From contig CAYIFA010000001.1 in NCBI GenBank assembly GCA_964362625.1, forward strand, positions 2,994-66,993: a stretch of 64,000 bases of DNA. Direction: 5' to 3'. The notes below the pieces were generated by a model. That model did not search any database and was not told the origin of the DNA. It saw nothing but the letters and a program-made list of their open reading frames with translations. Shown here in pieces: positions 1-64,000 of this stretch (positions are counted from its first letter, which is position 1; each line of letters begins with the position of its first letter). The position numbers and the translations under genes were made by a program. This stretch comes from an uncultured Candidatus Saccharibacteria bacterium (lineage in GTDB: Bacteria > Patescibacteriota > Minisyncoccia > 1-14-0-10-42-19).

Positions 1-930
1 ACCTTCGATCTTGCCCATCTCCCGTTCCAAACGTGAACGTTTGTCGCGTAATATAACCAATTCTTTCCTTGCGTTTTCCAACTCATCAAGAGACAGCTTA
101 TTCTTTTTTGATGATTCTTTATTTAAAGCCGCCTTCAGTTCCGACTGCTTCCGTTCAACTGCCCGCAGTTTTTCCTGCGGGTTTATTTTACGCTCTTTGG
201 TTGTCATTTCCTCATTCCTCAAATAGGCCGATTCTTTCTCGAAATAGGCGCAAAATTTTTCTTCCAACTCCCGCCGTATTGAAGTGGCGCGCTCAAATTT
301 TTCAACCTGATTTTTCAAAAATTTCACATGCGGCTGAATTTCTTTGCGCAAGCCCTCGGCTTGCTTTATATTTTCCTCTGATTTCTCCAACTTACGCTCT
401 GCCTCTTCATATTTTAAATGATACACTTTCAAGCCGAGCGCCTCTTCAATCATTTCTTTTCGTTCCGCTGAAGATACGTACAAGATGCGATCAGATTCGC
501 CCTGGCTGATTATGTTATGCTGTGAAGGCCCGATGCCAACTCCGGCCAAAAGTTCCGCCGTATCTTTCAAACGAGTAGGAGAGCCATTCAGCAAATATTC
601 GTTTTCCCCGTCGCGAAAAACCCTGCGGCCGATCGCCGCTTCGTCAAATTCCACATCGAAATGCTTCCTGGAATTATCAAAGACCAACACCACCTGCGCC
701 TTGGACATACGCGGCTCGGTAGCCGAGCCGGCGAATATTAAATCTTCGCCTTTTTTACTGCGCAGAGTTTTCATGGATTGCTCGCCTAACACCCAGCGCA
801 TTGCCTCGGCGCAATTAGATTTACCTGACCCGTTCGGACCAACAATCGCCGTCACCCTTGACGGAAACTGCAGGGCGGTCGGCCTGGCAAAGGATTTAAA
901 ACCAGAAATTTCCAAACGTTTTAAATACAT
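1..930 (-). CDS. smc: Chromosome segregation protein SMC, N-terminal fragment; the gene continues beyond the window edge
   Basis: Reverse-strand translation from the ATG at 930 gives MYLKRLEISGFKSFARPTALQFPSRVTAIVGPNGSGKSNCAEAMRWVLGEQS. This has the SMC N-terminal signature and a Walker A motif, followed by a long Lys/Glu-rich coiled coil with no stop before position 1. The ORF is absent from the supplied track because it has no in-window stop. The plus-strand ORFs 11..226, 69..509 and 485..940 are antisense to it. Confidence 0.8.
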   Translation of the reverse strand, partial: MYLKRLEISGFKSFARPTALQFPSRVTAIVGPNGSGKSNCAEAMRWVLGEQSMKTLRSKKGEDLIFAGSATEPRMSKAQVVLVFDNSRKHFDVEFDEAAIGRRVFRDGENEYLLNGSPTRLKDTAELLAGVGIGPSQHNIISQGESDRILYVSSAERKEMIEEALGLKVYHLKYEEAERKLEKSEENIKQAEGLRKEIQPHVKFLKNQVEKFERATSIRRELEEKFCAYFEKESAYLRNEEMTTKERKINPQEKLRAVERKQSELKAALNKESSKKNKLSLDELENARKELVILRDKRSRLEREMGKIEG

Positions 931-972
931 AATTCCTTAAATCCGAAATTCGAATATCGAAATACGAAACCG

Positions 973-1665
973 TTAGCCCCAACCTTTAATTTCGAGAGCG
1001 GCTCTAGCGGCATTTTCCTGTGCTGCCTGTTTAGACGGCCCATCACCCTCGGCGATTTTATCCTCCCCCAAAAACACACCCACCACAAACTGTTTATCGT
1101 GATCCGGACCCCATTCTTTCATGACTTCGTAATGCGGAGTGGTCGCATTGATTTCTTGGGCGCGCTCCTGAAAGAGGGACTTGGGATCGCGATAAAGTTT
1201 ACCGGAGATGATATCCGGCAATTCCGGCAGAATAAATTTAACCAGAAATTCTTTTGACGCCTTAAGCCCTTGGTCAAGGTAAATCGCGCCAACTACTGCC
1301 TCAAAAGCATTGGCCAGAATATATTGCCGGGCGCGGCCCTTATCCTTGGCCTCACCTCGGCTTAGCAATAAAAAATCCCCAAAACCAATCTTGTGGGCAA
1401 CTTCGGAAAGCATGTTGGCATTAACCAAGGCCGCCCGGAAGCTGGTTAGATCACCTTCCGGTTTATCCGGAAATTTTTTAAATAATTCTTCTGTGACTAC
1501 CAACTCTATCACGGCATCGCCGAGAAATTCCAAGCGTTCGTTATGCGCTACATCCCAAGAAGGATTTTCATTAAGATAGGAACGGTGAGTTAAGGCCTCT
1601 TTCAATAAGTCTTTATTTTTGAATTCAATATTGATCTTTTTCTCAAAACCAGAGAAGTCTGTCAT
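973..1665 (-). CDS. rnc: Ribonuclease III
   Basis: It has the ERLEFLGDAV catalytic signature and a C-terminal dsRNA-binding domain. Length is 230 aa. It lies immediately upstream of smc, the common rnc-smc arrangement. Confidence 0.9.
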   Translation of the reverse strand: MTDFSGFEKKINIEFKNKDLLKEALTHRSYLNENPSWDVAHNERLEFLGDAVIELVVTEELFKKFPDKPEGDLTSFRAALVNANMLSEVAHKIGFGDFLLLSRGEAKDKGRARQYILANAFEAVVGAIYLDQGLKASKEFLVKFILPELPDIISGKLYRDPKSLFQERAQEINATTPHYEVMKEWGPDHDKQFVVGVFLGEDKIAEGDGPSKQAAQENAARAALEIKGWG

Positions 1666-1671
1666 TTTTTT

Positions 1672-1740
1672 CGCGAATCACGAATCAAGAATTACGAATC
1701 ATGGACGCCATAATTCATAATTCATGATTCATTATTCAAT
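1672..1740. repeat. Short tandem and degenerate heptamer repeats (CGAATCA x3, then AATTCAT variants) in the rnc upstream/nusB downstream intergenic region
   Basis: The sequence reads cgcgaatcacgaatcaagaattacgaatca...aattcataattcatgattcattattcaa. Confidence 0.5.
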
Positions 1741-1742
1741 GT

Positions 1743-2633
1743 TTATTTTTGTAAAGTATTAATTGCCTTTTCTAATATCGGCCTGATATCCGGATAAATT
1801 TTTAATTCCGCAAGCTCGCGCGCGCTAAACCATCCGATATCATCCAATCCGCCGGAAGTGCCCAACTTCAATTTGCTTTCCGGAGTTTCGACCAGAAAAT
1901 AGGTAACTTTTCGGCGCACTGGACCGATTTTTGGATCAGAAGCAATATATTCATTTACGCCGATTTCACCCTCGAACTCTAACTGATTTAACCCGAGCTC
2001 TTCATTTAACTCGCGCTGGGTACCGGTGCGCACATCTTCGTTCTTCTCCAGATGGCCCTTAGACAGGGTCCAATAACCAAACACATCATGCACCATAGCG
2101 AATAGCAATCCGTCGCCCTCCACTCGATAAACCACTCCGCCGCCCAACTGTTCTTGTGGAAGCAGAGAAACGTCCTTAATATCTTTTTTCCGACCTACTT
2201 CATCTTTACCGGGTTCTCCAAGTTCGCGATAAACCGTCCCCAAAACGCCATTTACAAATCTACCGGACGAATCTCCGCCGAACGACTTAGCCAATTCAAT
2301 TGCCTCATTGATCGCGACTTTGGGCGGCACTTCGGACCGGTCACCGAATAATAATTCATAGAGTCCGACTCGCAAGACATTACGATCCACTCGCGCAATC
2401 TGGTTAATTGGCCATTCCGGCGCGGCTTTTTCCAAAACATCATCAATTTTCTTTCTCTTTTTCAGCGCGCCCTCAACAAGCTTGCGAACAAAATCATCGC
2501 CTTCCATACCTGGAGCGAATTCCTCCATGTCACGTTTGATAATTTCCGGGACCTTTTTATCGTCACAGCCGTTAAAGTCCCATTCGAAAAGGACTTGCAT
2601 CGCTATAGACCGGGCTAAGTGGCGGTTGGCCAT
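1743..2633 (-). CDS. nusB: NusB antitermination factor fused to a C-terminal NUDIX hydrolase domain
   Basis: The N-terminal 150 aa are collinear with NusB (KVAINEAIELAKSFG...FVNGVL). The C-terminal 140 aa carry a Nudix box (GHLEKNEDVRTGTQRELNEELGL). Confidence 0.8.
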   Translation of the reverse strand: MANRHLARSIAMQVLFEWDFNGCDDKKVPEIIKRDMEEFAPGMEGDDFVRKLVEGALKKRKKIDDVLEKAAPEWPINQIARVDRNVLRVGLYELLFGDRSEVPPKVAINEAIELAKSFGGDSSGRFVNGVLGTVYRELGEPGKDEVGRKKDIKDVSLLPQEQLGGGVVYRVEGDGLLFAMVHDVFGYWTLSKGHLEKNEDVRTGTQRELNEELGLNQLEFEGEIGVNEYIASDPKIGPVRRKVTYFLVETPESKLKLGTSGGLDDIGWFSARELAELKIYPDIRPILEKAINTLQK

Positions 2634-2704
2634 TTTGTAAAATAAAAGTACTAATTTCTTTAATTATCCTATAGATTAATTAGAATAATTTGGCTCTTAA
2701 AACT

Positions 2705-2986
2705 TTATTGCTTCGATAACTCAGCGGCGTCCATCCCTTTTTCAGCTTCTCCGGTTTCTTTTTGCGCCGTCAGTTCCTTTTCCTTTTTCTTCTTCTCCTT
2801 TTTTGTTAATTTCGCGAGAACATCAATAACCTCACGGCCCCTATACGAGCCGCAATTTTCACACACACGGTGTGGTATTTTAACCTGCCCGCATTTTTCG
2901 CATTTTGCATATGCTTTGGGATTTAAAGCATGATGCGATCTCCTCCGCCCGGTATGTGATCTAGTATGACGCATACGAATTGACAT
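2705..2986 (-). CDS. rpmF: 50S ribosomal protein bL32 with a Lys/Glu-rich C-terminal extension
   Basis: The N-terminus matches bL32 ([16 protein letters not shown]) and has the zinc-ribbon pair CEKCG...[12 protein letters not shown]. An extra tail of about 35 aa, [11 protein letters not shown]-rich, follows. Confidence 0.85.
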
Positions 2987-3017
2987 ATATATAAAATAAC
3001 AAATAACCGCGGCGATG

Positions 3018-3602
3018 TCAAAGGAATTTCCGGCAATACGATAAGCGGTGAATTTCAGAAACGCCGTACTGTTTTATCGCGGAAGAATGCGCTTTAGTGC
3101 CATAACCCTTGTGAATTTCAAAGCCATAATCAGGGTATTTTTGCGCAAGTTGCGCCATTTTGCGGTCGCGGACAACTTTGGCGATTATAGATGCCGCAGC
3201 AATAATTGGGATTTTTTCATCGCCTTTAATTATAGTTTGCTGGTTTTGATAAAAGTCCGGCGCGCTCAAACTGCCATCTAATTGTATTAAATATTTAGTA
3301 TCAAATATTGAGTACTTTTTACCCAAATCTCTTAAACAATTTTTTACTGCGCGACTCACTGCCTTCGAAATGCCAATTCTGTCTATGATCTTATGGCTAA
3401 CCGAAGAACGACTGATTAAAAATTGCCGGTCAAGACTCAACCTTTTAAACCACACTTCCCGCCGTTTTTGGGAAAGTTTTTTAGAATCTTTAATATTTTT
3501 TAATTTAAGAAAACTTTTTGCGGCAACCGCGGCAACCGTAACCGGCCCGGCCAAAGGTCCGCGGCCAGCTTCGTCAATACCAATAATGAATCTCCTTGCC
3601 AT
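3018..3602 (-). CDS. rnhB: Ribonuclease HII
   Basis: The [15 protein letters not shown]-terminal active-site motif is present. Length is 194 aa. Confidence 0.9.
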
Positions 3603-3623
3603 CTAAAAATTATAGCAAAATGA

Positions 3624-3650
3624 TGCGAGCCAGCTGAATGTCAGCTGGCT
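3624..3650 (-). terminator. Rho-independent terminator candidate
   Basis: A 10-bp perfect stem (gagccagctg / cagctggctc) with an aatgt loop, followed on the minus strand by a U-rich tract. Confidence 0.5.
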
Positions 3651-3659
3651 CTTAATACC

Positions 3660-3890
3660 TTATGAGGATGATCCTCTCCCCCTATAATAACTCTTCAGAT
3701 CACAGAAATACGCCGCGAGCTCTCCGAGAACCTCATCTCGGATCCTTGGCAATGCCGCCTCATTGATCGAAGCGCCACTCCTATTCCGAATTTCCGAACC
3801 GCTTATCCAGCGATCAAAAACTCGGTTGACTACTTCCTCTACTCCCGCTTCAATAGATGCACCGCCGCCACTGCTATCTATTACTCCCAT
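3660..3890 (-). CDS. Hypothetical small protein
   Basis: The ORF 3660..4025 overlaps the upstream dehydrogenase gene. Trimming to the internal Met (MGVIDSSGGG...) removes the overlap. No recognisable motif was found. Confidence 0.3.
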   Translation of the reverse strand: MGVIDSSGGGASIEAGVEEVVNRVFDRWISGSEIRNRSGASINEAALPRIRDEVLGELAAYFCDLKSYYRGRGSSS

Positions 3891-3960
3891 ATACTGCCCC
3901 CCTTTTAAAATCGATAATATTATAATACACCTTTTTATAAAAGTTGTCAACCGAGCTTGG

Positions 3961-4854
3961 TCAAGAAAATTTACGGAAATTCTGCTTTTTATTTTTAAGC
4001 CATTCCTGATCATGCATGCTGACATCTTCGGGAGTAAGCCCCTGTGTAGCTAAAATTGCTTCGTTGAATTTGCGATCGCGGTGGAATAAGGCGGCGGCTT
4101 CCGCAAGCCCGCAATTTTCGAGATGAGAAATTAAAGCGTCGGTGTCTTTTACGAAACAAAATCCGCCGTATCCGCGGTAACCACCGTGGTGTACATCAAG
4201 ATGCGAGTGTCCAATCCGTGAGTCAGCGCCAACTGCTTTACGAATATTCTCGAAATCGGCTTGATGGTACTTTGCTAAATCATAAACGGCATTAGCAAAG
4301 GTAATTTTTCTTGCCAAAAAGACATTCGCGGCATATTTTACGATTTCAGCTTCGGTCGCGCTCAAATTTAATGCGTTAGACGGCGACGCGAGCGGCGCTT
4401 TCGGCAAAAGCGATAAAACAATCGCGGCTGCCTCGCGACTGCCCAAAGTCCATCCAACCAATTGCCGCTCGGGCTTGATAAAATCCTGCCAAGCGGACTT
4501 TTCGGTGAGAAACTCCGGATTAAAAAATAGTTTGTGCTTTGGGTTAGCTTTTTGTAAACTTTCGGTAGTTCCGGGAGGTACAGTTGATTTTATAACCACA
4601 ATCTTAGAACCGCCTATTCCGGCTACTGCTTCCTCAACTATTGAAGTATCGGCAGAACCGTCTGCCCAACGCGGGCTTGGCACGCAAATGAAAATTACAT
4701 CGGCGCGATTAATATCGTCGGAAAATCGTTTGGCCGGATCTTTATCGTACAAAAACAAATTGCGCCCATGTTCATATGCCTTATCCTCGAACCATTTCTT
4801 AAGCGGCCCACCAACCATTCCGACCCCCACTATGCCGACTTTATATTTCATCAT
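3961..4854 (-). CDS. UDP-glucose/GDP-mannose dehydrogenase family protein, short form lacking the usual C-terminal nucleotide-sugar-binding domain
   Basis: An N-terminal Rossmann motif (KVGIVGVGMVGGPL) and the catalytic-Cys motif GGFCFVKD (compare GGSCFPKD in UGDH) are present. The start is trimmed to MMKYK. The protein is only about 297 aa. Confidence 0.65.
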   Translation of the reverse strand: MMKYKVGIVGVGMVGGPLKKWFEDKAYEHGRNLFLYDKDPAKRFSDDINRADVIFICVPSPRWADGSADTSIVEEAVAGIGGSKIVVIKSTVPPGTTESLQKANPKHKLFFNPEFLTEKSAWQDFIKPERQLVGWTLGSREAAAIVLSLLPKAPLASPSNALNLSATEAEIVKYAANVFLARKITFANAVYDLAKYHQADFENIRKAVGADSRIGHSHLDVHHGGYRGYGGFCFVKDTDALISHLENCGLAEAAALFHRDRKFNEAILATQGLTPEDVSMHDQEWLKNKKQNFRKFS

Positions 4855-4879
4855 ATTGAATATAATATTCCAAAATAAA

Positions 4880-4910
4880 TGCAAAAAAAAGAGGCTGGAT
4901 TAACCAGCCC
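4880..4910 (-). terminator. Rho-independent terminator downstream of NeuB paralog 1
   Basis: A ggctgg / ccagcc stem preceded on the plus strand by an A8 run, which gives a U-run on the minus strand. Confidence 0.6.
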
Positions 4911-4917
4911 CAATACT

Positions 4918-5928
4918 CTATTCAATATCTGTCCATCGGATAATGCTGTCTTCGGTTATGTTATGTTTGGCCCTCTGCCCAATAACTTTATAAAGAAACT
5001 TAGCCGGGATGCCGTCATATAGCGGCCGCTTGGTTGATATGTCTTCGACGCCAATAATTTTTCCGGCAGGGACATCCTTAACAGTCACTACGGCATGACG
5101 CGCCCATTCGATAATAGGTCGTTCCTCGGAGAAAATTATCTTTACATTACCGCGAGCTTTCTCAATTTTTCGTACGCCATCTACAAGCATTTTGAATTCG
5201 TGCCGCTCCAATGAAACTTTGTGATCGCTGGTTCCTACGGTATTTCTATTCAAGGTGTAATGCTTCTCGATCAACGAAACACCATACGGCACTGCCGCAA
5301 TCGCAGAGAATATTTCCGGAGTATGATCAGACAACCCCACCGCCACTCCATAACGTTCTCTCATTTTAGGAATGACCCCCAAGTTAAGCCGCTCATAAGG
5401 CGTCGGATAAATCGATATGCAATGAACCAACATAAACGGGGTGCCATATGACCCGACAAGCTCAACTGTCTCGGTTATCTCCTGATATCCGCTCATGCCG
5501 GTGGAAATAATCATTGGCTTGCCTTTTCTGGCAATGTGCTCGATGAACGGTAAATCGGTCATTTCGCCCGAGCCGATTTTGAACGCATCAACACCGATTT
5601 CTTCCAATTGGTCAGCGGCCTTACGCGAAAACGGCGTACACAAAAAGTAAAGTCCTTTTGTTTCAGCATAGCTCTTAAGGTCGGCCAATTGACCGATTGA
5701 TAACGAACGCTTCCCCTGCATGAAGAATTTAGGATGAGAACGAATCATCTCCTCTCTCGGGATATGCAGTTGGAACTTCACTGCGTCAACGCCGGTACTT
5801 TCGATTTCGTCAATCATCCGCTTGGCAACTTCAAAACTGCCTTCATGAGTATTGGCAACTTCGGCTACAATAAACACCGGCTCGAAATCACCAACGAGTT
5901 TCCTGCCGAGCCTGATTCGCTTTAACAC
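4918..5928 (-). CDS. NeuB-family nonulosonic acid synthase (N-acetylneuraminate/KDN/pseudaminate synthase-like), paralog 1
   Basis: It has a PEP-condensing TIM barrel (FIVAEVANTHEGS, KFQ) and a C-terminal SAF domain. Length is 336 aa. Confidence 0.85.
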   Translation of the reverse strand: MLKRIRLGRKLVGDFEPVFIVAEVANTHEGSFEVAKRMIDEIESTGVDAVKFQLHIPREEMIRSHPKFFMQGKRSLSIGQLADLKSYAETKGLYFLCTPFSRKAADQLEEIGVDAFKIGSGEMTDLPFIEHIARKGKPMIISTGMSGYQEITETVELVGSYGTPFMLVHCISIYPTPYERLNLGVIPKMRERYGVAVGLSDHTPEIFSAIAAVPYGVSLIEKHYTLNRNTVGTSDHKVSLERHEFKMLVDGVRKIEKARGNVKIIFSEERPIIEWARHAVVTVKDVPAGKIIGVEDISTKRPLYDGIPAKFLYKVIGQRAKHNITEDSIIRWTDIE

Positions 5929-5931
5929 TGT

Positions 5932-6810
5932 TTAATCCTCCTTGATGAGTAGTTTGTCCTTGGCATAATACCCGACACCAATCATCCCGGCCTTATTGCC
6001 GTAGCGAGCTTTTCTGACTTTGATCGGTTTACCGCTAAGACCCCTAACTTTTTTTTCAAGTTCTCGTTTGTAAAATGGAAAAAGCAATTCGGTAATGCCG
6101 CCACCCATAACAACCGTACTAATATCGAGCAAATTCACTGCGTTCTGAACGGCTAAAACAAAATAGGGGAATTCGTCGGCTTGCGCCTGCCACAGCCGCT
6201 GGAGCTTCTCTGTTTTAAGTTCGGGGATACTCAGACTTAAATTAAGCGCGATCGCCCGGCCCGAACATAGATCTTCGATGCTGTAGTAATATCTTTCGCG
6301 AGAATCATAAATTTTTCCGATGCCGAATTCCCCGGCAAAACCAAGTTCTCCCTCTACAAGTTGCCCGTCAAGAACTACTCCTCCTCCTATTCCAGTTCCA
6401 ATGGCTAAGAACAAAAAGTTCTTAGGCGCATTCCGGCTTGAAGATAACTCGCAATAGGCCGCCGCGGAAACGTCATTAAGCGCGATTACCTGCCATTGCG
6501 TGAGCGACCCGATTTTTTGGAAATCAAGTCTCTTTATAAATTGAAACGGTCTCCAAGCCACCACCTTATAATCTCTAGTGATGCCCCCAGTGCAGGCAAA
6601 AGCCAGAGCGCTTATGGCATTGTCGTAAGAATGGATCGTCTCCACCAAGAAATTTTCAAATTTCTTTTTATCAGTAAAAGGAGTAGTAGAGGCCGCGTCC
6701 AGATATTTAAACCGATAATCATCCGGACTAAAAAGCCCCGACTTTACCGAGGTCCCGCCAATGTCAAAACAGAGAATTGGTCGGTCATCAACCAGCACGC
6801 CAACCTCCAA
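5932..6810 (-). CDS. ROK/glucokinase-like ASKHA sugar kinase, candidate ManNAc or hexose 6-kinase
   Basis: A phosphate-1 motif (CFDIGGTSVKSG) and a ROK-like motif (LAIGTGIGGGVVLDGQLVEGELGFAGEFG) are present. No obvious CxCGxxGC zinc motif was found. Confidence 0.65.
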   Translation of the reverse strand: MEVGVLVDDRPILCFDIGGTSVKSGLFSPDDYRFKYLDAASTTPFTDKKKFENFLVETIHSYDNAISALAFACTGGITRDYKVVAWRPFQFIKRLDFQKIGSLTQWQVIALNDVSAAAYCELSSSRNAPKNFLFLAIGTGIGGGVVLDGQLVEGELGFAGEFGIGKIYDSRERYYYSIEDLCSGRAIALNLSLSIPELKTEKLQRLWQAQADEFPYFVLAVQNAVNLLDISTVVMGGGITELLFPFYKRELEKKVRGLSGKPIKVRKARYGNKAGMIGVGYYAKDKLLIKED

Positions 6811-6856
6811 TCAAACCGCATCAAGGCTCAATTTCTGCAAATAGTATAACTTATAT

Positions 6857-7570
6857 CTAGATGTTTTTCAACGCGCGCTCGGCTAAAGACCAATCTTCCG
6901 GTTCATCAACATCAACGGCATATTTTGCATCTATTATATATGGCGCCACATGCTCACCGAAAAAATTAGGTTCGGTTTCATCAAATATAAAATGAGTTTT
7001 TAACAAATAAATGGAAGTATTATTCCAATATGCTTTTGGCACAGCTTGACGCGGAACGATTCTATTTCTTACCGGATTGCCGTTGAAAAGCTGGAGCCCG
7101 CCTTTTTCATTGACTACCATCGCGCGGTGCGGACTAAAATGAACCGGCATTTCCGAAATTCCCAGGACCGAATCAGCGCCGCTATTTAAAAATAATTCTA
7201 CTGCCTCCTTGATGTGAAAATCCTGACGCAATGGCGAAGTCGGTTGCAGAATCATTACCGCATCCGGCCCATAGTTTTCATTCTCTGCGAGCCACTTGAG
7301 CGCATGTTGAACCACCGGCATGGTTGGCGTATCGTCTTTGGCCAGTTCGGCCGGCCGCATAAACGGGACTTCACAGCCATTTTGCTTAGCAACTTTCGCA
7401 ATAGCCTCATCGTCAGTAGTTAAAATAATCCGGTCAAGTGAAGCGGATTTTTTCGCGGCCTCAATGGTATAAACAACAAGGGGCTTTCCGGAGAGTAATT
7501 TTATGTTTTTACCCGGGATACCTTTTGATCCACCGCGCGCAGTGATAATGCCCAAAATTTTAGGATTCAT
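6857..7570 (-). CDS. Acylneuraminate cytidylyltransferase (CMP-NulO synthetase) family, paralog 1
   Basis: It has the ITARGGSKGIPGKN N-terminal motif and the PTSPLR motif, both typical of CMP-NeuAc and CMP-KDO synthetases. Confidence 0.85.
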   Translation of the reverse strand: MNPKILGIITARGGSKGIPGKNIKLLSGKPLVVYTIEAAKKSASLDRIILTTDDEAIAKVAKQNGCEVPFMRPAELAKDDTPTMPVVQHALKWLAENENYGPDAVMILQPTSPLRQDFHIKEAVELFLNSGADSVLGISEMPVHFSPHRAMVVNEKGGLQLFNGNPVRNRIVPRQAVPKAYWNNTSIYLLKTHFIFDETEPNFFGEHVAPYIIDAKYAVDVDEPEDWSLAERALKNI

Positions 7571-8729
7571 GAAACACTTTTTGTGTATAAAGTGGAATTT
7601 TACTTAAAATTCTTACAATATTTTCGCTTGTATTTGGTTTAAAATAGCCTTTAAAGCCGGGATATTTGCCATGCCGAAGCTGATATTTGATGGCGTCCGC
7701 AATTTTGGCTGAACCGTAATCTCCATCCACGTCGATCACGCTTGGAGCGCGCAAACGTCCGGCCTGGCGGCTACCGATATTTACCGTCGGCACACCCAAA
7801 AATGACGCTTCTTTTATTCCGGATGAAGAATTGCCAACAACAATCGCAGCCTTTCTCAAAAGCGCCACAAAGTCATCCGGCAATAAATCAATCATAAATC
7901 TTATATTCACTCCGGTGTCTCCGGATTTTTGGTCGTGAATTTCGCGTAACCTACGGGACATATCGGCAGTCCCGGCATCAATATTTGGCCAAAACCATAC
8001 CGCTGACAATTTAGCTCTAACTAATGCGTCGTATATCGCTTCAACTCCCCGCACATGATCGGCTTCGCTGGTTACCGGGTGAAACATCACCAGCGCAAAA
8101 GGTTTTTCGATGTCAACATTACCGCCCACTCCGCGTAAATTAGCGTATTCGGAAGTAATTTTTTTATTGGAATTTTTTATAAATTCTAAATCCGGCGAAC
8201 CGACATTAAAAACCATTTTAGGATTTTCGCCCATTTGAATCACATGTCTACGAGCCGCGTCATTGGTTACAAAATGAATATGCGAAAGTTTGGTTATCGC
8301 ATGCCTGACGCTTTCGTCAATGCTTCCCGTAACATCGCCCCCTTCAATGTGCGCGATAGTTTTATTAAGGTATGCGGCAGACATGGCCAGCGCCAGTTGT
8401 TCAAATCTGTCACCATGAATCAAAACTATATCCGGATTTAACTTTTCAAAAATATTTGAGGTTTCCAGGGCGATCAAAGCGGCAGTTTTTGCCATAGCTG
8501 CATGGTTGCCGCCTTCAATAACATTTAATAAACGCTCTTTAATATTGAAATTGGCGGCCTCAACATCGGCAAGAGCCTTCTCGCCGTAGCGCTCCAGCAT
8601 TATCGAGCCGCCTAAAATAACCTGCGGTTCAATTCTTGGATTTTTATGCAGTCGGGTCAACAACAATTTTATCCGCGCGTAATATGAGCGGCTCAATATC
8701 GGAATGCAAATTTTTCTCTTTTCGGCCAT
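7560..8729 (-). CDS. neuC: UDP-N-acetylglucosamine 2-epimerase, NeuC-like (hydrolysing type)
   Basis: A 389-aa GT-B epimerase fold with an HIEGG motif and wecB/neuC family architecture. It is in an operon with the CMP-NulO synthetase and NeuB genes. Confidence 0.75.
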   Translation of the reverse strand: MAEKRKICIPILSRSYYARIKLLLTRLHKNPRIEPQVILGGSIMLERYGEKALADVEAANFNIKERLLNVIEGGNHAAMAKTAALIALETSNIFEKLNPDIVLIHGDRFEQLALAMSAAYLNKTIAHIEGGDVTGSIDESVRHAITKLSHIHFVTNDAARRHVIQMGENPKMVFNVGSPDLEFIKNSNKKITSEYANLRGVGGNVDIEKPFALVMFHPVTSEADHVRGVEAIYDALVRAKLSAVWFWPNIDAGTADMSRRLREIHDQKSGDTGVNIRFMIDLLPDDFVALLRKAAIVVGNSSSGIKEASFLGVPTVNIGSRQAGRLRAPSVIDVDGDYGSAKIADAIKYQLRHGKYPGFKGYFKPNTSENIVRILSKIPLYTQKVFHES

Positions 8730-8811
8730 AACTTGACAATATGATTATATTTCAGCGAAATCTTCGTTATTTTCGTTATAATTAACTTACAATAAAAAAA
8801 CGTGAACCGCA

Positions 8812-8846
8812 ATAAAGAAAAGGCGGCTTGTCTGCTCAAGCCGCCT
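8812..8846 (-). terminator. Rho-independent terminator
   Basis: A 9-bp stem (aggcggctt / aagccgcct) with an 8-nt loop. It is flanked on the plus strand by aaagaaaa, giving a U-tract on the minus strand. Confidence 0.65.
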
Positions 8847-8853
8847 CTAGTGT

Positions 8854-8893
8854 TAAACCTAGGAGGTTTAACTATTAGACCTCCGAGGTTTAA
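8854..8893. repeat. REP-like imperfect palindromic element, family 1, copy A
   Basis: ttaaacctaggaggtttaa-ctat-tagacctccgaggtttaa. It shares the 5' 8 nt and the 3' 18 nt with the copy at 16387..16427. It lies immediately 3' of a minus-strand gene stop and before a canonical terminator. Confidence 0.7.
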
Positions 8894-8900
8894 TATGTAT

Positions 8901-10085
8901 TTACTTTTTCGCGAACTCTCGCAGGGTGCTGACAATCGCGCGGAGCGCGACGCCTTTTTCTGTTGGTTTTGGATAAAGCTGTTCTTGCTTTACCCTAAGT
9001 TCGCGGCACAAGACATTTCTCTGTTCTAGCAAATCAATAACGCTGTTAGCGATATATTGCGGTTCACCGCCAACATAGGAGGTAACTCCTTCTTCGACCA
9101 ATTCCCACTTGCCGCCAGAAACGCCCTTGAGTCGGACGCTTGTGGTAACATTTAAAAGGCTGATGACCGGCTTACGCTGGCAGACGGCCTCGATTTCAGT
9201 AGTAGAGGCAGGACCTATCAGTAAATCGCAGCCGGGAATCAAATCGGAAATTGAAACCTCTTTTGCTGATATTACTCTCGCCGGAATAGCATTCCATTTC
9301 ATCAATTCTTGATAGGACTTAACTCTGGACATTTCTTCAAAAGCAGTAAAAGTTTTTTCAACTTCTTTTTCATCCAAAGCGCGATTATCAGCATCCCTAT
9401 GCTTCGCGGCGTAATCTTTAATAAAGTTCCGCATACCATCATCCATCTCGACACGATCCCCTGGATGTCGGCTGAAAACCAATTGCCACTTACGTCGCCC
9501 AGTGACCATCCAATCCAAGTTGAAGGCCTCTAAAACACTGCTCCACATCGGCATGGTGATCGCTGATGGCTTATGCCCGACAACCAAAACAAACGTCTCA
9601 TCCAGCCGAATCCCGAGCTTGGCTCGCGACTCTTCGTATGACAGTTTCGGGAAATAAAACTCATCCCACAGCGGATTGCCGGAAGAAATAACTTTTGCTT
9701 TTAGAAAAACTTTCCGCGCCTCTCTGGCTTCCTTTTCACTCAAAACAAAAACAAAACTGGCATCAGCGCGAACACTCTCAAACCAATTACGGTTATGCGC
9801 GCAACCAAAGGTGTCGGCATAAAGTCCGTAAGGAATCCTAGCTTCGCGGGCAGCCATACACGACACAATTTCTTCTCTGGCAGTGTTGGCATTAGCCGAC
9901 ATACCTACCAGTAAAACATCTGCTGACCTTACAGCGGCAACAATCTTATCGTCAAGTACTTCAAGAGCTTTTCCTCTACCCAAAACCGGTATTACGCCGA
10001 ACTTTCCGGTTTCCAACAGCGAATCCCTGACCCTTTCGAACGCCTGCGACGGCGCGATGTCCCTAGCCACCAGCACTGCTCTCAT
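8901..10085 (-). CDS. GT-B fold glycosyltransferase-like protein (TagF/PseG-like), function unknown
   Basis: A Rossmann-like N-terminal half and a C-terminal GT-B motif (GPASTTEIEAVCQRKPVISL) are present, together with VLVVGHKPS and SRHPGD motifs reminiscent of the TagF family. It sits at the head of the neuC operon. Confidence 0.4.
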   Translation of the reverse strand: MRAVLVARDIAPSQAFERVRDSLLETGKFGVIPVLGRGKALEVLDDKIVAAVRSADVLLVGMSANANTAREEIVSCMAAREARIPYGLYADTFGCAHNRNWFESVRADASFVFVLSEKEAREARKVFLKAKVISSGNPLWDEFYFPKLSYEESRAKLGIRLDETFVLVVGHKPSAITMPMWSSVLEAFNLDWMVTGRRKWQLVFSRHPGDRVEMDDGMRNFIKDYAAKHRDADNRALDEKEVEKTFTAFEEMSRVKSYQELMKWNAIPARVISAKEVSISDLIPGCDLLIGPASTTEIEAVCQRKPVISLLNVTTSVRLKGVSGGKWELVEEGVTSYVGGEPQYIANSVIDLLEQRNVLCRELRVKQEQLYPKPTEKGVALRAIVSTLREFAKK

Positions 10086-10131
10086 CAGCTAACTCTCCTT
10101 TTTGATTTTCAACTCCGCTAGTATTATACCC

Positions 10132-10187
10132 AAAACAAAAGCCCCGTCAAGATTTGGCGGGGCGCTTACACTTCGGAAGTGTAAAGT
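10132..10187 (-). terminator. Tandem hairpins 3' of the Gfo/Idh/MocA gene (stop-proximal palindrome plus rho-independent terminator)
   Basis: A 9-bp palindrome (cttacacttcggaagtgtaag) overlaps the stop codon. A gccccg...cggggc hairpin follows, with an aaaacaaaa run on the plus strand (U-run on minus). Confidence 0.55.
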
Positions 10188-11311
10188 TATCCATAGTAAG
10201 CTTTATTAAGGATTCTCATTACTTCTAAACCGGAGCGGTAAGACAAAGGCGACTCGCAAGGATTAGTTGCTTTAAGCAGTGAATCGTAATGCTGGACTTC
10301 GTAATAAAAATCATCTGGACGGGTTTTAGGGAAAATCTCAACAACCTTCCGATTTTCTGTTTCGTACTTAACAACATCACCAGCCGGGTCGCCATTACAA
10401 TGCCATTCGAGCCAACCTTTTGTCCCTTGAACCCGCGCCCACTTGCGCGGCGGTTTGGTAACGACGTCCTGAGTTACATGCCCCACTCTTCCTTTGTTCA
10501 TCTGCATTATAAAATGGGCAATCCGGTCATATTCCACACGCTGCGATCCGGCTAAATCACTTACTACATTCAATTTACGTACCAAGTCGCAAAGTCCATA
10601 GCTTTCACCCGGCCACCACCATGCCCATGAGGCCAATTTCAGAAACAAATGCAAAGCGTGAGAATGCTCGTTGCCCGCTCCTCCGCCGCGGCGCCAATAG
10701 CCCAGATAGCTATCCTGCAGCCCAGATAGCCACGGATGCGCTTTAAAAGCCCCTTCCCAGTGCTCACGAAATTCAACGTCAATGGTTAAGATCTCACCAA
10801 ACTCTCCGCCATCACCCTTTCTCTCTTCAATCCGATTTTCATTAAGAAGATCGGCAACACGACGAATGCTGTTCGAAACCGCGTGATTGTAACCAACTGT
10901 TACAATCGTATCCGGATACTTTTTCATTTCGGCTTCAAATTCGGCAACACCTGTGAGGTTCGGAGTGCAGAGTGGTTTTTCTAGGTGCAGGAGTCTTGGG
11001 TTTTTCTTGATTTCTTCAATCGCCAGCTTCATCCGCACATCCGGAGGAGTAGTGATCATGATGATATCGAATCTATCAGGAATCGCATCTCCAGTCCTGT
11101 AGTCCTCAAATTGCGATGCGCCGCCAACCCCATCTGACAAAAATAGCCCTATCGTAAGATCAACTATTTGATAGCGGTCACTATAAATCCGGCGAAAACG
11201 ATCCAAAGCGCGTACACTCGTATCTACCACGGAAACCCGCCAGCCCATCCTGCAACACGCTTGCGCCAAATGGATCCCGGCCGAACCAGCCCCGATGATT
11301 TTTACGTTCAC
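10187..11311 (-). CDS. Gfo/Idh/MocA family NAD(P)-dependent sugar oxidoreductase
   Basis: It has a Rossmann motif (MNVKIIGAGSAGIH) and the family EKP motif (LHLEKPLC). Confidence 0.75.
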   Translation of the reverse strand: MNVKIIGAGSAGIHLAQACCRMGWRVSVVDTSVRALDRFRRIYSDRYQIVDLTIGLFLSDGVGGASQFEDYRTGDAIPDRFDIIMITTPPDVRMKLAIEEIKKNPRLLHLEKPLCTPNLTGVAEFEAEMKKYPDTIVTVGYNHAVSNSIRRVADLLNENRIEERKGDGGEFGEILTIDVEFREHWEGAFKAHPWLSGLQDSYLGYWRRGGGAGNEHSHALHLFLKLASWAWWWPGESYGLCDLVRKLNVVSDLAGSQRVEYDRIAHFIMQMNKGRVGHVTQDVVTKPPRKWARVQGTKGWLEWHCNGDPAGDVVKYETENRKVVEIFPKTRPDDFYYEVQHYDSLLKATNPCESPLSYRSGLEVMRILNKAYYG

Positions 11312-11964
11312 TCGTCCGATTCCTTTCTAGTTATGATTTCGGGAACATCACGAACCGAATCAATCGTAACAAATTTTTCGTTTTTCGTCCAGTTAGTAAA
11401 ACCGCTCAATATTCCGATGAAAAAACAGCCATAAGCTTCGGCGGCTACGCGATCCGGTTCGCCATCTCCAACAAAGACGGTCTGATTGCCACCAACTTGT
11501 TCAAGAGCAAAAATCTTTTCAAGTGCGCTTTCCTTGGTCTCCGGTCGCCCAAAAATTTCGGCAAAAAACTTCCCTATCCCGAGATTGTCAACGCTTTCAC
11601 CCAACGCCTCAATGGGGGTGGAGGAATTTAAATAAAGTTTGTACTTTTTTGACAATTCCTCGAGCGCCTCCCAAACTCCGCCAATCAACCCTTTCCGTAA
11701 AATACCGGTTTGCGTAATTTGGTTATATTTTTCGGCGTGTGCCCGAATAAGCGTTATCCGCTCAGCATCTCGGCGCCCCAATGCCCTAAAGATCTCATCT
11801 AAAATTACATATCTGGTTCGGACCGCGACTTTCGGAAATAGTTCAAGCGCTACCTGCTTTTCATTCTCCGGCAAATCGCCAAAGACGTCGGACCAAGCCT
11901 CGTCTTTTATACGATTGGAATCAACCAGCACGCCGTCAAAATCAAATACTATGACCTTGAACAT
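11308..11964 (-). CDS. HAD-superfamily phosphatase, candidate NulO-9-phosphate phosphatase
   Basis: HAD motif I (VFDFDGVLVDS) and motif IV (GDGEPD) are present. It overlaps the upstream gene by 4 nt and lies between NeuB-family genes. Confidence 0.8.
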   Translation of the reverse strand: MFKVIVFDFDGVLVDSNRIKDEAWSDVFGDLPENEKQVALELFPKVAVRTRYVILDEIFRALGRRDAERITLIRAHAEKYNQITQTGILRKGLIGGVWEALEELSKKYKLYLNSSTPIEALGESVDNLGIGKFFAEIFGRPETKESALEKIFALEQVGGNQTVFVGDGEPDRVAAEAYGCFFIGILSGFTNWTKNEKFVTIDSVRDVPEIITRKESDE

Positions 11965-12023
11965 AAAACCCTCCGGTAAGCTGATGTTCTTTATCTAGCG
12001 AGATAATAATATTTCCCGAAACT

Positions 12024-13568
12024 TTAGTCAAACTGATGCCGGCCCCAGTTTAATAAATAGGTTTTCCTGAAATCCCGCGGGAGCTTTGAAATTGCTTTAT
12101 CGGCATAGTAAGAATCATCGGGATGATTGGTAGTAGAAATTTCTTCAAAAATAACCCCGGTGTCACTGCCGAAAGCATGCACTATGCCGCGCGGCACCCA
12201 CAATGAATCACCCGGTTCCAAAACTTTTTGCCGGTCGTCGATATCAACTTTCATAACCCCGCTTAAAACATGAAAAGTTTCATCTTTTTTCATGTGGTAG
12301 TGCGCCGGGTTATATTGACCGGCTAATTGCACAACAATTTTTTTGGCGTATTCGCGATTAAAACAAGTGATTAAAGTACAGCCGGCTTTATGAAAATTCT
12401 CTACTCCATAATGATGCGAGAGTTCCACTTGAAAATCATGGCCCAATGGAACTTTGGCCGTATTAAGCATGCCCTTTATCGAATGGATGGCGTGATAAAT
12501 TATTTCTTTTTTCTCCGGAACATCCGATCGAGTTATGCCCGCGATGGCCTCTTTCGGCAGATAATCCTTATCAGCCAACATCCCATCCCTCCACCGGCCG
12601 CTTACCAACTGGCCGCCTTGCAAAGGCATGGCAAAAAATACATCCGAGCGGTCAATGATTGTTCCGGCCTCAATCCGGCGTTTGGCGTAAACCCCACGCA
12701 TTAGGGACCTGAGGTCGCTTGCTTCTTCTTCAGAAATGCTTCGCTCACCAGCTTCATGCCCGCATGCCTTAACTGCTTCTTTATACGAGGCGACCCAAGC
12801 GTCCACTTGTTCGGGAGACGCTGAATAAGCGTTCAATTTTATGCCGTCAGCCGGGACTCCAACATGCTTTTCAAAAATCCGCGCGCCTTTAGCGTAAGCA
12901 AGACCGACGAGCGACGTATTTGATGGCTCTTCATGCGTTGAAAAGCCAATAGTCAATCCGGGATAACGGCTGCGTAAAATTCCAATCTGATTTAAATGCG
13001 CTTTATCGTTGGTCATCGGATAAATTGAAACACAGTGCATAAGCGCGAAGTGCACCGCGCGTTTTTGGAAAAAGCTAACGATTTTATCAATATCTTTGAC
13101 CGTAAGTCCGCCGGTTGAAATAATTACCGGCCTGCCGGTATCAGCAACCCGCTCCAACAACGGAAAATCTAGGGCTGAACAGCTGCCGATCTTTATTATC
13201 TCAATACCCAGGCGCATGATGCGGTCAACCGACAGTTCGTCAAACGGCGTGCACATCGAAATCAAGCCGAGTTTTTTTGTTTCGGCGACCAATTCGGCGA
13301 ATTGCTCCTCGCTCATCCGCGTAGATAAAAATCTCGGGATATGCTTAATATCTTTGGACTCGCGGAAATCCGGATGAATAAAAGTATCCAGATCTCGAAA
13401 CTGCAGTTTCACTGCCGCGCGAATATTGTGCCTAGAAGCAATATCGGCCATGGCATTAATAATGCGCTGGCCATGCTCTACCGAACCTTGGTGATTATTG
13501 GCCATTTCGAAGACAAATAGATTTTTGAAATCAAATTGTGGCATGGAAATATTGTAAGATAAGGGCAT
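12024..13568 (-). CDS. NeuB-family synthase, paralog 2, with SAF domain and an extra C-terminal cupin domain
   Basis: A NeuB-like TIM barrel (FVFEMANNHQGS) and a SAF region are present. The C-terminal 150 aa carry cupin motifs (NPAHYHMKKDETFHVLSG ... GDSLWVPRGIVHAF). Total length is 514 aa. Confidence 0.8.
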   Translation of the reverse strand: MPLSYNISMPQFDFKNLFVFEMANNHQGSVEHGQRIINAMADIASRHNIRAAVKLQFRDLDTFIHPDFRESKDIKHIPRFLSTRMSEEQFAELVAETKKLGLISMCTPFDELSVDRIMRLGIEIIKIGSCSALDFPLLERVADTGRPVIISTGGLTVKDIDKIVSFFQKRAVHFALMHCVSIYPMTNDKAHLNQIGILRSRYPGLTIGFSTHEEPSNTSLVGLAYAKGARIFEKHVGVPADGIKLNAYSASPEQVDAWVASYKEAVKACGHEAGERSISEEEASDLRSLMRGVYAKRRIEAGTIIDRSDVFFAMPLQGGQLVSGRWRDGMLADKDYLPKEAIAGITRSDVPEKKEIIYHAIHSIKGMLNTAKVPLGHDFQVELSHHYGVENFHKAGCTLITCFNREYAKKIVVQLAGQYNPAHYHMKKDETFHVLSGVMKVDIDDRQKVLEPGDSLWVPRGIVHAFGSDTGVIFEEISTTNHPDDSYYADKAISKLPRDFRKTYLLNWGRHQFD

Positions 13569-14302
13569 TAACTATGCAATCGCTTTTTCATTAGAATTTC
13601 CGCAACTTCAAAATCAAGAGTACTGTCAATGTTTATCGAATCCTCCGGATTCATAAAAAAATAGGCAACTTTTTCGCCGGAAGTAGATTTTAAATCGCGA
13701 ATTGTATTGAGCCGCATAACATCCATTGCTCCGGTATGGACATAAACTTTCGGGAGCATTTGGCGCGGGAGGTTATACGGCTCATCCATTTTGGTGATGG
13801 TTTTCGGTAAAAACGGCTCCATGATTGCCGAGCTCCCGATTGTTTGCCACATTTTATAAGGATGCTTGGGTGATTCGGTTATCGGCCGACAGGAATCGGC
13901 ATCAGGATTATTCAAAAGCTTTTGAATGCCCTGATCAATATGCGCCGCAGTCCTAAGCGGTGAGGTCGGCGGCAGGCGTAAAACAATATCTGGCTCGTAA
14001 TCTTCTTTCTTCTTTAAAAAATCAAGCGCGTGGTTTAAAAATTCTACGTCGGTCGCGAGATCGCCGGAGATTTCCGCAGGGCGCAAAAACGGGACTTCTC
14101 CTCCATATTTTTCGGCAACCTTTGCGATTTCTTCGCTATCGGTTGAAATAATAAGTCGCGTCAAAAGATTTGATTGCTTTGCAATTTCAATAGTCCAAGC
14201 AATCAATGGCTTACCGGCTAAATTTCGTATATTTTTCCCGGGCACGCCCTTGGATCCGCCGCGCGCGGGAATAATTCCTAAAATCTCCATTTTTTTCATC
14301 AA
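13568..14302 (-). CDS. Acylneuraminate cytidylyltransferase (CMP-NulO synthetase) family, paralog 2
   Basis: IPARGGSKGVPGKN and PPTSPLR motifs are present. It overlaps NeuB paralog 2 by 1 nt, which suggests translational coupling. Confidence 0.85.
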   Translation of the reverse strand: MMKKMEILGIIPARGGSKGVPGKNIRNLAGKPLIAWTIEIAKQSNLLTRLIISTDSEEIAKVAEKYGGEVPFLRPAEISGDLATDVEFLNHALDFLKKKEDYEPDIVLRLPPTSPLRTAAHIDQGIQKLLNNPDADSCRPITESPKHPYKMWQTIGSSAIMEPFLPKTITKMDEPYNLPRQMLPKVYVHTGAMDVMRLNTIRDLKSTSGEKVAYFFMNPEDSINIDSTLDFEVAEILMKKRLHS

Positions 14303-14363
14303 TTGAATATAAACATACTTTCATTAAAAGACAAGCCCCGGCGCTAACCGGGACTTTTGAAAA

Positions 14364-16310
14364 TTATTTATAGATGTCCGTTATCCTGTCGGCAATAGAC
14401 AGATAATCTAGCTTGTGATACTTGAGAACCTCGTCATTCAATCCGCAAGCCGGAATTTCCTCTAGGCCATAATTGACTACAATCGGCCCGCCAAGTCTAC
14501 CAAAAATTCCCGAAATATATTCGCCCTGACCGCCCTTAATATAATGGTTATCTAATGTAAAAACAATTTCGGCATGATCAAACGTATCGTTGATCCAATC
14601 AGCATCAATGCGATTTAGCCAAGGAATGTTGAATACTGATAAGCTGTAATCAGTAAGTTCCTGAACACGCTTCGCGGCCTTTACTGCTTCAGTAAGCATT
14701 AACGGACCGTAGGCAATGATGTAAGCAAAGGAGGAGCCATTGTCACCTTTATACACGCATACGCCTTGTCCAGGCCTTAGCTGATAGTCGGGAGGGAGCC
14801 CGTAAGGCAAGTCCAAAGGAACATTAACAAATCGGATATAAGTGCTGTCCGGATTATTTTCAACCGCCCAACGAATTGCCATTCGGGCTTCGGCTTCAGA
14901 GGACGGTTCAATTGCCGTAAGCCCGGGCATTGCCGACATACAGGCAATGTCGCGCACTGACTGATGCGAATGTCCGGGACCGCCCGGAATCAAACCGGCC
15001 AGTGTTCCGATATAAATAATCTTGGATTTTTCAGTAGCATTATTGTAAATCTGCTCATTGGCGCGCGGGGTAAGGAAGCAAGCAAACGAATGAACAATCG
15101 GTAGCATGCCTTGTCTGGCAATACCGCCGGCCATGCTAACCATATCCTGTTCGGCAATCCCGCATTCAACAAATCTTTCCGGATGGCTTTTTTTGAATTC
15201 GGCAATCCCACAATCTTTCACCAGATCGGCGTCCAAAACTACAATGTCTTTTCGGTCTTCGGCAATCTTCAAAAGTTCGTCGCCATAAGCCGAAACAAGA
15301 TTCTGGGCTTTAGGAGATGCGGAAACGCGCTTTGGCATATCGCATGTCTCAAATTCCAAAACTATATCGCCTTTGGTCGATGCCCAGATACCTATTTCGA
15401 GTTCTGCAAGCGCGGCGTAATAATCATTATCCGACGGCGCTCCAGCATGATACTTGTAATATTCTTCATCGGCCTTCGGCTCCATAAAAGAGACGCCTTT
15501 ACCTTTGATGGTGTGAGCGATAATTGCTGTTGGGCGTCCGGAAAAAAATTTTGATTCGCGGACTTCTTTCAGAATCGCCGCTAACGACCAGAAGTCGTGC
15601 CCGTCAACTTCAAAGGTATTCCAGCCAAATGCATTGAATTTTTTGGCGATATGGCCAATGTCGCTGACATTTTTAACAAAGGTATCGGATTGCATTTTGT
15701 TGCAATCAACTATGACCGTGATCTCGGTATACCGGTCATTAGCGGTTTTCCCTAGTGATTCCCAAATCTGGCCCTCTTGCAATTCGCCGTCTCCGGTCAA
15801 AACGTAAATCCTTCCTCGCGTCCCTTGCATTCTTCGCGCGTAAGCCATGCCCCGCGCTTTTGAAACGCCCATACCAAGTGATCCGGTATTGGTTGCGATG
15901 AACGGAGTGCCGACATCCGGATGACCGGGCAGGCCGCCGATGCGACGAAGTTTGTGAACAAACTCATACGGAATATGTTCTCTTCCGATTAAAACTGAAT
16001 ATAAACCGGGAACATCGTGGCCTTTTGAAGAAAAGAATACATCAGAATGTGGCGGATCAATTTTCAAGTCATGATCAAATTCTTGATTCGGCGAATTCAT
16101 CTCCCTTTCCCACAACCAAGTTACTATATCCATCGCGCTGAAACTCGTCCCGATATGACCGGAACCGGCTTCCTTGATCATAGAAAGGGTATTTAAGCGA
16201 TATATATCGGCCAGCACTCTCATTCGTGCAAACGCATCGCCCGTAACCCATGAGCGAACCTTCCTGATTTGCTCAAGCGGCACAAAATAGAGTTTTCCTT
16301 TTTCAAACAT
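14364..16310 (-). CDS. tkt: Transketolase (full-length, TPP-dependent)
   Basis: A GSGHIGTSFSAMD TPP motif, a GDGELQEGQIWE motif, a pyrimidine-binding domain and a C-terminal domain are present. Length is 648 aa. Confidence 0.85.
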   Translation of the reverse strand: MFEKGKLYFVPLEQIRKVRSWVTGDAFARMRVLADIYRLNTLSMIKEAGSGHIGTSFSAMDIVTWLWEREMNSPNQEFDHDLKIDPPHSDVFFSSKGHDVPGLYSVLIGREHIPYEFVHKLRRIGGLPGHPDVGTPFIATNTGSLGMGVSKARGMAYARRMQGTRGRIYVLTGDGELQEGQIWESLGKTANDRYTEITVIVDCNKMQSDTFVKNVSDIGHIAKKFNAFGWNTFEVDGHDFWSLAAILKEVRESKFFSGRPTAIIAHTIKGKGVSFMEPKADEEYYKYHAGAPSDNDYYAALAELEIGIWASTKGDIVLEFETCDMPKRVSASPKAQNLVSAYGDELLKIAEDRKDIVVLDADLVKDCGIAEFKKSHPERFVECGIAEQDMVSMAGGIARQGMLPIVHSFACFLTPRANEQIYNNATEKSKIIYIGTLAGLIPGGPGHSHQSVRDIACMSAMPGLTAIEPSSEAEARMAIRWAVENNPDSTYIRFVNVPLDLPYGLPPDYQLRPGQGVCVYKGDNGSSFAYIIAYGPLMLTEAVKAAKRVQELTDYSLSVFNIPWLNRIDADWINDTFDHAEIVFTLDNHYIKGGQGEYISGIFGRLGGPIVVNYGLEEIPACGLNDEVLKYHKLDYLSIADRITDIYK

Positions 16311-16341
16311 CTATGCCTCCTTGAAAGTTTCTTTACCCAAG

Positions 16342-16368
16342 AAAAAAGATAGCACTTATCGTGCTATC
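16342..16368 (-). terminator. Rho-independent terminator downstream of the SDR gene
   Basis: A perfect 8-bp stem (gatagcac-ttatc-gtgctatc) preceded on the plus strand by an A6 run. Confidence 0.7.
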
Positions 16369-16386
16369 TTGTCAATTCTTCCGGCA

Positions 16387-16427
16387 TTAAACCTCCCGGG
16401 TCTAATAGTTAGACCTCCGAGGTTTAA
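16387..16427. repeat. REP-like imperfect palindromic element, family 1, copy B
   Basis: ttaaacctcccgggtcta-atagt-tagacctccgaggtttaa. The arms are complementary at 15 of 18 positions plus a GU pair. It starts 4 nt after the stop of the minus-strand SDR gene. Confidence 0.7.
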
Positions 16428-16430
16428 CTT

Positions 16431-17345
16431 TTAGAGAGCGGTCCAGCCGCCGTCGACAACTAGGGTCGAGCCAGTCATGTAGCGGCTCGCTTCTGAAACC
16501 AAAAACAGGATTGCGCCGTTGTAATCATCCGAGTTAGCCATCCGCTTCAGCGGAGTCCGCTGCACGTATTCGGCGATAAAACGCGGATCTTGATTTTCTT
16601 TTACACCACCTGGCGCCAAAGTGTTTACCCGGATATTCAACCTATGGTAGCCGCAATAACCGGCAAGCCATCTGGTGAAATTCAGCACTCCGGATTTGGC
16701 AACGCTATACCCAACCGGTTTGTTGTAATCAATATCGCCATCAGCTCGGCGAAAATCATAAATTGACTGATCCGGACTAACTAATCCGTAAGTAGAAGAA
16801 ATATTTACGATTTTGGCCCACTTGTCTTTGGCAATTTTCCCTGACTCGCGAGCAGACCGAAAATTCCTGATAAACTCCTGGCTCACCAAAAACATTCCGG
16901 TCAGATGAGAATCCAGAACTGCGTGCCAAGTTTCTTCGGAATAATTTTCAAACAGGCCATTATCCGATGCCGGCGCGTCAGGACGAGAATCCATGCCGGC
17001 ATTATTGATAAGAATTGTAGGAGTACCGCGTTCCGCTTCCTCCATCCATTTAAAAAAACCTTGAATTTCTTTTCTATTGGTAATGTCGCACGTCCAAGCT
17101 TGTCCCGCCATCCAATGACCGAGCCCGCACATTTCGCGAGCCAACTTCGCTACGTCATCGGCAAAATGATCCTTAAGGTCTAAAGCGACTACATTTGCCC
17201 CGGCTTTCATGAGCGTCATAACATACTGACTCCCCAATAAGCCCATCCCGCCAGTTACAATCGCAACTTCGCCGTCCAAGTTAAACAATTTGTCAAAAAA
17301 CGCATGCTGTATATCATTCCGGCTCTCGGGCCATTCATTGCGCAT
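16431..17345 (-). CDS. SDR-family oxidoreductase (classical short-chain dehydrogenase)
   Basis: It has the motif VAIVTGGMGLLG, the motif NNAG, and the catalytic motif YSVAK (YxxxK). Confidence 0.8.
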   Translation of the reverse strand: MRNEWPESRNDIQHAFFDKLFNLDGEVAIVTGGMGLLGSQYVMTLMKAGANVVALDLKDHFADDVAKLAREMCGLGHWMAGQAWTCDITNRKEIQGFFKWMEEAERGTPTILINNAGMDSRPDAPASDNGLFENYSEETWHAVLDSHLTGMFLVSQEFIRNFRSARESGKIAKDKWAKIVNISSTYGLVSPDQSIYDFRRADGDIDYNKPVGYSVAKSGVLNFTRWLAGYCGYHRLNIRVNTLAPGGVKENQDPRFIAEYVQRTPLKRMANSDDYNGAILFLVSEASRYMTGSTLVVDGGWTAL

Positions 17346-17550
17346 GCAAAATCCTCATTTTCGATACTATGTGATTCTAAAGTAATTGTAGAGGGTGCTA
17401 ATAAAAAATCAACCCCGTCACTAGAAAATGGCATATTGATGCGCGTTTCTATTGAGGGGCCCACTGAGGATTCTGGATTAATTAATCGTTACAATGACCC
17501 GTGTTAAGAAGAGCGCATCAAAGAAACGCCATGCCATTTTCAGTGCGGGG

Positions 17551-18633
17551 TCAAGACCAAACAATATCTTCGTGCTTTATAACACCATCTTCGGCAATGT
17601 CGGCCTTGGCGGTTTTCCCTACTATCTCGCCAAGCATTCGTGGCTTTAAGCCATAACCCGGGCTTTTGCAGGTGAGCATTTCGGCGGTTATTTTGGCGCC
17701 GGCCGGAATCCGGGTTTTCGCGACAATGCTTTTGGAGTGTTTGTCGCGCGTCGGTTTTTCAACGTCAAAAAGAAACTTGCCGTATTGGCCCATGGCCTTT
17801 TCAATCCGGCGGGTAGACACCACCATGTGCTTGAATTCCACTGGATCAACGCTAACCGTAGCATGATCCGGACCCGGCAGATTTTTATCGAGGGTAATAT
17901 GGCGTTCAACGGTTTTCGCGCCAAGGGTAATTGCGGCAAGTGTCGGCAAAAATCCTTTTTCGTGACCAGAATATCCAATTGGCAGTGGATTATATCGTTC
18001 TCTTAAAAAGGGGATGGTGGCTAAATTCAAATATTCATCCAAGGTCGGGTAAACCGAAACGCAATGTTTTATGATCAGCTGGTTATTATGCTTTAGAATC
18101 GTCTCGACTCCTTCATCTAGCTCCTCCAAAGAATGCATGCCGGTTGATAAAATCATTGGCTTGCCTTTTTTGGCCACATGTTCCAGGAGCGGTAAATTTG
18201 AAACGTCGAATGAAGCAATTTTATAAACATCCATCCCGACTTCTTCCAAGAAATCTGCGCTTTTTTTATCAAATGGAGTCGCGAAAAATATTGTGCCGAG
18301 CTTTTGCGCGTGTTCTTTGAGTTTCAAAAAATTATCCATATCCAACTCCAGGGCCTTCCGATACTCGCCATAGGTTTTGCCGAAAATCTGGTCCTTAGTT
18401 TGTTCTTTATTTTGAAGTTCTTTAGCAAAGACTTCGTCAATAAAACGCTTTTGAAATTTCACCGCATCAGCACCGGCTTTTACCGCCTCTTCAATGGTGC
18501 GTTTCGCCAAGAAATAGTCGCCATTGTGGTTATTCCCGATTTCAGCAATAAAAAATACCGGCTCGCCTTCGCCGACAAAGCGACCTCCAATCTTCACTTT
18601 CCGCGGCAAATCCTTAAATTTGTCTCGCAACAT
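17551..18633 (-). CDS. NeuB-family synthase, paralog 3
   Basis: FFIAEIGNNHNGD and KFQK motifs plus a C-terminal SAF domain are present. Length is 360 aa. Confidence 0.85.
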   Translation of the reverse strand: MLRDKFKDLPRKVKIGGRFVGEGEPVFFIAEIGNNHNGDYFLAKRTIEEAVKAGADAVKFQKRFIDEVFAKELQNKEQTKDQIFGKTYGEYRKALELDMDNFLKLKEHAQKLGTIFFATPFDKKSADFLEEVGMDVYKIASFDVSNLPLLEHVAKKGKPMILSTGMHSLEELDEGVETILKHNNQLIIKHCVSVYPTLDEYLNLATIPFLRERYNPLPIGYSGHEKGFLPTLAAITLGAKTVERHITLDKNLPGPDHATVSVDPVEFKHMVVSTRRIEKAMGQYGKFLFDVEKPTRDKHSKSIVAKTRIPAGAKITAEMLTCKSPGYGLKPRMLGEIVGKTAKADIAEDGVIKHEDIVWS

Positions 18634-18723
18634 GATTATTCTATATTAAAACAAATAAAAAATGCGGCAACTGCCTTAACTAGAACGCAATAATATCGCC
18701 TATAAGTAAAGCCTCTGGCGCAT

Positions 18724-21567
18724 TCATCGCGCGAGCCATTGGCCGGTATATGATTTTTTGTTTTTGGCAATTTCAGACGGTATCCCGCAAGCTACAACTT
18801 CGCCGCCTTTACTGCCCCCCTCCGGGCCGAGATCAATCAGCCAATCGGCATTGCGCAAAATATCCAAGTTATGCTCAATAACTAAAACAGTGTTACCTTT
18901 ATCAACCAGTGCCGCAAGCACGGTCAAAAGTTTTTGGATGTCATCAAAATGCAAACCGGTGGTGGGCTCATCTAATATATACATTGTTTTACCGGTGGAT
19001 TTTTTGGCCAGCTCCGTCGCCAATTTCACCCGTTGGGCCTCGCCTCCGGAGAGTGTCGTTGCTGATTGCCCGAGTTTCATATAGCCAAGACCGACTTGCA
19101 CAAGGGTCTCTATTTTAATTTTGATTTGCGGAATTTTTTTGAAAAATTCAAGCGACTCCTCGATAGTCATCTCCAAAACTTCGGCGATGTTTTTCCCGTC
19201 GTAATGTATAGACAGGGCCTCGCGATTATAACGGAGTCCAGCACACTCCTCGCACGGCACGTAAATATCCGGCAAAAAATACATTTCTATTTTTTTGACG
19301 CCTTGTCCTTCGCAGGCCTCGCACCGGCCGCCCTTTACGTTAAAACTGAAGCGGCCGGCCTTATAGCCACGGGCTCGCGCGTCATGCGTTTTTGAAAACA
19401 AATCTCGGATCACCGCGAACGCTCCGGTATAGGTTGCCGGATTGGACCTAGGAGTGCGTCCGATCGGCGACTGATCCACCACCACTACTTTATCCAAATT
19501 ATGAACGCCTTCTATTGTTTTGTGCTTGCCCGGCGTTTCTCGCGAGCCGTAAAAATGCTGCATCAATGCCTTGGCTAAAATATCGTTTACCAAAGTTGAC
19601 TTGCCCGATCCGGAGACTCCGGAAACGCAAACCAGCATGCCAAGCGGAATTTCCGCGTCTATATTTTTTAAATTATGTTCGCTCGCCCCGCGTATCTTCA
19701 ACTTGGCTATTTTACTTTTTTCGATTTGCCTGTTTGCAACTTTAACCTCCCTCTTTCCTGAGATATATTCCCCGGTCAAAGTATCCGCCTTCTTCAATTG
19801 CTCGTAAGTGCCCTCAAACACCACGCGGCCGCCATGCCTACCGGCTCCCGGCCCAAGATCCACTATCCAGTCCGCTTCCTCCATTGTTTCTCTATCGTGT
19901 TCAACCACAATGACACTGTTGCCCAGATCCCGAAGCTTCTTTAAGGTGGTAATCAGCCGCGAATGATCCCGCGAATGCAAACCAATGGAAGGTTCGTCCA
20001 AAACATACATTACGCCTGCCAAGCCGGAGCCGATTTGCGTTGCAAGTCGTACCCGCTGGGCCTCCCCTCCGGCAAGCGTAGTTGATTCGCGGTCAAGCGA
20101 GATATAATCCAGCCCGACATCAGTCAAAAATTCCAGACGCCGCGATATTTCTTTAAGCAAAGGTTCGGCGATTTTCGAATTTTCTTTTTCTTTTCTAACT
20201 TCGACGGCGACAGTTTTAATAAATCCGATCGCGCCATCAGAAGATAACCGTGAAACTTCAGCAATGTTTTTCCCGCCCACCGTAACGGCCAGCGCCTCTC
20301 TTTTAAGACGGAGCCCGAGACAATCTGGGCACTCCCGAACATTCATGTAACGTTCTATTTCGGCCCGAGTCCATTCGGAGTCGGTCTCGCGCCACCTGCG
20401 CTCCAGGTTGCCAATCACGCCCTCAAAGCCATCAGGATTATTCGCCCGCTCGCCACGCAAAATCAATTCAAGCATTTTAGGAGAAAGATTTTTTACCGGT
20501 TCATAGAGAGAGAATTTATGGCGTTTGGCCAAATCTTCCATAATCCACCAATACCATGATTGGCGGCCGACCCGATGCGAAGCTCTGGACCATGGCTGGA
20601 TCGCGCCTTCGGCAATGGTAAGATTTTTATTCGGGATGACAAGATCCGGATCAACTTCCAGCTGGTTGCCAAGCCCGGTACAACGCGCGCAGGCCCCGTA
20701 TGGACTGTTAAAAGAAAAAAGCCGCGGTTCTATTGGCGGCAACGAAACATGGCAATTGGGACAAGCGAAATTCTCCGAAAATAATGTTTCCTTTAAAACC
20801 TTCTCCTGATTTTTGAGATCAACTCCGATAACTTGTGCGATACCTCCGGCCAGGGTCAAAGCGGTTTCAAGTGAATCATGAAGCCGCGAGCGCTCAGTGG
20901 ATTTATCGATAATCAGTCTATCCACCACTACTTCAATGGAATGCTTTTTTTTCGGGTCAAGCGGCAAATCAACTGCTTCTTCTATACGCATTACTCCTCC
21001 GTTCATGCGAACTCGCAAATAACCCTGCTTCTGAATACTTTCAAGGATTTTTTTGTGCTCCCCTTTCCGAGATCTGACAACAGGCGCGGCGATCAAGGCA
21101 ATAGTGTCTTTAAAATTTTTGATAACCTGCCAAATCATCTGGTCAATGGTTTGCTTTTTAACGGCACGCCCGCATTCCGGACAGTGCGGCTCACCTACAC
21201 GCGCATAAAGTATCCGGAGATAATCATGTATCTCGGTGATTGTTCCGACAGTAGAGCGAGGATTTTTCGCGATGGAGCGCTGGCTGATGGCAATTGCCGG
21301 AGATAAACCGGATATTTCATCGGCATCCGGTTTGTCCTTAACGCCTAAAAATTGCCGGGCGTAACTGGAAAGCGACTCCACGAATCTGCGTTCGGCTTCA
21401 GCGTAGAGCGTGTCAAAGGCGAGAGATGATTTACCGGATCCGGAAAGCCCAGTTATAACCACCAGCGAGTTACGCGGGATGTCAAGCGATATGTTTTTCA
21501 GATTATGCACCCGCGCTCCTTTGACGCGAATGTAATCATTGGATTCTTTTTTGGAAATACCGGCCAT
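18724..21567 (-). CDS. uvrA: Excinuclease ABC subunit A
   Basis: A 947-aa protein with duplicated ABC ATPase modules, zinc-finger Cys pairs and a UvrA-type N-terminus ([19 protein letters not shown]). Confidence 0.95.
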
Positions 21568-21653
21568 CTTTTTTTAATATTTCAGTATACTCATCAGTCA
21601 AGGGCTAGTCAATGGCGCGCCCCACTATGCGTTATGTACTGCCGGCTCTCCGA

Positions 21654-23021
21654 TTAATTCATATTCTCCAGTATGAATCTTCCGATTCTTTCCCCGGATT
21701 TGCCGTCCAAATAAGCGCACTGCCGGCTTACAAGGATTTGCCGCTTTTCGCGATCAAGAGACGGATTATTAAGATAAACATTAACCCATTTCACTAACTC
21801 ATCTTCATTCGCTACCAGCCGAATCCCGCCGGTAACCAAAGCCTGCGCGTAATGGCGTTTTACATAGTGACGGCGCGGGCTCGGCTTTCCCGGCGTATCT
21901 TCACCCACATCAAAATTGATATTAATAACCGGCTTATCAAATACCGCCGCATCAATACTAATGGAAGAAGCATAACATACCATAACCGACATGTAATAAA
22001 GAGAGTCTGAAAGATGTCTAAGCTCCTCTCCGGTCATATCCCAGTCATTGCCTTTATTTTTTGAAAAGCGCTCGCCGGGGAATTCATAAACCACTCCCGG
22101 AAGTCTACGGAATTTGCTGGCTTCGACTTCGTCATTTGGCGGACAACGCACCAAAATAGAAACCTTTTCAGCGAATCTCTTTTGTTCATTCAGGCGGCTT
22201 AGCAATTCGATAATTTCCCAATCGGCATTAGAATAGGCCAGCCCAAACGGAGCATAAAGAAGAATTTTACGGCTGGGGTCCAATCCGAGTTCAGCAAAGA
22301 ATTTTTCGCGGCTGGCGTACGGCGCGTTAAAATGAAAATCATACTGCGGCAAACCGGAAACAAAAATATCCTCATCCAAAACCAAGTCAAATTTTTCAAG
22401 ATCATTTTTAATGATATTATTAAAGACCACGCACTTATCGGGCAAGAGCCGCAAGATGCAGCGACTGGTCGTCCGATCCCACGAATTAATTAATCCTATA
22501 CTCTTTATCATGCGCCGTTTTGCCTCTCTCAACATATGAACTTCAGTATCATCGAAAAGATTAGCTAGAAATACCAAATCAGGGCGATATTCATCAAAAT
22601 AGCGCGCGAAAATATTATTTTTAACCAGCAGATAATCAAGGTAGCGAAACATCCTGACAGCGAATGGGCGGGCGAGAATTGCGTTTACAATATCTCCTAA
22701 TTTATAAAAAAGATAATTCCGGCGCTTTTCATAAAGCAACCGCCGCCAAAGATCGGTTGATTCGGTACGTAATAGTGTAAATTTTAAGCGCATAAACCAC
22801 TTGTCAGATCCGCTTATCTCCGGAAAATTGACCGTTTCACAAATTACTCTAGAGGTGGCAAACTCTTTTCTATAGTTATCCGCCCGGTTTCGATCTTTAG
22901 TAAACAGGACTACCCGCACATCTGGGTCGCCGAGAATTGTTTTTAAAACATCTGTACGCAAAAGATTCTTAGCTTCCACCCCTTCAAAAATTGTAATAAA
23001 AATTGTTTTCATAAGAGTCAA
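21654..23021 (-). CDS. TagF-like (CDP-glycerol glycerophosphotransferase family) GT-B protein
   Basis: A KILLYAPFG motif (compare the TagF LYAPTWR motif) and a GT-B C-terminal motif are present. Length is 455 aa. Confidence 0.5.
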   Translation of the reverse strand: MTLMKTIFITIFEGVEAKNLLRTDVLKTILGDPDVRVVLFTKDRNRADNYRKEFATSRVICETVNFPEISGSDKWFMRLKFTLLRTESTDLWRRLLYEKRRNYLFYKLGDIVNAILARPFAVRMFRYLDYLLVKNNIFARYFDEYRPDLVFLANLFDDTEVHMLREAKRRMIKSIGLINSWDRTTSRCILRLLPDKCVVFNNIIKNDLEKFDLVLDEDIFVSGLPQYDFHFNAPYASREKFFAELGLDPSRKILLYAPFGLAYSNADWEIIELLSRLNEQKRFAEKVSILVRCPPNDEVEASKFRRLPGVVYEFPGERFSKNKGNDWDMTGEELRHLSDSLYYMSVMVCYASSISIDAAVFDKPVININFDVGEDTPGKPSPRRHYVKRHYAQALVTGGIRLVANEDELVKWVNVYLNNPSLDREKRQILVSRQCAYLDGKSGERIGRFILENMN

Positions 23022-23095
23022 TTGAACGAAAGTTCGATATTTTTCCTTGACAACATTTGTATATTTGCTATTATGATAATATCCATATGAAAAAG

Positions 23096-23140
23096 CACGG
23101 CGTATGCGGCGCGTCCCTACGCAGTGCTTTTTCTTTTTGC
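23096..23140. terminator. Bidirectional rho-independent terminator candidate
   Basis: aaaaAGCACGGCGTA...TACGCAGTGCTttttcttttt, a hairpin flanked by an A-run on the 5' side and a T-run on the 3' side. Confidence 0.55.
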
Positions 23141-23229
23141 CAGCTTATTGGTGCCCTTATAAACATTTTGGCTGTCGATAAAAGCAAAATTATTTTCTTC
23201 TTTTTTCATAATGTTCATAATCAAAATTT

Positions 23230-24174
23230 TTATGCGCGATCCATTATTAACCAGTCAACGGTTTTAGCCAGGCCCTTATCTAAATCATATTTGGGCCGCC
23301 AGTTAAATTTTGAAAATGTCTTGGCCATATCTGCCTGCCATTTATCGCTATCGTAGTGAACCGGCGGGAAGGCGCCCCAATTTATTTTACTTTTTGAACC
23401 GGTGATTTCGAGAATTTTATCCGCCAAATCTCCGAACGAAGTTTTTGTGCCGCTGCCCGCGTTAAAAATTTCGCCCTTGAGGTTACCGGCTTTACCGGCA
23501 GCCTCAAGATATAACTCTATTATGTCATCAACGTAAATAAAATCCCTTACTATTGATGGTTCGGTAAGATTAATTTCTTGATCGTGAATGGCCCGGTAAA
23601 TCATATTATAAATCAACCGTCCTTTCTGAATGGCGGGGCCATATGGGGTGAATATGCGAAACGTAAGAATCGGCTTATTTTTTGTTCGCGCTATGGCTTG
23701 GCCATATAATGTCTCTGCAAGCTTAGTTATGCTGTATAGCTCTGCCGGTTCGCAAACATCCGATTCTTTAATGGGCCGATCTTTAAGGCCGCATTCTGAA
23801 AACGAACCCGTATTTATAAAATATTCATAATCTACACTATCTAGGGCATCAATAAGATTGGCGCTACCTATTATATTAGTCCGGATTACTTCTTCATTCG
23901 GGGCCCGGACTCCGCTCATAATAGTGGAGGTTGCCAGATGAAAAATCCCTTGCGGGTTTATTTTTTTTACGGTTTTTCTTAGAAATTCCGCGTCCGCCAG
24001 ATCGCCGAAATAAACTTTGAGCCGAGGCAATAAATTATTAATGCGCCATGGATCTGACTTCTCTCGCAGTATTACGTGAACTTCATTCCCGCCCTCTATC
24101 AATTTCTGGGTTAAATGTGAGCCGATAAAGCCGCCTGCCCCGGTTATCAATATTTTTTGAGTTTTGTTTATCAT
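23230..24174 (-). CDS. NAD-dependent epimerase/dehydratase (extended SDR)
   Basis: It has the ITGAGGFIGSHL Rossmann motif and a YSITK catalytic YxxxK. Confidence 0.8.
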   Translation of the reverse strand: MINKTQKILITGAGGFIGSHLTQKLIEGGNEVHVILREKSDPWRINNLLPRLKVYFGDLADAEFLRKTVKKINPQGIFHLATSTIMSGVRAPNEEVIRTNIIGSANLIDALDSVDYEYFINTGSFSECGLKDRPIKESDVCEPAELYSITKLAETLYGQAIARTKNKPILTFRIFTPYGPAIQKGRLIYNMIYRAIHDQEINLTEPSIVRDFIYVDDIIELYLEAAGKAGNLKGEIFNAGSGTKTSFGDLADKILEITGSKSKINWGAFPPVHYDSDKWQADMAKTFSKFNWRPKYDLDKGLAKTVDWLIMDRA

Positions 24175-25110
24175 TTAACTAACCGGAAAGAGTTTGCCGA
24201 TAACCGCAAGTTCGTCTTTTATATTGCGCCGCTCCTTATTCCGGTTGGCATTAAGATGAACCGCAAATGGCCTCCCCCGCCACACATATTCTTCCCATCC
24301 AAAAGAAGCCGCGTCGGGATACCCGAGTTCGGCGAAAGACGTTTCGGAATAATAACCGGGTTTTTTCGGCGCATAGCTAAATCGGTCAGGCAATATTTTT
24401 TCCAAAAAAGAAATCGGGTGTTTTGGCTTAAAAACGGGTTTGGCCAAGTCAAACCGGGCGCTTTGCGAAAAATGCTTTGATATTCTATAACCCGTATCCC
24501 GGGAAATTCTTATCTTGGCGCGTTCTCCCAAAATGGTATTCTGGGCGAACTGCCGAACGCGCTTGTTAACTCTCTGTAAAAAAGATCTGCCGCCAAATGT
24601 ATCATTATAACCAGGCCTAAAATCCAACTCCCGGTAGTCAACACGATGCAAATCAATAAAAAAACAGTTTATGGAAGAAAAGTAGCGATATTTTATTAAA
24701 CGGGCGGGATGATATGGTGTGCCAAAAAAATGCAATTTTTCTTCAAGCATATGTTCGATAACATCAGCAATCCATGCGGGACGCACCAGAAAAAAATCGC
24801 TGTCCAAAATAAGGGCGAAGCGCGTTTTTATATGTTCAAGTGTTTTATGAATTCCGGCGGCATGATGATAACTCCCCCTCATCCAGGAAGATAACCCCTC
24901 GGCTTTCGCTTCCCCAGGAACAATAATAAAACCGCTATCCCGATCGTTGGCCGGCACTTTCCCGAGCGAATTATCAGCGACTACCCAGGCAAAATCCGCT
25001 CCGGGATTCATTTTCTTGGTGAGCAATAAATTAAATTCGAGCAATTCCTTGGTCGCAGTAGTGTGGTATACAGATGAAATCGTCAGATCATGAGAAGAGT
25101 TGCCGCTCAT
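24175..25110 (-). CDS. Hypothetical protein, possible DXD-motif glycosyltransferase
   Basis: A LILDSDFF DXD-like motif is present. No other recognisable signature was found. Confidence 0.3.
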   Translation of the reverse strand: MSGNSSHDLTISSVYHTTATKELLEFNLLLTKKMNPGADFAWVVADNSLGKVPANDRDSGFIIVPGEAKAEGLSSWMRGSYHHAAGIHKTLEHIKTRFALILDSDFFLVRPAWIADVIEHMLEEKLHFFGTPYHPARLIKYRYFSSINCFFIDLHRVDYRELDFRPGYNDTFGGRSFLQRVNKRVRQFAQNTILGERAKIRISRDTGYRISKHFSQSARFDLAKPVFKPKHPISFLEKILPDRFSYAPKKPGYYSETSFAELGYPDAASFGWEEYVWRGRPFAVHLNANRNKERRNIKDELAVIGKLFPVS

Positions 25111-26089
25111 CGTTATAAGATGCTGCTATTTTTTTAATCGCATCATTAAAAGTATATTGCGGCGCCCAATTTAGTTTCTCCCGAATTTTAGATGAATCTA
25201 AAGCGTAACGCATATCTTGCCCGGAACGATCTTGTATGAATTCAACGGTGTTATCGTTAAATGGTTTATCGTGAAGCGCCAGCACGGTACGCGCTACGTG
25301 GCTTACCGAATATTCTTCCGGAGAAGAAATATGATAAGTTTCGCCTGTTTCGCCTCTCAGCATTACATCATAAATCGCGCGGCAATTATCGCGCACGTAT
25401 ATCCAATTTCTTACCTGTTCGCCGGATCCATGAATTCTTATTTTTGCTCCTTTATTTATCTGCGTTAAGCAAAAAGATACCAGCTTCTCGGGGTGCTGAC
25501 GTTCACCGTAATTATTGGTGGTACGGGTAATTATATACGGCAGCCCGTAAGTCCTTCCGAATGACTTTACCAGCATTTCTGCGGCTGATTTGGTTGCCGA
25601 ATAAGGATTTGAAGGATTATGCCGGTCGTCTTCTTTAAAATGCCCCTCCTTGATGTCACCGAATACTTCATCGGTGCTTATATAAATAAAATTTGGCGTT
25701 TTGAACTTCCAATCATGCAGCAAATTATGCGTCCTCCCCTTGATCAATAAATTAAGAAGATTGTGAGTTCCGAGAATGTTGCTTTTTATAAAGACACCGC
25801 TCGCATTGATAGAATTATCAACGTGGGATTCGGCGGCAAAGTGGACTATGTAATCCGAATACGGAAGCTCGGTTAAATCATTGATATCTTTTTTTATAAA
25901 GCGGTATTGAGTAGGAAACTGCTTGGAGAAATACTCGCCCAATTTGATATTTGAAGCGTAAGTAATTTTATCTATATTTATGACATTGAATCCTTCGCCC
26001 AGCATAAGCCGGGCAAAATGACCGCCAATGAAGCCCAGGCCGCCGGTTATTAAAACGGTTTTATTTTTTCTGATACCTTGTTCCGGCAT
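25088..26089 (-). CDS. dTDP-glucose 4,6-dehydratase family (RmlB-like NDP-sugar 4,6-dehydratase)
   Basis: It has the Rossmann motif ITGGLGFIG, the motif STDEVFG, and a catalytic YxxxK (YSATKSAAE). Confidence 0.8.
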   Translation of the reverse strand: MPEQGIRKNKTVLITGGLGFIGGHFARLMLGEGFNVINIDKITYASNIKLGEYFSKQFPTQYRFIKKDINDLTELPYSDYIVHFAAESHVDNSINASGVFIKSNILGTHNLLNLLIKGRTHNLLHDWKFKTPNFIYISTDEVFGDIKEGHFKEDDRHNPSNPYSATKSAAEMLVKSFGRTYGLPYIITRTTNNYGERQHPEKLVSFCLTQINKGAKIRIHGSGEQVRNWIYVRDNCRAIYDVMLRGETGETYHISSPEEYSVSHVARTVLALHDKPFNDNTVEFIQDRSGQDMRYALDSSKIREKLNWAPQYTFNDAIKKIAASYNDERQLFS

Positions 26090-26095
26090 AAAAAA

Positions 26096-26533
26096 TTAAA
26101 ACTTTGATTTATAATCGCTAAAATCCGGCGCCTCTGTCTCGTTGTCGCCCTCTTTCCATGGATAATCGCATATATTTACCATTACTGCATCGTCCTTAAA
26201 GGGATTCCGTATAAGATAGCCAACGCCGGCCGGAATATCAAATAGAACCGGATGACTGTCGGCATTAACCTCTGTTTCCTTAAAAACTTCTGCTTCGCGA
26301 TACGCAAGGATAATCCTCCCTTCCACAAGATTCAAAAGAGTCCTTCTCTTTCGGTGCAAATAAGGTCCTTTCTCTTCTCCGGCCCGGCAAGTGGCATAAT
26401 AAACATAACGCGGCGTCATTGCCGGAAGCGAGTCATAATCTTTCCACAGCGGCATCAGCATTCCGTTGGTCCGGCCGCTAGTTTTGCTGACGGTTTTTAT
26501 TCTAACAATAGGATAAGAACTTACTCCGGCCAT
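26096..26533 (-). CDS. Small cupin protein, possible NDP-sugar 3,4-ketoisomerase/epimerase (FdtA/WxcM-like)
   Basis: A 145-aa cupin-sized protein lying between a 4,6-dehydratase and a transferase. Family assignment is tentative. Confidence 0.35.
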   Translation of the reverse strand: MAGVSSYPIVRIKTVSKTSGRTNGMLMPLWKDYDSLPAMTPRYVYYATCRAGEEKGPYLHRKRRTLLNLVEGRIILAYREAEVFKETEVNADSHPVLFDIPAGVGYLIRNPFKDDAVMVNICDYPWKEGDNETEAPDFSDYKSKF

Positions 26534-26572
26534 CTTTAAATGCTACGGAATCCGGACTAAAAAATCAAGTTT

Positions 26573-27979
26573 TTAAAGGATATTCAGCTGTTTTACGGCG
26601 CCGACTGCGATTAGCTCTATTTCTTCGGCGGCGCGCATGCCGGCAGACACATTTAAACCGAGGGGGCGAATATAATTCTTCACAAACGCGCGCCTCTGCT
26701 CCATTTTATCGTCCTTCCCTTCCAAGAGATTCTCGACTAACTCGCGGAAATGTTCCGGTGATTTAGCAACTAGAAGACAACCTTCTTTAAGAAATTGCTG
26801 AAAATGAACAGCTTCGAGCTGGGTTTCGCGATACTTATCAGTCATTATGGCCACCCCCGGCTTATCTAATATCAACGCGTCAATCATTCCGCTGGTGTTT
26901 ATACCGACCGTGCCGATAGAATAATATAGTGAATCGTAAAAAAACTGGCGAGCATCCGCTGTTGCCGGCAACATTCCTTTTTTAGGAACAATAATTACCC
27001 CGTCGCTTTCAATATTTTCATAAATCTGATAATTAGAAGGGTGAGGCCGTACTGCGATTTGTATCGCCCTAACCAGCTGGTCAGTGGAGTTATCAAGAGC
27101 TTTACGTAAATCCTTAATAAGCCATACTTCATTTTCGGCGATGTTTTTCGATGAACCAAGATAAAGAATATATGGCCAATCGGATTTCAGATTGTTTTCT
27201 CGACAAAATTCTTCACGCGAAATAGATGGCTTTAATTCCCTAAACCATGCGTCGAATAGCGGAGAACCGATAAGACGAATTTTTTCTCTCGGTATACTGT
27301 GATGTTTCATTGCTTCTTCTTGTTGTGCGGCATTCCAGACCAGCACGATGTCCGGAACTACCGGGATAATCCCGCGAACAGTCAAATTATCCCAACTCAT
27401 TACGCTGACAATGCTTGGAATCCCGAGGGCTTTGGCGGCTTTTAGGTATTCGGTATCCGCTGAAGAATGGCGCATGTTGGCCGGAGAAACTACTACGGCG
27501 TTCGGTTTAAGTGTTGTTAGCTTGGTCTTAATTTGCGAATCGGCCGGACCAATATTTTCTACCAGTCCCAACATAAACCCGGCTACCCTATTTTTAATGA
27601 TCCGGTTGGCGAACGAATTTTTTTTAAGCAAAAACGGTCTCGCCCGCCTTGGCAAAAAATTTATCCAGTCACGGCGATAGAAATCAGATTGCCCCCCGAC
27701 AATTAAATAACGGCGATAATTCCTGATTTCTCTTAATGGCGATAAAATATGCCGCGAAAATCCGCGGCTGGACTCAACCAATTCATAATCGAATCTAGCA
27801 TTATTTTCCTTCATCTCCGCCAAAACTTCTGCCGCGCCAAACCTGTCTCTTTTGCTCCACTTTTTATCAAAAAAAACTTTGACCTCGTGTCCGCGTCCGC
27901 ATAATTCCTCGACAATGCTCCGGTAATAAGAGATTAAATTAATGCTCCGAAAAACAAACAATATGCGCATACTAATCAA
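26573..27979 (-). CDS. TagF/CapsuleSynth-like GT-B glycosyl- or glycerophosphotransferase
   Basis: An ILYLGSSKN and AVRPHP motif pair (as in the TagF family) and a GT-B C-terminal motif are present. Length is 468 aa. Confidence 0.45.
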   Translation of the reverse strand: MISMRILFVFRSINLISYYRSIVEELCGRGHEVKVFFDKKWSKRDRFGAAEVLAEMKENNARFDYELVESSRGFSRHILSPLREIRNYRRYLIVGGQSDFYRRDWINFLPRRARPFLLKKNSFANRIIKNRVAGFMLGLVENIGPADSQIKTKLTTLKPNAVVVSPANMRHSSADTEYLKAAKALGIPSIVSVMSWDNLTVRGIIPVVPDIVLVWNAAQQEEAMKHHSIPREKIRLIGSPLFDAWFRELKPSISREEFCRENNLKSDWPYILYLGSSKNIAENEVWLIKDLRKALDNSTDQLVRAIQIAVRPHPSNYQIYENIESDGVIIVPKKGMLPATADARQFFYDSLYYSIGTVGINTSGMIDALILDKPGVAIMTDKYRETQLEAVHFQQFLKEGCLLVAKSPEHFRELVENLLEGKDDKMEQRRAFVKNYIRPLGLNVSAGMRAAEEIELIAVGAVKQLNIL

Positions 27980-29831
27980 AATATTTTCTTAGCCACAGTT
28001 CTAAATGAATCCACTGCCAAATGTGAAAAGAATTGGTATGGCTGATGATCGGAGCTTCGGTATATGCTTTGTATTCCGCGAGTATTTTTTTCTGGTCAAA
28101 ATAATGGCGATTAGCGAATGACTTTGAAGAAAGAATGGAGGTAATCCATGGCCTAAGTTCGCGCTTAAACCATTGACGCTGGGGACTGGGCACCGCGCGC
28201 TTAGGCGCATTCAAAACATACTCAGGCATTATTTTTTTAAGCGCTTGACGCATAAAATATCGCTGTTGGCCGCTATGAATTTTATGCCGACCGGCAAGCG
28301 ATATCCCTAGTTCCATCAAACGATAATCAACAAAAGGCACGCGCTGTTCTATGCCGTAAGCCATGGCCGCGCGATCAGCACTGTGAAGAATGCGCGGTAA
28401 TTTAGTATATAAAATATCGCGATATTGCATATTTTGCAAGGCCGATTCAAATGGTTTTTCGAAATCCGGGCGCTCGTGGTGAGACTGTTTAATAAAATTA
28501 CGGGATAGAACTTCGGCATTGGCAAAACTGCTGGCATCTGCCGATGTGCCGCCGAGAAAATAAGAAGATAAGGAGTTTATAAAAAATCTTAATACAGCGT
28601 GTTCATCAGAAATTGAACGCAGCATTCCGTAAGCATTCAATTCATCATACATCCGATCCAGCCCATCATTTTGCAAAACATCTAGAAAATAAGCGCCCAT
28701 ATAATACTCGTAGCCGGCGCCAACTTCATCTCCACCTTGTCCGCCCAAAATTACCGGAATTTTGTTTTCGCGGCAAACTTTGGCAAGCATGTGCAGGCCG
28801 AATGTCGGCAGCCCGGGGAACGGCTCATCTTGATGCCATAAAACTTCTTCGGCAAGGTCAGACATATCGCTAGGCGAAACTGTTATATACTCCCATTTCC
28901 ACCCCAATCCTTTCGCCAGCGCCTTCATAAAAGGAATTTCTTTGTCCTTATGGTCGCTGTAAACGTGCGAAAACAGCCGGAAATTTTTCTGGCCGCCAAC
29001 TATATGGTGCACCATCGCGGTTACTGCCGAAGAATCAAAACCGCCGGAAAGCTGAACGCCGATCGGAACATCGCTGCGTAATTGGATGCACACCGCGTCT
29101 TTAAAAACGTGGAAAAAATCTCCTGCGGCTTTTCCGCCGCTCCAGTTTGATAAATCAAGCACACGATCTTTTAGATCCCAGTATCGTTCAATCTTTAGTT
29201 TTCCGTTTTTATAAAGCAAAAAGCACCCGGCCGGAAGCTGATGAATATTTTCAAAAAAAGTTTCGTTGGTGTGATGATAATAGCCGTAAGCCAAATAGTC
29301 ATAAATAATTTTATCGTTCGGCTTGGTTTTAATGCCGGCGACGAGTAGTGCCTTTATTTCTGAAGCAAAATAAAATACGCCGTTTTGAATCGCATAATAA
29401 AATGGTTTGACCCCCAGGTGGTCTCGCGCCGCGTATAATTCTTTTTTGTGTTCGTCCCAAAGCGCGAATGCAAAAATGCCATTTAGATGTTCCGGCGTTC
29501 GCTTCCCCCATTTTTTATAACCTTTAAGCAAAACCTCGGTATCCGAAGAGCTCTGCCAGGGACCGGACAACTCTTTTTTTAGCTCAAGATAATTATAAAT
29601 TTCACCATTGAAAGTAATCCAAATTTTTCCTGAAGTATCGGGCATTGGCTGATGGCCAGACGCGCTCAAATCCAAAATACTCAAACGCCGATGCCCGAGC
29701 GCCGCGTTATCCTTTATATAAACTCCCTCATCATCCGACCCGCGATGCCGGATGGCCTTGACCATCCGCGCAAGTAATTTTGACGGTGGTTTTTGATTTT
29801 TTTTACAAACAAACCCGGCAATGCCGCACAT
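27972..29831 (-). CDS. Asparagine synthetase B-family glutamine amidotransferase (WbpS-like sugar amidotransferase candidate)
   Basis: An N-terminal MCGIAGF Ntn nucleophile and a PP-loop SGGFDSS motif are present. Length is 619 aa. Confidence 0.85.
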   Translation of the reverse strand: MCGIAGFVCKKNQKPPSKLLARMVKAIRHRGSDDEGVYIKDNAALGHRRLSILDLSASGHQPMPDTSGKIWITFNGEIYNYLELKKELSGPWQSSSDTEVLLKGYKKWGKRTPEHLNGIFAFALWDEHKKELYAARDHLGVKPFYYAIQNGVFYFASEIKALLVAGIKTKPNDKIIYDYLAYGYYHHTNETFFENIHQLPAGCFLLYKNGKLKIERYWDLKDRVLDLSNWSGGKAAGDFFHVFKDAVCIQLRSDVPIGVQLSGGFDSSAVTAMVHHIVGGQKNFRLFSHVYSDHKDKEIPFMKALAKGLGWKWEYITVSPSDMSDLAEEVLWHQDEPFPGLPTFGLHMLAKVCRENKIPVILGGQGGDEVGAGYEYYMGAYFLDVLQNDGLDRMYDELNAYGMLRSISDEHAVLRFFINSLSSYFLGGTSADASSFANAEVLSRNFIKQSHHERPDFEKPFESALQNMQYRDILYTKLPRILHSADRAAMAYGIEQRVPFVDYRLMELGISLAGRHKIHSGQQRYFMRQALKKIMPEYVLNAPKRAVPSPQRQWFKRELRPWITSILSSKSFANRHYFDQKKILAEYKAYTEAPIISHTNSFHIWQWIHLELWLRKYFD

Positions 29832-29925
29832 ATGATTATGATATTTTAAGCTTTATTATGAAATAACGCAAAGATAAGATCCAAGTCAGGTATTTATTTT
29901 TAGTAAAACATGGTATATTTTCTTC

Positions 29926-30912
29926 ATGGAAAAACTCCTACGCATTCCCCGGGCTAACTATGCGAATCATCCGGCTTATGGCGAGCTCTTTGGCAAACCC
30001 TCATTATTTTTACGAGCTAGGGCTCTTAAGCGTTTTCTGCCTCAATTTTTCCGCCAAATCAAAAGAGCAATCGCTGAAAACCGCCGACCGGTAGATTCTC
30101 TCGAACTGACTGCAGAAGATAACCGCCGCTTTCCATTGCTGGCTACGCTAGTTCGGGATGGAATTGCCGCGCTTAACTTAAGCGATCAGGAGATTACGCG
30201 CATCCGTCAAAACGCCGAACCGCATATTCAAGATTTACAAAAACACAAATATTCAATTCCGGTCGGTAAACGGCAATTTAAAGATAAAGTCCGCGCCATA
30301 CCCAAAAAAGAATTTCCGGAATTCTTCACTATGATCAGTGAAATATTGGGCGGACATCAAGTTATAGAAACATTATCTCGTTATCGGGGCTTCGCTCTGG
30401 CCTTCAATAACATCTTTGTTCATATCAGCGACCCCGACGATGTTGATTGGCGCAACAAATTTAGCGACATCAATCTCCCTGACCCGAAAAGCGTTTATAT
30501 GCACTTTGATTCCAAAATCCAACGCACGAAATGCCTGCTTTATCTTACGACCGTTACTGCCGACAATGGCCCGTTTTGCCATATTCGGGGGAGTAACCGC
30601 ATTAAAACCGGATTTCTGGAGTATGTGACCAGAAAAGCCAATGATAAAAGCGGTCTGGATGGCTGGGAACCCCAAACGCGGCGCCTATTTTCCGCTCTGC
30701 CGAAATTTTTTCAGCACAAATCAGAGTTCGGCAATGACCTCTCGGACTCTGATCCGGAAACCCAAAAGATGCTCGCCTTAGAAAGGCAATTCACTACCAC
30801 TGACGGGAACCTGCTTCTTTTTGACACCGATAGTCTACATCGCGGTGGGATGATAAAAGAAGGACAGCGTATTATGCTGCAAATTGATTTTGTCCGCGCT
30901 TCCAGCGCGTAA
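29926..30912 (+). CDS. PhyH-family Fe(II)/2-oxoglutarate dioxygenase-like protein
   Basis: An HxD motif (MHFDSK), a TADNGPFCHIRGSN motif (compare the PhyH GSH motif) and a distal SLHRGG motif are present. It is one of only a few plus-strand genes. Confidence 0.55.
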   Translation: MEKLLRIPRANYANHPAYGELFGKPSLFLRARALKRFLPQFFRQIKRAIAENRRPVDSLELTAEDNRRFPLLATLVRDGIAALNLSDQEITRIRQNAEPHIQDLQKHKYSIPVGKRQFKDKVRAIPKKEFPEFFTMISEILGGHQVIETLSRYRGFALAFNNIFVHISDPDDVDWRNKFSDINLPDPKSVYMHFDSKIQRTKCLLYLTTVTADNGPFCHIRGSNRIKTGFLEYVTRKANDKSGLDGWEPQTRRLFSALPKFFQHKSEFGNDLSDSDPETQKMLALERQFTTTDGNLLLFDTDSLHRGGMIKEGQRIMLQIDFVRASSA

Positions 30913-30922
30913 CTGGCACGCC

Positions 30923-31933
30923 ATGAACATATTCATCGACGAGCAACTTGAACATTACTTTGCCCGCTACCCGCTTACCTTAATAGACGTCGGCGCAAGC
31001 GGCGGACTCCAAGAAAATTGGCGCGAGGCCGAACGATTTCTTAAAGTAATCGGCTTTGAGCCCGACTCCCGCTCCAAAGCCATGGGGCCAAAAACTTCCG
31101 GAAACATCAACTTGGAATGCGGGCTCCACAATAAAAAAACAGCTGTTGATTTTTATCTGACTCGTTCAAAAACAAAATCATCATTCTTTAAGCCGAATTT
31201 TGATTTTCTTTCCAAGTTTCCTAAATCCGATTTCTATGAAATAGTGGGCAAGCGAAGAATAGAATGCGACACGCTTGATAATCAATTGCGCGGGCATAGT
31301 ATCCAGGATGTTGATTTCATAAAAATAGATACGCAGGGCAGCGAATTATTTATTTTGGAAGGCGCAGAAAACCTGCTCGCTGGCCCGATTTTCGGGATAG
31401 AAGTTGAAGTGGAATTTGCATCAATGTACGAAAACCAGCCGCTTTTTGCCGAAGTCGATTTGTTTTTAAAAAAGCACGGATTCCAACTTTTTGATCTCGC
31501 GCCTTGTTACTGGAAGCGCAAAGGCGGGCGGGCGTTAGGCGGTCCGCAAGGACAATTGATTTATGCCGACGCGCTATATTTTAAAAATGACGCGGCCTTC
31601 AATAGTTTCATCGGCCATCTTACGCCGGATGAACTAAAGAGATCTAAAGTTTTACGCGCGCTTTCCGTATGCTTGCTTTATGGCTATTTTGATTACGCTG
31701 TGGAACTTTTTGAAGCGAATAAAAAAATATTCGGCAAAACTGAATCCGAATTAATTGAATCGCGGATTAAAAATGCCGGTCAAAAATACGGCAAAAACTT
31801 GAAATTCCGCGGCCAGGAAGCGCTCGCGCGCGCGCTCTACAAATTATGGAAAATCTTCACGCCCAAAGATTATGGTTGGAGACGTTTCAGATATAAACCG
31901 GGCAATCGCGCGAGCGACTTCATTTCGCAGTGA
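30923..31933 (+). CDS. FkbM-family methyltransferase
   Basis: LIDVGASGG and IDTQGSELFIL motifs (compare FkbM ikiDvEGaE) are present. The start is trimmed to MNIF to avoid overlapping the upstream gene. Confidence 0.7.
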   Translation: MNIFIDEQLEHYFARYPLTLIDVGASGGLQENWREAERFLKVIGFEPDSRSKAMGPKTSGNINLECGLHNKKTAVDFYLTRSKTKSSFFKPNFDFLSKFPKSDFYEIVGKRRIECDTLDNQLRGHSIQDVDFIKIDTQGSELFILEGAENLLAGPIFGIEVEVEFASMYENQPLFAEVDLFLKKHGFQLFDLAPCYWKRKGGRALGGPQGQLIYADALYFKNDAAFNSFIGHLTPDELKRSKVLRALSVCLLYGYFDYAVELFEANKKIFGKTESELIESRIKNAGQKYGKNLKFRGQEALARALYKLWKIFTPKDYGWRRFRYKPGNRASDFISQ

Positions 31934-31944
31934 TTCGAAAAAAT

Positions 31945-32838
31945 TTAACTAAATCCGCCGTCCCAAATATATTCTATCTTTTTTCTTTTCCTGGCCGAGG
32001 AAGCAAAAATTCTTATTTTCAAAAATTTATGAATGCGTTTATAGACGCGCCGGAATGAACCTTCTCTTAAAAAAACTCTCAGACGATAACGCAGATAAAA
32101 AATCCTCGAACAGTATTCGCGAGCGATTCGCAACCTGGCCAATTGATGTTGCCTTCTTCTGGTATTAATAATGCTATGCGGGTAAATCGCGTGCTCAAAT
32201 AAGTAGATTCGGCAAAATCGCACTCGGCCGCCTTGATAGATAACTCTCGCGACAAAATCACCGTCCGCGGCCACTGAATTGCATAGTCCGAACTTGGCAA
32301 AGGTTTTTTGGCGGTAAACAAATCCCATGCCGCAGGCGTTATATCTAAACACGTCTTCCGGGCTCGACCCGTAATTAGTGCCGGGCGGCAGCCAATATGG
32401 GAGTTTTTTGGTGCCATATTTGCGCATTCCGCCGCACACCAACAAATCAATTTCCGAATACCGGTTCAAAACCTCAATTGCTTTTTCAATGCCTTCACGG
32501 TAAACAATGTCGTCATCAGACATAAGATAAATGTATCTCCCCCGGGCCAGCATAATTCCTTTATTGGACGCCTCATATGCGTTGCCATCCGGCTCAGATA
32601 CAAAAACGTTAACCAGATTTCCGAAGCTCTTAACTATTTCCAAAGTATTATCATTTGAGCCGCCGTCAATAAGCAATAGTTCGTCATCCGGACCAATAAG
32701 CTCTTTTGCGCGCTCAAGCGCGCTTTCCAGAAATCCTGCCCGGTTTTTTGTAGCCAAGACATACGAAACCCGCTTGGAATGCGCGGCATCGAAACTATAA
32801 GCACTATTTTTATCAGTATTAATCATTTTCCGGGCCAA
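31945..32838 (-). CDS. Glycosyltransferase family 2 (GT-A fold)
   Basis: It has the motifs VSYVLATKNRAGFLESAL and IDGGSNDNT, and a DDD motif. Confidence 0.8.
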   Translation of the reverse strand: MARKMINTDKNSAYSFDAAHSKRVSYVLATKNRAGFLESALERAKELIGPDDELLLIDGGSNDNTLEIVKSFGNLVNVFVSEPDGNAYEASNKGIMLARGRYIYLMSDDDIVYREGIEKAIEVLNRYSEIDLLVCGGMRKYGTKKLPYWLPPGTNYGSSPEDVFRYNACGMGFVYRQKTFAKFGLCNSVAADGDFVARVIYQGGRVRFCRIYLFEHAIYPHSIINTRRRQHQLARLRIAREYCSRIFYLRYRLRVFLREGSFRRVYKRIHKFLKIRIFASSARKRKKIEYIWDGGFS

Positions 32839-33587
32839 GTTCCGATAAATCCTTGCGAAGCGGTTAAAATGCCTTCGTTTTTATACGAGCGCACTTCGTC
32901 CCTCCGAGTCTTGCTGAATTTCCGATAAATTCCCCACTTTTTTGCCCCCCAGCCGCGAGTCCACAACCGCATCATAAGCGGGTGGTCAAATTTCCTGCCG
33001 TAAGTTTGCCACAAGCTTGAATTCTTTTTGACAATCTCGTTCAAAAATACATTGTCGGCGTAAATAACGAATCCGCCCTTTTCAATAATTCGCAGGGTCA
33101 TATCGGTCTCTCCGTGGCTCGAAACAAAACGGTTGTCCAGTCCTCCCAAATTCCGCCATACGCTTTTCTTATATATACCGCAAAGATATGGCATCAGCGG
33201 AGAGCCTTGGTCATCACGGATGAAACGATTTTCTCTTTCCCTATCCCTATGCTTTTTATAAATTAACGAACCAATAGCTAAATCGCTTTTCGCGCCCAAC
33301 ATCGCCGCGTATAATTTATCAAGCGCATGTTCGCTATAAACAATATCATCAACTGTTGGCATTATATATTCGCCTTTAACAAGGCGGCTGGCCGCCTCTA
33401 GACATTGCTGCGGCTTGACATCGCTATACACATACTTAAAATTTTCGGGAAGACTAAAGGTCGGTTTTTCCGGTCCGACAAAAATTAGCTCAAATGGAAC
33501 TTCGTTTGACTTCAGCATTTCATAATAAGCCAGCCACAACTTAGTTCTTTTCGCCGGACCAATTAAACTTATGATCGGGTCCGGCAT
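32823..33587 (-). CDS. Hypothetical protein, possible GT-A-like glycosyltransferase
   Basis: An FVGPEKP and TVDDIVY DxD-like pattern is present. The assignment is weak. Confidence 0.3.
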   Translation of the reverse strand: MPDPIISLIGPAKRTKLWLAYYEMLKSNEVPFELIFVGPEKPTFSLPENFKYVYSDVKPQQCLEAASRLVKGEYIMPTVDDIVYSEHALDKLYAAMLGAKSDLAIGSLIYKKHRDRERENRFIRDDQGSPLMPYLCGIYKKSVWRNLGGLDNRFVSSHGETDMTLRIIEKGGFVIYADNVFLNEIVKKNSSLWQTYGRKFDHPLMMRLWTRGWGAKKWGIYRKFSKTRRDEVRSYKNEGILTASQGFIGTWPGK

Positions 33588-33654
33588 ACAAGATATCCAG
33601 TATATTTATAAATCATAGTACTTATTTTTATACCACGTAAAACCAAGAATTCCA

Positions 33655-33700
33655 ACATTAAAAAAGACAGAGCAAGCTTGCTCTGTCTTTGTGCCCTTTG
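33655..33700. terminator. Bidirectional rho-independent terminator
   Basis: A perfect palindrome (gacagagcaagcttgctctgtc) flanked by aaaaaa on the 5' side and tttgtgccctttgcttt on the 3' side. Confidence 0.65.
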
Positions 33701-33706
33701 CTTTAA

Positions 33707-34681
33707 TTAAACATTTTTACGCCGATGATACCAAGCTATGGTTCGTTTTAGACCTTCCTTTAGTGTTGTTTCGGCTCTAAAGCCAATCAATCGTTCTGCT
33801 TTCGCGGTATCAATCAGACGTTTCGGGATCATTGTCGGTTTTGATTCGTAAAAAATCAGCCGAGGCCCGTAACCTTCGATTTCAAAAGCCAAACGCAATA
33901 CATCTTTGACCGTAACCGGAACGCCAGTCGCGATATTGATCGGCTCGAAAGTCCCCAATTTCTCCATAGCCAGAAGCATGCCGCGAACAAAATCACTGAT
34001 ATAAAGCAAATCCTTAATATCGTTACCGTCGCCCCAAACTTCAATTGGATTGTGGCGTTCAATTACTTTGCGGATATTGGCCGCCACCATATGCGAAGTT
34101 GCCCACTCAAAATCATCATATTCGCCATAGAGATTAGCCGGACGCACTACTACCACCGGCATGGGATTTTTGATTTTCCCTGCGTACATCTCGCACATTA
34201 CTTCGCTAAACTGCTTCATCCAGCCGGCAAAAAAGTATTTTGAAAACAAATTGCCATACTCCATTTCATCTTCTTTGACCGGATGATCGGCTACAGGATA
34301 GACGGCACTGGAAGAAATGAACAGAAACTTCTTGACCGCGGCCTGATGGGCCGCTTCCAGCATCAAAGAATTCATGATTACGTTTGGCGTAACGTGCACA
34401 AGCGGCGTCTTTTCCATAACTGCCGCGCCAGAAGTGTTGGCCGCGCACATAAAGACATAATCCATGCTCCGGACAATGCGTCTTGCATGATTGCCATTGG
34501 TAAGGTCGGCGAATATGTAATCAACCCCCTCATTTGTGTACTGCGGAAGTTTTTTGTGGTAAGTCGCCCGCACTTCCGCCCCCAATTCAACCAATCTAAT
34601 AATCAGATTTGTTCCGACAAACCCGGCACCACCAGTAACCAAAACCTTTTTACCGCGGAAAAAATCGCCCATCTTATTCAT
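33707..34681 (-). CDS. GDP-L-fucose synthase-like NAD-dependent epimerase/reductase (Fcl/WcaG family)
   Basis: The Rossmann motif VTGGAGFVG and an Fcl-type VRPANLYGEYDDF motif are present. Confidence 0.75.
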   Translation of the reverse strand: MNKMGDFFRGKKVLVTGGAGFVGTNLIIRLVELGAEVRATYHKKLPQYTNEGVDYIFADLTNGNHARRIVRSMDYVFMCAANTSGAAVMEKTPLVHVTPNVIMNSLMLEAAHQAAVKKFLFISSSAVYPVADHPVKEDEMEYGNLFSKYFFAGWMKQFSEVMCEMYAGKIKNPMPVVVVRPANLYGEYDDFEWATSHMVAANIRKVIERHNPIEVWGDGNDIKDLLYISDFVRGMLLAMEKLGTFEPINIATGVPVTVKDVLRLAFEIEGYGPRLIFYESKPTMIPKRLIDTAKAERLIGFRAETTLKEGLKRTIAWYHRRKNV

Positions 34682-35210
34682 CTACTGACCCCCTTTCGTC
34701 TCTCATCGACACTATCGGGTTTTTGACCGGCCACCACACGTTAAAGCGCGAATCGTTATATCTGACGGTAAACTGTCTGGCCATTCCCTGATACACGCAG
34801 GATTGCTTGTAGTGGAAAATTGCATCTTCGCTCATCACCACATAAGCATGGCCGTGTTTAGGTGGAATCAAAACTTGCATTTTGTTCTCGGCGCTCGGAA
34901 CAAAGCTCTGCCACTGACCAAACTGGTCTGAATCCGAATCGTAATTCAACACCACTATATAAAACTTGCCCTTAAGGCAAGTCACCAGTTTCCAGGTTCG
35001 GTCATCGCCATGAAAACCACGCAAAACGTATTTGGATGATTTGGCAACGTTGTCTTCCAGAAATTCAAGCTCAAAACCAGTTTCTTGTCTGATAACATCG
35101 GTATAAACCTTCTTGTTATACAACTCCTCATATGTGCCGCGATGATCCTCAAAAGCGAAGTGTTTAAAGACCAAAACGTTTTTTAGTTTTGTCCTTTCAA
35201 CCGAAACCAT
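34674..35210 (-). CDS. dTDP-4-dehydrorhamnose 3,5-epimerase family (RmlC-like cupin)
   Basis: FEDHRG and RGFHGD motifs (compare RmlC DeRGfF and RGLHfQ) are present. The 39-aa hydrophobic N-terminal extension of the ORF is judged spurious, so the start is trimmed to MVSVER. Confidence 0.7.
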   Translation of the reverse strand: MVSVERTKLKNVLVFKHFAFEDHRGTYEELYNKKVYTDVIRQETGFELEFLEDNVAKSSKYVLRGFHGDDRTWKLVTCLKGKFYIVVLNYDSDSDQFGQWQSFVPSAENKMQVLIPPKHGHAYVVMSEDAIFHYKQSCVYQGMARQFTVRYNDSRFNVWWPVKNPIVSMRDERGSVDE

Positions 35211-35350
35211 ACAGTCCTCCTGCCTTTGAGTGGTTTTTATGTCAAGGACCTTCAGACTTAAGGAAAATGATAGCAAAACCAAAAAAAAAGTCCAGAACGC
35301 AAGCACCATCACAGGTTCCCGTATCAATGTATTGACGTTCCGGGAACGTC

Positions 35351-35382
35351 AAAATGCCATAAATCTTGGCAAAAAAAACCCG
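35351..35382 (-). terminator. Rho-independent terminator
   Basis: A run of 8 A precedes a 9-bp stem (ccgcttcgc-acat-agcgaagcgg). Confidence 0.7.
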
Positions 35383-35408
35383 CTTCGCACATAGCGAAGC
35401 GGTTCGGT

Positions 35409-36377
35409 TCATTTGTAAGGATTAAATCTCGTTTCTTTTTTATTCCGGTTATCTTTATACCATTCGACGGTCATCCGTATGCCATCATTTAATGAAACGC
35501 GCGGGAAAAACCCATAAGAACTTATCCGTCTGGTATCAAGTATGCGCTTACGATCTCCTGACGGCTTAGAAGTATCTGAGGCCACCGCCGGTTTGGCTTT
35601 TGCATATTCAATAATCAAGTTAAGCAATTCCAGAATTTTAACACCGTGCCCGCTACCAATGTTTACCGGTTCGTATATTTCGCTTTCAGCCGCAAAAAGC
35701 ATTCCTCTGGCCACGTCTTCGGAATAAATAAAGTCGCGCTCTTGCATGCCGTCGCCGCTCAAAATTACAGCGTTCTCTCCGTCGCAAATTCTGCGTATGA
35801 GCGACGGAATAACCATCGCGCCCGCTGACCAAAAATCATCATAAGGGCCGTAGGTATTCGCCGGACGCACAATCGAGGTCTTGAAGCCGTATTCAATACG
35901 ATAAGCTTCGGCCTGCATTTCACCAGTCAATTTTGCCCATCCGGGGAACAAATCATTTGACGACGGCAACGCCTTACGGGCGTTATCTTCGTAAAAAACT
36001 TCAGCTGACGGATATACCCCGATAGAACTCGCGAGAAGATATCCTTTAACGCCGGCCTCGCGCGCGGCGCGCAAAAGATTTACGTCCAGAAGAATATTGG
36101 AATCTAGGAGCGTTGCGGGCCGGGTCTTGGCCATCACCGGCGAACCCTTAACGCAAAGCAGATTAAAAACATAATCCATGGTGCTACAAGCCCACAAGCA
36201 ATTCCGATAATCAAGCAAATCAAGGTTATGAAAAATGCATCCAGGATGCGCGCGCGACTTATGGTCTAAGGAAACCGCAAAAACCTGCGCCTCTTTAGCA
36301 ATAAGCATTTCGACCAGCGGAATTCCAATAAGCCCGGTCCCGCCAGCGACTAAAACTCTTTTCCCGCTAAAGTCCAT
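35409..36377 (-). CDS. NAD-dependent epimerase/dehydratase (Fcl-like), paralog
   Basis: VLVAGGTGLIG and VRPANTYGPYDDF motifs are present. It is a paralog of the gene at 47534..48520. Confidence 0.75.
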   Translation of the reverse strand: MDFSGKRVLVAGGTGLIGIPLVEMLIAKEAQVFAVSLDHKSRAHPGCIFHNLDLLDYRNCLWACSTMDYVFNLLCVKGSPVMAKTRPATLLDSNILLDVNLLRAAREAGVKGYLLASSIGVYPSAEVFYEDNARKALPSSNDLFPGWAKLTGEMQAEAYRIEYGFKTSIVRPANTYGPYDDFWSAGAMVIPSLIRRICDGENAVILSGDGMQERDFIYSEDVARGMLFAAESEIYEPVNIGSGHGVKILELLNLIIEYAKAKPAVASDTSKPSGDRKRILDTRRISSYGFFPRVSLNDGIRMTVEWYKDNRNKKETRFNPYK

Positions 36378-38440
36378 TAGAAATGCCCTCCTATCTCCGA
36401 ACCCATCGGTTGATTGCCGTAAAGATAGGCGCCGCGCTTATTGCCATACCAAACTACATAACGAAACCAATCTTCCCAACTCCACCATTTTTGCGAAGCG
36501 CGATCAATGCTGTAACGAAAACTGCCTTTCTCGAGCTCAACCTCTCGCATTGCGCGCTTACCCTGATAGAATTCGCGGAGATTGTAAGAACTCTCAAACA
36601 CCAAATCTTTATCGCAAAAAGGCAGTTTAACAAGAGCGCGATTGAAACCGATGGCTTCCTTAAGCAGCTGCGGGTCAACCACCAGCGGTCGTGAAGCAAA
36701 AAAACGAAAGAGCGCATTCTTGGCTTCAACATAGAACTGATCAAGTTTGCCTTCCCGGCAAAGTTTAATGAAGATAAACTCATCCGGCGGCCAATAGATA
36801 TTCAGCCATTCCTTAGACGGACATTGCTCAATCCCGCCCTGCTGGATGCTTTTGGCTTTGTCGGTAAAAAATGACCCGATTTCAGAGAGTATCGGAAACT
36901 CGGTTAAATCACCTTCGGTAAATACTTCTATTAAATCGCGGTAGCTCGCTAGGGTCGTTTCGGCGAGGATGATTAATGGAATCTGAAATATCTTGTCAAA
37001 ATGCAAGAGTGATGTTGTCCAACAAAATACCCGGGTGCGTACCCAATCTTCTCTGGACATCGATTTTGTTTCAATGACAATATCTTCCGTCTCTGGTATT
37101 CCGCCCGGATCTTCATCAATTACGCCGTGATAAATTACTGATTCTACTTCCACGGTTTTCAAACCGTATTTCTCAATGTATTCCGGTTCAGCCATTGGAG
37201 CATTAGGCATCATGGATAGATTGCCGAACTGAATACGATTATGCTGGCCTTCCTTGATAGTGAGGGCGATGCCGTCAGCAAACGAATCATATGTCTCTTT
37301 GGATAATGCAATGATCATGTCGCTATATGTTTCTATATTGGCCTCAACAAATCGTCGGTTAAGATTTATGAAGTCAATGGAAGAAATATTTTCACGGTCG
37401 ATGGCCTTAAGGACTTCGGGGCTCCGCGATTGAAACGCGAGAGTCACGCCCTTATTCAATCCAGCGTCAGCCAAAATTTTTTGCGCTTGAAAAATCCGTT
37501 CTTCGGCGTTTTTGGCGTTTTGCACCGAAAGCGCGTGCGGATAGCCATACTTGGCTTTCACTTCCGCCGCTTTGCGCGCGATGTCTACATCTCTGGGGAA
37601 AATGCCGAAGTTAGCGTCACAGCAAAAAATGAATTCAATTTTGCGTTCGGCAAACCATTCCAACTCCTTATAGAGCGTATCCAATTCAAACCGCATTACT
37701 TTGCTCTTGGTGTTTGAACCCCAATCGCAAAAAGTGCAGGAGAAAGGACAGCCGCGGTTAGTCTCCCACATAGCGAGCCACTTCTCGTTTTCGTTTTCCC
37801 GCATCAAAGCATCGAGTGCCCCATTTAGATAAGGCGACGGCATGCTAGTCAAGGACCGCATACGCCCCATCCATTCGGTCTGCCGGTATACTCCACTTTC
37901 AGCGATAAAACTTGTTGAAGGAATTAGATCCCAGTGGCCTCGCCCGAAAAAAGCTTTTTCCAGAATATGCACAAAAACCTGCTCTCCCTCATTGTGACAG
38001 CAAATATCAACAAACGGGTTTTCACGGAGGAACTTTTCGGAGCGGTCAGGAACTTCCGGTCCTCCGAAAACAGTAATAATATCGGGTTTTTTTCTTTTAA
38101 GCCGGCGCGCGATTTCCCGCGAAAGGTTTTTATTCCAGCAATATAAACTGAAGCCGACCAGATCAGAATCTTCCAGCTTCTCCACCGCTTCATCTACCGG
38201 CATACGCTTGTAAATCGGCGGCGCGAAAGTGTAACATTCGGGCCGCGCGAGATTGTGTTCGGCATAAACCTGCAAATCCGCCACCGAAAGCGGCAGATAA
38301 CTTTCTCCGGAAAAGCTGTTGTTGATTTGCACCAAACCGATATTCATCGCGCGGCTTGGCGCAAAAATCAAATTTTCGGTTTTTTCTGATCCCTTAAACT
38401 GGCTCTGCGGGCTGATGACCGGTAAAACTTGACTGACCAT
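36377..38440 (-). CDS. Cobalamin (B12)-binding radical SAM enzyme (class B radical SAM, candidate C-methyltransferase), paralog 1
   Basis: An N-terminal B12-binding-like domain, a CPFSCTFCDW CxxxCxxC radical SAM cluster motif and a long C-terminal extension are present. The alternative start MNIGLV is at 38347. Confidence 0.8.
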   Translation of the reverse strand: MVSQVLPVISPQSQFKGSEKTENLIFAPSRAMNIGLVQINNSFSGESYLPLSVADLQVYAEHNLARPECYTFAPPIYKRMPVDEAVEKLEDSDLVGFSLYCWNKNLSREIARRLKRKKPDIITVFGGPEVPDRSEKFLRENPFVDICCHNEGEQVFVHILEKAFFGRGHWDLIPSTSFIAESGVYRQTEWMGRMRSLTSMPSPYLNGALDALMRENENEKWLAMWETNRGCPFSCTFCDWGSNTKSKVMRFELDTLYKELEWFAERKIEFIFCCDANFGIFPRDVDIARKAAEVKAKYGYPHALSVQNAKNAEERIFQAQKILADAGLNKGVTLAFQSRSPEVLKAIDRENISSIDFINLNRRFVEANIETYSDMIIALSKETYDSFADGIALTIKEGQHNRIQFGNLSMMPNAPMAEPEYIEKYGLKTVEVESVIYHGVIDEDPGGIPETEDIVIETKSMSREDWVRTRVFCWTTSLLHFDKIFQIPLIILAETTLASYRDLIEVFTEGDLTEFPILSEIGSFFTDKAKSIQQGGIEQCPSKEWLNIYWPPDEFIFIKLCREGKLDQFYVEAKNALFRFFASRPLVVDPQLLKEAIGFNRALVKLPFCDKDLVFESSYNLREFYQGKRAMREVELEKGSFRYSIDRASQKWWSWEDWFRYVVWYGNKRGAYLYGNQPMGSEIGGHF

Positions 38441-38569
38441 TATTTAGTCTCCTTAATTTGTGGCGACTTTCGAATAGTTTTTATCAGCGAACTTGTTTCT
38501 ATGTCAATCCTTACATTTTTTTAGCTGCTTAGTCAAATGCCGCTAAATCGGTAACGCGTATCGGGGCCA

Positions 38570-38599
38570 AATAAAAAGCCGGCGTAGAATACGCCGGAC
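38570..38599 (-). terminator. Rho-independent terminator
   Basis: aaataaaaag precedes an 8-bp stem (ccggcgta-gaa-tacgccgg). Confidence 0.65.
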
Positions 38600-38611
38600 C
38601 TGAGCCAACCT

Positions 38612-39562
38612 TCACCGATTGACTTTTTTGGGCCTCCAAACAACATAGGAGTGCGCGTCGTGATATAATCCTCCGCATTCAACCTTATGCGCCTTAATTA
38701 TTTCAATCTTACCTTCGGCTTCAAGAGCGTAAAGGCGCGTTAGATATCCGCGCAAATAACTTCTGCGTAGATTATGCTTTAGCGCCAAATAATCGCTTAG
38801 ATTGTTGGGACGGCAAAACTCCAGAAAAGCATCCACATGCACAAAAATAGCCGGGGACTTCTGCAGACTAAATTGCAGAAATTTCTCAAACCTCTCCCCC
38901 AACTGCTCAAGTGACCATATGGCTAAAAATGCGCTATTGGGTCCGACGGCTAAATCATCATCCGGGACAAACATATCAAACAGCTGGCCGGTAATTTTGT
39001 AACCGCGCTTTTCGGCAAGCAGACGGATTATTTCAAGAGGAGGGCTAACCCATTCTAAACCATGGAGCTTTTTATCGGGATACATCCGCGCCAACTCAAC
39101 TAAATTATAAGCTGGCCCGCAGCCAAATTCAAAAATGTGTTCTGCGCCGGATAAATATTCTTTAAAGAGCCAAGCGCGTAAAACAGTAAATAAGTTAAGC
39201 TCAAAATTAGGATCTTGCGGCATGACATAATCGCCGAACAAACGCACTGGCTGATTCGGTCTTATGTATTTTGGGATCAACTCATGAACATCAAAACCGC
39301 CGGCCGTAAAACTATCGAGGTTTTCTTGCCAGCCTTTTTCCCAACGGCCCACAGCGTTTGGACCGGACAAACCCAAATCCGAAGAATCAATTTTGTCAAG
39401 AATTTGGATAATGATTTTGTCGCGCTCGCCTGCTGTCAAATTACGATACGAAAAGTCAAACCGAAAATCCGCGAGGTGTTCCGCAGCTTCGGCGATCGAT
39501 ATGCCAAGCAACCGAGAGAAACCAGCTGGTTCTAGCTGAAGCGGAAAACCGAAATCCATCAT
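38612..39562 (-). CDS. Class I SAM-dependent methyltransferase
   Basis: A motif I (IFEFGCGPAYNL) is present. The start is trimmed to MMDFG. Confidence 0.7.
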   Translation of the reverse strand: MMDFGFPLQLEPAGFSRLLGISIAEAAEHLADFRFDFSYRNLTAGERDKIIIQILDKIDSSDLGLSGPNAVGRWEKGWQENLDSFTAGGFDVHELIPKYIRPNQPVRLFGDYVMPQDPNFELNLFTVLRAWLFKEYLSGAEHIFEFGCGPAYNLVELARMYPDKKLHGLEWVSPPLEIIRLLAEKRGYKITGQLFDMFVPDDDLAVGPNSAFLAIWSLEQLGERFEKFLQFSLQKSPAIFVHVDAFLEFCRPNNLSDYLALKHNLRRSYLRGYLTRLYALEAEGKIEIIKAHKVECGGLYHDAHSYVVWRPKKVNR

Positions 39563-39663
39563 TAGCCTCCCACGGAATGTCAATATGCTTATGCTATTTA
39601 TAATGGTACGTAAAAATCTAATCCTGTCAACAAAAACCTCCGGCCGAAACCGGAGGCAAGAGA

Positions 39664-40713
39664 TCAAAATGGACCTTTAAAGCGGTGCTCGTAATTATAA
39701 AACTGCTCTCCGGACAAATCAGCTGCTTCTAGGCCAAGTTTCTTCTCAATTACGCGAATGATGTTAATGGCGGTTGGGTAGAAAGCGTCTTCGAGCGGCC
39801 GGGTAGTCGGACAAGGCGTATGCGCAAACCCGATTCGGCTAACCGGCGACTTCAAATGACCAAAGCATTTTTCAGAAACAACAGCCGCAACTTCCGCGCC
39901 AAATCCAAAAGGGACCCAGTCATAATCGGCAACAACACAATGGCCGGTTTTCATAACCGATGTCGTGATAGTTTCTTCATCTAGCGGAGCGATTGTCCGC
40001 GGGTCAACTATTTCAACGCTGACATTGCGCTTGGCTAACACCCGTGCGGCTTCACGCGCTTCCACATTCATCCACGATGTAGCGACAACTGTAACGTCGG
40101 AGCCTTCGCAGAGAATCTTAGCTTGGCTTAACGATTCAACATATGGTTCCTCCGGTACTTCGCCTTCCTGCCAATAAAGCCAACGATGCTCAAAAAACAA
40201 AACCGGATTATCGTCGCGGATGGCAGAAATCAATAATCCTTTGGCGTCATATGAGGTGGTCGGCATTACTACTTTCAATCCGGGTATATGCGCAAAAACA
40301 GAGTGCATCGTCTTGGAGTGCTGGAAGCCCTGCCCCCAACCGCGACCGATCATCGACCGGATGACTATTGGAACTTTTAATCTTCCGCCGGATCCATACC
40401 GAAGGCTCGAAACCATATTGGCGAGCTGATTCATGGCCAGCAGAAGAAAATCCGCTCGGATGTGGACATTAATCGGACGAAAACCATTTATGGCAGCGCC
40501 CAAACCAAAACCAAGCAAACTATCTTCGGCGAGCGGGGTAGAGAAACACCGGTTTACGCCGAAACGTTCACTCAATCCCAAAGTGCTTCCGTAAGTACCC
40601 TTATGATCATCAACATCTATGCCGTAAACGAAGATTTTCGGATCTCGTTCCATTTCCTGGATATGCGCTTCACGGATCGCCTCACAAAATGTTATGACAC
40701 GCTGGTTAGTCAC
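39664..40713 (-). CDS. TPP-dependent 2-oxoacid dehydrogenase E1 beta subunit-like (transketolase C-terminal/pyrimidine-binding)
   Basis: A 349-aa protein of E1-beta/transketolase-C architecture. It overlaps the alpha-like gene by 8 nt. Confidence 0.8.
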   Translation of the reverse strand: MTNQRVITFCEAIREAHIQEMERDPKIFVYGIDVDDHKGTYGSTLGLSERFGVNRCFSTPLAEDSLLGFGLGAAINGFRPINVHIRADFLLLAMNQLANMVSSLRYGSGGRLKVPIVIRSMIGRGWGQGFQHSKTMHSVFAHIPGLKVVMPTTSYDAKGLLISAIRDDNPVLFFEHRWLYWQEGEVPEEPYVESLSQAKILCEGSDVTVVATSWMNVEAREAARVLAKRNVSVEIVDPRTIAPLDEETITTSVMKTGHCVVADYDWVPFGFGAEVAAVVSEKCFGHLKSPVSRIGFAHTPCPTTRPLEDAFYPTAINIIRVIEKKLGLEAADLSGEQFYNYEHRFKGPF

Positions 40714-41677
40714 AAAGCACCCCTTTTCTTAATTCAGAGGCATCCGGATAGTTGGCAGATTTGGCAGCTTCTATGCTGTTCCGGATTTGTTCATCAATCT
40801 CTTCTTTAAGATCCAGCAATTCTCCTTCTGTAATTCCATACGCGAGCAATTTAACAAACTGTAAATAAAGCGGATCTCGTTCTAACCACTTTCCAAATTC
40901 ATGTCTGGTCCGGTATCCGGCCCGAAAATCTTCGCCTATGCCAACATGTTCAAGATAACGATAGTAACGTAAATGCATAAAGTAGGGCCTTTCGGTTTGA
41001 CGCATAAAGCGCAATGCACCCAGAGCCGCCAAATAAATCGTTTCGGCATCAGTTGTTTCGGAAGAAAAAATTCCGCATTGAAAACGAGACACGATATCGG
41101 TAATTGAATTGTAACCGTGGCGTTTTGCCGCCGGGATATGAACGGCTAATCCGTTATCCTCGCATACAAACAAAACCGGCAATTTCATGAGAGTAGCGAT
41201 ATTTAACGATTCCCAGAAATTTCCCTCGTCAATCGCGCCATCGCCGAAAAATACCGCGGAAACATTGCCATTGCCCTCCTGTTTTTTGGCAAAAGCCGCA
41301 CCAACCGCCACTGGAATTGTGCTCGCCACTACTGCCGAAACTACCATTAAGCCATGATTTGGCGCCGAAAGATGCATAGAGCCAGCTTTACCTTGGGCCA
41401 TACCGGTAACTTTCCCGTACATTTCGGCAAAAAACTTGTCGGTTTCCATGGTTTTAGCCAGATATAAAGCATGACTGCGATAAGTTCCGAACACCTGATC
41501 GCCGGGCCTTAACGCCTGGCACACACCGGCTGAAATCGCTTCCGATCCCATCGACATATGCATTGGCGTTTTCATTTCATCCTCGGGATAATGCTTAATG
41601 ATTGCCTCCTCGGCTTTACGAATAAGATAAATTCTTCGATAAAGCTCAAGACTAGTCTTCCGGTCAACTAACATCAT
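40706..41677 (-). CDS. TPP-dependent 2-oxoacid dehydrogenase E1 alpha subunit-like
   Basis: A GDGAIDEGNFWESLN TPP-binding motif is present. Length is 323 aa. Confidence 0.8.
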   Translation of the reverse strand: MMLVDRKTSLELYRRIYLIRKAEEAIIKHYPEDEMKTPMHMSMGSEAISAGVCQALRPGDQVFGTYRSHALYLAKTMETDKFFAEMYGKVTGMAQGKAGSMHLSAPNHGLMVVSAVVASTIPVAVGAAFAKKQEGNGNVSAVFFGDGAIDEGNFWESLNIATLMKLPVLFVCEDNGLAVHIPAAKRHGYNSITDIVSRFQCGIFSSETTDAETIYLAALGALRFMRQTERPYFMHLRYYRYLEHVGIGEDFRAGYRTRHEFGKWLERDPLYLQFVKLLAYGITEGELLDLKEEIDEQIRNSIEAAKSANYPDASELRKGVLCD

Positions 41678-41866
41678 CCGGCTCCTTTCGTGTCCGTCTA
41701 TTCCAAATTATTTCAAAGGCCGCTTATTCTGTTATTGATACTATCAACGCCGAGATTAATGTCAATATTTAATGGTTCGAACCTGCATGCAATTATAAAT
41801 TCAAACAGCAATAAAACCCCCTAAGCAGGCGGTCCTTATTGCACGGAACCAAAATGCCTAAAAAAA

Positions 41867-42262
41867 CTATGGCCCCCAATAAATACTTGAATTTCGTAAT
41901 GACCCGTCACTATTTACCTTCATTTTTATGACTACCGGTGAAGTATCGTCTTTGTCTCCCGGCCTTATTTCTTTTCTCTCAGTAAACCATCTACCGTAAT
42001 TTGCAGAACGATTCGGTTTATATCTCCCTCGAATTTCATACAGCGTAGAACCGTCTTCGTGTTCAAACTCTCTATAGCCTTCTAATATAAAAGTTGAAGC
42101 TTTTGCTTTATCGGAAGCAAGTTCTTTAATTACCGGGTCTTTTATTGAATGTGGCAGGCCATCAATACTCGCCTCCCACTTCCATTCTACGTTTGAAATA
42201 CTTTCAGGTTTTCTAACATCACCACCAGCTTCATCGTCATTATAAAAACCTTCTTTACTCAT
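41867..42262 (-). CDS. Hypothetical protein
   Basis: A 131-aa ORF inside an AT-rich insert. No recognisable motif was found. Confidence 0.3.
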   Translation of the reverse strand: MSKEGFYNDDEAGGDVRKPESISNVEWKWEASIDGLPHSIKDPVIKELASDKAKASTFILEGYREFEHEDGSTLYEIRGRYKPNRSANYGRWFTERKEIRPGDKDDTSPVVIKMKVNSDGSLRNSSIYWGP

Positions 42263-42495
42263 GTTGGGCTATATATAACCAATAAAAATTATTTTATGTC
42301 ATTTTGAACTCGTTATCAACTCCGAATTGTGGATAATGTTAAAGCCGCCATCCAATGACAAAATGAACATGCCGATGTTATCGCACCACTCTCTATGCAA
42401 TATCCGATATTGCACAACATTGATAGAGCCACTGCGGTTTGTTTTCGCACAAAAAGCGGCCTGTGTTAAGCCGCTTTCGTTTTAATAGACGGAGT

Positions 42496-42594
42496 TTATC
42501 CGGCATAATACTCGCGCCAGTATTCGAGAAGGTCCGAAAGGGTTTGCTCAAACGGAATTGTCGGCTGCCAGCCGGTTTGATTGAAAAACTTCAT
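42496..42594 (-). pseudogene. 3' remnant of a GDP-mannose 4,6-dehydratase gene (duplicate of the 3' end of gmd at 43823..44803)
   Basis: About 135 nt (42466..42597) are roughly 95% identical to 43792..43923. The reverse strand encodes MKFFNQTGWQPTIPFEQTLSDLLEYWREYYAG followed by a stop, the same as the Gmd C-terminus. It is followed by part of the same terminator hairpin. Confidence 0.6.
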
Positions 42595-42613
42595 GGTACT
42601 TCGCTTCAACTCA

Positions 42614-43150
42614 TTAATACAAATGCTCCTGAACGAATGGAATAAGAGCTGACACAACCGCATGGCGATAAAGTTCTGTACGATCTATAACGCCCTTTGT
42701 TAGCAAGCCGATTGCACCCATATTTTGTTTTGAATTATTTTGCCTAAATACTATATCACTTGCGTCTCCGACTTCCTTACCATCTTCTAACACAAGTTTA
42801 CGGAAAATTGGTGGGGCAAGAAAAGTACATGTTTTCCCTTTGCCGACTTTTCCTTCTTTAGATTCAACGACAATCCACGCAAATTCGTGAAGCTCATTAT
42901 TCACATCTTCAACTCCACCCTCAAGACCGACATAAAAATCTGCTCCGGGAGAAATTCTTCTTGCGTCAGCCACTCGATTGATTGCTCCTTTAAGCGTTTC
43001 CCTATCAGAAAGCGGCTGGTCTGAAATGCCAGATGAAGCTTTCACGCTACCGAATTCAAATCGGGTTTCTGGAAAAACAGAACTAAATGCGCGTCTGACG
43101 GTTTCAATCTTAACAGGATTTATTGAAGCTATAATGACAATCTTATCCAT
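42614..43150 (-). CDS. yjjX: Inosine/xanthosine triphosphatase (non-canonical purine NTP phosphatase, YjjX family)
   Basis: It is collinear with YjjX (NPVKIETVRRAF, VANARR, ADFYVGLEGG, GAIGLLTKGVIDRTELYRHAVVSALIPF). Confidence 0.8.
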   Translation of the reverse strand: MDKIVIIASINPVKIETVRRAFSSVFPETRFEFGSVKASSGISDQPLSDRETLKGAINRVADARRISPGADFYVGLEGGVEDVNNELHEFAWIVVESKEGKVGKGKTCTFLAPPIFRKLVLEDGKEVGDASDIVFRQNNSKQNMGAIGLLTKGVIDRTELYRHAVVSALIPFVQEHLY

Positions 43151-43415
43151 AAAGTTCTACTCCTGCTGAATTAATACTATTCATTAGGATACTTTATAAA
43201 AATATCCGAGCTAAATAAAATTTAAGTTCAATTGTTCTTACTCCAGTATAATAGAACACTGGGCTTTATCTAGTGTTTTATCATTGCTTTGGATTGCGGA
43301 CGACACTAGAACCATTATCCAGCAACAAAATGAATATATCTACATAACTAACCTGAGAGAGCGTTCCAACGCATAAACCTATCTCAACCGGCCGTTCACT
43401 ATTCCTCCAGCTGTA

Positions 43416-43444
43416 TTGCATCTATGTGGCATTTTTGCTAAAAT
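43416..43444 (+). promoter_or_regulatory. Putative sigma70-type promoter (TTGCAT, 17-nt spacer, TAAAAT)
   Basis: The hexamers and spacing lie about 35 nt upstream of the small ORF start and are followed by a strong RBS. Confidence 0.4.
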
Positions 43445-43477
43445 ATGGTGAATTGCCAAAAACAAAGGAGGGTTGCG

Positions 43478-43675
43478 ATGTCCAAAAAATCTTTCCTAGA
43501 TTGTCCTCATAAAAATGTTCAGGAATTTAGTGAATGCTGTCTCGATTGCGGTTATAATATTTACACCACTAAAGAACAATACCTCAAAGACTTGAGACAG
43601 GAAGCTATCCGTAAAGGGATTGATAAAGATACGCAACAAATCCGTGATTTGGAGAAAAAATTAGGCATAGAATAA
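43478..43675 (+). CDS. Small hypothetical protein with a Cys-rich zinc-ribbon-like motif
   Basis: Upstream signals are a GGAGG RBS 7 nt before the ATG and a sigma70-like promoter TTGCAT-17-TAAAAT. The protein carries a CPHKN...CCLDCG motif. Confidence 0.4.
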   Translation: MSKKSFLDCPHKNVQEFSECCLDCGYNIYTTKEQYLKDLRQEAIRKGIDKDTQQIRDLEKKLGIE

Positions 43676-43775
43676 TTCTTTTTACAAACATAATCGGCTT
43701 GACTTCGTTCAAGCTGATTTCTTTTTTCATACCATTAAATGAAGGCGGATTTGCCTCAGTTTGTATTAACATAGA

Positions 43776-43812
43776 AAAAACGGCTTATTTGGTTAAGCCG
43801 CTTTCATTTTAA
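43776..43812 (-). terminator. Rho-independent terminator downstream of gmd
   Basis: aaaaaa precedes a stem (cggctta-tttggt-taagccg) followed by ctttcatttt. Its 3' half is included in the duplicated segment at 42466..42484. Confidence 0.6.
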
Positions 43813-43822
43813 AATACAAGTT

Positions 43823-44803
43823 TTATCCGGCATAATACTCGCGCCAGTATTCGAGAAGGTCCGAAAGGGTTTGCTCAAACGGAATTGTCGGCTGCCAGCC
43901 GGTTTGATTAAAAAACTTCTCGGAGGATGGAATCTGCATTGAAACATCTGATGGACGTAATCTTTTTGGATCGACTTCGACCCGAATATCATTTCTTAAA
44001 GACAACGCCAAAAGCTTACCCAACATATCGCCGACAGTCATCGTAACATTGCCGCCGATGTTATAAACTTCGCCGGCTTCGCATTTTTCGGTCAAGACCC
44101 AGTAAGCCCGGACTGCATCGCGGACATCCATGAAAGTTCTGACGCTTCTAAGGTTGCCGACTTTCACAATGGGCTCTTCTTGCAAACCGGCTTCAATCGC
44201 CGCTATCTGCTTGGCAAAGGATGATTCCACAAAAACCTCGCCGCGGCGCGGACCGGTATGAGTAAACATCCTGGAGCGTATAGTTTTAATCTCCCAGCTG
44301 GTCCAATACTGAAAAGCCAGCATGTCTTCGGCCACCTTGCTTACGGCGTAAGGAGAGGCCGGACGAAACGGGTTTTCTTCGGTAATGGGGATTTCGTCTT
44401 CGCGCACCTGACCGTACACTTCCGAGCTGCTGCAAACATGAACAATCGGATCATAATCCGAAGACTGTTTAACGCCCTTGATTACCTCAAGCAAATTACA
44501 GGTTCCGATGACGTTTACGTCGAGAGTTGCCGTGGGATAGATAAAGCTAGCATCAACGTAAGATTGAGCGGCCAAATGAAATATTTTTTTAGGCCGCCAA
44601 GTATCGAGCACCCTTTTTAGTGAACCGGGGTCCGTTAGGTCGCCGTATTCTAATGTCAAAGAATTAAGAATATGCCGGATGTTATTTTTAGGAGAACGCC
44701 AGCGCACAAGCCCAATAATTTTAACTTCCGGATTATGCGCTACAATATAATCCGCCAGATGACTGCCGACGAATCCGGTAATGCCGGTAATTAGCACATT
44801 CAC
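43823..44803 (-). CDS. gmd: GDP-mannose 4,6-dehydratase
   Basis: It has the Rossmann motif ITGITGFVGSHL, a catalytic YxxxK (YAVSKVAED), and the Gmd-type motif RMFTHTGPRRGEVFV. Confidence 0.85.
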   Translation of the reverse strand: MNVLITGITGFVGSHLADYIVAHNPEVKIIGLVRWRSPKNNIRHILNSLTLEYGDLTDPGSLKRVLDTWRPKKIFHLAAQSYVDASFIYPTATLDVNVIGTCNLLEVIKGVKQSSDYDPIVHVCSSSEVYGQVREDEIPITEENPFRPASPYAVSKVAEDMLAFQYWTSWEIKTIRSRMFTHTGPRRGEVFVESSFAKQIAAIEAGLQEEPIVKVGNLRSVRTFMDVRDAVRAYWVLTEKCEAGEVYNIGGNVTMTVGDMLGKLLALSLRNDIRVEVDPKRLRPSDVSMQIPSSEKFFNQTGWQPTIPFEQTLSDLLEYWREYYAG

Positions 44804-44885
44804 GGCCCTTCTCCTCTAATGAAAACTGGGAGTCCCTTACTCTGCGGTCATGTTATCACCTGTGAAATATTTTCGCAAGATCTTT

Positions 44886-45878
44886 TCAAGTCTCTTGAGT
44901 TTTATATATTATCTGGCTGCCGCTTTTATCGAAATCAAAATCAACGCGCTGAAATTTCGCGAGGGAAGAAGAAATTTTAGGATGAAGTTCCGGATTGGCA
45001 TACACCAATAAAAATCCTCCGCCGCCAGCACCCAACAGCTTTCCGCCAGTAGCGCCGGCTTTTTTGGCTCTGTCGTATAAACTATCTATCAAGGGGTTAG
45101 AAATTTTTGAGGCAAGAGTGCGTTTAATTCGCCAGCTTTCATCAAGCAGGCGACCGAATTCATCAAAAAAATTATTACCGCTCTTTATAATTTTTTCAGC
45201 TTCGTCGGCAATCGCGAGCATAGCTGTAAGCTCTTTCTCTTTTTTCGGCGTATTAGCGATCTGCTCTTTAGCGATCTCGGAAGCAGTCCGCGGCATGCCA
45301 ATATAAAATAACATCAGGTGACGATTAAGCGCATCGGAGACCGAGTCAGCGATATTTACCGGACTGACGCTAAGGCCATCAGATTTAAATTCAATCACGT
45401 TAAACCCGCCGAAAGCCGCGGCAGTCTGATCTTGCGACCCGACATTCTCTTGAATAATATTTTGCTCAATATGAATCGCGTCATTCGCCAATTTAATTTT
45501 ATCAGTCGGTTGTCCGGTCAAAGCGCATAAAGAATTAAGAAAACCGACCGTAAAAGCGCTTGATGAGCCGAGCCCGCTCCTTGCCGGCCAGTCAGCATTA
45601 TGCTGCATCTCAATACGCTCATTGCCCAAATTCAAATATCGTAAACATTCTCGTACAGACGGATGACGTATTTTAGATAGGTCATTACGCTTTTCTTGAA
45701 AGGTATAACGAATACGATAACGGTAAACAAAAAGCGGAGACAAAAAACGCGTAGTGATATAGCAATACTTGTTAATGGTAGTGCTTATTACCTTGCCGCG
45801 ATTTTGGTTAAACCACACCGGATAATCGGTGCCGCCGCCAAAAAACGATATACGAAACGGAGTTCTAGATATGACCAT
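44886..45878 (-). CDS. GHMP-family sugar kinase (HddA/fucokinase-like)
   Basis: An RISFFGGGTDYP N-terminus and a PARSGLGSSSA GHMP ATP-binding motif are present. Confidence 0.75.
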   Translation of the reverse strand: MVISRTPFRISFFGGGTDYPVWFNQNRGKVISTTINKYCYITTRFLSPLFVYRYRIRYTFQEKRNDLSKIRHPSVRECLRYLNLGNERIEMQHNADWPARSGLGSSSAFTVGFLNSLCALTGQPTDKIKLANDAIHIEQNIIQENVGSQDQTAAAFGGFNVIEFKSDGLSVSPVNIADSVSDALNRHLMLFYIGMPRTASEIAKEQIANTPKKEKELTAMLAIADEAEKIIKSGNNFFDEFGRLLDESWRIKRTLASKISNPLIDSLYDRAKKAGATGGKLLGAGGGGFLLVYANPELHPKISSSLAKFQRVDFDFDKSGSQIIYKTQET

Positions 45879-45927
45879 GTTGACTATTAAAGTATAAAAT
45901 TTACCATAAGTTTATGCAAAATTAAAG

Positions 45928-45993
45928 ACCTGCCTGCCGCCTGCCTATCCTGTCTACCGGCAGGCAAGCGGCAGACAGGGCAGGCGCAGGCGG
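45928..45993. promoter_or_regulatory. GC-rich nested imperfect palindrome built from CCTGCC/GGCAGG units in the divergent intergenic region
   Basis: The paired arms include CCTGTCT/AGACAGG and GCCTGCC/GGCAGGC. The element lies upstream of a TATAAT-like box and the GGAGG RBS of the HemN-family gene. Confidence 0.4.
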
Positions 45994-46077
45994 TTGATAA
46001 ACCGGCGCGGATATAATATGATTTGTTAAGTCAACATTGGTTCTCTGAGAACAAAATAGCGACCGGGGAGGGACAAA

Positions 46078-47472
46078 ATGGGTTCAAACGTGGCAAATGA
46101 TCCTCGTTTACTTATCGAACGTTATACGCAACTAAAAACCAAGTACAACCGCGACGCCAAGTGGTACACCGAATACCCGCACAAGCATTTTTGGTCTGAA
46201 AGTTTCGGTGAAGAGGACCTTAAAGACGCTTTGCGCAATTTCTTCCTGACCAGAAACGATCCGACTCTACTTTATTTCCATATGCCTTTCTGCAACAAAC
46301 AGTGTTATTTTTGCACTTGTCATACCGAAATTTCACAGGATTACGAAGATATCTTGAAGTACATGAAATCGGCATACATGGAAATAGAGCTATACCGCAA
46401 ATTCTTCGAGACACACGATGTTAAGCCCAACATCCGCGAGGTGCATTTTGGCGGCGGTACGCCTTCAAATCTTAAAGAAAAAGATTTCGGTGAATTGAAA
46501 AACGCTCTTAGCGCCTTCACCGACTTCGGCCAAGTTGAGGAATTCGCGATGGAGATAGACCCGCGCTACGTTAAACCGGACAAACTGCATTTCTTTGCCG
46601 ACTGCGGCCTTAATCGAGTGTCATTCGGCATTCAAGATTTTAATGACAAAGTGATGATGGCGGTTAACCGCCGACAACCGGCTAAAATTATTGAAAATCT
46701 GTTGACGCCGGATGTCCGCGCGAGATTTCAGAGTATCAATTTCGACATTCTCTGCGGACTTCCCTTTCAAACCCGCGAATCATTCAAGGCAACCATCGAA
46801 AAAGTCATTGAACTGACGCCCGACCGCATCGCACTTTATTTTACATCCAAACCCAATGTTAAATTCTCTCCGCACTGGCTTAAGATGCCGCAAGGTGTCA
46901 TACCGAATGAAATCGACAAGAAAATAATGTTCGTGGACGCCTTAGAAATGCTGCGAGATGCCGGCTACATCCGCACCGGCTACGACATGTTTGCCAAGGC
47001 CACCGATAAAGTGGCGAAGGCTCTGGATACCGGCCAGACCACCTGGAATTCATTCGGTTCAACTCCTGGCCGGTGCCTCGATTATCTCGCCCTTGGCGTG
47101 CATAGCTATGGCCGCCTGGGACCAGAGATCTACTACCAAAACGTCTATGAACTCCAGCATTATGAGGGTTTGCTTACTGCCGGAATGTTTCCGGTGTTTC
47201 GCGGGCACAAACTGGGTAAAGACGACCAAATCCGCCGTGACGTTATTGTCACGCTAAGGGTATACTTCGACATTCATTTCGGGACAATGGAAAATCGTTA
47301 TCAGATAAACTTTCGCGATTACTTCCAAAAAGAACTTGCGATTTTGCAAGAATACGCCGACGACGAGCTGATCGAAATCAAGCCGGATGGCATCGTGATT
47401 ACCGAACTCGGCAAACAGTTTGCCAATCTCATCTGTGCAGTTTTTGACAAATACGCCAAAGATCGTAAATAA
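46078..47472 (+). CDS. hemN: HemN-family radical SAM protein (oxygen-independent coproporphyrinogen III dehydrogenase-like)
   Basis: A CNKQCYFCTC CxxxCxxC motif, an HFGGGTPS motif, RVSFGIQDFNDKV and a C-terminal IRRDVI region are all collinear with E. coli HemN. Length is 464 aa. Confidence 0.8.
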   Translation: MGSNVANDPRLLIERYTQLKTKYNRDAKWYTEYPHKHFWSESFGEEDLKDALRNFFLTRNDPTLLYFHMPFCNKQCYFCTCHTEISQDYEDILKYMKSAYMEIELYRKFFETHDVKPNIREVHFGGGTPSNLKEKDFGELKNALSAFTDFGQVEEFAMEIDPRYVKPDKLHFFADCGLNRVSFGIQDFNDKVMMAVNRRQPAKIIENLLTPDVRARFQSINFDILCGLPFQTRESFKATIEKVIELTPDRIALYFTSKPNVKFSPHWLKMPQGVIPNEIDKKIMFVDALEMLRDAGYIRTGYDMFAKATDKVAKALDTGQTTWNSFGSTPGRCLDYLALGVHSYGRLGPEIYYQNVYELQHYEGLLTAGMFPVFRGHKLGKDDQIRRDVIVTLRVYFDIHFGTMENRYQINFRDYFQKELAILQEYADDELIEIKPDGIVITELGKQFANLICAVFDKYAKDRK

Positions 47473-47480
47473 TCTGACAA

Positions 47481-47516
47481 ATAAATAACCGTTCCGGTAT
47501 TACCGGAACGGTTTTT
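47481..47516. terminator. Bidirectional terminator between convergent genes; repeat family 2, copy 1
   Basis: A perfect 11-bp stem (aaccgttccgg-tatt-accggaacggt) followed by ttttt, with an ataaataa run on the 5' side. Confidence 0.7.
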
Positions 47517-47533
47517 CTAATCTCATTAGCAGT

Positions 47534-48520
47534 TTAGCCATCACGAAAGGCATCATAACGATGGCCAAGCTTGTCGCGGTTCCCTTTATACCACAAAACC
47601 GTATCGCCTATTCCAAACTCCAAAGAAATTGTCGGATGAAATCCATAACTTTTGGCGCGGGTCGTATCAAGAACTCTTCGACGGTCACCTCGTTCGCCTG
47701 CAGATTTCTCAGCATTCCATTTTATCTCCGGCTTAACTTCCAAATTATCAACTATTAGCCGAACCAACTCGCGAATTGTGGCGCCCTTACCGCTGCCGAG
47801 GTTAATCGGCTGATATATTTCGTTTTCGGCTGTAAAAAGCATGCCGCGCGCCACGTCTAAAGCATTTATGAAATCGCGCTCGGAGGTTCCATCGCCACGA
47901 ACTTGCAGAGGGTTTTCTCCATCTACCGCCCGTCTAATTAAAGACGGAACCACCATCGCGCTCTCCGCGTCAAATGCATCATAGCGCCCATAAGCATTAG
48001 CCGGACGGACTATAGAAACTTTCCAGCCATATTCAATGGCAAAAGCTTCTGCCTGCAGTTCGCCCATGCGCTTGGCCCAGCCGGCAAATTTATCATTCTC
48101 CGATGGATTCGCTTTCCACAAATCATCTTCAACCAAAAGTGGTGCCGGATGATATGCGCCGTAAGTGCTCGTGTATAAATACCCTTTTACCTTGCGTCTT
48201 CGCGCCGCTTCCATCAAATTGGTATTGAATTGCAGATGAGTAGTAAACATGGTCGCCGGCTTAGTTTTAGCCATAACCGGCGAACCCTTTACCCCCAGCA
48301 GATTAAAAACATAATCAACGCCGCCGCATGCCATCATACAATTATCAAAATGGCGTAAATCAGCGCAGATAAAATGCACACGCTTATTTGCTGTCTGCGG
48401 TCTATCCAGCGAAGCAACTTGGACAAAAGCGCCGCGCGTAAGCAGCATATCGACTAGCGGTCTGCCGATCATACCGGTGCCGCCGGCAACCAGAACTACT
48501 TTACCGTCGAAGTTATACAT
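47534..48520 (-). CDS. NAD-dependent epimerase/dehydratase (Fcl-like), paralog
   Basis: VLVAGGTGMIG and VRPANAYGRYDAF motifs are present. The start is trimmed to MYNFDGK to remove a 58-aa spurious extension. Confidence 0.75.
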   Translation of the reverse strand: MYNFDGKVVLVAGGTGMIGRPLVDMLLTRGAFVQVASLDRPQTANKRVHFICADLRHFDNCMMACGGVDYVFNLLGVKGSPVMAKTKPATMFTTHLQFNTNLMEAARRRKVKGYLYTSTYGAYHPAPLLVEDDLWKANPSENDKFAGWAKRMGELQAEAFAIEYGWKVSIVRPANAYGRYDAFDAESAMVVPSLIRRAVDGENPLQVRGDGTSERDFINALDVARGMLFTAENEIYQPINLGSGKGATIRELVRLIVDNLEVKPEIKWNAEKSAGERGDRRRVLDTTRAKSYGFHPTISLEFGIGDTVLWYKGNRDKLGHRYDAFRDG

Positions 48521-48542
48521 GCCCACCTCCTCTTGGTTTTTA

Positions 48543-49268
48543 TCAGTAGATGAGCGGCCGAAGTTCAATGGCTTCGCGCTTAGCATTTTTGCCAGACCAA
48601 AATGCGACTCCCTTATTGATATATGAAACCGAGAAAAGCGGACGCGAACGAGTCGGCGATAAATTCGGATGCGAACCATGCACCAAATCACCATGCAATA
48701 CGAGCATACTGCCTTTCTTGAAAATCAAATCAATCCTGGGGTATTTCCCATACCGCATGGAATCGCGTATCACCTTGCCGGGATTTGCTCCGGGCGCTTC
48801 ATGGAAGCTGATAGTTGGCCGGGCATCCAGTAGTCCTTCTTTATGAGAACCGGCGTAAACATACAAACTGCCATTTTCGCGATTAGCATCCTCCAAAAAA
48901 ATGTTGATGGTGATATACGCGCCATGTTCAGCTTTAGGATAGGCGTTATCTTGATGCGGATTCCAAGCTTGCATCGCGTATTTGCTTCCGGCTTTTTTAA
49001 AGAGCACTTGGCTCATCAGAGCGACAACCTCGCGTCCCTGCAATTCCTCAAGGATAGTAACCACCCACCACTTACGCATAATACTCCGTACTGACTCCGA
49101 CTCACGGTCTAAATTCATAATCGCCGAAAAATCCGCATCCGCATGATTTTCGATCTCAGCTTTAATCGCATCGCACTCTTCCGGCTGATAGATATTATCA
49201 ACGATCAAATAACCAAAACGGTGATAAAAAGCAGTATCTACTTCATATAAGACTTTTAGCTTTTCCAC
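48543..49268 (-). CDS. Phytanoyl-CoA dioxygenase (PhyH)-family Fe(II)/2-oxoglutarate oxygenase
   Basis: An HxD motif (NPHQDNAY), a YAGSHKEG (GSH) motif and a distal His (LHGDLVHGS) are present. Confidence 0.7.
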   Translation of the reverse strand: MEKLKVLYEVDTAFYHRFGYLIVDNIYQPEECDAIKAEIENHADADFSAIMNLDRESESVRSIMRKWWVVTILEELQGREVVALMSQVLFKKAGSKYAMQAWNPHQDNAYPKAEHGAYITINIFLEDANRENGSLYVYAGSHKEGLLDARPTISFHEAPGANPGKVIRDSMRYGKYPRIDLIFKKGSMLVLHGDLVHGSHPNLSPTRSRPLFSVSYINKGVAFWSGKNAKREAIELRPLIY

Positions 49269-49340
49269 ATTAACCCCTCTTTCGTATATATGCTTTTACA
49301 ATTCTTCACGAATACTACTCCGAACAAAAATGTTAGTCAA

Positions 49341-49385
49341 GTTAAAAAAACCGTTCCGGAAGCACCGGAACGGTTATCTAATCTC
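49341..49385 (-). terminator. Rho-independent terminator; repeat family 2, copy 2
   Basis: aaaaaaa precedes the same 11-bp stem (accgttccgg-aagc-accggaacggt). It shares the 3' flank tctaatctc with copy 1. Confidence 0.65.
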
Positions 49386-49395
49386 GCTTGCGTGT

Positions 49396-51207
49396 CTAAT
49401 CTTTCAATTGTCGAAGAATGTCATAAACCCCAAGAACTTCATAACGCGAACGCCAGTAAGCGGACTCGCAAAGGATTTCTTCCGTGGCCTGCATTAGTCG
49501 CAACGGCGCTTCATTATCGCCAAGCTTCTTCAAACACAGACCGTAAAAAGTGTGCCCTAGTGGGTTTTCCGGGGCAACGCGCCGACAAATATCCTCAAGC
49601 ATTTTTGCGATTTTGGCGAGTTTGACAGGATCAGCAATACCGATTATTTTTTCATAATTAATCTTGTAATCCACTAAAAACCAATAATCGCCTATATCCT
49701 TAGCATCGGGGACAGAGTCGGGATCGGCCACCTTAAACAAATCAACAAAATCCCTAGACCGAGTCTTTTCGCTGGATTCGCGCAGATATTGCCGGCCATG
49801 CGGCCCAATTAAGAAGGCGACATCTTTAGTTTGCAGACTCTCCTCAATCAACCCCTGCTCTACCATCGCGTAATATATTTCAGTTGACGGCAGAGGGTTT
49901 AGGGCTTGAAGCGGATACCAATCATAACAAAGCTCAAGAGCAAAATTTACCGTATCGGAAATCATGCGCACCGTTTCATTCGGAAATCCCAGAATCAGAA
50001 ATCCTTTTACAAATATATGCGGATATTCGTCAATGAATGTTTTAGATTTTCTGAAAGTCGCGAGTGTCCCTGGTTTATGCATGGCCCGGAGCATCTTCTC
50101 ATTGCCGGATTCGATTCCGAGATTAAAGCCGATGCATCCTGATTCAGACATCGCTTGCATAATTGCCGGCGTAATTGCCGCCGAAATCAAGCCGTTGGAA
50201 GCATCCCAGGTTATGTCCATTTTTCTTTCGGTTATTTCATTGAACAAGGCCATCGCTCTTTTACCGTCAAAGAGCAGGTCGTCATCAAGCCAGGTAATGT
50301 GCCTGATCCCATATTTTTCGCTCAACTCCTGAATTTCATCGACAACGCTCTTAACGCTTCTCTCGCGTACTCCTGGTCCATTGAAAGAAGCAACTGAACA
50401 AAAACTGCAATGCGCCCGGCAACCGCGGTTGGAAAGAACGCAAGCGGCCCTACGCCCTTGCCGCATATAAACATAAGACCCAATTTGTCCTCGCGCGTCA
50501 TAAAGCTCCACCGGTAAATCATGATATAAAGGTGCTGCGTCAATTTCGGCCGGACCCGGAGTAGCCCGCTCCTCAATAGCAACGTAATCGCCGCCAATCA
50601 TAGTTCCGATTTGCGCCAAAACTTCTTCGCCCAGATATCCATTTACAAAATCCAGAGTATCCGGAAAGCTTTTATCGCATTCGTATACGCCGATAAAATC
50701 AAGGTGCGGACAATCTTCCATGGCCAACTTTCTGGCGTTAGATAAATGAACTCCGCCGCCAAAAACCGTCAATTCCGGGTCATGCTCTTTGATGGCCGCG
50801 GAAACCAGCTTAATCGCGCTATGCGACATGGTAAACATTCCGGAGAGTCCGACCAAGTGCGGCTGAAATGAGCCGAGACGTTCAATTAACTTCTCCTTCC
50901 AGACACCGAAATAAAAGCTTTCGCGCGCGATATGCGCGTAGTCAAGAACCTCAAGATTAAGATCCAAGATGTCGGTCTGGTAGCCGCGGTTTGTGAGATC
51001 GCGGCAAAGCACTCCCACCCCATAAGGCTGATAGGCCCAGTAGCGATTGCGTATAGCGCGGTCTACAATAAAAGCATGTTCTTCAATGTGCGGAAGCTGA
51101 ATCATAAGAATGCGCGTGCATGGCGTCTTAACCACCGCTTTCAGCTTACGCGCGATTTTCAGCCGTGCATCTTCGCCCTGAGTACTTACCGGCAACTTCC
51201 AGGTCAT
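49396..51207 (-). CDS. Cobalamin (B12)-binding radical SAM enzyme, paralog 2
   Basis: An N-terminal B12-binding-like domain and an SNRGCRAHCSFCSV CxxxCxxC motif are present. Length is 603 aa. Confidence 0.8.
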   Translation of the reverse strand: MTWKLPVSTQGEDARLKIARKLKAVVKTPCTRILMIQLPHIEEHAFIVDRAIRNRYWAYQPYGVGVLCRDLTNRGYQTDILDLNLEVLDYAHIARESFYFGVWKEKLIERLGSFQPHLVGLSGMFTMSHSAIKLVSAAIKEHDPELTVFGGGVHLSNARKLAMEDCPHLDFIGVYECDKSFPDTLDFVNGYLGEEVLAQIGTMIGGDYVAIEERATPGPAEIDAAPLYHDLPVELYDARGQIGSYVYMRQGRRAACVLSNRGCRAHCSFCSVASFNGPGVRERSVKSVVDEIQELSEKYGIRHITWLDDDLLFDGKRAMALFNEITERKMDITWDASNGLISAAITPAIMQAMSESGCIGFNLGIESGNEKMLRAMHKPGTLATFRKSKTFIDEYPHIFVKGFLILGFPNETVRMISDTVNFALELCYDWYPLQALNPLPSTEIYYAMVEQGLIEESLQTKDVAFLIGPHGRQYLRESSEKTRSRDFVDLFKVADPDSVPDAKDIGDYWFLVDYKINYEKIIGIADPVKLAKIAKMLEDICRRVAPENPLGHTFYGLCLKKLGDNEAPLRLMQATEEILCESAYWRSRYEVLGVYDILRQLKD

Positions 51208-51323
51208 GGCTATCCTCCGTCATATAAAATTGTCAGGCTTTACTCTAGCGATAATATAAAACACTGCTAAAGCCGTGTCAATAAAAATACTCGGCGTTTT
51301 GCAGCCAAGTATTTTAAAAATTT

Positions 51324-51890
51324 TTAGTATTGAAGCGATATGCCAAGATGCGGCAAGGCAAGCATAGTCAAAACAATTGTCTTCGAATCAATAATCTTTC
51401 CCTCCCAAATCATTTCAATCCATTGCCGTAAATCAAAGGTTTCAGCTTCAATATACTCAATATCATCGAGCTGTAATTTTCCTACTTTTACGCAGTCGGT
51501 CGCGAGATAACAGCCGTATTGCAGCCGCAGCCCATCCGGCTCCCACCACATGGCCGGGCAAAGCTGTACGATTCGTCCGGGCGCGTAACCCGTCTCTTCT
51601 TTTAATTCCGACTCAACTATCTCGACATCGGTTTGGTTTCCTTTTGGATTGCCGCCAGGCAACTCAATAAGCACGTCTTTGGCCGCGTGCCGGAATTGGC
51701 GGGTGGCAATTACTTTTTTGTCCATAGTTACCGGAAAAACAATGACCGGATGAATGCCGATACCAGCACGAATCAATGCATAAGTATAAGTTTCACCGGT
51801 TTTCGGATTAAAAAAATCTTCAGTGATAAACTCTTTGCGATACAAGCTAAGCAAAACCTTCGGCTCGCCAACTCTTACCGGAGTTTCCAT
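51324..51890 (-). CDS. NUDIX hydrolase (nucleotide-sugar/ADP-ribose pyrophosphatase-like)
   Basis: A Nudix box (GGNPKGNQTDVEIVESELKEETGY) is present. Confidence 0.75.
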   Translation of the reverse strand: METPVRVGEPKVLLSLYRKEFITEDFFNPKTGETYTYALIRAGIGIHPVIVFPVTMDKKVIATRQFRHAAKDVLIELPGGNPKGNQTDVEIVESELKEETGYAPGRIVQLCPAMWWEPDGLRLQYGCYLATDCVKVGKLQLDDIEYIEAETFDLRQWIEMIWEGKIIDSKTIVLTMLALPHLGISLQY

Positions 51891-51949
51891 CGCCTACTCC
51901 TCTTGAAAAAATTTACAAATCTAAGTCATTACTATCAGGACGTACGATA

Positions 51950-51978
51950 TATGTCAACCAAGCTCAGCTTGGTTAACC
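51950..51978. repeat. Palindromic repeat, family 3, copy 1 (tgtcaaccaagctcagcttggttaacc)
   Basis: It overlaps the stop codon of the DJ-1/PfpI gene. It shares 22 of 24 nt with the copy at 58191..58216. Confidence 0.55.
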
Positions 51979-52479
51979 AAAAAACCTCAATGTATCACGC
52001 ATCCAATCTCCCAAATATTTATAATGCGGGCTGGTTATGATTTTACCGTCAACTACCGACGGAACGTCAACGTAAGTCGCGCCAGCGTTTTCGATGTCGT
52101 CCTTAATGCTGTAATAGCCGGAGATTTTTTTGCCTTTAACGATACGCGCTGAAATTAAAAGCTGCGCGGCATGGCAAATACTGGCGATCGGCTTATCCGC
52201 GTCATGAAAATCTTTTATGAATTTTATCGCCTCCTGGTCCTGTCTCAAATACTCCATACACTTTGCCCCACCAGGCAAAACCAGCAAATCATAGTCCTCC
52301 CCCCTAAGACCTGCTATATCCTTAGTTGGCACTACTTTTGTGCCGAGAATCCCTTGCACTTCAACATTGCCGCGGACTGCCACATCAACCTTAAACCCCG
52401 CCTCTTGCAGACGGTAATATGGATAAATAAATTCGTGATCCTGAACAAATTTTCCGGTTAAAATTAATGCCCTATTCAT
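51973..52479 (-). CDS. DJ-1/PfpI-family protein
   Basis: A nucleophile-elbow SICHAAQLL motif is present. Length is 168 aa. Confidence 0.75.
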   Translation of the reverse strand: MNRALILTGKFVQDHEFIYPYYRLQEAGFKVDVAVRGNVEVQGILGTKVVPTKDIAGLRGEDYDLLVLPGGAKCMEYLRQDQEAIKFIKDFHDADKPIASICHAAQLLISARIVKGKKISGYYSIKDDIENAGATYVDVPSVVDGKIITSPHYKYLGDWMRDTLRFFG

Positions 52480-53235
52480 CTAAATTGTCTTAATCAATAA
52501 AAATTCGCTTTCGCCAACGCACTTAAGATGGCCTTGCTTTTTAAAATCGCTCCAACTAAAGGCGTCGCCTACTTCCACTATACATTGTCCATTTGAATCA
52601 AAAAAGTTCCCCTTCAGGGCGCAAGCAATATCCGCATCTAAAAACGGCAAAGCGCTTTTAAGAAAATAGTCGTTTTGATAACGAACCACCGAAATATGCG
52701 AATCGCCAAAACGTTTACCGTGATGGTATCGCTCATTATGTTTATGAAAATGCGGCATTTCTGGATCTAGTCGCTCATGAAATTCCGATCCCTCATAACC
52801 CTGGCCGCTTCTTCCGTAATGATCGTGAAGACGGACCAGGTCCTTCTTGTTAGTCGGAGTTTCCGTTTCCAGAATAATTACACCATCGGACAAAGCTTCG
52901 GTTGCGTGGAAAACTCCCTTATCTATCAAAAAACCCTGACCTTTTGACAAAATCGCCTCGGTCTGTAATGTTGGGCACTTCACGTTTCCGGAAAGAACCA
53001 CCAGGGCGGTTTTTTTATTGGGGTGAGCGTGCATCGAAGTTCTCGCCCCTTTGTTAATTTGCAAAATCCATACGGCAGTATAATCGTTCTTAAATACCAA
53101 ATACTCCTCGCCCCACGGCTTTTTTATCACCACCCGGGCATAATCAAAAAAATCATCAACTAAGTCAGATGGATTTAGGGAGGCAGTAATTATATGTTTT
53201 CTATCTTCATCAGAAACAGCGAGTCGCTTAATCAT
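52480..53235 (-). CDS. Cupin-domain protein (mannose-6-phosphate isomerase-like type II cupin)
   Basis: A KKPWGEE ... SMHAHP cupin motif is present. A second cupin-like half may follow. Confidence 0.5.
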   Translation of the reverse strand: MIKRLAVSDEDRKHIITASLNPSDLVDDFFDYARVVIKKPWGEEYLVFKNDYTAVWILQINKGARTSMHAHPNKKTALVVLSGNVKCPTLQTEAILSKGQGFLIDKGVFHATEALSDGVIILETETPTNKKDLVRLHDHYGRSGQGYEGSEFHERLDPEMPHFHKHNERYHHGKRFGDSHISVVRYQNDYFLKSALPFLDADIACALKGNFFDSNGQCIVEVGDAFSWSDFKKQGHLKCVGESEFLLIKTI

Positions 53236-53246
53236 GCTTATTACTA

Positions 53247-53876
53247 TTGCATAATTTTACGGAAAATACAATGATGGTGATGATGCCAAGATCGCGAACA
53301 AGCAAAAATAAATATATGGTACTGCTTTGCGGCCTGCCCGGCACCGGCAAAACTATCCGCGCTCAAGAATTAAAGGATGGATTGAAAAATTTTGCAGTCA
53401 TTGACCAAAATACAATTCGCAGAAAACTGGGGATTAGGCGCATGCCGAAAACCCAAGAAGAAACCCTGCGCGCAGTCGATAGAACTGCGGCGCGATTCTT
53501 AAATAAGAACGCGAGTGTGATTATAGACAGCGTTAACCGTCACACTTTCCGCCGCCAGCAATTATACGGCGTTGCTTCGGCGTGCGACGCGCGCGTAATT
53601 ACCCTTGAAATAATTTGCCCGGAAAAAACCGCAAAATTCAGAATGCGCAAAAGGGGGAAATCAGACGGCTTGTTGTCCGATCCAAATAACACGAAGGTTT
53701 ATGACAAGATTAAAAAACTTTGGGAAGACGTAAAAATAGATTTTAGGTATCCGGGCGAAGACCATGTTTCTTACGCCCAATTTAATAGCGGCAAGCAAAA
53801 ATTTATTCCAGTAATTGTCCGACCGGAAGATAAAAAAATGTTAAGAACAATAGCAGAAATTCTGGAAGCCAAGTGA
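53247..53876 (+). CDS. P-loop kinase (AAA_33/zeta-toxin-like small-molecule kinase)
   Basis: A Walker A motif (LLCGLPGTGKT) is present. The start may be an internal Met near 53316. Confidence 0.45.
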   Translation: MHNFTENTMMVMMPRSRTSKNKYMVLLCGLPGTGKTIRAQELKDGLKNFAVIDQNTIRRKLGIRRMPKTQEETLRAVDRTAARFLNKNASVIIDSVNRHTFRRQQLYGVASACDARVITLEIICPEKTAKFRMRKRGKSDGLLSDPNNTKVYDKIKKLWEDVKIDFRYPGEDHVSYAQFNSGKQKFIPVIVRPEDKKMLRTIAEILEAK

Positions 53877-53910
53877 AAAGGCGTCCCAAACATGGAACGC
53901 CTACCTCGCT

Positions 53911-55800
53911 TTAGATTCTCAACATTTCTTTAACTTTTTTACAAATTTTTTCTTCTGTTGGCGGAAGGTTATCAAGATGCGGGGCAAAACCGGCGGCCCG
54001 CTCTTCAAGGCACAAAACTTCAATGTCGCTCGATCCGCTTTCGCGCATCAAATCATAAGCGACACACTTTGCGACACCGTTTTCAAAATCACCGTCAAGC
54101 ACCAACCCTCGATCGTGCGACCTAAACAAAGCATCTAACATGTCTTCTGTAGCCTCAAACGGTTTAAGCCATAAAAGGTGGACCAAATTACATTTAATCC
54201 CATCTCTCCCAAGGGTCTTCACGGCTTCGATAGCATTAAGCCGCGTAGAAGAAATCGCAAAAATAGTAACTTCGGCATGCTCATGAATAATATCGTCCAT
54301 TTCATAGTCAATCGGAAAACTGCGGCGATGTTCGCTCGAATACACCGGAACATCATGACTCATGAACCGATCCCAAACCTCGCGATATTCTCCGGGTGTC
54401 ATTGGAGCGGCAACGGCTACGCCCGGCATCCTAGTGTAAATGCCGTGATGACTGCCGGATGCTACCGGACCAATTGCGCCGTCCATCGCGATTGAACGAA
54501 TAAACACCGGGCATGAAACCCCCCACATATCTTTTGACTTGGCCGCGTAGTTCAAAATGAACGGGGCGTTAAACCACTGGAATCCCTGATAGCGGACAAT
54601 ATAAATAGGTCGGCGTCCGGCTATTTCTCTGCCATCAACAAATTTCGGCAAACTATGACCAACCGCGATTCCTCCGCCGGCCACATCAGCCATGGAAAGT
54701 TCAGTCAAGCCATCTTTTTCGGTAAGCCCTGGGACGGTTCCGCCGACCCAACCAACCGCGGTCAAACACTGCCCAAGCGCGACACCGCCGTTTTTAAGAT
54801 GCTCGCGCGTAATACTGCGTATTGTCTCGGCTACGGTTAGACTATAGTGACTTGACGTTTGCACTTGCTTGATTTTATGGGTTTGACGGTAATTAATGGC
54901 ATCAGGCGCTACATTCTCTAATTCATCTTTCCACAATTGCATAGCCAAAGTTTCCGCTTCACCTTCAAGCTCTTTCGCTGACCCGGCCAAACCGAGACGA
55001 TGCATTTCTTCCTTAACCAATTCAAACCTATCCCACTCCGGCGGACCATCGTTACCTGTGCCGTTATGCCACAGATGACGAACAACATGGATATTCATGA
55101 ACGCCGGCAGACCTTCAGCAATTAAGCAGTTAGCCATATACATAATTAGCCAAGGGTCATCTGTTATATCAACCGCATACATTTTAAATGCTTGCGCGAT
55201 ATCCTTCACCAGCCAGTTCCGGCGAACTTCAACTTTAGTAAGAATTGAAAGCCCGTTGTCCATACAAACGAACAAAACCGGCGCCTTTTTATGGCTGGCG
55301 TATCCGAGAGAAGCCAACGCATAATCTTCTTCAGCTGAAGCATCGCCCATCACCGCGAGTGTCCTATCGTTATGCCCGAGCGCATATCCGACCGCTATCG
55401 GAATTTGAGTGCCCATCAAGCCGTCGTGGCCGAACATTTTTATTTGCGGGGAATGAATCGAGGCCGAACCACCCATGCCGCGAGCGCATCCGGTTTCTTT
55501 ATGCAACAGTTCATCGCGCAACGCTGCCGGATCGCCGCCATAAGCCAAATATAAATCATGCGAGCGGTGCTGGCCGAAGATTGCCGGATTTTTGAAGACA
55601 GCCGCCAACCCGGCCGCAACCGCTTCTTGTCCGACTGAAAGGTAAACCGGCATTTTTATCAATCCGGCATCATAAGCTTCTTTTACCCTCAACTCAAAAT
55701 AACGGATCCGGCACATCCGCCCGAACATTTCTAAAGAAGTTTCTTTGGAAAACTGTCGGGAGACATTAGAAATCATCCCAAAATCCTTTGATCTGGCCAT
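53911..55800 (-). CDS. Fused TPP-dependent E1 alpha-beta-like protein (single-polypeptide 2-oxoacid dehydrogenase/transketolase-like)
   Basis: A 629-aa protein with an N-terminal E1-alpha-like TPP region (GDASAEEDYALASLGYA) followed by a beta/transketolase-C-like half. Confidence 0.65.
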   Translation of the reverse strand: MARSKDFGMISNVSRQFSKETSLEMFGRMCRIRYFELRVKEAYDAGLIKMPVYLSVGQEAVAAGLAAVFKNPAIFGQHRSHDLYLAYGGDPAALRDELLHKETGCARGMGGSASIHSPQIKMFGHDGLMGTQIPIAVGYALGHNDRTLAVMGDASAEEDYALASLGYASHKKAPVLFVCMDNGLSILTKVEVRRNWLVKDIAQAFKMYAVDITDDPWLIMYMANCLIAEGLPAFMNIHVVRHLWHNGTGNDGPPEWDRFELVKEEMHRLGLAGSAKELEGEAETLAMQLWKDELENVAPDAINYRQTHKIKQVQTSSHYSLTVAETIRSITREHLKNGGVALGQCLTAVGWVGGTVPGLTEKDGLTELSMADVAGGGIAVGHSLPKFVDGREIAGRRPIYIVRYQGFQWFNAPFILNYAAKSKDMWGVSCPVFIRSIAMDGAIGPVASGSHHGIYTRMPGVAVAAPMTPGEYREVWDRFMSHDVPVYSSEHRRSFPIDYEMDDIIHEHAEVTIFAISSTRLNAIEAVKTLGRDGIKCNLVHLLWLKPFEATEDMLDALFRSHDRGLVLDGDFENGVAKCVAYDLMRESGSSDIEVLCLEERAAGFAPHLDNLPPTEEKICKKVKEMLRI

Positions 55801-55894
55801 TTCCGAGTTTCCTCCGTGATCGAAGTGCGTGTCAATTAACTCTACCGAGAACTATAGCAAAAGCAGCACGGCAGTCAATGCGGTTAATATTATG

Positions 55895-56668
55895 TTAAAT
55901 TGTTTTGGAAACACCGGTTACTTCTTTGACGATTTTTTCCATGCTGGCGAGCAATGACTCGACGCTCGGATCAATTACTAAATCAGGATCTTTAGGCGGC
56001 TCATAAGGTTTATCCGGAGCAACCTCTCCGCCCTTTACATAAATCCAAAAGGGGTTTACGATATCGTCAATTTTCCTTCGTGAATCTTCAAATGCCGCGA
56101 TAACCGATACTACGACGTTATGCCCCTGATTGGCGAGAACCTTAGCCAGCCGGGCGACGCGAAGATAATTTTCTTCGCGATGCTCTTTGCTGTATCCGAG
56201 ATCCACAGAAATCGAAGTCCGCATTTCATCACCGTCTAATACCACTGCGTTCAATCGCTCTTTCAATAAATAAGCAAGCGAGGTTTTGCCCGAACCGGTA
56301 TTACCGGTAAGCCAGACTACGCCTTTTTTGACGCCCCTGACCTTTGTCGCCGAAATTTCTTCGGTTTGTTTATCCAAACGCACTTTCCTTATACCCCAGC
56401 CGACATCCCGCCCATAGCACACTTCGGCAATATCCGGAATCGTAATTATTTCTACGTTAGGATTATCGCCATAAATACGTTTTATGCGTCCTATTCGCTC
56501 ATCCAAGCGATAAGGATTTTTCTCGCTAAATGCCGTTTCTTTGACTGCGATAACCACGCGTTTCCCTTCGTTAAGAACCGAATCAATCAATTTCTTATGT
56601 CCGTCATGAAACGGCTGGTATCTGCCGATAAAAAGCGATGGTCCGGTTGGATTCGTTTTATTGGGCAT
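55895..56668 (-). CDS. Bifunctional protein with an N-terminal NMNAT-like nucleotidyltransferase domain fused to an adenylylsulfate (APS) kinase domain
   Basis: The N-terminus has FIGRYQPFHDGH (an archaeal-NMNAT-like HxGH motif). The C-terminus has VVWLTGNTGSGKTSLAY (P-loop) and VLDGDEMRTSISVDLGYSKEHREENYLR, which matches the APS-kinase DGDNVRHGLNKDLGFSxxDRxENIRR signature. Confidence 0.75.
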   Translation of the reverse strand: MPNKTNPTGPSLFIGRYQPFHDGHKKLIDSVLNEGKRVVIAVKETAFSEKNPYRLDERIGRIKRIYGDNPNVEIITIPDIAEVCYGRDVGWGIRKVRLDKQTEEISATKVRGVKKGVVWLTGNTGSGKTSLAYLLKERLNAVVLDGDEMRTSISVDLGYSKEHREENYLRVARLAKVLANQGHNVVVSVIAAFEDSRRKIDDIVNPFWIYVKGGEVAPDKPYEPPKDPDLVIDPSVESLLASMEKIVKEVTGVSKTI

Positions 56669-56672
56669 ATAT

Positions 56673-57626
56673 TTATTCGAGTGCGCAGTCTTTTAAACTT
56701 AAATTAAAATCGTTCATTCTCTTTTCTACTCTTTCCAGGTCCGTCTGATTAAAAACAGCTTTCCATTTCCCCACTGCGCCGCCGCGGATTTGGGTGTCGC
56801 CGGGCCTGGCACGATCATTGGCTAAGCTCGTTCCTAAATTATGTTCCGCGGCTTTCAAATTGCTTTGGCTGGATAATTCTAGGGCTTGCCGGACTAAATC
56901 ACGCTCGCGGTCAGATCTAGACGCAAACCCGAAATGCCGAAGCATAACTGTAAAAATTTTTTCCGGCTCACGAAGCAAATCCTCATATCTGATCATCAGA
57001 ATGTTGCCGGGAAACATTTCGCGCATCGCCTTAAAGGTAAAAAACTGCTTTATGAAAGCGTCGAGCCCCGCGGAATAAACATAATCTTTTTCGCTCTCAA
57101 AAGGCAGCTTACTGCCGGCGGCATCTTTTTTATACATAATTTGGGGGTTTTTATAATTTTCCAGACTTTTCATAAAAGACATTGCCGAATCCAACGGGTT
57201 GCGATAAATATAAACTATTTTTGAATTTCGGTTATAGCAAGGGTCAAAAACTTTTTTACGCCTGCCCTTTTGCATAATCAAATCGCCATTATCATGCACA
57301 TGCCCCTCGCCGTAAAATTCCAATTTTTCCCAAGCCGTTCGTAAATCACCATTATAATGCTCTTTAAAGCCCGGGCAAGTGGCATGCGCAATAATAAGTT
57401 TATCAAGACCCAAAGTATTCTTTATTTCCTTGCCAAATTCCCGATTTTCGGCGTAAAATTCGCGGACAAGTTCGGTGGAATCAAAAACATCTCCTTTCAA
57501 AAGTTTATGGAGAGCAAAGAAAAAACACCGGCAATACCACGTCCCCGATCTGGTAAGGGTGGCCACTACGCCGACTTTCGGCGGTTTCATCTTAAAAATT
57601 ATCTCCGAATATAAACGCTCAATCAT
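56673..57626 (-). CDS. PAPS-dependent sulfotransferase
   Basis: A 5'-PSB loop (PKVGVVATLTRSGTWY), a 3'-PB motif (IYRNPLD) and a RGGAVGKWK motif (compare RKGxxGDWK) are present. Confidence 0.8.
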   Translation of the reverse strand: MIERLYSEIIFKMKPPKVGVVATLTRSGTWYCRCFFFALHKLLKGDVFDSTELVREFYAENREFGKEIKNTLGLDKLIIAHATCPGFKEHYNGDLRTAWEKLEFYGEGHVHDNGDLIMQKGRRKKVFDPCYNRNSKIVYIYRNPLDSAMSFMKSLENYKNPQIMYKKDAAGSKLPFESEKDYVYSAGLDAFIKQFFTFKAMREMFPGNILMIRYEDLLREPEKIFTVMLRHFGFASRSDRERDLVRQALELSSQSNLKAAEHNLGTSLANDRARPGDTQIRGGAVGKWKAVFNQTDLERVEKRMNDFNLSLKDCALE

Positions 57627-58162
57627 TTATATTGACGGGGCATAAAAACAACGCCGTGCGTTTCAAGAACCTTTATGCCGAGTTTTTCACCCTTGGCCCA
57701 AGTGAGTTTCATCAACTTATCAAATTTTTCGGCGTCATGATTTACGTCAGAATATAAATCCTCTTTATCAAACATAATTGCGCCGACTCCAGTCGCGGAC
57801 ACGATATTTTCCAAATTCAAAATTCCGCGCTCGGTCTCGATTTTTGGAACAATTTCAATATGATTCGGGAGCATCTTTTTTATTTCATTAATGCTTTCCG
57901 GTTCTTCCACATTTGAAACCGCGAAATATTTGACGTGCGGAAATTGATGGGCGACGGCAATCGTCTCCTCCAAACTAATCTTGGGCTTAGGCGGCTTAGT
58001 CCGGCCCTGCGGATAATCAAGGTAAATATCATGCTTGACTTTATTTAACACTCCGCGGAGCTCATCTAAAGAATCTAACCACGCGACATTAACCCGCGCC
58101 ACCATATGCTTGGGAAACTCTACATCCATTTTATCAAGCAAGTAATGAGATATGATTAACAT
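57623..58162 (-). CDS. Hypothetical protein with a pyruvate-kinase-barrel/HpcH-HpaI aldolase-like motif
   Basis: The stretch VPKIETERGILNLENI...GAIMFDKEDL resembles the PK/HpcH signature (IENQEG...DGIMVARGDLG). The assignment is weak. Confidence 0.3.
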   Translation of the reverse strand: MLIISHYLLDKMDVEFPKHMVARVNVAWLDSLDELRGVLNKVKHDIYLDYPQGRTKPPKPKISLEETIAVAHQFPHVKYFAVSNVEEPESINEIKKMLPNHIEIVPKIETERGILNLENIVSATGVGAIMFDKEDLYSDVNHDAEKFDKLMKLTWAKGEKLGIKVLETHGVVFMPRQYK

Positions 58163-58190
58163 CTAAATACTATAGACACTGCGCATTCCG

Positions 58191-58250
58191 GTGTCAACCA
58201 GGCTCAGCTTGGCCAATAATTAAATCCCGAGATATTATCTCGGGATTTTT
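58191..58250. repeat. Palindromic repeat, family 3, copy 2 (gtcaaccaggctcagcttggccaa), followed by an 11-bp perfect hairpin
   Basis: Copy 2 lies next to the hairpin atcccgagata-tt-atctcgggat plus a ttttt tract. Confidence 0.55.
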
Positions 58251-58255
58251 ATTCG

Positions 58256-58600
58256 TTAAAAGTCCTGACCTGCGTAAAACAACTCGGCCAGCACATGCTG
58301 ACAAACCTTCTGCGGGTCAAGAACAAAAAACTGCCAGTAGCCGGGGTTGTCCTCATCCGGCTTTACAAATAGATGACACCACCAATTTTCATTCAGCCAT
58401 TTATTCAACTCGTTCTCGTCTACCGGATAATAATTGGCGTAAAGATGTGCGCCATTGGTGTACGGAAAATAAGTTGGATCGTCTCTTACCTCGAGTTCGA
58501 CATCATCCGATGCTTCGCTCTCAAGTTTTTGTTTCAGGCCGGAAATAACTGGGTCAAGTTCTCTATCGCGATACGCCGTACGCCGGTCAATCACTTTCAT
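58256..58600 (-). CDS. Hypothetical protein
   Basis: The start is trimmed to MKVIDRR. No recognisable motif was found. Confidence 0.3.
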   Translation of the reverse strand: MKVIDRRTAYRDRELDPVISGLKQKLESEASDDVELEVRDDPTYFPYTNGAHLYANYYPVDENELNKWLNENWWCHLFVKPDEDNPGYWQFFVLDPQKVCQHVLAELFYAGQDF

Positions 58601-59582
58601 GCTGACCCCCCCAGGTATACTTATACCATTTAATGGTCTGCCCAATCCCTTCTTCTAGGCTAACAAACGGTATCCACCCTAAACGATCATGGGCTTTACC
58701 GAAATTCATCATCAGAAATATCCCTCCGATTGATGGCTTATTATAATCAAATCGCACTCGGCCAAGCTTTTTTCCGGATAACCGTATCACCATCTTAGTC
58801 AGCTCTAATGTTGAATACACGATCCCGCTCCCTAAATTGAATACCTCATAAGCCAGACCGTTATCAAAGGTCAGTTCAATGAATCGCATAAGATCGCCAA
58901 TATATAAAAAGTCGCGCCGCCCTTGGCCATCTCCCCAAACTTCTATATCTCCGCTCGGCGGAGCATCCATAACCTTCTTGATGGTGGCCCCTAAAACATG
59001 TGAACGATCCAGATCGAATTTATCGTATGGCCCATAAACATTGGAGTGCCTGATAACGGTAAATCGCGTATGCCCAAGCTTAGAATAGAATTCACAGAGT
59101 TTTTCCCCGTAAATCTTCACCCAAGCGCCGGCAAAATATTTAGGATGAATGCGGTTGTAATCAACATCATCCTCGGTGACCGGCCGACCCAAATCCATTG
59201 GATAAAGCACTGAACAGCTAAGAAAAATAAAGTGCTTGACGCCGTTTTTGTGGGCGGCTTCAAGTATATTGGTATTTAGAATTGTGTTATCAAGCAAAAA
59301 TCCCGGATCATTAACAATATACTTTGCGCCAGCAGACACGGCCGCGGCATGAATCACGATATCCACATCTTCAGTAATTTTTCTAACTTGCTCTTTGTCC
59401 ATCAGGTCGCAAGTCCTTACGCTCCACAAATAGGGATTGAGAGTAAGACGACTTCCGTTATAGTCCAAAGGATGACGGCTTACACCAATAACCTCTAAGT
59501 CTTCTCTTTGCCGTAATTTGTCAAATAGGTTCTTGCCGATAAAACCGCTGACTCCTGTTATGAGCACTCTTCTAGTCTTCAT
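58587..59582 (-). CDS. NAD-dependent epimerase/dehydratase (Fcl-like)
   Basis: ITGVSGFIG and HSNVYGPYDKF motifs are present. Confidence 0.75.
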   Translation of the reverse strand: MKTRRVLITGVSGFIGKNLFDKLRQREDLEVIGVSRHPLDYNGSRLTLNPYLWSVRTCDLMDKEQVRKITEDVDIVIHAAAVSAGAKYIVNDPGFLLDNTILNTNILEAAHKNGVKHFIFLSCSVLYPMDLGRPVTEDDVDYNRIHPKYFAGAWVKIYGEKLCEFYSKLGHTRFTVIRHSNVYGPYDKFDLDRSHVLGATIKKVMDAPPSGDIEVWGDGQGRRDFLYIGDLMRFIELTFDNGLAYEVFNLGSGIVYSTLELTKMVIRLSGKKLGRVRFDYNKPSIGGIFLMMNFGKAHDRLGWIPFVSLEEGIGQTIKWYKYTWGGQHESD

Positions 59583-60388
59583 GCCGCTGACCTCACAGTC
59601 CCGCCGTCAACATTAATGACGGTTCCAGTGATGTGTTTGGCTTTATCCGAGGCGAGAAACGCCACGAGATTCGCGACGTCCTCCGGCTCACCCATACGCT
59701 GAAGCGGCGACTTCCTAAAAGTGGATGCTTTGATTTTTTCAGCGGCCTCTTCTATGGAAATATTGTCGCGATTCGCGCGATCCTTAACATTCTCTTCCCA
59801 AAGTCCTCCTTCTAAAGTATTGGGCCTTATGGCGTTTACCAAGATATTGTATCTGGCAAATTCATTGGCCATAGATTTTGTCAAATTTTCCACCGCGGCT
59901 TTGGATACGGCGTAATGCGGATTAAATTCCCCGGGCTGTTTCGCCGGAACCGCAGAAAGGTTAACGATGCGGCCGCTTACGGATTTCTTTAGCCATGGCA
60001 ATGCCTCGCGCGTAAATCTGACCACGCTCATCAAATTGAAAATCCAGTTGTCCAACCAATCGTCATCCGCAAGATCTTCAAACTTTCCGAAACTCAATGG
60101 TCCGCCGAGGTTGTTTACCAAAACGTCTATCTTGTTTAATTGTCGCCACAGCAACGATCGAAACATACCCTTAATTTCATGCGCCTTCATGGCATCCAAA
60201 CAAAAATAATGGCAATAATTTACCGACACCGATCGGACTTCATGATAAGCTAAGTGGGTTCGTGCTTCATCGCGACCACAAATGACAGTTACCGCGCCTT
60301 CCCGCGCCAATTCCATTGCAATCGCCTTGCCGATGCCGCGGCTCGAACCGGTTACCAGCGCCACTTTCCCCGAGAGCGCTAGATCCAT
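59579..60388 (-). CDS. SDR-family oxidoreductase (3-oxoacyl-ACP reductase-like)
   Basis: It has KVALVTGSSRGIGKAIA, NNLG and YAVSKAAV (YxxxK). The start is trimmed to MDLALSGK. Confidence 0.8.
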   Translation of the reverse strand: MDLALSGKVALVTGSSRGIGKAIAMELAREGAVTVICGRDEARTHLAYHEVRSVSVNYCHYFCLDAMKAHEIKGMFRSLLWRQLNKIDVLVNNLGGPLSFGKFEDLADDDWLDNWIFNLMSVVRFTREALPWLKKSVSGRIVNLSAVPAKQPGEFNPHYAVSKAAVENLTKSMANEFARYNILVNAIRPNTLEGGLWEENVKDRANRDNISIEEAAEKIKASTFRKSPLQRMGEPEDVANLVAFLASDKAKHITGTVINVDGGTVRSAA

Positions 60389-60413
60389 TTTTATCTCCTT
60401 TCTGTCTTGGGTT

Positions 60414-60971
60414 TTACGGCAAATCCACAAATCCGCGCCAATGCGCAAGCAGTACACACCCCAAAGCGGTCAACTGCTGAAACTCGCCGGAAACGACCTT
60501 GTTTTGGAATTCGCTAGATGATACAACAAAAACCTCCACGCCTCTTTCCGGTTTTCGGCTGGGATCTTTTTCGGCATCTTTGGCACAAACAATGTGCACG
60601 CGGCTATTAATGCGATCGGCTCCAAAGCGCGCGCTTCCGACATACTCCAAATTATTACAGCAATACCCAGTTTCTTCCAGAAGTTCTCTACGGGCGGCCT
60701 CTATCGGATTTTCTCCATCATCAACCGATCCGGCCGGCAGTTCCAGCATCCAGCTGTTGCAGGCCGGGCGAAAGTGTTTTATCAAAATAAATTCATTATT
60801 CCTAGTGGTTGCCACCACCACAACGCTATCCGGCATATTCATCCGGTAAATCGGCTGGCCTTTGAGCGCCGGCAAGTCAAATTCTTCGCTTTCAATGCTA
60901 AACCACGGCGTCCGGAAAACCGTTTTCTTTTCGGGCATTTCCAATCTCCTATTTATAGGGTTTTCAAGCAA
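60414..60971 (-). CDS. NUDIX hydrolase
   Basis: A canonical Nudix box (LPAGSVDDGENPIEAARRELLEETGY) is present. Confidence 0.85.
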   Translation of the reverse strand: MLENPINRRLEMPEKKTVFRTPWFSIESEEFDLPALKGQPIYRMNMPDSVVVVATTRNNEFILIKHFRPACNSWMLELPAGSVDDGENPIEAARRELLEETGYCCNNLEYVGSARFGADRINSRVHIVCAKDAEKDPSRKPERGVEVFVVSSSEFQNKVVSGEFQQLTALGCVLLAHWRGFVDLP

Positions 60972-61030
60972 CTAATTTATCTCCACGAGTATAACACCAA
61001 AATAAAAAAAGTCCAGCGTCTAATGCAAAA

Positions 61031-61963
61031 TTAGTGGTTTGAAAAATAACTTTCGCTTATGACTTGATACCCCTTAATCAATTCCTTGATGCCCTCCGCA
61101 AGGGAAACCTGGGGCTTAAATCCGGTTTTCTCTATTTTCTCGTTTGAAACAATGTAATTTCTTTTATCTTTGTCTTCGCCAATTGGCGTATCCGCAAAAT
61201 ACAAGTAAGGAATATGCTTCTTTATTTCTTCGCAAAGTTCGCGCTTGTTTAAATTGGCATCTGACAACCCGAGATTGAATGCTTGATTTTTCATTCGCTC
61301 AAAATTATCGATTGCGTACAAAAATGCCCGGCCGACATCGCGTATGTGAATAAAGTTTCTCTTGAACTCCGGTTCAAAAAGCATAATACCGGCATCATGC
61401 ACAGCGCGATAGACAAAATTATTAACTAGGAGGTCAAGACGCATACGAGGGCTCGTTCCGAAAACCGTTGCCAGGCGGAAAACTACGGCATTTCCGGCAG
61501 ACATTACCAACCGTTCCGCCTCAACCTTCAATCTCCCATATAACGAAATCGGCTTAAGCGGGCTTTCTTCGGTGCAAAAAACTCCTACTTGGCCTATACC
61601 ATAGCCACTATTGGTATTGGGGAAAATGATTTTTTGTTCCGGACGGCGCAACTCTAATATTAGTTTAACGGCCTCAAGATTTATAGTCTTGGCCTCTATC
61701 GGAAACCGATCGCAGATTGGAGCGCCGACTAACGCGGCTAGCGGAATTATTATGTCGGCGTCTTTAATATATTTTGCCATCAAATCCCGATCCCTGGCAT
61801 CTCCGCGTATAATTTGCAATTTAAAATCGTAACAACAATCCAAGAGCGTGGTTTGTTTAAAAAGAAAATTGTCGATAACAGCGACCTCGTGCCCAGCCGA
61901 CAAAAGCATCGGCGTCAATACCGACCCTATATATCCCGCTCCGCCAGTTACTAATATCTTCAT
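61031..61963 (-). CDS. NAD-dependent epimerase/dehydratase (UDP-glucose 4-epimerase-like)
   Basis: A VTGGAGYIGSVL Rossmann motif is present. Length is 310 aa. Confidence 0.8.
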   Translation of the reverse strand: MKILVTGGAGYIGSVLTPMLLSAGHEVAVIDNFLFKQTTLLDCCYDFKLQIIRGDARDRDLMAKYIKDADIIIPLAALVGAPICDRFPIEAKTINLEAVKLILELRRPEQKIIFPNTNSGYGIGQVGVFCTEESPLKPISLYGRLKVEAERLVMSAGNAVVFRLATVFGTSPRMRLDLLVNNFVYRAVHDAGIMLFEPEFKRNFIHIRDVGRAFLYAIDNFERMKNQAFNLGLSDANLNKRELCEEIKKHIPYLYFADTPIGEDKDKRNYIVSNEKIEKTGFKPQVSLAEGIKELIKGYQVISESYFSNH

Positions 61964-62005
61964 AGTTCGATTTTGCTCACTATGACCCTGAGTATAATCG
62001 AAGGG

Positions 62006-63169
62006 TCATAATAATTTTACGCTATTAACTACGCCGCAAATAAATAAAACGTCTTTCTCGCTCATTGATTCATTGTTTGGCAGAAAAAACCCGGTGGAGT
62101 GCACGCGGTCCGAAACCGGATGATGAAACTTTCCATATCGCTCATACCAAAACGGATGTAGCCCCAAATTGCCTGCCGAGAAAAGCCGAGTTTCAATGCC
62201 GCTTTTCACCAATGCCCTTACGATATTTTTACGATGTTCTGGATTTTTTGCAAGAGCGCCGAAAGAAATGCTTACTGGACGTGCCTCATTCGGCCATTGC
62301 TGAAAATCAACGGTTTTTAGATTTTTAGCGTATAGCAAATGGTTTTGATGGCGGATTTTCATAACGCGGTCGGCTTTTTTCATCATTCGAAGTCCGAGAA
62401 AAGCGTTAACATCGGTTGACCGCAAATTAAAGCCAGGAACAAAAAAAGTGAAAGGCTGGTGAAATTCATCTACTTTATGCTTGCGCATATAAGCAGAACG
62501 AACTCCTGGCGGCAAGTCCTTGCCCCAACCATGACTGCGAAGCATTAATAGCAGATGATATAAATCTTTGTTGCTGGTATTAACCATCCCGCCCTCAATC
62601 GTTGATAATTGATGGCCGAAATAAAAAGAAAAAGTGGACATGTCAGAAAACGCGCCGATTTTTTTGCCGCCGTATTCGGCGCCTAGCGCCGCGCAAGCAT
62701 CTTCAATAAGCATAAACCCATATTTTTTCTGGAGAGCTTTCATCACACGCATATGCGTCGGCACCCCAAGTACCTGCACTAACACGACGACCCCCGGTTT
62801 ATGTTTTTTTAATAAGCCCTCCAATTCCGTTAAATCCAAACCAAGACTATCCTTGTCCGCGCCGCACATTACCGGCTCGAACCCAAACTGGATAAATGGA
62901 GCAATGGTCGTTACCCAGCCGACCGAAGGCACGATTACTTTTTTATTTTTCAATTTGCCGGAAAGCAATGCCGCATACGCCGCGAGCAGATTGGCCGATG
63001 AGCCGGAATTACAAAAAACCGCGTATTTAGACCCAATCCAATCCGCCCACTTTTTTTCAAATTCTAATGTGAGCCCACCTTTGGTCAGCTGATTGTTGCC
63101 ATCGAGCCACTGTTTGAGCGCTAGAATGTCGGATCTATCTATTATATTTTTCGCTAGCTTGTACTTCAT
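62006..63169 (-). CDS. DegT/DnrJ/EryC1 family PMP-dependent NDP-4-keto-6-deoxyhexose 3-dehydratase (ColD/RfbH-E1-like)
   Basis: An RfbH-like N-terminus (LTKGGLTLEFEKKWADWIGSKYAVFCNSGSSANL) is present. In FSFYFGHQLSTIEGG, His replaces the usual PLP-binding Lys, as in ColD and the E1 dehydrase. Confidence 0.75.
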   Translation of the reverse strand: MKYKLAKNIIDRSDILALKQWLDGNNQLTKGGLTLEFEKKWADWIGSKYAVFCNSGSSANLLAAYAALLSGKLKNKKVIVPSVGWVTTIAPFIQFGFEPVMCGADKDSLGLDLTELEGLLKKHKPGVVVLVQVLGVPTHMRVMKALQKKYGFMLIEDACAALGAEYGGKKIGAFSDMSTFSFYFGHQLSTIEGGMVNTSNKDLYHLLLMLRSHGWGKDLPPGVRSAYMRKHKVDEFHQPFTFFVPGFNLRSTDVNAFLGLRMMKKADRVMKIRHQNHLLYAKNLKTVDFQQWPNEARPVSISFGALAKNPEHRKNIVRALVKSGIETRLFSAGNLGLHPFWYERYGKFHHPVSDRVHSTGFFLPNNESMSEKDVLFICGVVNSVKLL

Positions 63170-63684
63170 GCCAATTTTTTTATTTTTTCAACAAGTTTAG
63201 TTGTCGAGACTCCTTCGAATTGGGCGGGGCAAGTTCGTTTCAGGACTTCCAGTTTTATGCCATACTTATCTGCCAACTCACGGCGCGCCGTAATTCCGAG
63301 GACATCGTCATTAATAGCGTAAACATCCGGCTTTAAATCGGCAAATGCCGTTTTAATTGCTCCGAACGGAATATCATCCGTCTCGTGGGCAACCAAGCAG
63401 TAATCAACCGGCTTTAAAGATGAAACCATTTTTAGCCGCATATGCTCATTAAAGAAAGGCCGCGAGGGACCCTTTATCTGACGTATGCTCGCATCGTCCC
63501 CAACCTGAACAACCAGGACATCTCCTAATTTTCTTGCATCCTCAAAAAAAAGAACATGTCCGGGGTGAGTCAAATCAAACACTCCGGAAACAAAAACAAT
63601 TTTTTTGTCTTTATGCTCCTGCCTGATTTCTCTAAGGTCATTATGTTGAACAATCGACATGTTATTTTTTTTCATTGGCGACAT
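63166..63684 (-). CDS. Cytidylyl/adenylyltransferase-family sugar-phosphate nucleotidyltransferase (RfaE domain II/TagD-like)
   Basis: It has IVFVSGVFDLTHPGH (HxGH), ARKLGDVLVVQV and DASIRQIKGPSRP, collinear with the HldE adenylyltransferase domain. Confidence 0.75.
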   Translation of the reverse strand: MSPMKKNNMSIVQHNDLREIRQEHKDKKIVFVSGVFDLTHPGHVLFFEDARKLGDVLVVQVGDDASIRQIKGPSRPFFNEHMRLKMVSSLKPVDYCLVAHETDDIPFGAIKTAFADLKPDVYAINDDVLGITARRELADKYGIKLEVLKRTCPAQFEGVSTTKLVEKIKKLA

Positions 63685-64000
63685 AAGCGCGGCAATAATC
63701 CAATAAGAATTTTACGCTTTCTTCAAAACTATATCGCGGCTGCCAGCCGGTGGCCTCGGTGAATTTAGAGTTGTCCGGAATTTGCAAAGTGACATCAGAG
63801 GGCCGCAATAATGCCGGATCAACCCTTGAAGGTATTTCGGCCTTAGCATGTTTCTTCAGCAAATCCAAAAACTCGCCTACTTTAATAGATCTAGTCCCGC
63901 CTATGTTATACACTTCGCCGAACTCGCATTTTTCAGCAGCTGCCCAGTATGAGGCCATGGCATCCCGCACATCAAGCGGAGTGCGCACAGAATCCAGGTT
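63662..64000 (-). CDS. GDP-mannose 4,6-dehydratase paralog, 3' part only; the gene starts beyond the window
   Basis: The C-terminal half of Gmd is present (DVRDAMASYWAAAEKCEFGEVYNIGG ... ATGWQPRYSFEESVKFLLDYCRAYV). Confidence 0.7.
   Translation of the reverse strand, partial: NLDSVRTPLDVRDAMASYWAAAEKCEFGEVYNIGGTRSIKVGEFLDLLKKHAKAEIPSRVDPALLRPSDVTLQIPDNSKFTEATGWQPRYSFEESVKFLLDYCRAYVANEKK

What the first reader, a model, noticed from the sequence alone, without database searches (positions are those of the whole stretch)
1743..2633. NusB fused in-frame to a NUDIX hydrolase
A single 296-aa ORF joins a near-canonical NusB domain (KVAINEAIELAKSFG is nearly identical to E. coli NusB) to a C-terminal NUDIX domain with an intact Nudix box. 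Coupling an rRNA antitermination factor to a nucleotide pyrophosphohydrolase, which could be an (p)ppGpp, NDP-sugar or RNA-cap hydrolase, is an unusual architecture. It suggests a regulatory link between transcription antitermination and nucleotide pools.
Basis: seen in the sequence. Interest (0 to 1): 0.5.

Follow-up and report, generated by a model that had tools for sequence, protein, structure and literature searches.

The report
NusB with tethered Ap4A-hydrolase-type Nudix domain
This groundwater ultra-small bacterium (Paceibacteria, candidate phyla radiation) and hundreds of related species make their rRNA transcription factor NusB as one protein with a flexibly tethered nucleotide-binding Nudix domain; the fusion is real and conserved but nobody has tested what it does.

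Summary
Window 1743..2633 (minus strand) is one 296-aa ORF with a true NusB domain (TIGR01951 above its cut-off) and a complete Nudix domain with a perfect Nudix box.

It is not a sequencing artefact. The identical protein occurs in two other independent assemblies, and at least 270 species-representative genomes encode full-length relatives. All named ones are Paceibacteria/Parcubacteria. In 80 of 80 loci examined, rnc (RNase III) lies just downstream. Ca. Portnoybacteria keep the same rpmF-nusB-rnc locus with a plain 143-aa NusB, so the Nudix domain was added in a subclade.

By sequence and by predicted fold, the Nudix half is a diadenosine-polyphosphate (Ap4A/Ap6A) hydrolase type, not a ppGpp or NDP-sugar type. 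AlphaFold predicts two rigid domains joined by a disordered linker of about 20 residues.

Across the family, most members have lost catalytic glutamates, through at least 25 state changes on a tree. The adenine-stacking and phosphate-binding pocket residues stay over 90% conserved.

My best reading is that NusB holds an adenine-polyphosphate-binding module beside the boxA leader RNA. In this protein the module is probably also hydrolytic. The ligand (pre-rRNA 5' end or free ApnA/ATP) is inferred, not shown. I rate it a new variant of a known kind, of moderate interest.

The parts
1743..2633 (-). Complete nusB::nudix ORF (296 aa plus stop codon)
   Evidence: ORF list. Pfam finds NusB and NUDIX. 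The identical protein is on two independent assemblies.
2220..2633 (-). NusB domain, residues 1-138, seven helices
   Evidence: TIGR01951 scores 128 bits against a cut-off of 88. Nearest solved sequence is T. maritima NusB 1tzt, E 3e-21. The model matches Aquifex NusB 3r2d_B with TM 0.86. It is 37% identical to E. coli NusB.
2256..2258 (-). Codon of F126, the equivalent of the boxA-stacking Phe122 of E. coli and Aquifex NusB
   Evidence: Alignments. The role of F122 is from PMC3177189. F126 is 100% conserved in 52 diverse fusion proteins.
2157..2219 (-). Interdomain linker, residues 139-159, containing the conserved GEPGKDE motif
   Evidence: pLDDT is below 50 for residues 140-152 and pTM is 0.55. 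G139, E140, P141 and K143 are invariant in alignment A1. The motif is absent from stand-alone Portnoybacteria NusB.
1746..2156 (-). Nudix domain, residues 160-296, diadenosine-polyphosphate hydrolase type
   Evidence: Pfam NUDIX. Best PDB sequence hits are CT771, Ndx1 and Ap4A hydrolases. Foldseek gives TM 0.81-0.89 to 3i7u, 4mpo and 1vc8.
1989..2057 (-). Nudix box, residues G193-L215 (GHLEKNEDVRTGTQRELNEELGL), with all catalytic residues present
   Evidence: Read from the sequence. E208 aligns with E58 of human NUDT2, which is the residue mutated in PDB 4ijx.
1947..1949 (-). Codon of Y229, the adenine-stacking and P1-phosphate Tyr (equivalent to NUDT2 Y82), 14 residues after the box as in CT771
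   Evidence: Alignments. The role is from PMC4734340 and PMC5389931. It is 92-95% conserved in both box classes.
1794..1796 (-). Codon of Y280, the second adenine-stacking aromatic (equivalent to NUDT2 F128). D282, two residues on, aligns with E130.
   Evidence: Alignment. The role is from PMC4734340. Y280 is 96-100% conserved.
973..1665 (-). rnc (RNase III), immediately downstream and probably co-transcribed
   Evidence: ORF. An rnc homologue lies just downstream in 80 of 80 related loci. Pfam Ribonuclease_3 is recorded on the identical contig.
2705..2986 (-). rpmF (ribosomal protein L32), immediately upstream
   Evidence: It is upstream in 54 of 80 loci. The same order is found beside stand-alone nusB in Portnoybacteria.
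3018..3602 (-). rnhB (RNase HII), further upstream in the conserved neighbourhood
1..930 (-). 5' part of smc, downstream of rnc, running off the start of the window
   Evidence: Translation. The same rnc-smc order is seen in locus L086.

Best explanation
This gene is the organism's orthologous nusB. In a large subclade of Paceibacteria it has acquired a C-terminal Nudix domain of the diadenosine-polyphosphate (ApnA) hydrolase type, joined by a flexible tether of about 20 residues.

Shown here. Both domains are complete. The fusion is ancient and conserved. It sits in a conserved rpmF-nusB::nudix-rnc(-smc) gene string. The NusB half keeps the residues that contact boxA RNA. The Nudix half keeps the Lys, Tyr, Tyr and Asp residues that in Ap4A hydrolases hold the phosphate chain and sandwich the adenine. 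In this protein it also keeps every catalytic residue.

Inferred. NusB pairs with S10 on the boxA element of the nascent rRNA leader, as in other bacteria. The tether leaves from the end of the boxA-binding helix alpha7, so the Nudix pocket is held next to the leader RNA at the RNA exit of RNA polymerase. There it captures an adenine nucleotide carrying a 5' polyphosphate. The most likely ligand is the 5' terminus of the pre-rRNA (pppA... or an Np4A-type cap). The alternative is free ApnA or ATP. In members with an intact box, such as this one, the domain probably hydrolyses the ligand, acting like an RppH or ApnA hydrolase. That would prepare the leader for 5'-end-dependent processing alongside RNase III cleavage. 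More than half of the family has lost the catalytic glutamates but kept the pocket, so the function conserved across the family is binding rather than hydrolysis.
For: - Architecture and reality of the fusion.
- Orthology with nusB: TIGR01951 scores above its cut-off. The locus is the same rpmF-nusB-rnc string that holds the stand-alone nusB of Portnoybacteria. No second NusB or Nudix copy was found in the window or in about 0.9 Mb of related flanks.
- NusB function residues: F126 aligns with F122 and D83 with E81, and there is a 15/15 identical block with E. coli helix alpha6.
- ApnA-hydrolase type: PDB sequence hits are CT771, Ndx1 and NUDT2. Foldseek gives TM 0.81-0.89 to aq_158, CT771 and Ndx1.
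- Pocket residues: K192 aligns with K42, Y229 with Y82, Y280 with F128, and D282 with E130 of NUDT2. Their roles are from PMC4734340 and PMC5389931.
- Flexible tether: pLDDT is below 50 for residues 140-152 and pTM is 0.55. The same is seen in a second family member.
- Link to RNA processing: rnc is immediately downstream in 80 of 80 loci, often with overlapping stop and start.
- Binding rather than catalysis: only 55 of 133 non-redundant members keep E199, R207, E208, E211 and E212, with at least 25 state changes on a tree. In the 77 degenerate members, D183, W188, K192, Y229, Y245, W268, Y280 and D282 stay 91-96% conserved, while E208 falls to 13%. A third sample gives 33 of 117 intact. A member with no box glutamate still models as an Ap4A-hydrolase fold with pLDDT about 95.
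- Precedents: RppH removes ppp and Np4N from RNA 5' ends and binds Ap4A in the same site (PMC9283932). CF Im25 is a Nudix protein lacking two glutamates that binds Ap4A without hydrolysing it, within an RNA-processing factor (PMC2425470).
Against: - No experiment or RNA data bear on the ligand. The RNA 5'-end idea rests on the fusion partner and on gene neighbourhood only.
- E. coli RppH is only a distant structural match (rank 50), and the RppH equivalog HMMs score far below their cut-offs.
- Conserved aromatic residues could partly reflect fold stability rather than ligand contact.
- AlphaFold shows no defined interdomain geometry, so the claim that the pocket sits next to the RNA rests only on the tether length.
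- Neither a boxA element nor an rRNA leader could be examined.
- Whether these organisms have other RppH, ApaH or YqeK enzymes is unknown.
Confidence: 0.45

Rival explanations
1. The domain is a small-molecule sensor or hydrolase. It binds, and in intact members degrades, free diadenosine polyphosphates or ATP. Occupancy of the pocket modulates NusB assembly into the antitermination complex, coupling rRNA synthesis to a stress alarmone or to energy state.
For: The closest relatives by sequence and fold are enzymes that act on free Ap4A or Ap6A. The adenine and phosphate pocket is conserved even where catalysis is lost, as in ligand-sensing Nudix domains. NrtR appears among the fold hits, and CF Im25 binds Ap4A with a Kd of 2.4 uM without hydrolysis.
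Against: AlphaFold predicts no interdomain contact through which occupancy could be transmitted (pTM 0.50-0.55). Nothing links ApnA to NusB in any studied system. The conserved operon partner is an RNA-processing enzyme, which fits an RNA ligand better.
Confidence: 0.25
2. The fusion has no functional coupling. A housekeeping ApnA hydrolase gene became fused to nusB during genome streamlining, and each half works independently.
For: CPR genomes are compact, with overlapping genes. The linker is flexible and the domains do not pack against each other. This protein's catalytic site is intact.
Against: A housekeeping hydrolase should keep its catalytic glutamates, yet 56-72% of members have lost them and still retain the domain and its pocket. 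The fusion is kept down to 33% identity and always at the same locus. No stand-alone close relative of this Nudix appears among the 150 best representatives, apart from apparent fragments. The linker motif is conserved.
Confidence: 0.13
3. The domain is a structural accessory. The Nudix fold acts as a built-in protein or RNA-chaperone subunit of the rRNA antitermination complex, independent of any nucleotide ligand, much as the enzyme-fold protein SuhB does in E. coli.
For: SuhB is an inositol-monophosphatase-fold protein that is an integral rrnTAC subunit, binds leader RNA and is needed to recruit NusB/S10 (PMC6614801). The repeated loss of catalytic residues fits this. Some lineages replace the Nudix helix with Lys/Glu-rich insertions.
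Against: The residues that stay most conserved are exactly the ligand-contact positions of Ap4A hydrolases (K192, Y229, Y280, D282). A ligand-free scaffold would not need them.
Confidence: 0.12
4. The fusion is an artefact. A sequencing or assembly error merged two adjacent genes, or the N-terminal half is an RsmB-like RNA-binding domain rather than a true NusB.
For: None was found. A priori, metagenome assemblies do contain frameshift errors, and NusB-like domains do occur in RsmB (weak RsmB hits).
Against: The identical ORF is present in two independent assemblies. At least 270 species genomes have full-length matches. The linker is conserved. The RsmB models score 55 bits or less against cut-offs of 269 or more, while the nusB equivalog passes. 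There is no methyltransferase domain.
Confidence: 0.02

Closest known systems
Stand-alone bacterial NusB (E. coli, Aquifex, Thermotoga; TIGR01951 / PF01029)
   Same: Residues 1-138 form a full NusB. It passes the equivalog HMM and models as the seven-helix fold (TM 0.86 to 3r2d_B). It keeps the boxA-contact Phe (F126, equivalent to F122) and an acidic residue at the E81 position, and has a 15-residue block identical to E. coli. It lies in the same rpmF-nusB-rnc locus as stand-alone nusB in Ca. Portnoybacteria.
   Different: It carries about 160 extra C-terminal residues (linker plus Nudix domain). No characterised NusB has a catalytic or ligand-binding appendage.
Nudix diadenosine-polyphosphate hydrolases: Chlamydia CT771 (NudH), Thermus Ndx1 (Ap6A), Aquifex aq_158, human NUDT2, C. 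elegans Ap4A hydrolase, M. tuberculosis Rv2985
   Same: These are the best sequence and fold matches. The Nudix box is perfect. The Lys before the box, the Tyr 14 residues after it (the same spacing as CT771), the second stacking aromatic and the acidic adenine-N6 contact are all present.
   Different: Those enzymes are free-standing, or fused to other domains in MutT1/Rv2985. This one is tethered to an RNA-binding transcription factor. Most of its orthologues have lost catalytic glutamates, which is not a feature of the characterised hydrolases.
RppH / NudH RNA 5' pyrophosphohydrolase and Np4A-decapping enzyme
   Same: It is a Nudix enzyme related to ApnA hydrolases. It acts on 5'-ppp, 5'-pp and Np4N-capped RNA and binds Ap4A in the active site (PMC9283932). 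This is the activity proposed here for the tethered domain.
   Different: It is only a distant match (Foldseek rank 50; RppH HMMs score 15-19 bits against cut-offs of 116-139). RppH finds its RNA by itself or with DapF, not through a fused boxA-binding domain.
RsmB (Sun/Fmu) 16S rRNA methyltransferase
   Same: It is the one well-known architecture in which a NusB-fold domain is fused to an enzyme that acts on rRNA. This is a precedent for using the NusB fold as an RNA-targeting module.
   Different: The RsmB N-terminal domain is a diverged NusB-like fold, and the enzyme is a SAM methyltransferase. Here the NusB is the genuine orthologue and the partner is a Nudix domain. The RsmB HMMs are far below their cut-offs.
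Non-catalytic Nudix domains: CF Im25 (NUDT21) and NrtR
   Same: These are Nudix folds that have lost box glutamates yet bind Ap4A/ATP (CF Im25, within a pre-mRNA 3'-processing factor) or ADP-ribose (NrtR, a transcription regulator). They parallel the pocket-conserved, catalysis-lost majority of this family.
   Different: This window's protein has all its glutamates. Neither CF Im25 nor NrtR is fused to NusB, and they belong to other Nudix subfamilies.
SuhB in the E. coli rRNA antitermination complex
   Same: It is a small-molecule-phosphatase-fold protein recruited as an integral subunit next to NusB/S10 on the rrn leader RNA (PMC6614801).
   Different: SuhB has a different fold (inositol monophosphatase), is a separate polypeptide and binds NusA AR2. 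There is no evidence that the Nudix domain replaces it.

Membership tests
NusB (TIGR01951 / PF01029) | Scores above the curated equivalog HMM threshold | tested here: met
   TIGR01951 scores 128.4 bits against a cut-off of 88.35. PF01029 scores 121 bits against 23.1.
NusB (TIGR01951 / PF01029) | All-helical NusB fold | tested here: met
   The AF2 model has seven helices over residues 2-138 with pLDDT of about 85-93. Foldseek gives TM 0.86 and rmsd 2.1 A to Aquifex NusB 3r2d_B.
NusB (TIGR01951 / PF01029) | Conserved boxA-contact residues (Phe122 stacking on U8; acidic residue at position 81) | tested here: met
   F126 aligns with F122 and is 100% conserved in the family. D83 aligns with E81, a conservative change that is also D in T. 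maritima.
NusB (TIGR01951 / PF01029) | Occupies the orthologous nusB locus as the only copy | tested here: inconclusive
   It lies in the same rpmF-nusB-rnc string as stand-alone nusB in Portnoybacteria. No second copy is present in the 64-kb window or in the flanks of 86 loci. Whole genomes could not be searched.
NusB (TIGR01951 / PF01029) | Binds S10 (NusE) and boxA RNA and supports rrn antitermination | not testable with these tools
   This needs biochemistry or genetics.
Nudix hydrolase superfamily (PF00293) | Nudix fold and the Nudix box GX5EX7REUXEEXGU | tested here: met
   PF00293 scores 53 bits against a cut-off of 21. The box G193...L215 is perfect. The alpha/beta/alpha fold is modelled with high confidence. 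At family level only 28-44% of members keep the catalytic residues.
Diadenosine-polyphosphate (ApnA) hydrolase subfamily of Nudix | Closest sequence and structure relatives are ApnA hydrolases | tested here: met
   CT771 is hit at 5e-11 and Ndx1 at 3e-8, followed by NUDT2 and aq_158. The top Foldseek hits are 3i7u, 4mpo and 1vc8.
Diadenosine-polyphosphate (ApnA) hydrolase subfamily of Nudix | Adenine-stacking Tyr/Phe about 14-17 residues after the box, plus a second stacking aromatic and the Lys preceding the box | tested here: met
   Y229 lies 14 residues after L215, the same spacing as in CT771, and aligns with NUDT2 Y82. Y280 aligns with F128 and K192 with K42. The rule and the roles are from PMC2425470, PMC4734340 and PMC5389931.
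Diadenosine-polyphosphate (ApnA) hydrolase subfamily of Nudix | Mg-dependent hydrolysis of Ap4A-Ap6A | not testable with these tools
   An enzyme assay is required.
RppH (RNA pyrophosphohydrolase, NF001936-8) | Scores above the equivalog HMM threshold | tested here: not met
   The best RppH model scores 19.3 bits against a cut-off of 118. E. coli RppH 7sp3 is Foldseek rank 50. The protein may work like RppH but is not a member of that family.
RsmB (TIGR00563) | NusB-like N-terminal domain plus a SAM-dependent m5C methyltransferase domain | tested here: not met
   RsmB models score 55 bits or less against cut-offs of 269-540, and only over the NusB part. No methyltransferase domain is present.
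Non-catalytic Nudix (CF Im25 / NrtR-like) | Loss of metal-binding glutamates in the Nudix box with a retained ligand pocket | tested here: not met
   It is not met for this protein, which has all its glutamates. It is met for 77 of 133 family members.

The most novel reading that the evidence does not exclude
In Paceibacteria the rRNA antitermination complex has a built-in 'reader' of adenine-polyphosphate groups. The NusB-tethered Nudix pocket would grasp the 5'-triphosphate or Np4A-capped end of the nascent pre-rRNA while NusB holds boxA. That would clamp the 5' end at the RNA exit to guide co-transcriptional folding and RNase III processing, with hydrolysis an optional extra step kept in some lineages, including this one. 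Alternatively the pocket could gate NusB by alarmone binding. Either way this would be a previously unknown class of accessory module for Nus-factor complexes, functionally comparable to SuhB but ligand-dependent.
Probability: 0.3. Interest if true: 0.75.

Novelty: new variant of a known kind. Interest (0 to 1): 0.5.

Why it matters
NusB is a core, normally single-domain factor of bacterial rRNA transcription antitermination and co-transcriptional rRNA folding. Here a whole class of candidate-phyla-radiation bacteria makes it with a tethered nucleotide-polyphosphate-binding domain. The domain's pocket has been preserved through repeated loss of catalysis, and the gene always sits beside RNase III.

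This points to an undescribed step in rRNA synthesis or maturation in organisms that are abundant but almost unstudied. The step would be either recognition or trimming of the transcript's 5' end, or nucleotide sensing.

The family also offers a natural series of active and inactive Nudix variants in one fixed context, which makes the question directly testable with recombinant protein. Finally, public annotation calls these proteins simply 'NusB' and hides the second domain.

Tried and rejected
- Sequencing-error explanation: rejected on independent assemblies and hundreds of orthologues.
- RsmB-like interpretation of the N-terminal half: rejected by HMM scores.
- MutT, GDP-mannose hydrolase, NudC, ADP-ribose pyrophosphatase and RppH as the identity of the Nudix half: all are weaker than ApnA hydrolases by sequence and by fold.
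- Search for an rRNA operon or boxA in the window: there is no Rfam hit and no tRNA in 64 kb, so the leader could not be studied.
- Search for a stand-alone orthologue of the Nudix half, or a split nusB/nudix gene pair: the short hits (P0232, P0195, P0259) start inside the linker or helix alpha7 and look like fragments. Portnoybacteria have no such Nudix within 5 kb of nusB.
- Taxon names for the divergent representatives via cluster look-up: no organism names were returned.
- Foldseek against AFDB, to look for independent NusB-Nudix fusions in other phyla: the library was unavailable.
- Literature: three full-text searches and a search of the Nudix-clan review found no mention of a NusB-Nudix protein. 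The Ge et al. 2013 paper on NUDT2 E58A is not held, so the effect of that mutation is not cited.
- Interdomain packing: AlphaFold gave none in either of the two family members modelled.
Full report
**1. Observation**

Window 1743..2633 holds a single 296-aa ORF on the minus strand, starting with ATG. Pfam finds NusB at residues 7-136 (E 5e-35) and NUDIX at 176-288 (E 4e-14). The NCBIfam nusB equivalog TIGR01951 scores 128 bits against a cut-off of 88. RsmB, RppH, MutT and other Nudix equivalogs are all far below their cut-offs.

The Nudix box, G193-HLEKNEDVRTGTQRELNEELG-L215, matches GX5EX7REUXEEXGU at every defined position.

**2. The fusion is not an artefact**

- The exact 296-aa protein is encoded on two other ENA assemblies. 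These are replicate Hainich H51 0.1-um groundwater samples, and both contigs show the same neighbouring genes.
- All 120 best relatives among 5.8 billion proteins (61-85% identity, full length) carry both domains. They come from Ca. Niyogibacteria, Giovannonibacteria and other Patescibacteria metagenome-assembled genomes (MAGs), and the sources name them only 'NusB'.
- A scan of one genome per GTDB species found 270 genomes encoding a relative. That count comes from patterns specific to close relatives only. The 80 loci kept all cover essentially the whole protein (at least residues 1-284; most reach 294-296). Their titles span Niyogi-, Giovannoni-, Nomura-, Kaiser-, Campbell-, Vogel- and Zambryskibacteria, Paceibacterota and Minisyncoccia.
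- A filter-free phmmer search of 1.84 billion 50%-identity representatives gave about 60 full-length fusion clusters (53 were usable for alignment), down to 33% identity.
- Relatives of the most divergent member are again labelled Paceibacterota or Parcubacteria.

**3. Locus and origin**

In the window the minus strand reads rnhB (3018..3602), rpmF (2705..2986), nusB::nudix, rnc (973..1665), then smc (from 930, running off the window). A promoter-like site lies just upstream of rpmF. No convincing terminator lies between rpmF and rnc on that strand; the one terminator-like match there falls inside the rpmF coding sequence.

An RNase III gene lies immediately downstream of the fusion in 80 of 80 related loci. 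L32 is upstream in 54 of 80. The most divergent member, P0166, has the same rnhB..rpmF-nusB::nudix-rnc-smc order on a 657-kb contig, with rnc overlapping the fusion's stop codon.

Ca. Portnoybacteria also belong to the Parcubacteria. Their NusB is 63% identical to the NusB half of the query by tblastn. They have a 143-aa stand-alone NusB in the same rpmF-nusB-rnc string, followed by rpsP, a KH-domain gene and trmD. There is no Nudix gene nearby.

The fused gene is therefore the nusB orthologue, and the Nudix domain was added at its 3' end in a subclade. No second NusB or related Nudix is present in the 64-kb window or in about 0.9 Mb of related flanks. Whole genomes could not be checked.

**4. 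The two halves**

*NusB half.* The nearest solved sequences are T. maritima, Aquifex and E. coli NusB. The AlphaFold model has seven helices and superposes on Aquifex NusB from the NusB-NusE-RNA complex with TM 0.86. In the Aquifex complex, F122 stacks on boxA U8, and the E. coli F122D mutant is defective (PMC3177189). Its equivalent here, F126, is 100% conserved in the fusion family. E81 corresponds to D83.

*Nudix half.* The best PDB sequence hits are:
- Chlamydia CT771, solved with hydrolysed Ap4A (E 5e-11);
- Thermus Ndx1, an Ap6A hydrolase;
- human NUDT2 and the Aquifex Ap4A hydrolase.

Foldseek ranks Aquifex aq_158, CT771 and Ndx1 first (TM 0.81-0.89, rmsd about 2 A). Next come mycobacterial MutT1/Rv2985 ('Nudix diadenosine polyphosphatase'), NUDT2 and the C. 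elegans Ap4A hydrolase. E. coli RppH bound to Ap4A is rank 50.

I aligned the domain to NUDT2, using a sequence verified as identical to 3u53. The equivalences are:

| This protein | NUDT2 | Role in NUDT2 |
|---|---|---|
| K192 | K42 | binds the P1 phosphate |
| Y229 | Y82 | binds the P1 phosphate and stacks on adenine |
| Y280 | F128 | second adenine-stacking residue |
| D282 | E130 | contacts adenine N6 |
| E208 | E58 | residue mutated in PDB 4ijx |

The roles are taken from PMC4734340 and PMC5389931. Y229 lies 14 residues after the box, exactly as in CT771. This fits the rule of a 'Tyr/Phe downstream of the box' in ApnA hydrolases (PMC2425470). The domain is therefore an ApnA-hydrolase-type Nudix, not a ppGpp, NDP-sugar or MutT type.

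**5. How the halves are joined**

AlphaFold gives two confident domains. Residues 140-152 have pLDDT below 50 and pTM is 0.55. A second family member gives the same picture, with pTM 0.50.

The join is therefore a flexible tether that leaves from the end of helix alpha7, the boxA-binding helix. The tether nevertheless contains a strongly conserved motif, YRE-x-GEPGKD-[ED]. The motif is absent from stand-alone NusB. This is unexplained; it may be a docking peptide.

**6. Family-level pattern**

This is the most informative result. Three separate samples show that the catalytic signature is often lost.

| Sample | Members keeping the catalytic signature |
|---|---|
| 120 closest homologues | 82 have a strict box; the 'RE' Glu (E208 position) is K or R in 24 |
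| 52 diverse representatives | E208 kept in 13, E211 in 28, E212 in 39 |
| 133 non-redundant members | 55 keep E199, R207, E208, E211 and E212; at least 25 parsimony changes on a neighbour-joining tree |
| 117 relatives of P0166 | 33 intact |

The 133-member set combines one sequence per species with the 50% representatives.

The loss is confined to the catalytic residues. In the 77 members with a degenerate box:
- E208 falls to 13%, E196 to 38%, E211 to 58% and R207 to 61%;
- D183, F185, W188, T189, K192, Y229, Y245, W268, Y280 and D282 stay at 91-96%, the same as in the intact class.

P0166 has the box KRVIKDKLA, with no glutamate. It still models as a Nudix domain with pLDDT of about 95, and its best structural matches are again Ap4A hydrolases. 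The NusB half is more conserved than the Nudix half, with mean pairwise identity of 54% against 42%.

Selection has therefore maintained the fold and its adenine-polyphosphate pocket, but not metal-dependent hydrolysis. Published precedents for such Nudix domains exist. CF Im25 lacks two box glutamates, binds Ap4A with a Kd of 2.4 uM without hydrolysing it, and is part of an RNA-processing factor (PMC2425470). NrtR is among the fold hits.

**7. Most likely mechanism**

Shown: the anatomy, conservation, synteny and pocket type described above.

Inferred: NusB-S10 binds boxA on the nascent rRNA leader, which is established for E. coli and Aquifex. The tether then keeps the Nudix pocket within a few nanometres of that RNA, at the RNA exit of the polymerase. 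The pocket binds an adenine nucleotide carrying a 5' polyphosphate.

I favour the 5' end of the leader (pppA... or an Np4A-type cap) as the ligand, for three reasons:
- the partner domain is a sequence-specific RNA binder;
- the invariant neighbour is the pre-rRNA processing enzyme RNase III;
- ApnA-hydrolase relatives such as RppH act on exactly such RNA ends and bind Ap4A in the same site (PMC9283932).

In this protein every catalytic residue is present, so hydrolysis is likely. Across the family, binding is the constant.

Confidence in the whole model is about 0.45. My own component estimates are:
- the architecture is real and orthologous to nusB: above 0.95;
- the pocket is of ApnA type: about 0.75;
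- the ligand is an RNA 5' end: about 0.35.

The rivals are a free ApnA/ATP sensor or hydrolase (0.25), an uncoupled housekeeping hydrolase (0.13), a ligand-independent structural subunit analogous to SuhB (0.12; PMC6614801), and an artefact (0.02).

**8. Comparison with known systems, and novelty**

The protein is a member of the NusB family and of the Nudix superfamily. It meets every sequence and structure criterion that I could test for the ApnA-hydrolase subfamily. It is not a member of RppH or RsmB.

The architecture has a conceptual parallel in RsmB, where a NusB-like fold is joined to an rRNA-modifying enzyme. The antitermination complex has a parallel in SuhB, an enzyme-fold subunit.

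Full-text searches found no paper describing a NusB-Nudix protein. The comprehensive review of the Nudix clan does not mention NusB. The sequences are public but annotated only as NusB.

I rate it a new variant of a known kind, with interest 0.5. It is a conserved and mechanistically suggestive modification of a core transcription factor across a major uncultivated lineage, with a clear experimental path. No functional evidence exists yet.

Noticed in passing
window 2199..2231 (residues 135-145 of the fusion): The linker motif Y-R-E-x-G-E-P-G-K-D-[ED] is invariant or nearly so across the closer family. AlphaFold nevertheless predicts it to be disordered. It is absent from stand-alone Portnoybacteria NusB and from the most divergent fusion, P0166. 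It may be a docking peptide.
   Followed up: partly
window 2705..2986 (-): Ribosomal protein L32 (rpmF) is 93 aa long, with a Lys/Glu-rich C-terminal tail of about 35 residues. That is much longer than the typical bacterial L32.
   Followed up: no
window about 3961..8729 (-): A gene cluster for a nonulosonic (sialic-acid-like) sugar: UDP-glucose/GDP-mannose dehydrogenase family, NeuB+SAF, ROK kinase, CMP-sugar cytidylyltransferase (CTP_transf_3) and UDP-GlcNAc 2-epimerase. The Pfam labels are taken from the identical ENA contig L084. This is notable for a reduced CPR genome.
   Followed up: no
window 1..64000: No tRNA gene and no Rfam family is detected anywhere in the 64 kb. Nearly all long ORFs lie on the minus strand.
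   Followed up: partly
proteins P0133, P0140, P0149, P0213, P0225, P0243: Some relatives have NusB plus the GEPGK linker followed by unrelated C-terminal tails. Some AT-rich lineages have long Lys/Glu-rich insertions where the Nudix catalytic helix should be. These may be further decay of the domain, or assembly chimeras.
   Followed up: no
loci L006, L008, L009, L058 and others; protein P0519: Many records that carry this Paceibacteria-type gene are titled 'uncultured Candidatus Saccharibacteria'. One is titled Flavobacteriaceae and one Bacteriovoracia. These are probably placeholder or mis-binned labels rather than real occurrences outside Paceibacteria.
   Followed up: no
window 3660..4025 (-) and L084 4744..4974: A small ORF with no Pfam hit lies between rnhB and the sugar cluster. 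It is called as 76 aa on the identical contigs. The terminator-like hairpin at 3651..3627 (-) lies just downstream of it and separates it from rnhB.
   Followed up: no

Follow-up and report, generated by a model that had tools for sequence, protein, structure and literature searches.

A mosaic, cassette-built sugar locus carrying a recurrent tailoring cassette in a groundwater CPR bacterium

The window analysed here, a 64,000-nucleotide stretch of one contig, belongs to an uncultivated, Parcubacteria-type CPR bacterium from Hainich groundwater. Coding density is 94%, 56 of the 60 genes in the window lie on the minus strand, and sugar-pathway domains were identified by Pfam and NCBIfam in about 46 of the 55 genes from g08 to g62, between 4.9 and 64 kb (Table 1); about 55 kb of the organism's DNA is given over to reusable gene cassettes. 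The preliminary description had proposed a glycan superlocus of about 60 kb starting at 3.9 kb; its predominance of sugar-pathway genes is upheld, but the locus is not unitary and its left edge is moved. The product of g07 contains only the N-terminal and central dehydrogenase domains, and on the Giovannonibacteria contigs L002, L003, L005 and L007 its homologs immediately follow uvrA, marking g07 as a backbone gene and as the left-boundary marker outside the island, and placing the island's start, by gene neighbourhood, at 4918. A uvrA gene, its product 77% identical to Candidatus Niyogibacteria UvrA, splits the locus itself; on contig L171, homologs of g21 and g19 are direct neighbours that uvrA does not separate. 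The locus is a mosaic: uvrA interrupts a series of cassettes, probably four or five at least, each of which recurs separately and is combined differently in other genomes. Composition, raised earlier as a check, is native-like, but g39-g40 (41867-43150) are compositionally foreign (GC3 0.29 versus 0.46-0.48). Homologs of these two genes are absent from the sampled loci, and 128-nt direct repeats (repeat family D1; 42465-42592 and 43792-43919; 94% identity) that bracket the stretch duplicate the 3′ end of g41. The two genes are a recent foreign insertion.

Table 1. Predicted features of the window ("in" marks a gene within the given interval).
Feature	Assignment	Position	Strand	Basis
g07	Short UDP-glucose/GDP-mannose-dehydrogenase-like protein	3961..4884	-	Pfam
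g08-g11	Cassette I, sialic-acid-type	4918..8729	-	Pfam, NCBIfam
g08	NeuB+SAF	4918-5928	-	Pfam
g09	ROK kinase, weak resemblance to ManNAc kinase	in 4918..8729	-	Pfam
g10	CMP-transferase	in 4918..8729	-	Pfam
g11	NeuC, hydrolysing UDP-GlcNAc 2-epimerase	in 4918..8729	-	Pfam, NCBIfam
g12-g19	Cassette II	8901..18633	-	Pfam, NCBIfam
g12	Unknown protein	in 8901..18633	-	
g13	Weak GFO/IDH/MocA	in 8901..18633	-	Pfam
g14	HAD phosphatase	in 8901..18633	-	Pfam
g15	NeuB-cupin fusion	12024-13568	-	Pfam
g16	CMP-transferase	in 8901..18633	-	Pfam
g17	Full transketolase	in 8901..18633	-	Pfam
g18	SDR	in 8901..18633	-	Pfam
g19	NeuB+SAF	17551-18633	-	Pfam
uvrA	Housekeeping gene	18724..21567	-	Pfam
g21	TagB/TagF-like (Glyphos_transf) soluble protein	21654..23021	-	Pfam, 48.7 bits
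g22	Epimerase/dehydratase	in 23230..26533	-	Pfam
g23	Weak GT-A-like	in 23230..26533	-	Pfam
g24	dTDP-glucose 4,6-dehydratase-like (327 bits, cutoff 365, NCBIfam)	in 23230..26533	-	Pfam, NCBIfam
g25	Weak FdtA-like cupin	in 23230..26533	-	Pfam
g26	Divergent second TagF-like protein	26573..27979	-	Weak Glyphos_transf and BFO_1060 matches
g27	Glutamine-hydrolysing AsnB-type amidotransferase	27972..29831	-	Pfam, NCBIfam
g28	PhyH-like, sub-threshold	in 29926..31933	+	Pfam
g29	FkbM methyltransferase	in 29926..31933	+	Pfam
g30	GT2 glycosyltransferase	in 31945..33587	-	Pfam
g31	Weak GT-A-like	in 31945..33587	-	Pfam
g32, g34	GDP-fucose-synthase-like epimerase/reductases	in 33707..36377	-	Pfam, NCBIfam
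g33	RmlC-like 3,5-epimerase	in 33707..36377	-	Pfam, NCBIfam
g35	B12-dependent radical SAM, TokK/CysS/KedN5 type	36377-38440	-	Pfam, PDB
g36	Weak class-I methyltransferase	in 38612..41677	-	Pfam
g37	E1 beta-like thiamine enzyme	in 38612..41677	-	Pfam, NCBIfam
g38	E1 alpha-like thiamine enzyme	in 38612..41677	-	Pfam, NCBIfam
Insertion scar	g39 (unknown), g40 (DUF84 NTPase), 76-aa ORF	41867..43919	-	
g41	GMD-type NDP-hexose 4,6-dehydratase (GDP_Man_Dehyd, 259 bits, Pfam)	in 43823..45878	-	Pfam, NCBIfam
g42	GHMP sugar kinase resembling HddA or fucokinase	in 43823..45878	-	Pfam, NCBIfam
g43	Full-length HemN-type radical SAM protein	46078-47472	+	NCBIfam, PDB
g44	Fcl-like epimerase/reductase	in 47534..51207	-	Pfam, NCBIfam
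g45	PhyH dioxygenase	in 47534..51207	-	Pfam, NCBIfam, PDB
g46	B12-radical-SAM enzyme	49396-51207	-	Pfam, NCBIfam, PDB
g47	NUDIX	in 51324..53235	-	Pfam
g48	DJ-1/PfpI; Cys-His dyad by eye	in 51324..53235	-	Pfam
g49	251-aa metal cupin	in 51324..53235	-	Pfam
g50	P-loop (AAA_33) kinase	53247..53876	+	Pfam
g51	Fused E1 alpha+beta thiamine-diphosphate enzyme	53911-55800	-	Pfam
g52	Compact NMNAT-like nucleotidyltransferase fused to APS kinase	in 55895..57626	-	Pfam, NCBIfam, PDB
g53	Sulfotransferase; PAPS-binding-type motifs by eye	in 55895..57626	-	Pfam, NCBIfam
g54	179-aa fragment, pyruvate-kinase or HpcH/HpaI-like barrel (Pfam 22.6 bits, under cutoff)	in 57623..58645	-	Pfam, NCBIfam
g55	Unknown protein	in 57623..58645	-	
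g56	Fcl-like	in 58587..61963	-	Pfam, NCBIfam
g57	SDR	in 58587..61963	-	Pfam
g58	NUDIX	in 58587..61963	-	Pfam
g59	Epimerase/reductase	in 58587..61963	-	Pfam, NCBIfam
g60	ColD-type PLP/PMP sugar 3-dehydratase	62006..63169	-	PDB comparison
g61	RfaE-domain-II-like nucleotidyltransferase	in 63166..64000	-	Pfam, NCBIfam
g62	Second GMD-type 4,6-dehydratase, 3′ part	in 63166..64000	-	Pfam, NCBIfam

Two clusters encode ulosonic-acid enzymes. In Cassette I, NeuC scores 334 bits against the TIGR03568 cutoff of 236, and NeuB (289 bits) and the PseF-like protein (179 bits) each fall under their NCBIfam equivalog cutoffs, as do all three NeuB paralogs and both CMP-transferases (g10 and g16) of the window; together, NeuC, the ROK kinase, NeuB and the CMP-transferase would produce a sialic-acid-type sugar. 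The gene order of Cassette II is kept on L171 at 46-86% identity, and the transketolase is 75% identical to its counterpart inside the NeuB-cupin cassette there, in keeping with its earlier assignment to the sugar toolkit of the locus. Fusions of NeuB to a cupin are common. Among the 120 matches listed, NeuB-cupin homologs share 57-100% identity, nearly all have the NeuB+cupin architecture and, where named, they belong to Patescibacteria/CPR. This cassette of CPR genomes may supply one, or possibly two, further CMP-activated keto-deoxy acids by means of the NeuB-cupin protein, HAD phosphatase, CMP-transferase, transketolase, SDR and further NeuB.

Candidate transferases in the window are the GT2 protein g30, the TagB/TagF-like g21 and g26, and the weak GT-A-like g23 and g31. 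The two TagF-like proteins, 24% identical to each other, match the BFO_1060 family at 44 (g21) and 39 bits, below its NCBIfam cutoff of 200, and a PDB search returned no relative. TagF-like genes homologous to g21 adjoin NeuB-cupin genes on L169 and L171, and a 43% homolog of g26 lies next to a GT2 gene in the Niyogibacteria locus L125, which also contains a 62% homolog of g27. The window's own g27 exceeds the TIGR01536 cutoff (424 versus 267 bits), confirming the reported AsnB amidotransferase.

A recurrent cassette is defined by its signature gene, g51, whose thiamine-binding motif GD(x28)DN is invariant across 20 homologs. Of 1.84 billion searched, 122 representatives reached E ≤ 1e-30, with both fused and split forms among them, and more than 545 metagenome stretches matched the fused-E1 cassette. 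Its core consists of the fused E1, DJ-1 and cupin genes, usually beside genes for a GHMP kinase, 4,6-dehydratase and 3-dehydratase, often joined by PhyH, B12-radical-SAM or HemN-like genes. Counted over the 34 fused-E1 loci that span 12 kb or more, DJ-1 (28/34) and cupin (23/34) genes are contiguous with the E1 gene; DegT-family genes occur in 24, GMD-type genes (g41) in 19, g59 orthologs in 19 (median identity 60%), the GHMP kinase (g42) in 17 (52% identity), and PhyH, TokK-like and HemN genes in 11, 10 and 4, respectively. Full gene maps were drawn for L083, L085 and L086, the last of which carries a 55% ortholog of g50 within the cassette. The model of the g49 cupin (pLDDT 91.9) matched only generic cupins in a fold search.

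The sole DegT-family protein of the window, g60, has ColD (2GMS, 178 bits) as its best PDB match, and its His186 aligns with ColD His188, replacing the catalytic lysine; the 37 DegT-family proteins encoded beside fused-E1 genes all share this histidine. A DegT aminotransferase function for g60 was rejected on these grounds, and the proposal of amidated or aminated sugars formed by this route is not supported.

Nearly all of the unusual tailoring enzymes listed in the preliminary description were recovered by Pfam or NCBIfam: two E1-like sets (the g38/g37 pair and fused g51) with the full-length transketolase g17, the FkbM methyltransferase g29, the sulfotransferase g53 with its APS-kinase fusion g52, and two B12-binding radical SAM enzymes, g35 and g46. 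The exceptions are the second PhyH dioxygenase, g28 (18 bits, cutoff 22; HxD...H pattern by eye), which falls short where g45 does not, and the class-I methyltransferase g36 (17.6 bits, sub-threshold). Orthologs from the g36-g38 stretch (55-64% identity) adjoin B12-radical-SAM genes on L083 and L116, and the g44-g46 stretch is syntenic with other cassette loci. Enzymes of the TokK/CysS/KedN5 type methylate sp3 carbons and are capable of iterative action. In the PDB, g35 matches TokK (7KDX, 330 bits) and CysS (188 bits); it scores 234 bits against the KedN5 family cutoff of 700. On L085 and L086 its orthologs (51-53% identity) are part of the cassette, and g34 orthologs follow the TokK-like gene there. 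Neither homologs of g52/g53 in the 84 sampled loci nor an accompanying canonical ATP sulfurylase or sulfate permease was found.

The g43 protein, correctly described as HemN-family, could be a genuine HemN, since it passes that NCBIfam cutoff (TIGR00538, 356 versus 325 bits) and aligns with E. coli HemN (1OLT) over its full length; against this, L083, L085, L092 and L164 carry its orthologs (39-45% identity) within the cassette. The tailoring genes as a whole are not stray housekeeping genes: across numerous unrelated contigs, the genes for the fused E1, DJ-1, cupin, GHMP kinase, NUDIX, PhyH, both B12-radical-SAM enzymes and the HemN-like protein recur as a group alongside those for the 4,6- and 3-dehydratases.

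In all reading frames of the window, every ORF contains at most one hydrophobic segment, so none encodes a Wzx, Wzy, Wzz, ABC permease, phosphoglycosyltransferase or oligosaccharyltransferase; nor was a ligase or acceptor found within the window. The reported lack of export machinery holds only up to the right edge. Contig L087 from the same sample, 99.97% identical to the window over a 3,694-nt overlap, carries g62 at its full length of 327 aa and after it, about 680 nt beyond the edge, the nucleotide-binding domain of an ABC exporter. This domain shares 57% identity with the exporter that accompanies the same cassette on L086. The missing ABC exporter is therefore an edge effect.

Taken together, domain content and synteny make it fairly probable that the CPR groundwater bacterium has here an accessory locus for a cell-surface glycan, whose products would be CMP-ulosonic acids and acyl-branched 3,6-dideoxyhexoses resembling yersiniose, further C-methylated, hydroxylated and sulfated; the cassettes probably build exotic, side-chain-bearing cell-surface sugars. 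In the order of steps that we infer, the GHMP kinase and a nucleotidyltransferase would activate a hexose on a presumed nucleotide carrier (no RmlA/ManC-type nucleotidyltransferase was found), and a GMD-type 4,6-dehydratase (g41/g62) with g60 would yield an NDP-4-keto-3,6-dideoxyhexose. A 2-oxoacid-derived carbon branch would be added at C-4 by g51 and, separately, by g37/g38, followed by reduction or epimerisation by GDP-fucose-synthase-like enzymes and SDRs. The TokK-like and other B12-radical-SAM, PhyH and HemN-like enzymes may further C-methylate and hydroxylate the branched sugar, and g52/g53 may add sulfate. The glycan would be put together in the cytoplasm by GT2 and TagF-like enzymes, with soluble g21 and g26 as likely ulosonic-acid transferases, and leave for its presumed acceptor through an ABC exporter of the HepA/MsbA/PglK type, whose gene lies shortly beyond the right edge.

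The E1-type enzyme could instead act early, making a longer sugar phosphate rather than acting late at C-4, as suggested by its family, which is E1-type and not YerE-type, and by its tight linkage to the GHMP kinase and to a cupin annotated in sources as mannose-6-phosphate-isomerase-like. A small-molecule glycoside pathway, offered earlier as an alternative, is disfavoured by the absence of aglycone machinery, the adjacent ABC exporter, and the presence of Wzx, Wzy_C or ABC exporter genes beside the same cassette in other genomes. The surface-glycan reading retains the product class first proposed, C2-branched, C-methylated, hydroxylated and sulfated deoxy sugars with ulosonic acids, which is reasonable, and loses the claim to a novel locus type, as surface-glycan loci are already known. 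What is new is the CPR setting and one recurrent, uncharacterised tailoring cassette, found in hundreds of environmental bacteria, of which no description was found in the searchable literature.

Parts of the proposed pathway resemble known systems. The weak family match relates g21 to BFO_1060, the ortholog of a Tannerella pseudaminic-acid transferase and a precedent for TagB-like nonulosonic-acid transferases (PMC5420450), making g21 a candidate CMP-ulosonic-acid transferase. Attachment of a C2 branch at C-4 is known for E1 alpha/beta-type enzymes (PMC4802897), and ThDP carboligation onto an NDP-4-keto-3,6-dideoxyhexose also has precedent (PMC9306805). The recurrent cassette appears to follow this yersiniose-type logic, with an acyl-branched 3,6-dideoxyhexose as its proposed product, but with an E1-type thiamine enzyme in place of the YerE type.

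Sixty-two ORFs (g01 to g62, from left to right) were defined in the window and scanned against Pfam and NCBIfam; these scans gave no assignment for g12, g23, g31, g39 and g55. The left-hand 3.6 kb holds housekeeping genes encoding RNase III, a NusB-NUDIX fusion and RNase HII, and sugar-pathway domains occur in approximately 46 of the 55 genes from 4.9 kb to the right edge. The minus strand carries 56 of 60 genes, the coding density is 94%, and tRNA and Rfam scans of the window gave zero matches. UvrA, encoded within the glycan region, shares 77% identity with its counterpart in a Candidatus Niyogibacteria MAG and approximately 70% with those of Giovannonibacteria, which identifies the host as a Parcubacteria-type CPR bacterium. 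Identical proteins are found on shorter contigs from 0.1-um-filtered Hainich groundwater (well H51). The NusB-NUDIX fusion, g04, is kept beside RNase III in a Niyogibacteria relative (L010; 60% over 299 aa). The short UDP-glucose/GDP-mannose-dehydrogenase-like protein g07 has no C-terminal UDP-binding domain; its homolog lies directly downstream of uvrA in several Giovannonibacteria, and g07 is a backbone gene outside the island.

The preliminary description had drawn the region as one glycan-biosynthesis locus with an atypical tailoring toolkit, and the domain scan recovered every enzyme class that it listed. These comprise three NeuB-type synthases (g08, g15 and g19), two CMP-transferases and NeuC, which exceeds its equivalog cutoff; the full transketolase g17, the alpha/beta E1 pair g38/g37 and the fused E1 g51; the B12-binding radical SAM enzymes g35 and g46 and the HemN-type g43; and PhyH (g45), FkbM (g29), AsnB (g27), sulfotransferase (g53) and APS-kinase fusion (g52) proteins. 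Its tally of two PhyH dioxygenases and of FkbM and class-I methyltransferases stands for g45 and g29, whereas the second PhyH (g28) and the class-I methyltransferase (g36) are sub-threshold matches only. As an observation it was largely right; its interpretation was right in part.

Coordinates of features in the window and on compared loci
Feature	Sequence	Coordinates	Strand
g04, NusB-NUDIX fusion	window	1743-2633	
g07, dehydrogenase-like protein	window	3961-4884	
Hairpin pair 1	window	8852-8894 and 16386-16428	
g15, NeuB-cupin fusion	window	12024-13568	
uvrA	window	18724-21567	
Insertion scar region	window	41867-43919	
128-nt direct repeat, two copies	window	42465-42592 and 43792-43919	
Cys-rich ORF	window	43445-43675	+
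g43, HemN-type radical SAM enzyme	window	46078-47472	
Hairpin pair 2	window	47482-47535 and 49327-49380	
g52, nucleotidyltransferase/APS-kinase fusion	window	55895-56668	
g54, partial barrel protein	window	57623-58162	
Segment overlapped by L087	window	60307-64000	
ABC exporter nucleotide-binding domain	L087	3-743 (about window-equivalent 64678-65418)	
IS200/IS605-type Y1 transposase	L085	15109-15783	
NeuB-cupin and acyl-carrier gene set	L169/L170	~11681-18982	

The fused E1 (g51), the DJ-1/PfpI protein (g48) and the cupin (g49) belong to a cassette that is recurrent and uncharacterised, situated inside a known kind of locus, the variable surface-glycan locus, in an unusual host. Approximately 40 full-length homologs of g51 share 49-77% identity with it; most are nameless, and the names given are only thiamine-pyrophosphate-dependent or E1-type enzyme. 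An exhaustive HMMER search found 122 representatives of the family at E<=1e-30 among 1.84 billion, including fused proteins as well as split alpha-like and beta-like halves. Neighbourhoods were compared for four homologs and 80 metagenome loci found by the family profile, with counts made on the 34 loci of at least 12 kb. The loci carrying the cassette include marine TARA contigs and one contig of 1.07 Mb. Another, the 459-kb contig L125, has a protein pointing to Candidatus Niyogibacteria and shares AsnB (62%), a GT2 glycosyltransferase (44%) and the TagF-like g26 (43%) with the window. The cassette appears to unite colitose/yersiniose-type deoxygenation, E1-type thiamine chemistry, and radical-SAM and PhyH tailoring.

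Homologs of window proteins in the 34 fused-E1 loci of at least 12 kb
Protein	Loci with homolog	Median identity
DJ-1/PfpI, g48	28/34	49%
Fcl-like epimerase/reductases, g34, g44 and g56	27/34 (each)	
DegT-family, g60	24/34	33%
251-aa cupin, g49	23/34	37%
GMD-type dehydratase, g41	19/34	46%
Epimerase/reductase, g59	19/34	60%
GHMP kinase, g42	17/34	52%
PhyH, g45	11/34	46%
TokK-like radical SAM, g35	10/34	47%
HemN-like, g43	4/34	43%

The best solved relative of the DegT-family protein g60 is ColD, the GDP-4-keto-6-deoxymannose 3-dehydratase (178 bits). Its His186 aligns with the catalytic His188 of ColD, at a position where aminotransferases have Lys, and this His is found in 37 of 37 DegT-family neighbours of fused-E1 genes in the sampled loci. 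A PseC-like aminotransferase function for g60 is ruled out by the same replacement. The putative 4,6-dehydratase g41 scores 259 bits to GDP_Man_Dehyd, with gmd (167 bits) and dTDP-glucose-dehydratase (159 bits) matches both below cutoff, and g62 is its paralog. From a ColD-type g60 acting with the GMD-type g41 and g62, the expected intermediate would be an NDP-4-keto-3,6-dideoxyhexose. This predicted intermediate is the exact acceptor of a published scheme in which thiamine enzymes graft 2-oxoacid-derived chains onto NDP-4-keto-3,6-dideoxyhexose to give LPS sugars of the yersiniose, erwiniose and caryophyllose type (PMC9306805).

No YerE-type flavoenzyme (acetolactate-synthase-like, TPP_enzyme_N/M/C) was found in the window; its thiamine enzymes have the E1_dh and Transket_pyr/Transketolase_C architecture. 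The thiamine-binding motif of g51, GD(x28)DN, is invariant among the homologs compared, and Pfam detected no lipoyl-E2 or E3 genes in the window. E1 alpha and beta domains, an intact thiamine motif, an NDP-4-keto-sugar gene context and the lack of E2/E3 are therefore all present here. For the pairs Plm8/Plm9 and AviB1/AviB2, the proposed role is to attach a C2 unit from pyruvate to C-4 of the deoxysugars of antibiotics (PMC4802897). A gmd-fcl-gmm-like set of four GDP-fucose-synthase-like paralogs, two SDRs and two NUDIX proteins surrounds these genes; the GDP-fucose-synthase-like character of the set suggests GDP, rather than CDP, as the nucleotide carrier, and these enzymes with the SDRs would supply the reductases. 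Within the cassette, DJ-1 has a PfpI-type Cys-His dyad recognised by eye, and in the cupin His69, His71 and His110 are invariant. Similarity of the 179-aa protein g54 to a pyruvate-kinase or HpcH/HpaI-type barrel is confined to the middle of that fold; should g54 work as an aldolase-like enzyme, it might provide the thiamine enzyme with 2-oxoacids of greater chain length, by analogy with ErwI in erwiniose synthesis.

A different order of steps within the same surface-glycan locus is rather unlikely, but several features of the cassette fit it. The fused E1 would act early, in a transketolase- or DXP-synthase-like manner, to build a longer ketose phosphate, which the cupin would isomerise, the GHMP kinase phosphorylate at C-1, a HAD protein trim and a nucleotidyltransferase activate. 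This follows the logic of GDP-heptose and lincosamide-octose synthesis, and would end in a higher-carbon 3,6-dideoxy sugar instead of a C-4-branched one. In favour of such an order, some sources name the cupin homologs mannose-6-phosphate-isomerase-like, some of these proteins carrying PF01050, and the often adjacent GHMP kinase has HddA as its best match. E1, DJ-1 and cupin are moreover almost always contiguous, g61 is RfaE-domain-II-like, and a HAD gene follows DJ-1 on three loci (L083, L085 and L086). However, E1-type enzymes normally decarboxylate 2-oxoacids, and from pyruvate would give a 1-deoxy-ketose that an aldose-ketose isomerase cannot use. The fold search with the cupin model (pLDDT 91.9) was non-specific, Foldseek matching generic cupins only, and the universal co-occurrence of the ColD-type 3-dehydratase matches the published branching acceptor exactly.

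Ulosonic acids are the second predicted product of the locus. Cassette I (g08 to g11) encodes a NeuB, a ROK kinase weakly resembling ManNAc kinases, a CMP-transferase and NeuC, suggestive of a sialic-acid-type route for which a NeuB-family synthase, a hydrolysing 2-epimerase and a CMP-synthetase are all present. NeuC scores 334 bits against a cutoff of 236, the NeuB domains score 142-260 bits in Pfam, and CTP_transf_3 occurs twice; synthases and CMP-transferases all fall below the NCBIfam equivalog cutoffs. The core of cassette II (g12 to g19) is the NeuB-cupin fusion g15, whose cupin may supply the aldose substrate by isomerisation. Such fusions are common in CPR-named lineages: the 120 listed homologs of g15 (P0070-P0189; 57-100% identity) are nearly all NeuB plus cupin, and those named among the matches listed are Patescibacteria/CPR (Sung-, Giovannoni-, Nealson-, Uhr-, Vogel- and Magasanikbacteria). 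Two of the homologs, P0077 and P0151, are further fused to a cytidylyltransferase. On L171, cassette II occurs with a HAD phosphatase, CMP-transferase, transketolase, SDR and another NeuB, and the transketolase can be assigned to this cassette because it travels with it there. Pfam and NCBIfam revealed no N-acetyltransferase, PseG or true sugar aminotransferase in the window, the only DegT-family protein being of dehydratase type; legionaminic or pseudaminic acids proper are improbable products, with Kdn-like acids or novel keto-deoxy acids the likelier ones. A full-text search of the accessible literature found no paper linking Patescibacteria/CPR with nonulosonic or pseudaminic acids, and a wider one turned up only the Campylobacter sulfation paper. 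In a Giovannonibacteria locus (L169/L170), the NeuB-cupin gene is followed by TagF-like, ACPS, PP-binding protein, MaoC dehydratase and KR genes, which hints at acylated ulosonic acids in related CPR.

Transfer of these sugars may involve g21, a Glyphos_transf (TagB/TagF-like) protein with no match in a PDB sequence search, and its distant paralog g26, both of which weakly match BFO_1060 (NCBIfam). BFO_1060 is the ortholog of Tanf_01245, which genetics has shown to transfer pseudaminic acid in Tannerella forsythia; Tanf_01245 contains a TagB-like domain but lacks transmembrane segments (PMC5420450). TagF-like genes adjoin NeuB genes on L169, L170 and L171, and the other candidate transferases are the GT2 protein g30 and two weak GT-A-like proteins. 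A six-frame Kyte-Doolittle scan of the window found no integral membrane protein and no ORF with at least two hydrophobic segments, bearing out the reported absence of export machinery, Wzx, Wzy and an initiating phosphoglycosyltransferase; no TagO/WecA-type initiating enzyme or wall/protein ligase was found in the window. The reported lack of an ABC exporter is true of the window alone. Contig L087 matches the right end of the window at 99.97% identity and reaches 1,420 nt further, where a complete g62 is followed, approximately 680 nt past the edge, by the C-terminal nucleotide-binding domain of such an exporter. This domain has HepA, MsbA and PglK as best family matches and is 57% identical to a full TMD+NBD exporter beside the same cassette on L086. 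Similar exporters are present on L094, L099 and L169, and on L099, L105 and L107 the flanks of the cassette encode Wzx-type and Wzy_C-type proteins. The exporters and Wzx/Wzy_C-type genes adjoining it elsewhere place the cassette among surface-polysaccharide loci.

Zero membrane proteins in 64 kb, candidate transferases that are soluble, like the Tannerella TagB-like enzyme, and three NeuB paralogs, a number also found in Campylobacter jejuni, would fit another use of the sugars, in which soluble transferases O-glycosylate a secreted pilin, flagellin or S-layer protein in the cytoplasm, as in the flagellin glycosylation islands of Campylobacter and Clostridium. On this view no lipid-linked polymer would be made and the ABC exporter would be unrelated. 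This we consider doubtful: at least two further genomes have an ABC exporter (57% identity) with the cassette, Wzx and Wzy_C adjoin it elsewhere, and the window contains no target protein or Maf-type transferase.

The tailoring enzymes of the cassette include g35, which has B12-binding and radical SAM domains and matches TokK with 330 bits over 435 residues as well as CysS; its KedN5 family score, 234 bits, is below the cutoff of 700. TokK and CysS are cobalamin radical-SAM enzymes that catalyze repeated methylation of sp3 carbons. In the proposed pathway g35 would similarly elaborate the side chain, which PhyH would hydroxylate. The radical SAM protein g43, encoded on the strand opposite to its neighbours inside the sugar cassette, is by sequence a HemN equivalog (TIGR00538, 356 bits against a cutoff of 325). 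It contains CxxxCxxCxC and GGGTP motifs and aligns with E. coli HemN (1OLT) over residues 19-462. Its orthologs (39-45%) occur in the same cassette on L083, L085, L092 and L164, no heme-pathway genes were found in the window, and CPR bacteria are generally regarded as lacking heme synthesis.

The end-to-end HemN match of g43 and the score of g27, above the asparagine synthase cutoff, raise the question of whether several tailoring genes (heme HemN, PDH E1, transketolase, asparagine synthetase and DJ-1) are housekeeping genes lying amid sugar genes, and uvrA and g40 show that unrelated genes do occur in the region. This is very improbable, given that orthologs of HemN, both E1 sets, DJ-1, NUDIX, PhyH and the kinase recur in the cassette on independent contigs, the transketolase is syntenic within the NeuB cassette, an AsnB ortholog (62%) is present in the Niyogibacteria locus L125, and the window has neither E2/E3 nor heme-pathway genes; with the cassette conserved across loci, the HemN, E1, DJ-1, NUDIX and kinase genes are not stray housekeeping genes, which answers the refuting condition set in the preliminary description. 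A biosynthetic cluster for a small-molecule glycoside, which the preliminary description had offered as its alternative, or for an aminoglycoside-like natural product, is extremely improbable: although TokK/CysS/KedN5-type, E1-type branching and HemN-like enzymes are familiar chiefly from the antibiotic clusters of actinomycetes, the window lacks genes for PKS, NRPS, cyclitol or aglycone formation, it encodes CMP-ulosonic-acid, GT2 and TagF-like enzymes with a HepA/MsbA/PglK-type exporter adjoining, and the cassette lies beside Wzx and Wzy_C in other genomes and is spread over small-genome uncultivated bacteria.

The genes g52 and g53 form a putative sulfation pair. The product of g53 matches Sulfotransfer_1 (48.8 bits) and has PAPS-binding-type motifs (TRSGTW and RNPLDSAMS) recognised by eye. 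Beside it, g52 encodes a fusion of a compact, approximately 100-aa NMNAT-like nucleotidyltransferase domain, in which HxGH and ISATKVR were likewise picked out by eye, and an APS-kinase domain (APS_kinase, 81 bits) that matches PDB APS kinases. The canonical glycan sulfation set consists of CysDN, CysC, a sulfotransferase and a permease (PMC8743553). No ATP sulfurylase, CysD/N or sulfate permease was found in the window. It is possible that ATP sulfurylase and permease genes are located elsewhere in the genome, that the small N-terminal domain of g52 makes APS, or that a different 3'-phospho-nucleotide donor is used; g52 may accordingly be a minimal non-canonical PAPS synthase or the maker of another such donor. 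Cj1416/Cj1415 of Campylobacter provide a comparison for g52. Homologs of g52 to g55 were absent from all 84 sampled loci, and these genes are an add-on specific to this locus. A route resembling that to the Campylobacter O-methyl-phosphoramidate, formed by g52/g53 and a GATase-like DJ-1, is disfavoured: DJ-1 travels with the E1 cassette and g52 to g55, found in 0 of 84 loci, do not, so that the two are unlinked, and g53 has the PAPS-type motifs noted above.

A single unitary superlocus, as first proposed, was not borne out; the region is a mosaic of cassettes with uvrA lying inside. In a Niyogibacteria relative the NusB-NUDIX gene is within approximately 1.5 kb after uvrA and is followed by RNase III, and judged against relatives in which this gene or the g07 homolog trails uvrA, g08 to g19 look inserted relative to the backbone. 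On L171, homologs of g21, g19, g18, g17, g16, g15, g14, g13 and g12 are collinear (46-86% identity), those of g21 and g19 without an intervening uvrA. No specific homologs of g21 to g62 were found within 10 kb of uvrA in 80 related genomes, where only weak (22-28% identity) generic epimerase/dehydratase matches occur (L005, L056, L063 and L078). Orthologs of g34 and g35 (35-38 kb) and of the 44-64 kb genes are packed together in approximately 18 kb on L085 and L086, so that in the window one cassette has been spread out and padded.

The glycan blocks equal the housekeeping genes in GC and GC3 and thus show no compositional sign of recent foreign origin; neither GC nor codon usage sets them apart from the left-hand housekeeping block, the sole outlier being g39-g40 (GC3 0.29). 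A 128-nt direct repeat, with copies 94% identical, duplicates the 3' end of g41 there. Its copies bracket a low-GC3 segment comprising the DUF84 NTPase g40 and a 76-aa Cys-rich ORF, and the low-GC3 ORF g39 adjoins the scar just outside the left copy. The scar region looks like a recent duplicative insertion in the glycan locus, and the g39-g40 insertion is unrelated to the pathway. Two pairs of near-identical palindromic hairpins follow g12 and g18 (z-scores -4.4 and -3.9) and g44 and g46; these families at cassette junctions could be shared terminators or recombination hot spots. The sole addition from a promoter and terminator scan was a bidirectional terminator between g43 and g44. On L085 an IS200/IS605-type Y1 transposase lies inside the cassette, between the PhyH and TokK-like genes, consistent with cassette reshuffling by mobile elements.

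Our reading of the fused-E1/DJ-1/cupin cassette as a whole is tentative: together with the GHMP kinase, 4,6-dehydratase and ColD-type 3-dehydratase, and with PhyH, TokK-like and HemN-like add-ons, it would specify an undescribed family of surface sugars. These would be 3,6-dideoxyhexoses with a thiamine-installed branch that is lengthened or branched by iterative radical methylation and then hydroxylated. The same reading would include a HemN-type enzyme turned to sugar chemistry, and a synthase of minimal, non-canonical form for PAPS or another 3'-phospho-nucleotide donor. The pathway would be widespread in uncultivated bacteria (CPR, freshwater and marine) and, in CPR, help to generate the strain-specific surface chemistry governing attachment to host cells. 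The products, acceptor and order of steps of the glycan pathway are those we infer from the genes.

CPR bacteria, whose genomes measure about 1 Mb, live attached to other cells. The devotion of approximately 55 kb to surface-sugar chemistry suggests that the glycan coat is central to this lifestyle and is highly variable, the variability following from the lack of specific g21 to g62 homologs near uvrA in the related genomes. A list of odd enzymes becomes a pathway that can be tested in vitro, with both the acceptor (NDP-4-keto-3,6-dideoxyhexose) and the enzyme family (122 sequence clusters) defined; the logic of this pathway connects LPS sugars (yersiniose) with antibiotic sugars (paulomycose). 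If confirmed, it would represent new thiamine-dependent and radical-SAM carbohydrate chemistry and the first concrete handle on CPR surface glycans.

Among known systems, those for yersiniose A (DdhA-D, YerE and YerF), erwiniose, caryophyllose and 'gastriose' (PMC9306805) share with the cassette a 4,6-dehydratase and a His-for-Lys 3-dehydratase leading to NDP-4-keto-3,6-dideoxyhexose, and likewise combine a thiamine enzyme with NAD(P)H reductases within surface-polysaccharide loci. However, the thiamine enzyme here is of PDH-E1 type, fused or split, whereas YerE and ErwE are acetolactate-synthase-like; the 3-dehydratase is ColD-type without an E3 partner; and DJ-1, cupin, GHMP kinase, PhyH, B12-radical-SAM and HemN-like proteins have no counterpart there. 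The enzymes Plm8/Plm9 (paulomycose), AviB1/AviB2 (eurekanate) and those of kosinostatin (PMC4802897) are also PDH-E1-like, encoded among NDP-4-keto-deoxyhexose genes without E2/E3. Set beside these by description, the present enzymes differ in setting: theirs are Streptomyces secondary-metabolite clusters with aglycone genes, whereas these are surface-glycan loci of uncultivated small-genome bacteria, and one copy is a single fused polypeptide. With GDP-colitose and GDP-fucose sets (gmd, colD, colC/fcl and gmm) the locus has GMD-type, ColD-type, Fcl-like and NUDIX proteins in common, but a GHMP kinase, small nucleotidyltransferase and cupin replace ManB/ManC, and thiamine and radical-SAM chemistry comes in addition.

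The B12-binding and radical SAM domains of g35 are common to TokK, ThnK, CysS and KedN5; those enzymes act on carbapenem or aromatic antibiotic precursors, whereas g35 adjoins an Fcl-like sugar reductase in a glycan cassette. The C. jejuni NeuB1-3 loci and the Tannerella TagB-like system for Pse/Leg (PMC5420450) resemble the ulosonic-acid blocks in their multiple NeuB, NeuC-type and CMP-transferase proteins and soluble TagB-like candidates. In contrast to them, the window lacks PseB/C/H/G, the LegB/C/H set and an N-acetyltransferase, one of the NeuB proteins has a fused cupin and is accompanied by transketolase, SDR and HAD proteins, and no synthase reaches an equivalog cutoff. ABC-dependent wall polymer and glycan pathways (TagB/TagF plus exporter; HepA and PglK) differ in that the window has no TagO/WecA-type enzyme, LCP ligase or oligosaccharyltransferase, and in that the host exporter lies outside it with only the nucleotide-binding domain visible; shared with them are the TagB/F-like and GT2 proteins and a fused TMD-NBD-type exporter nearby.
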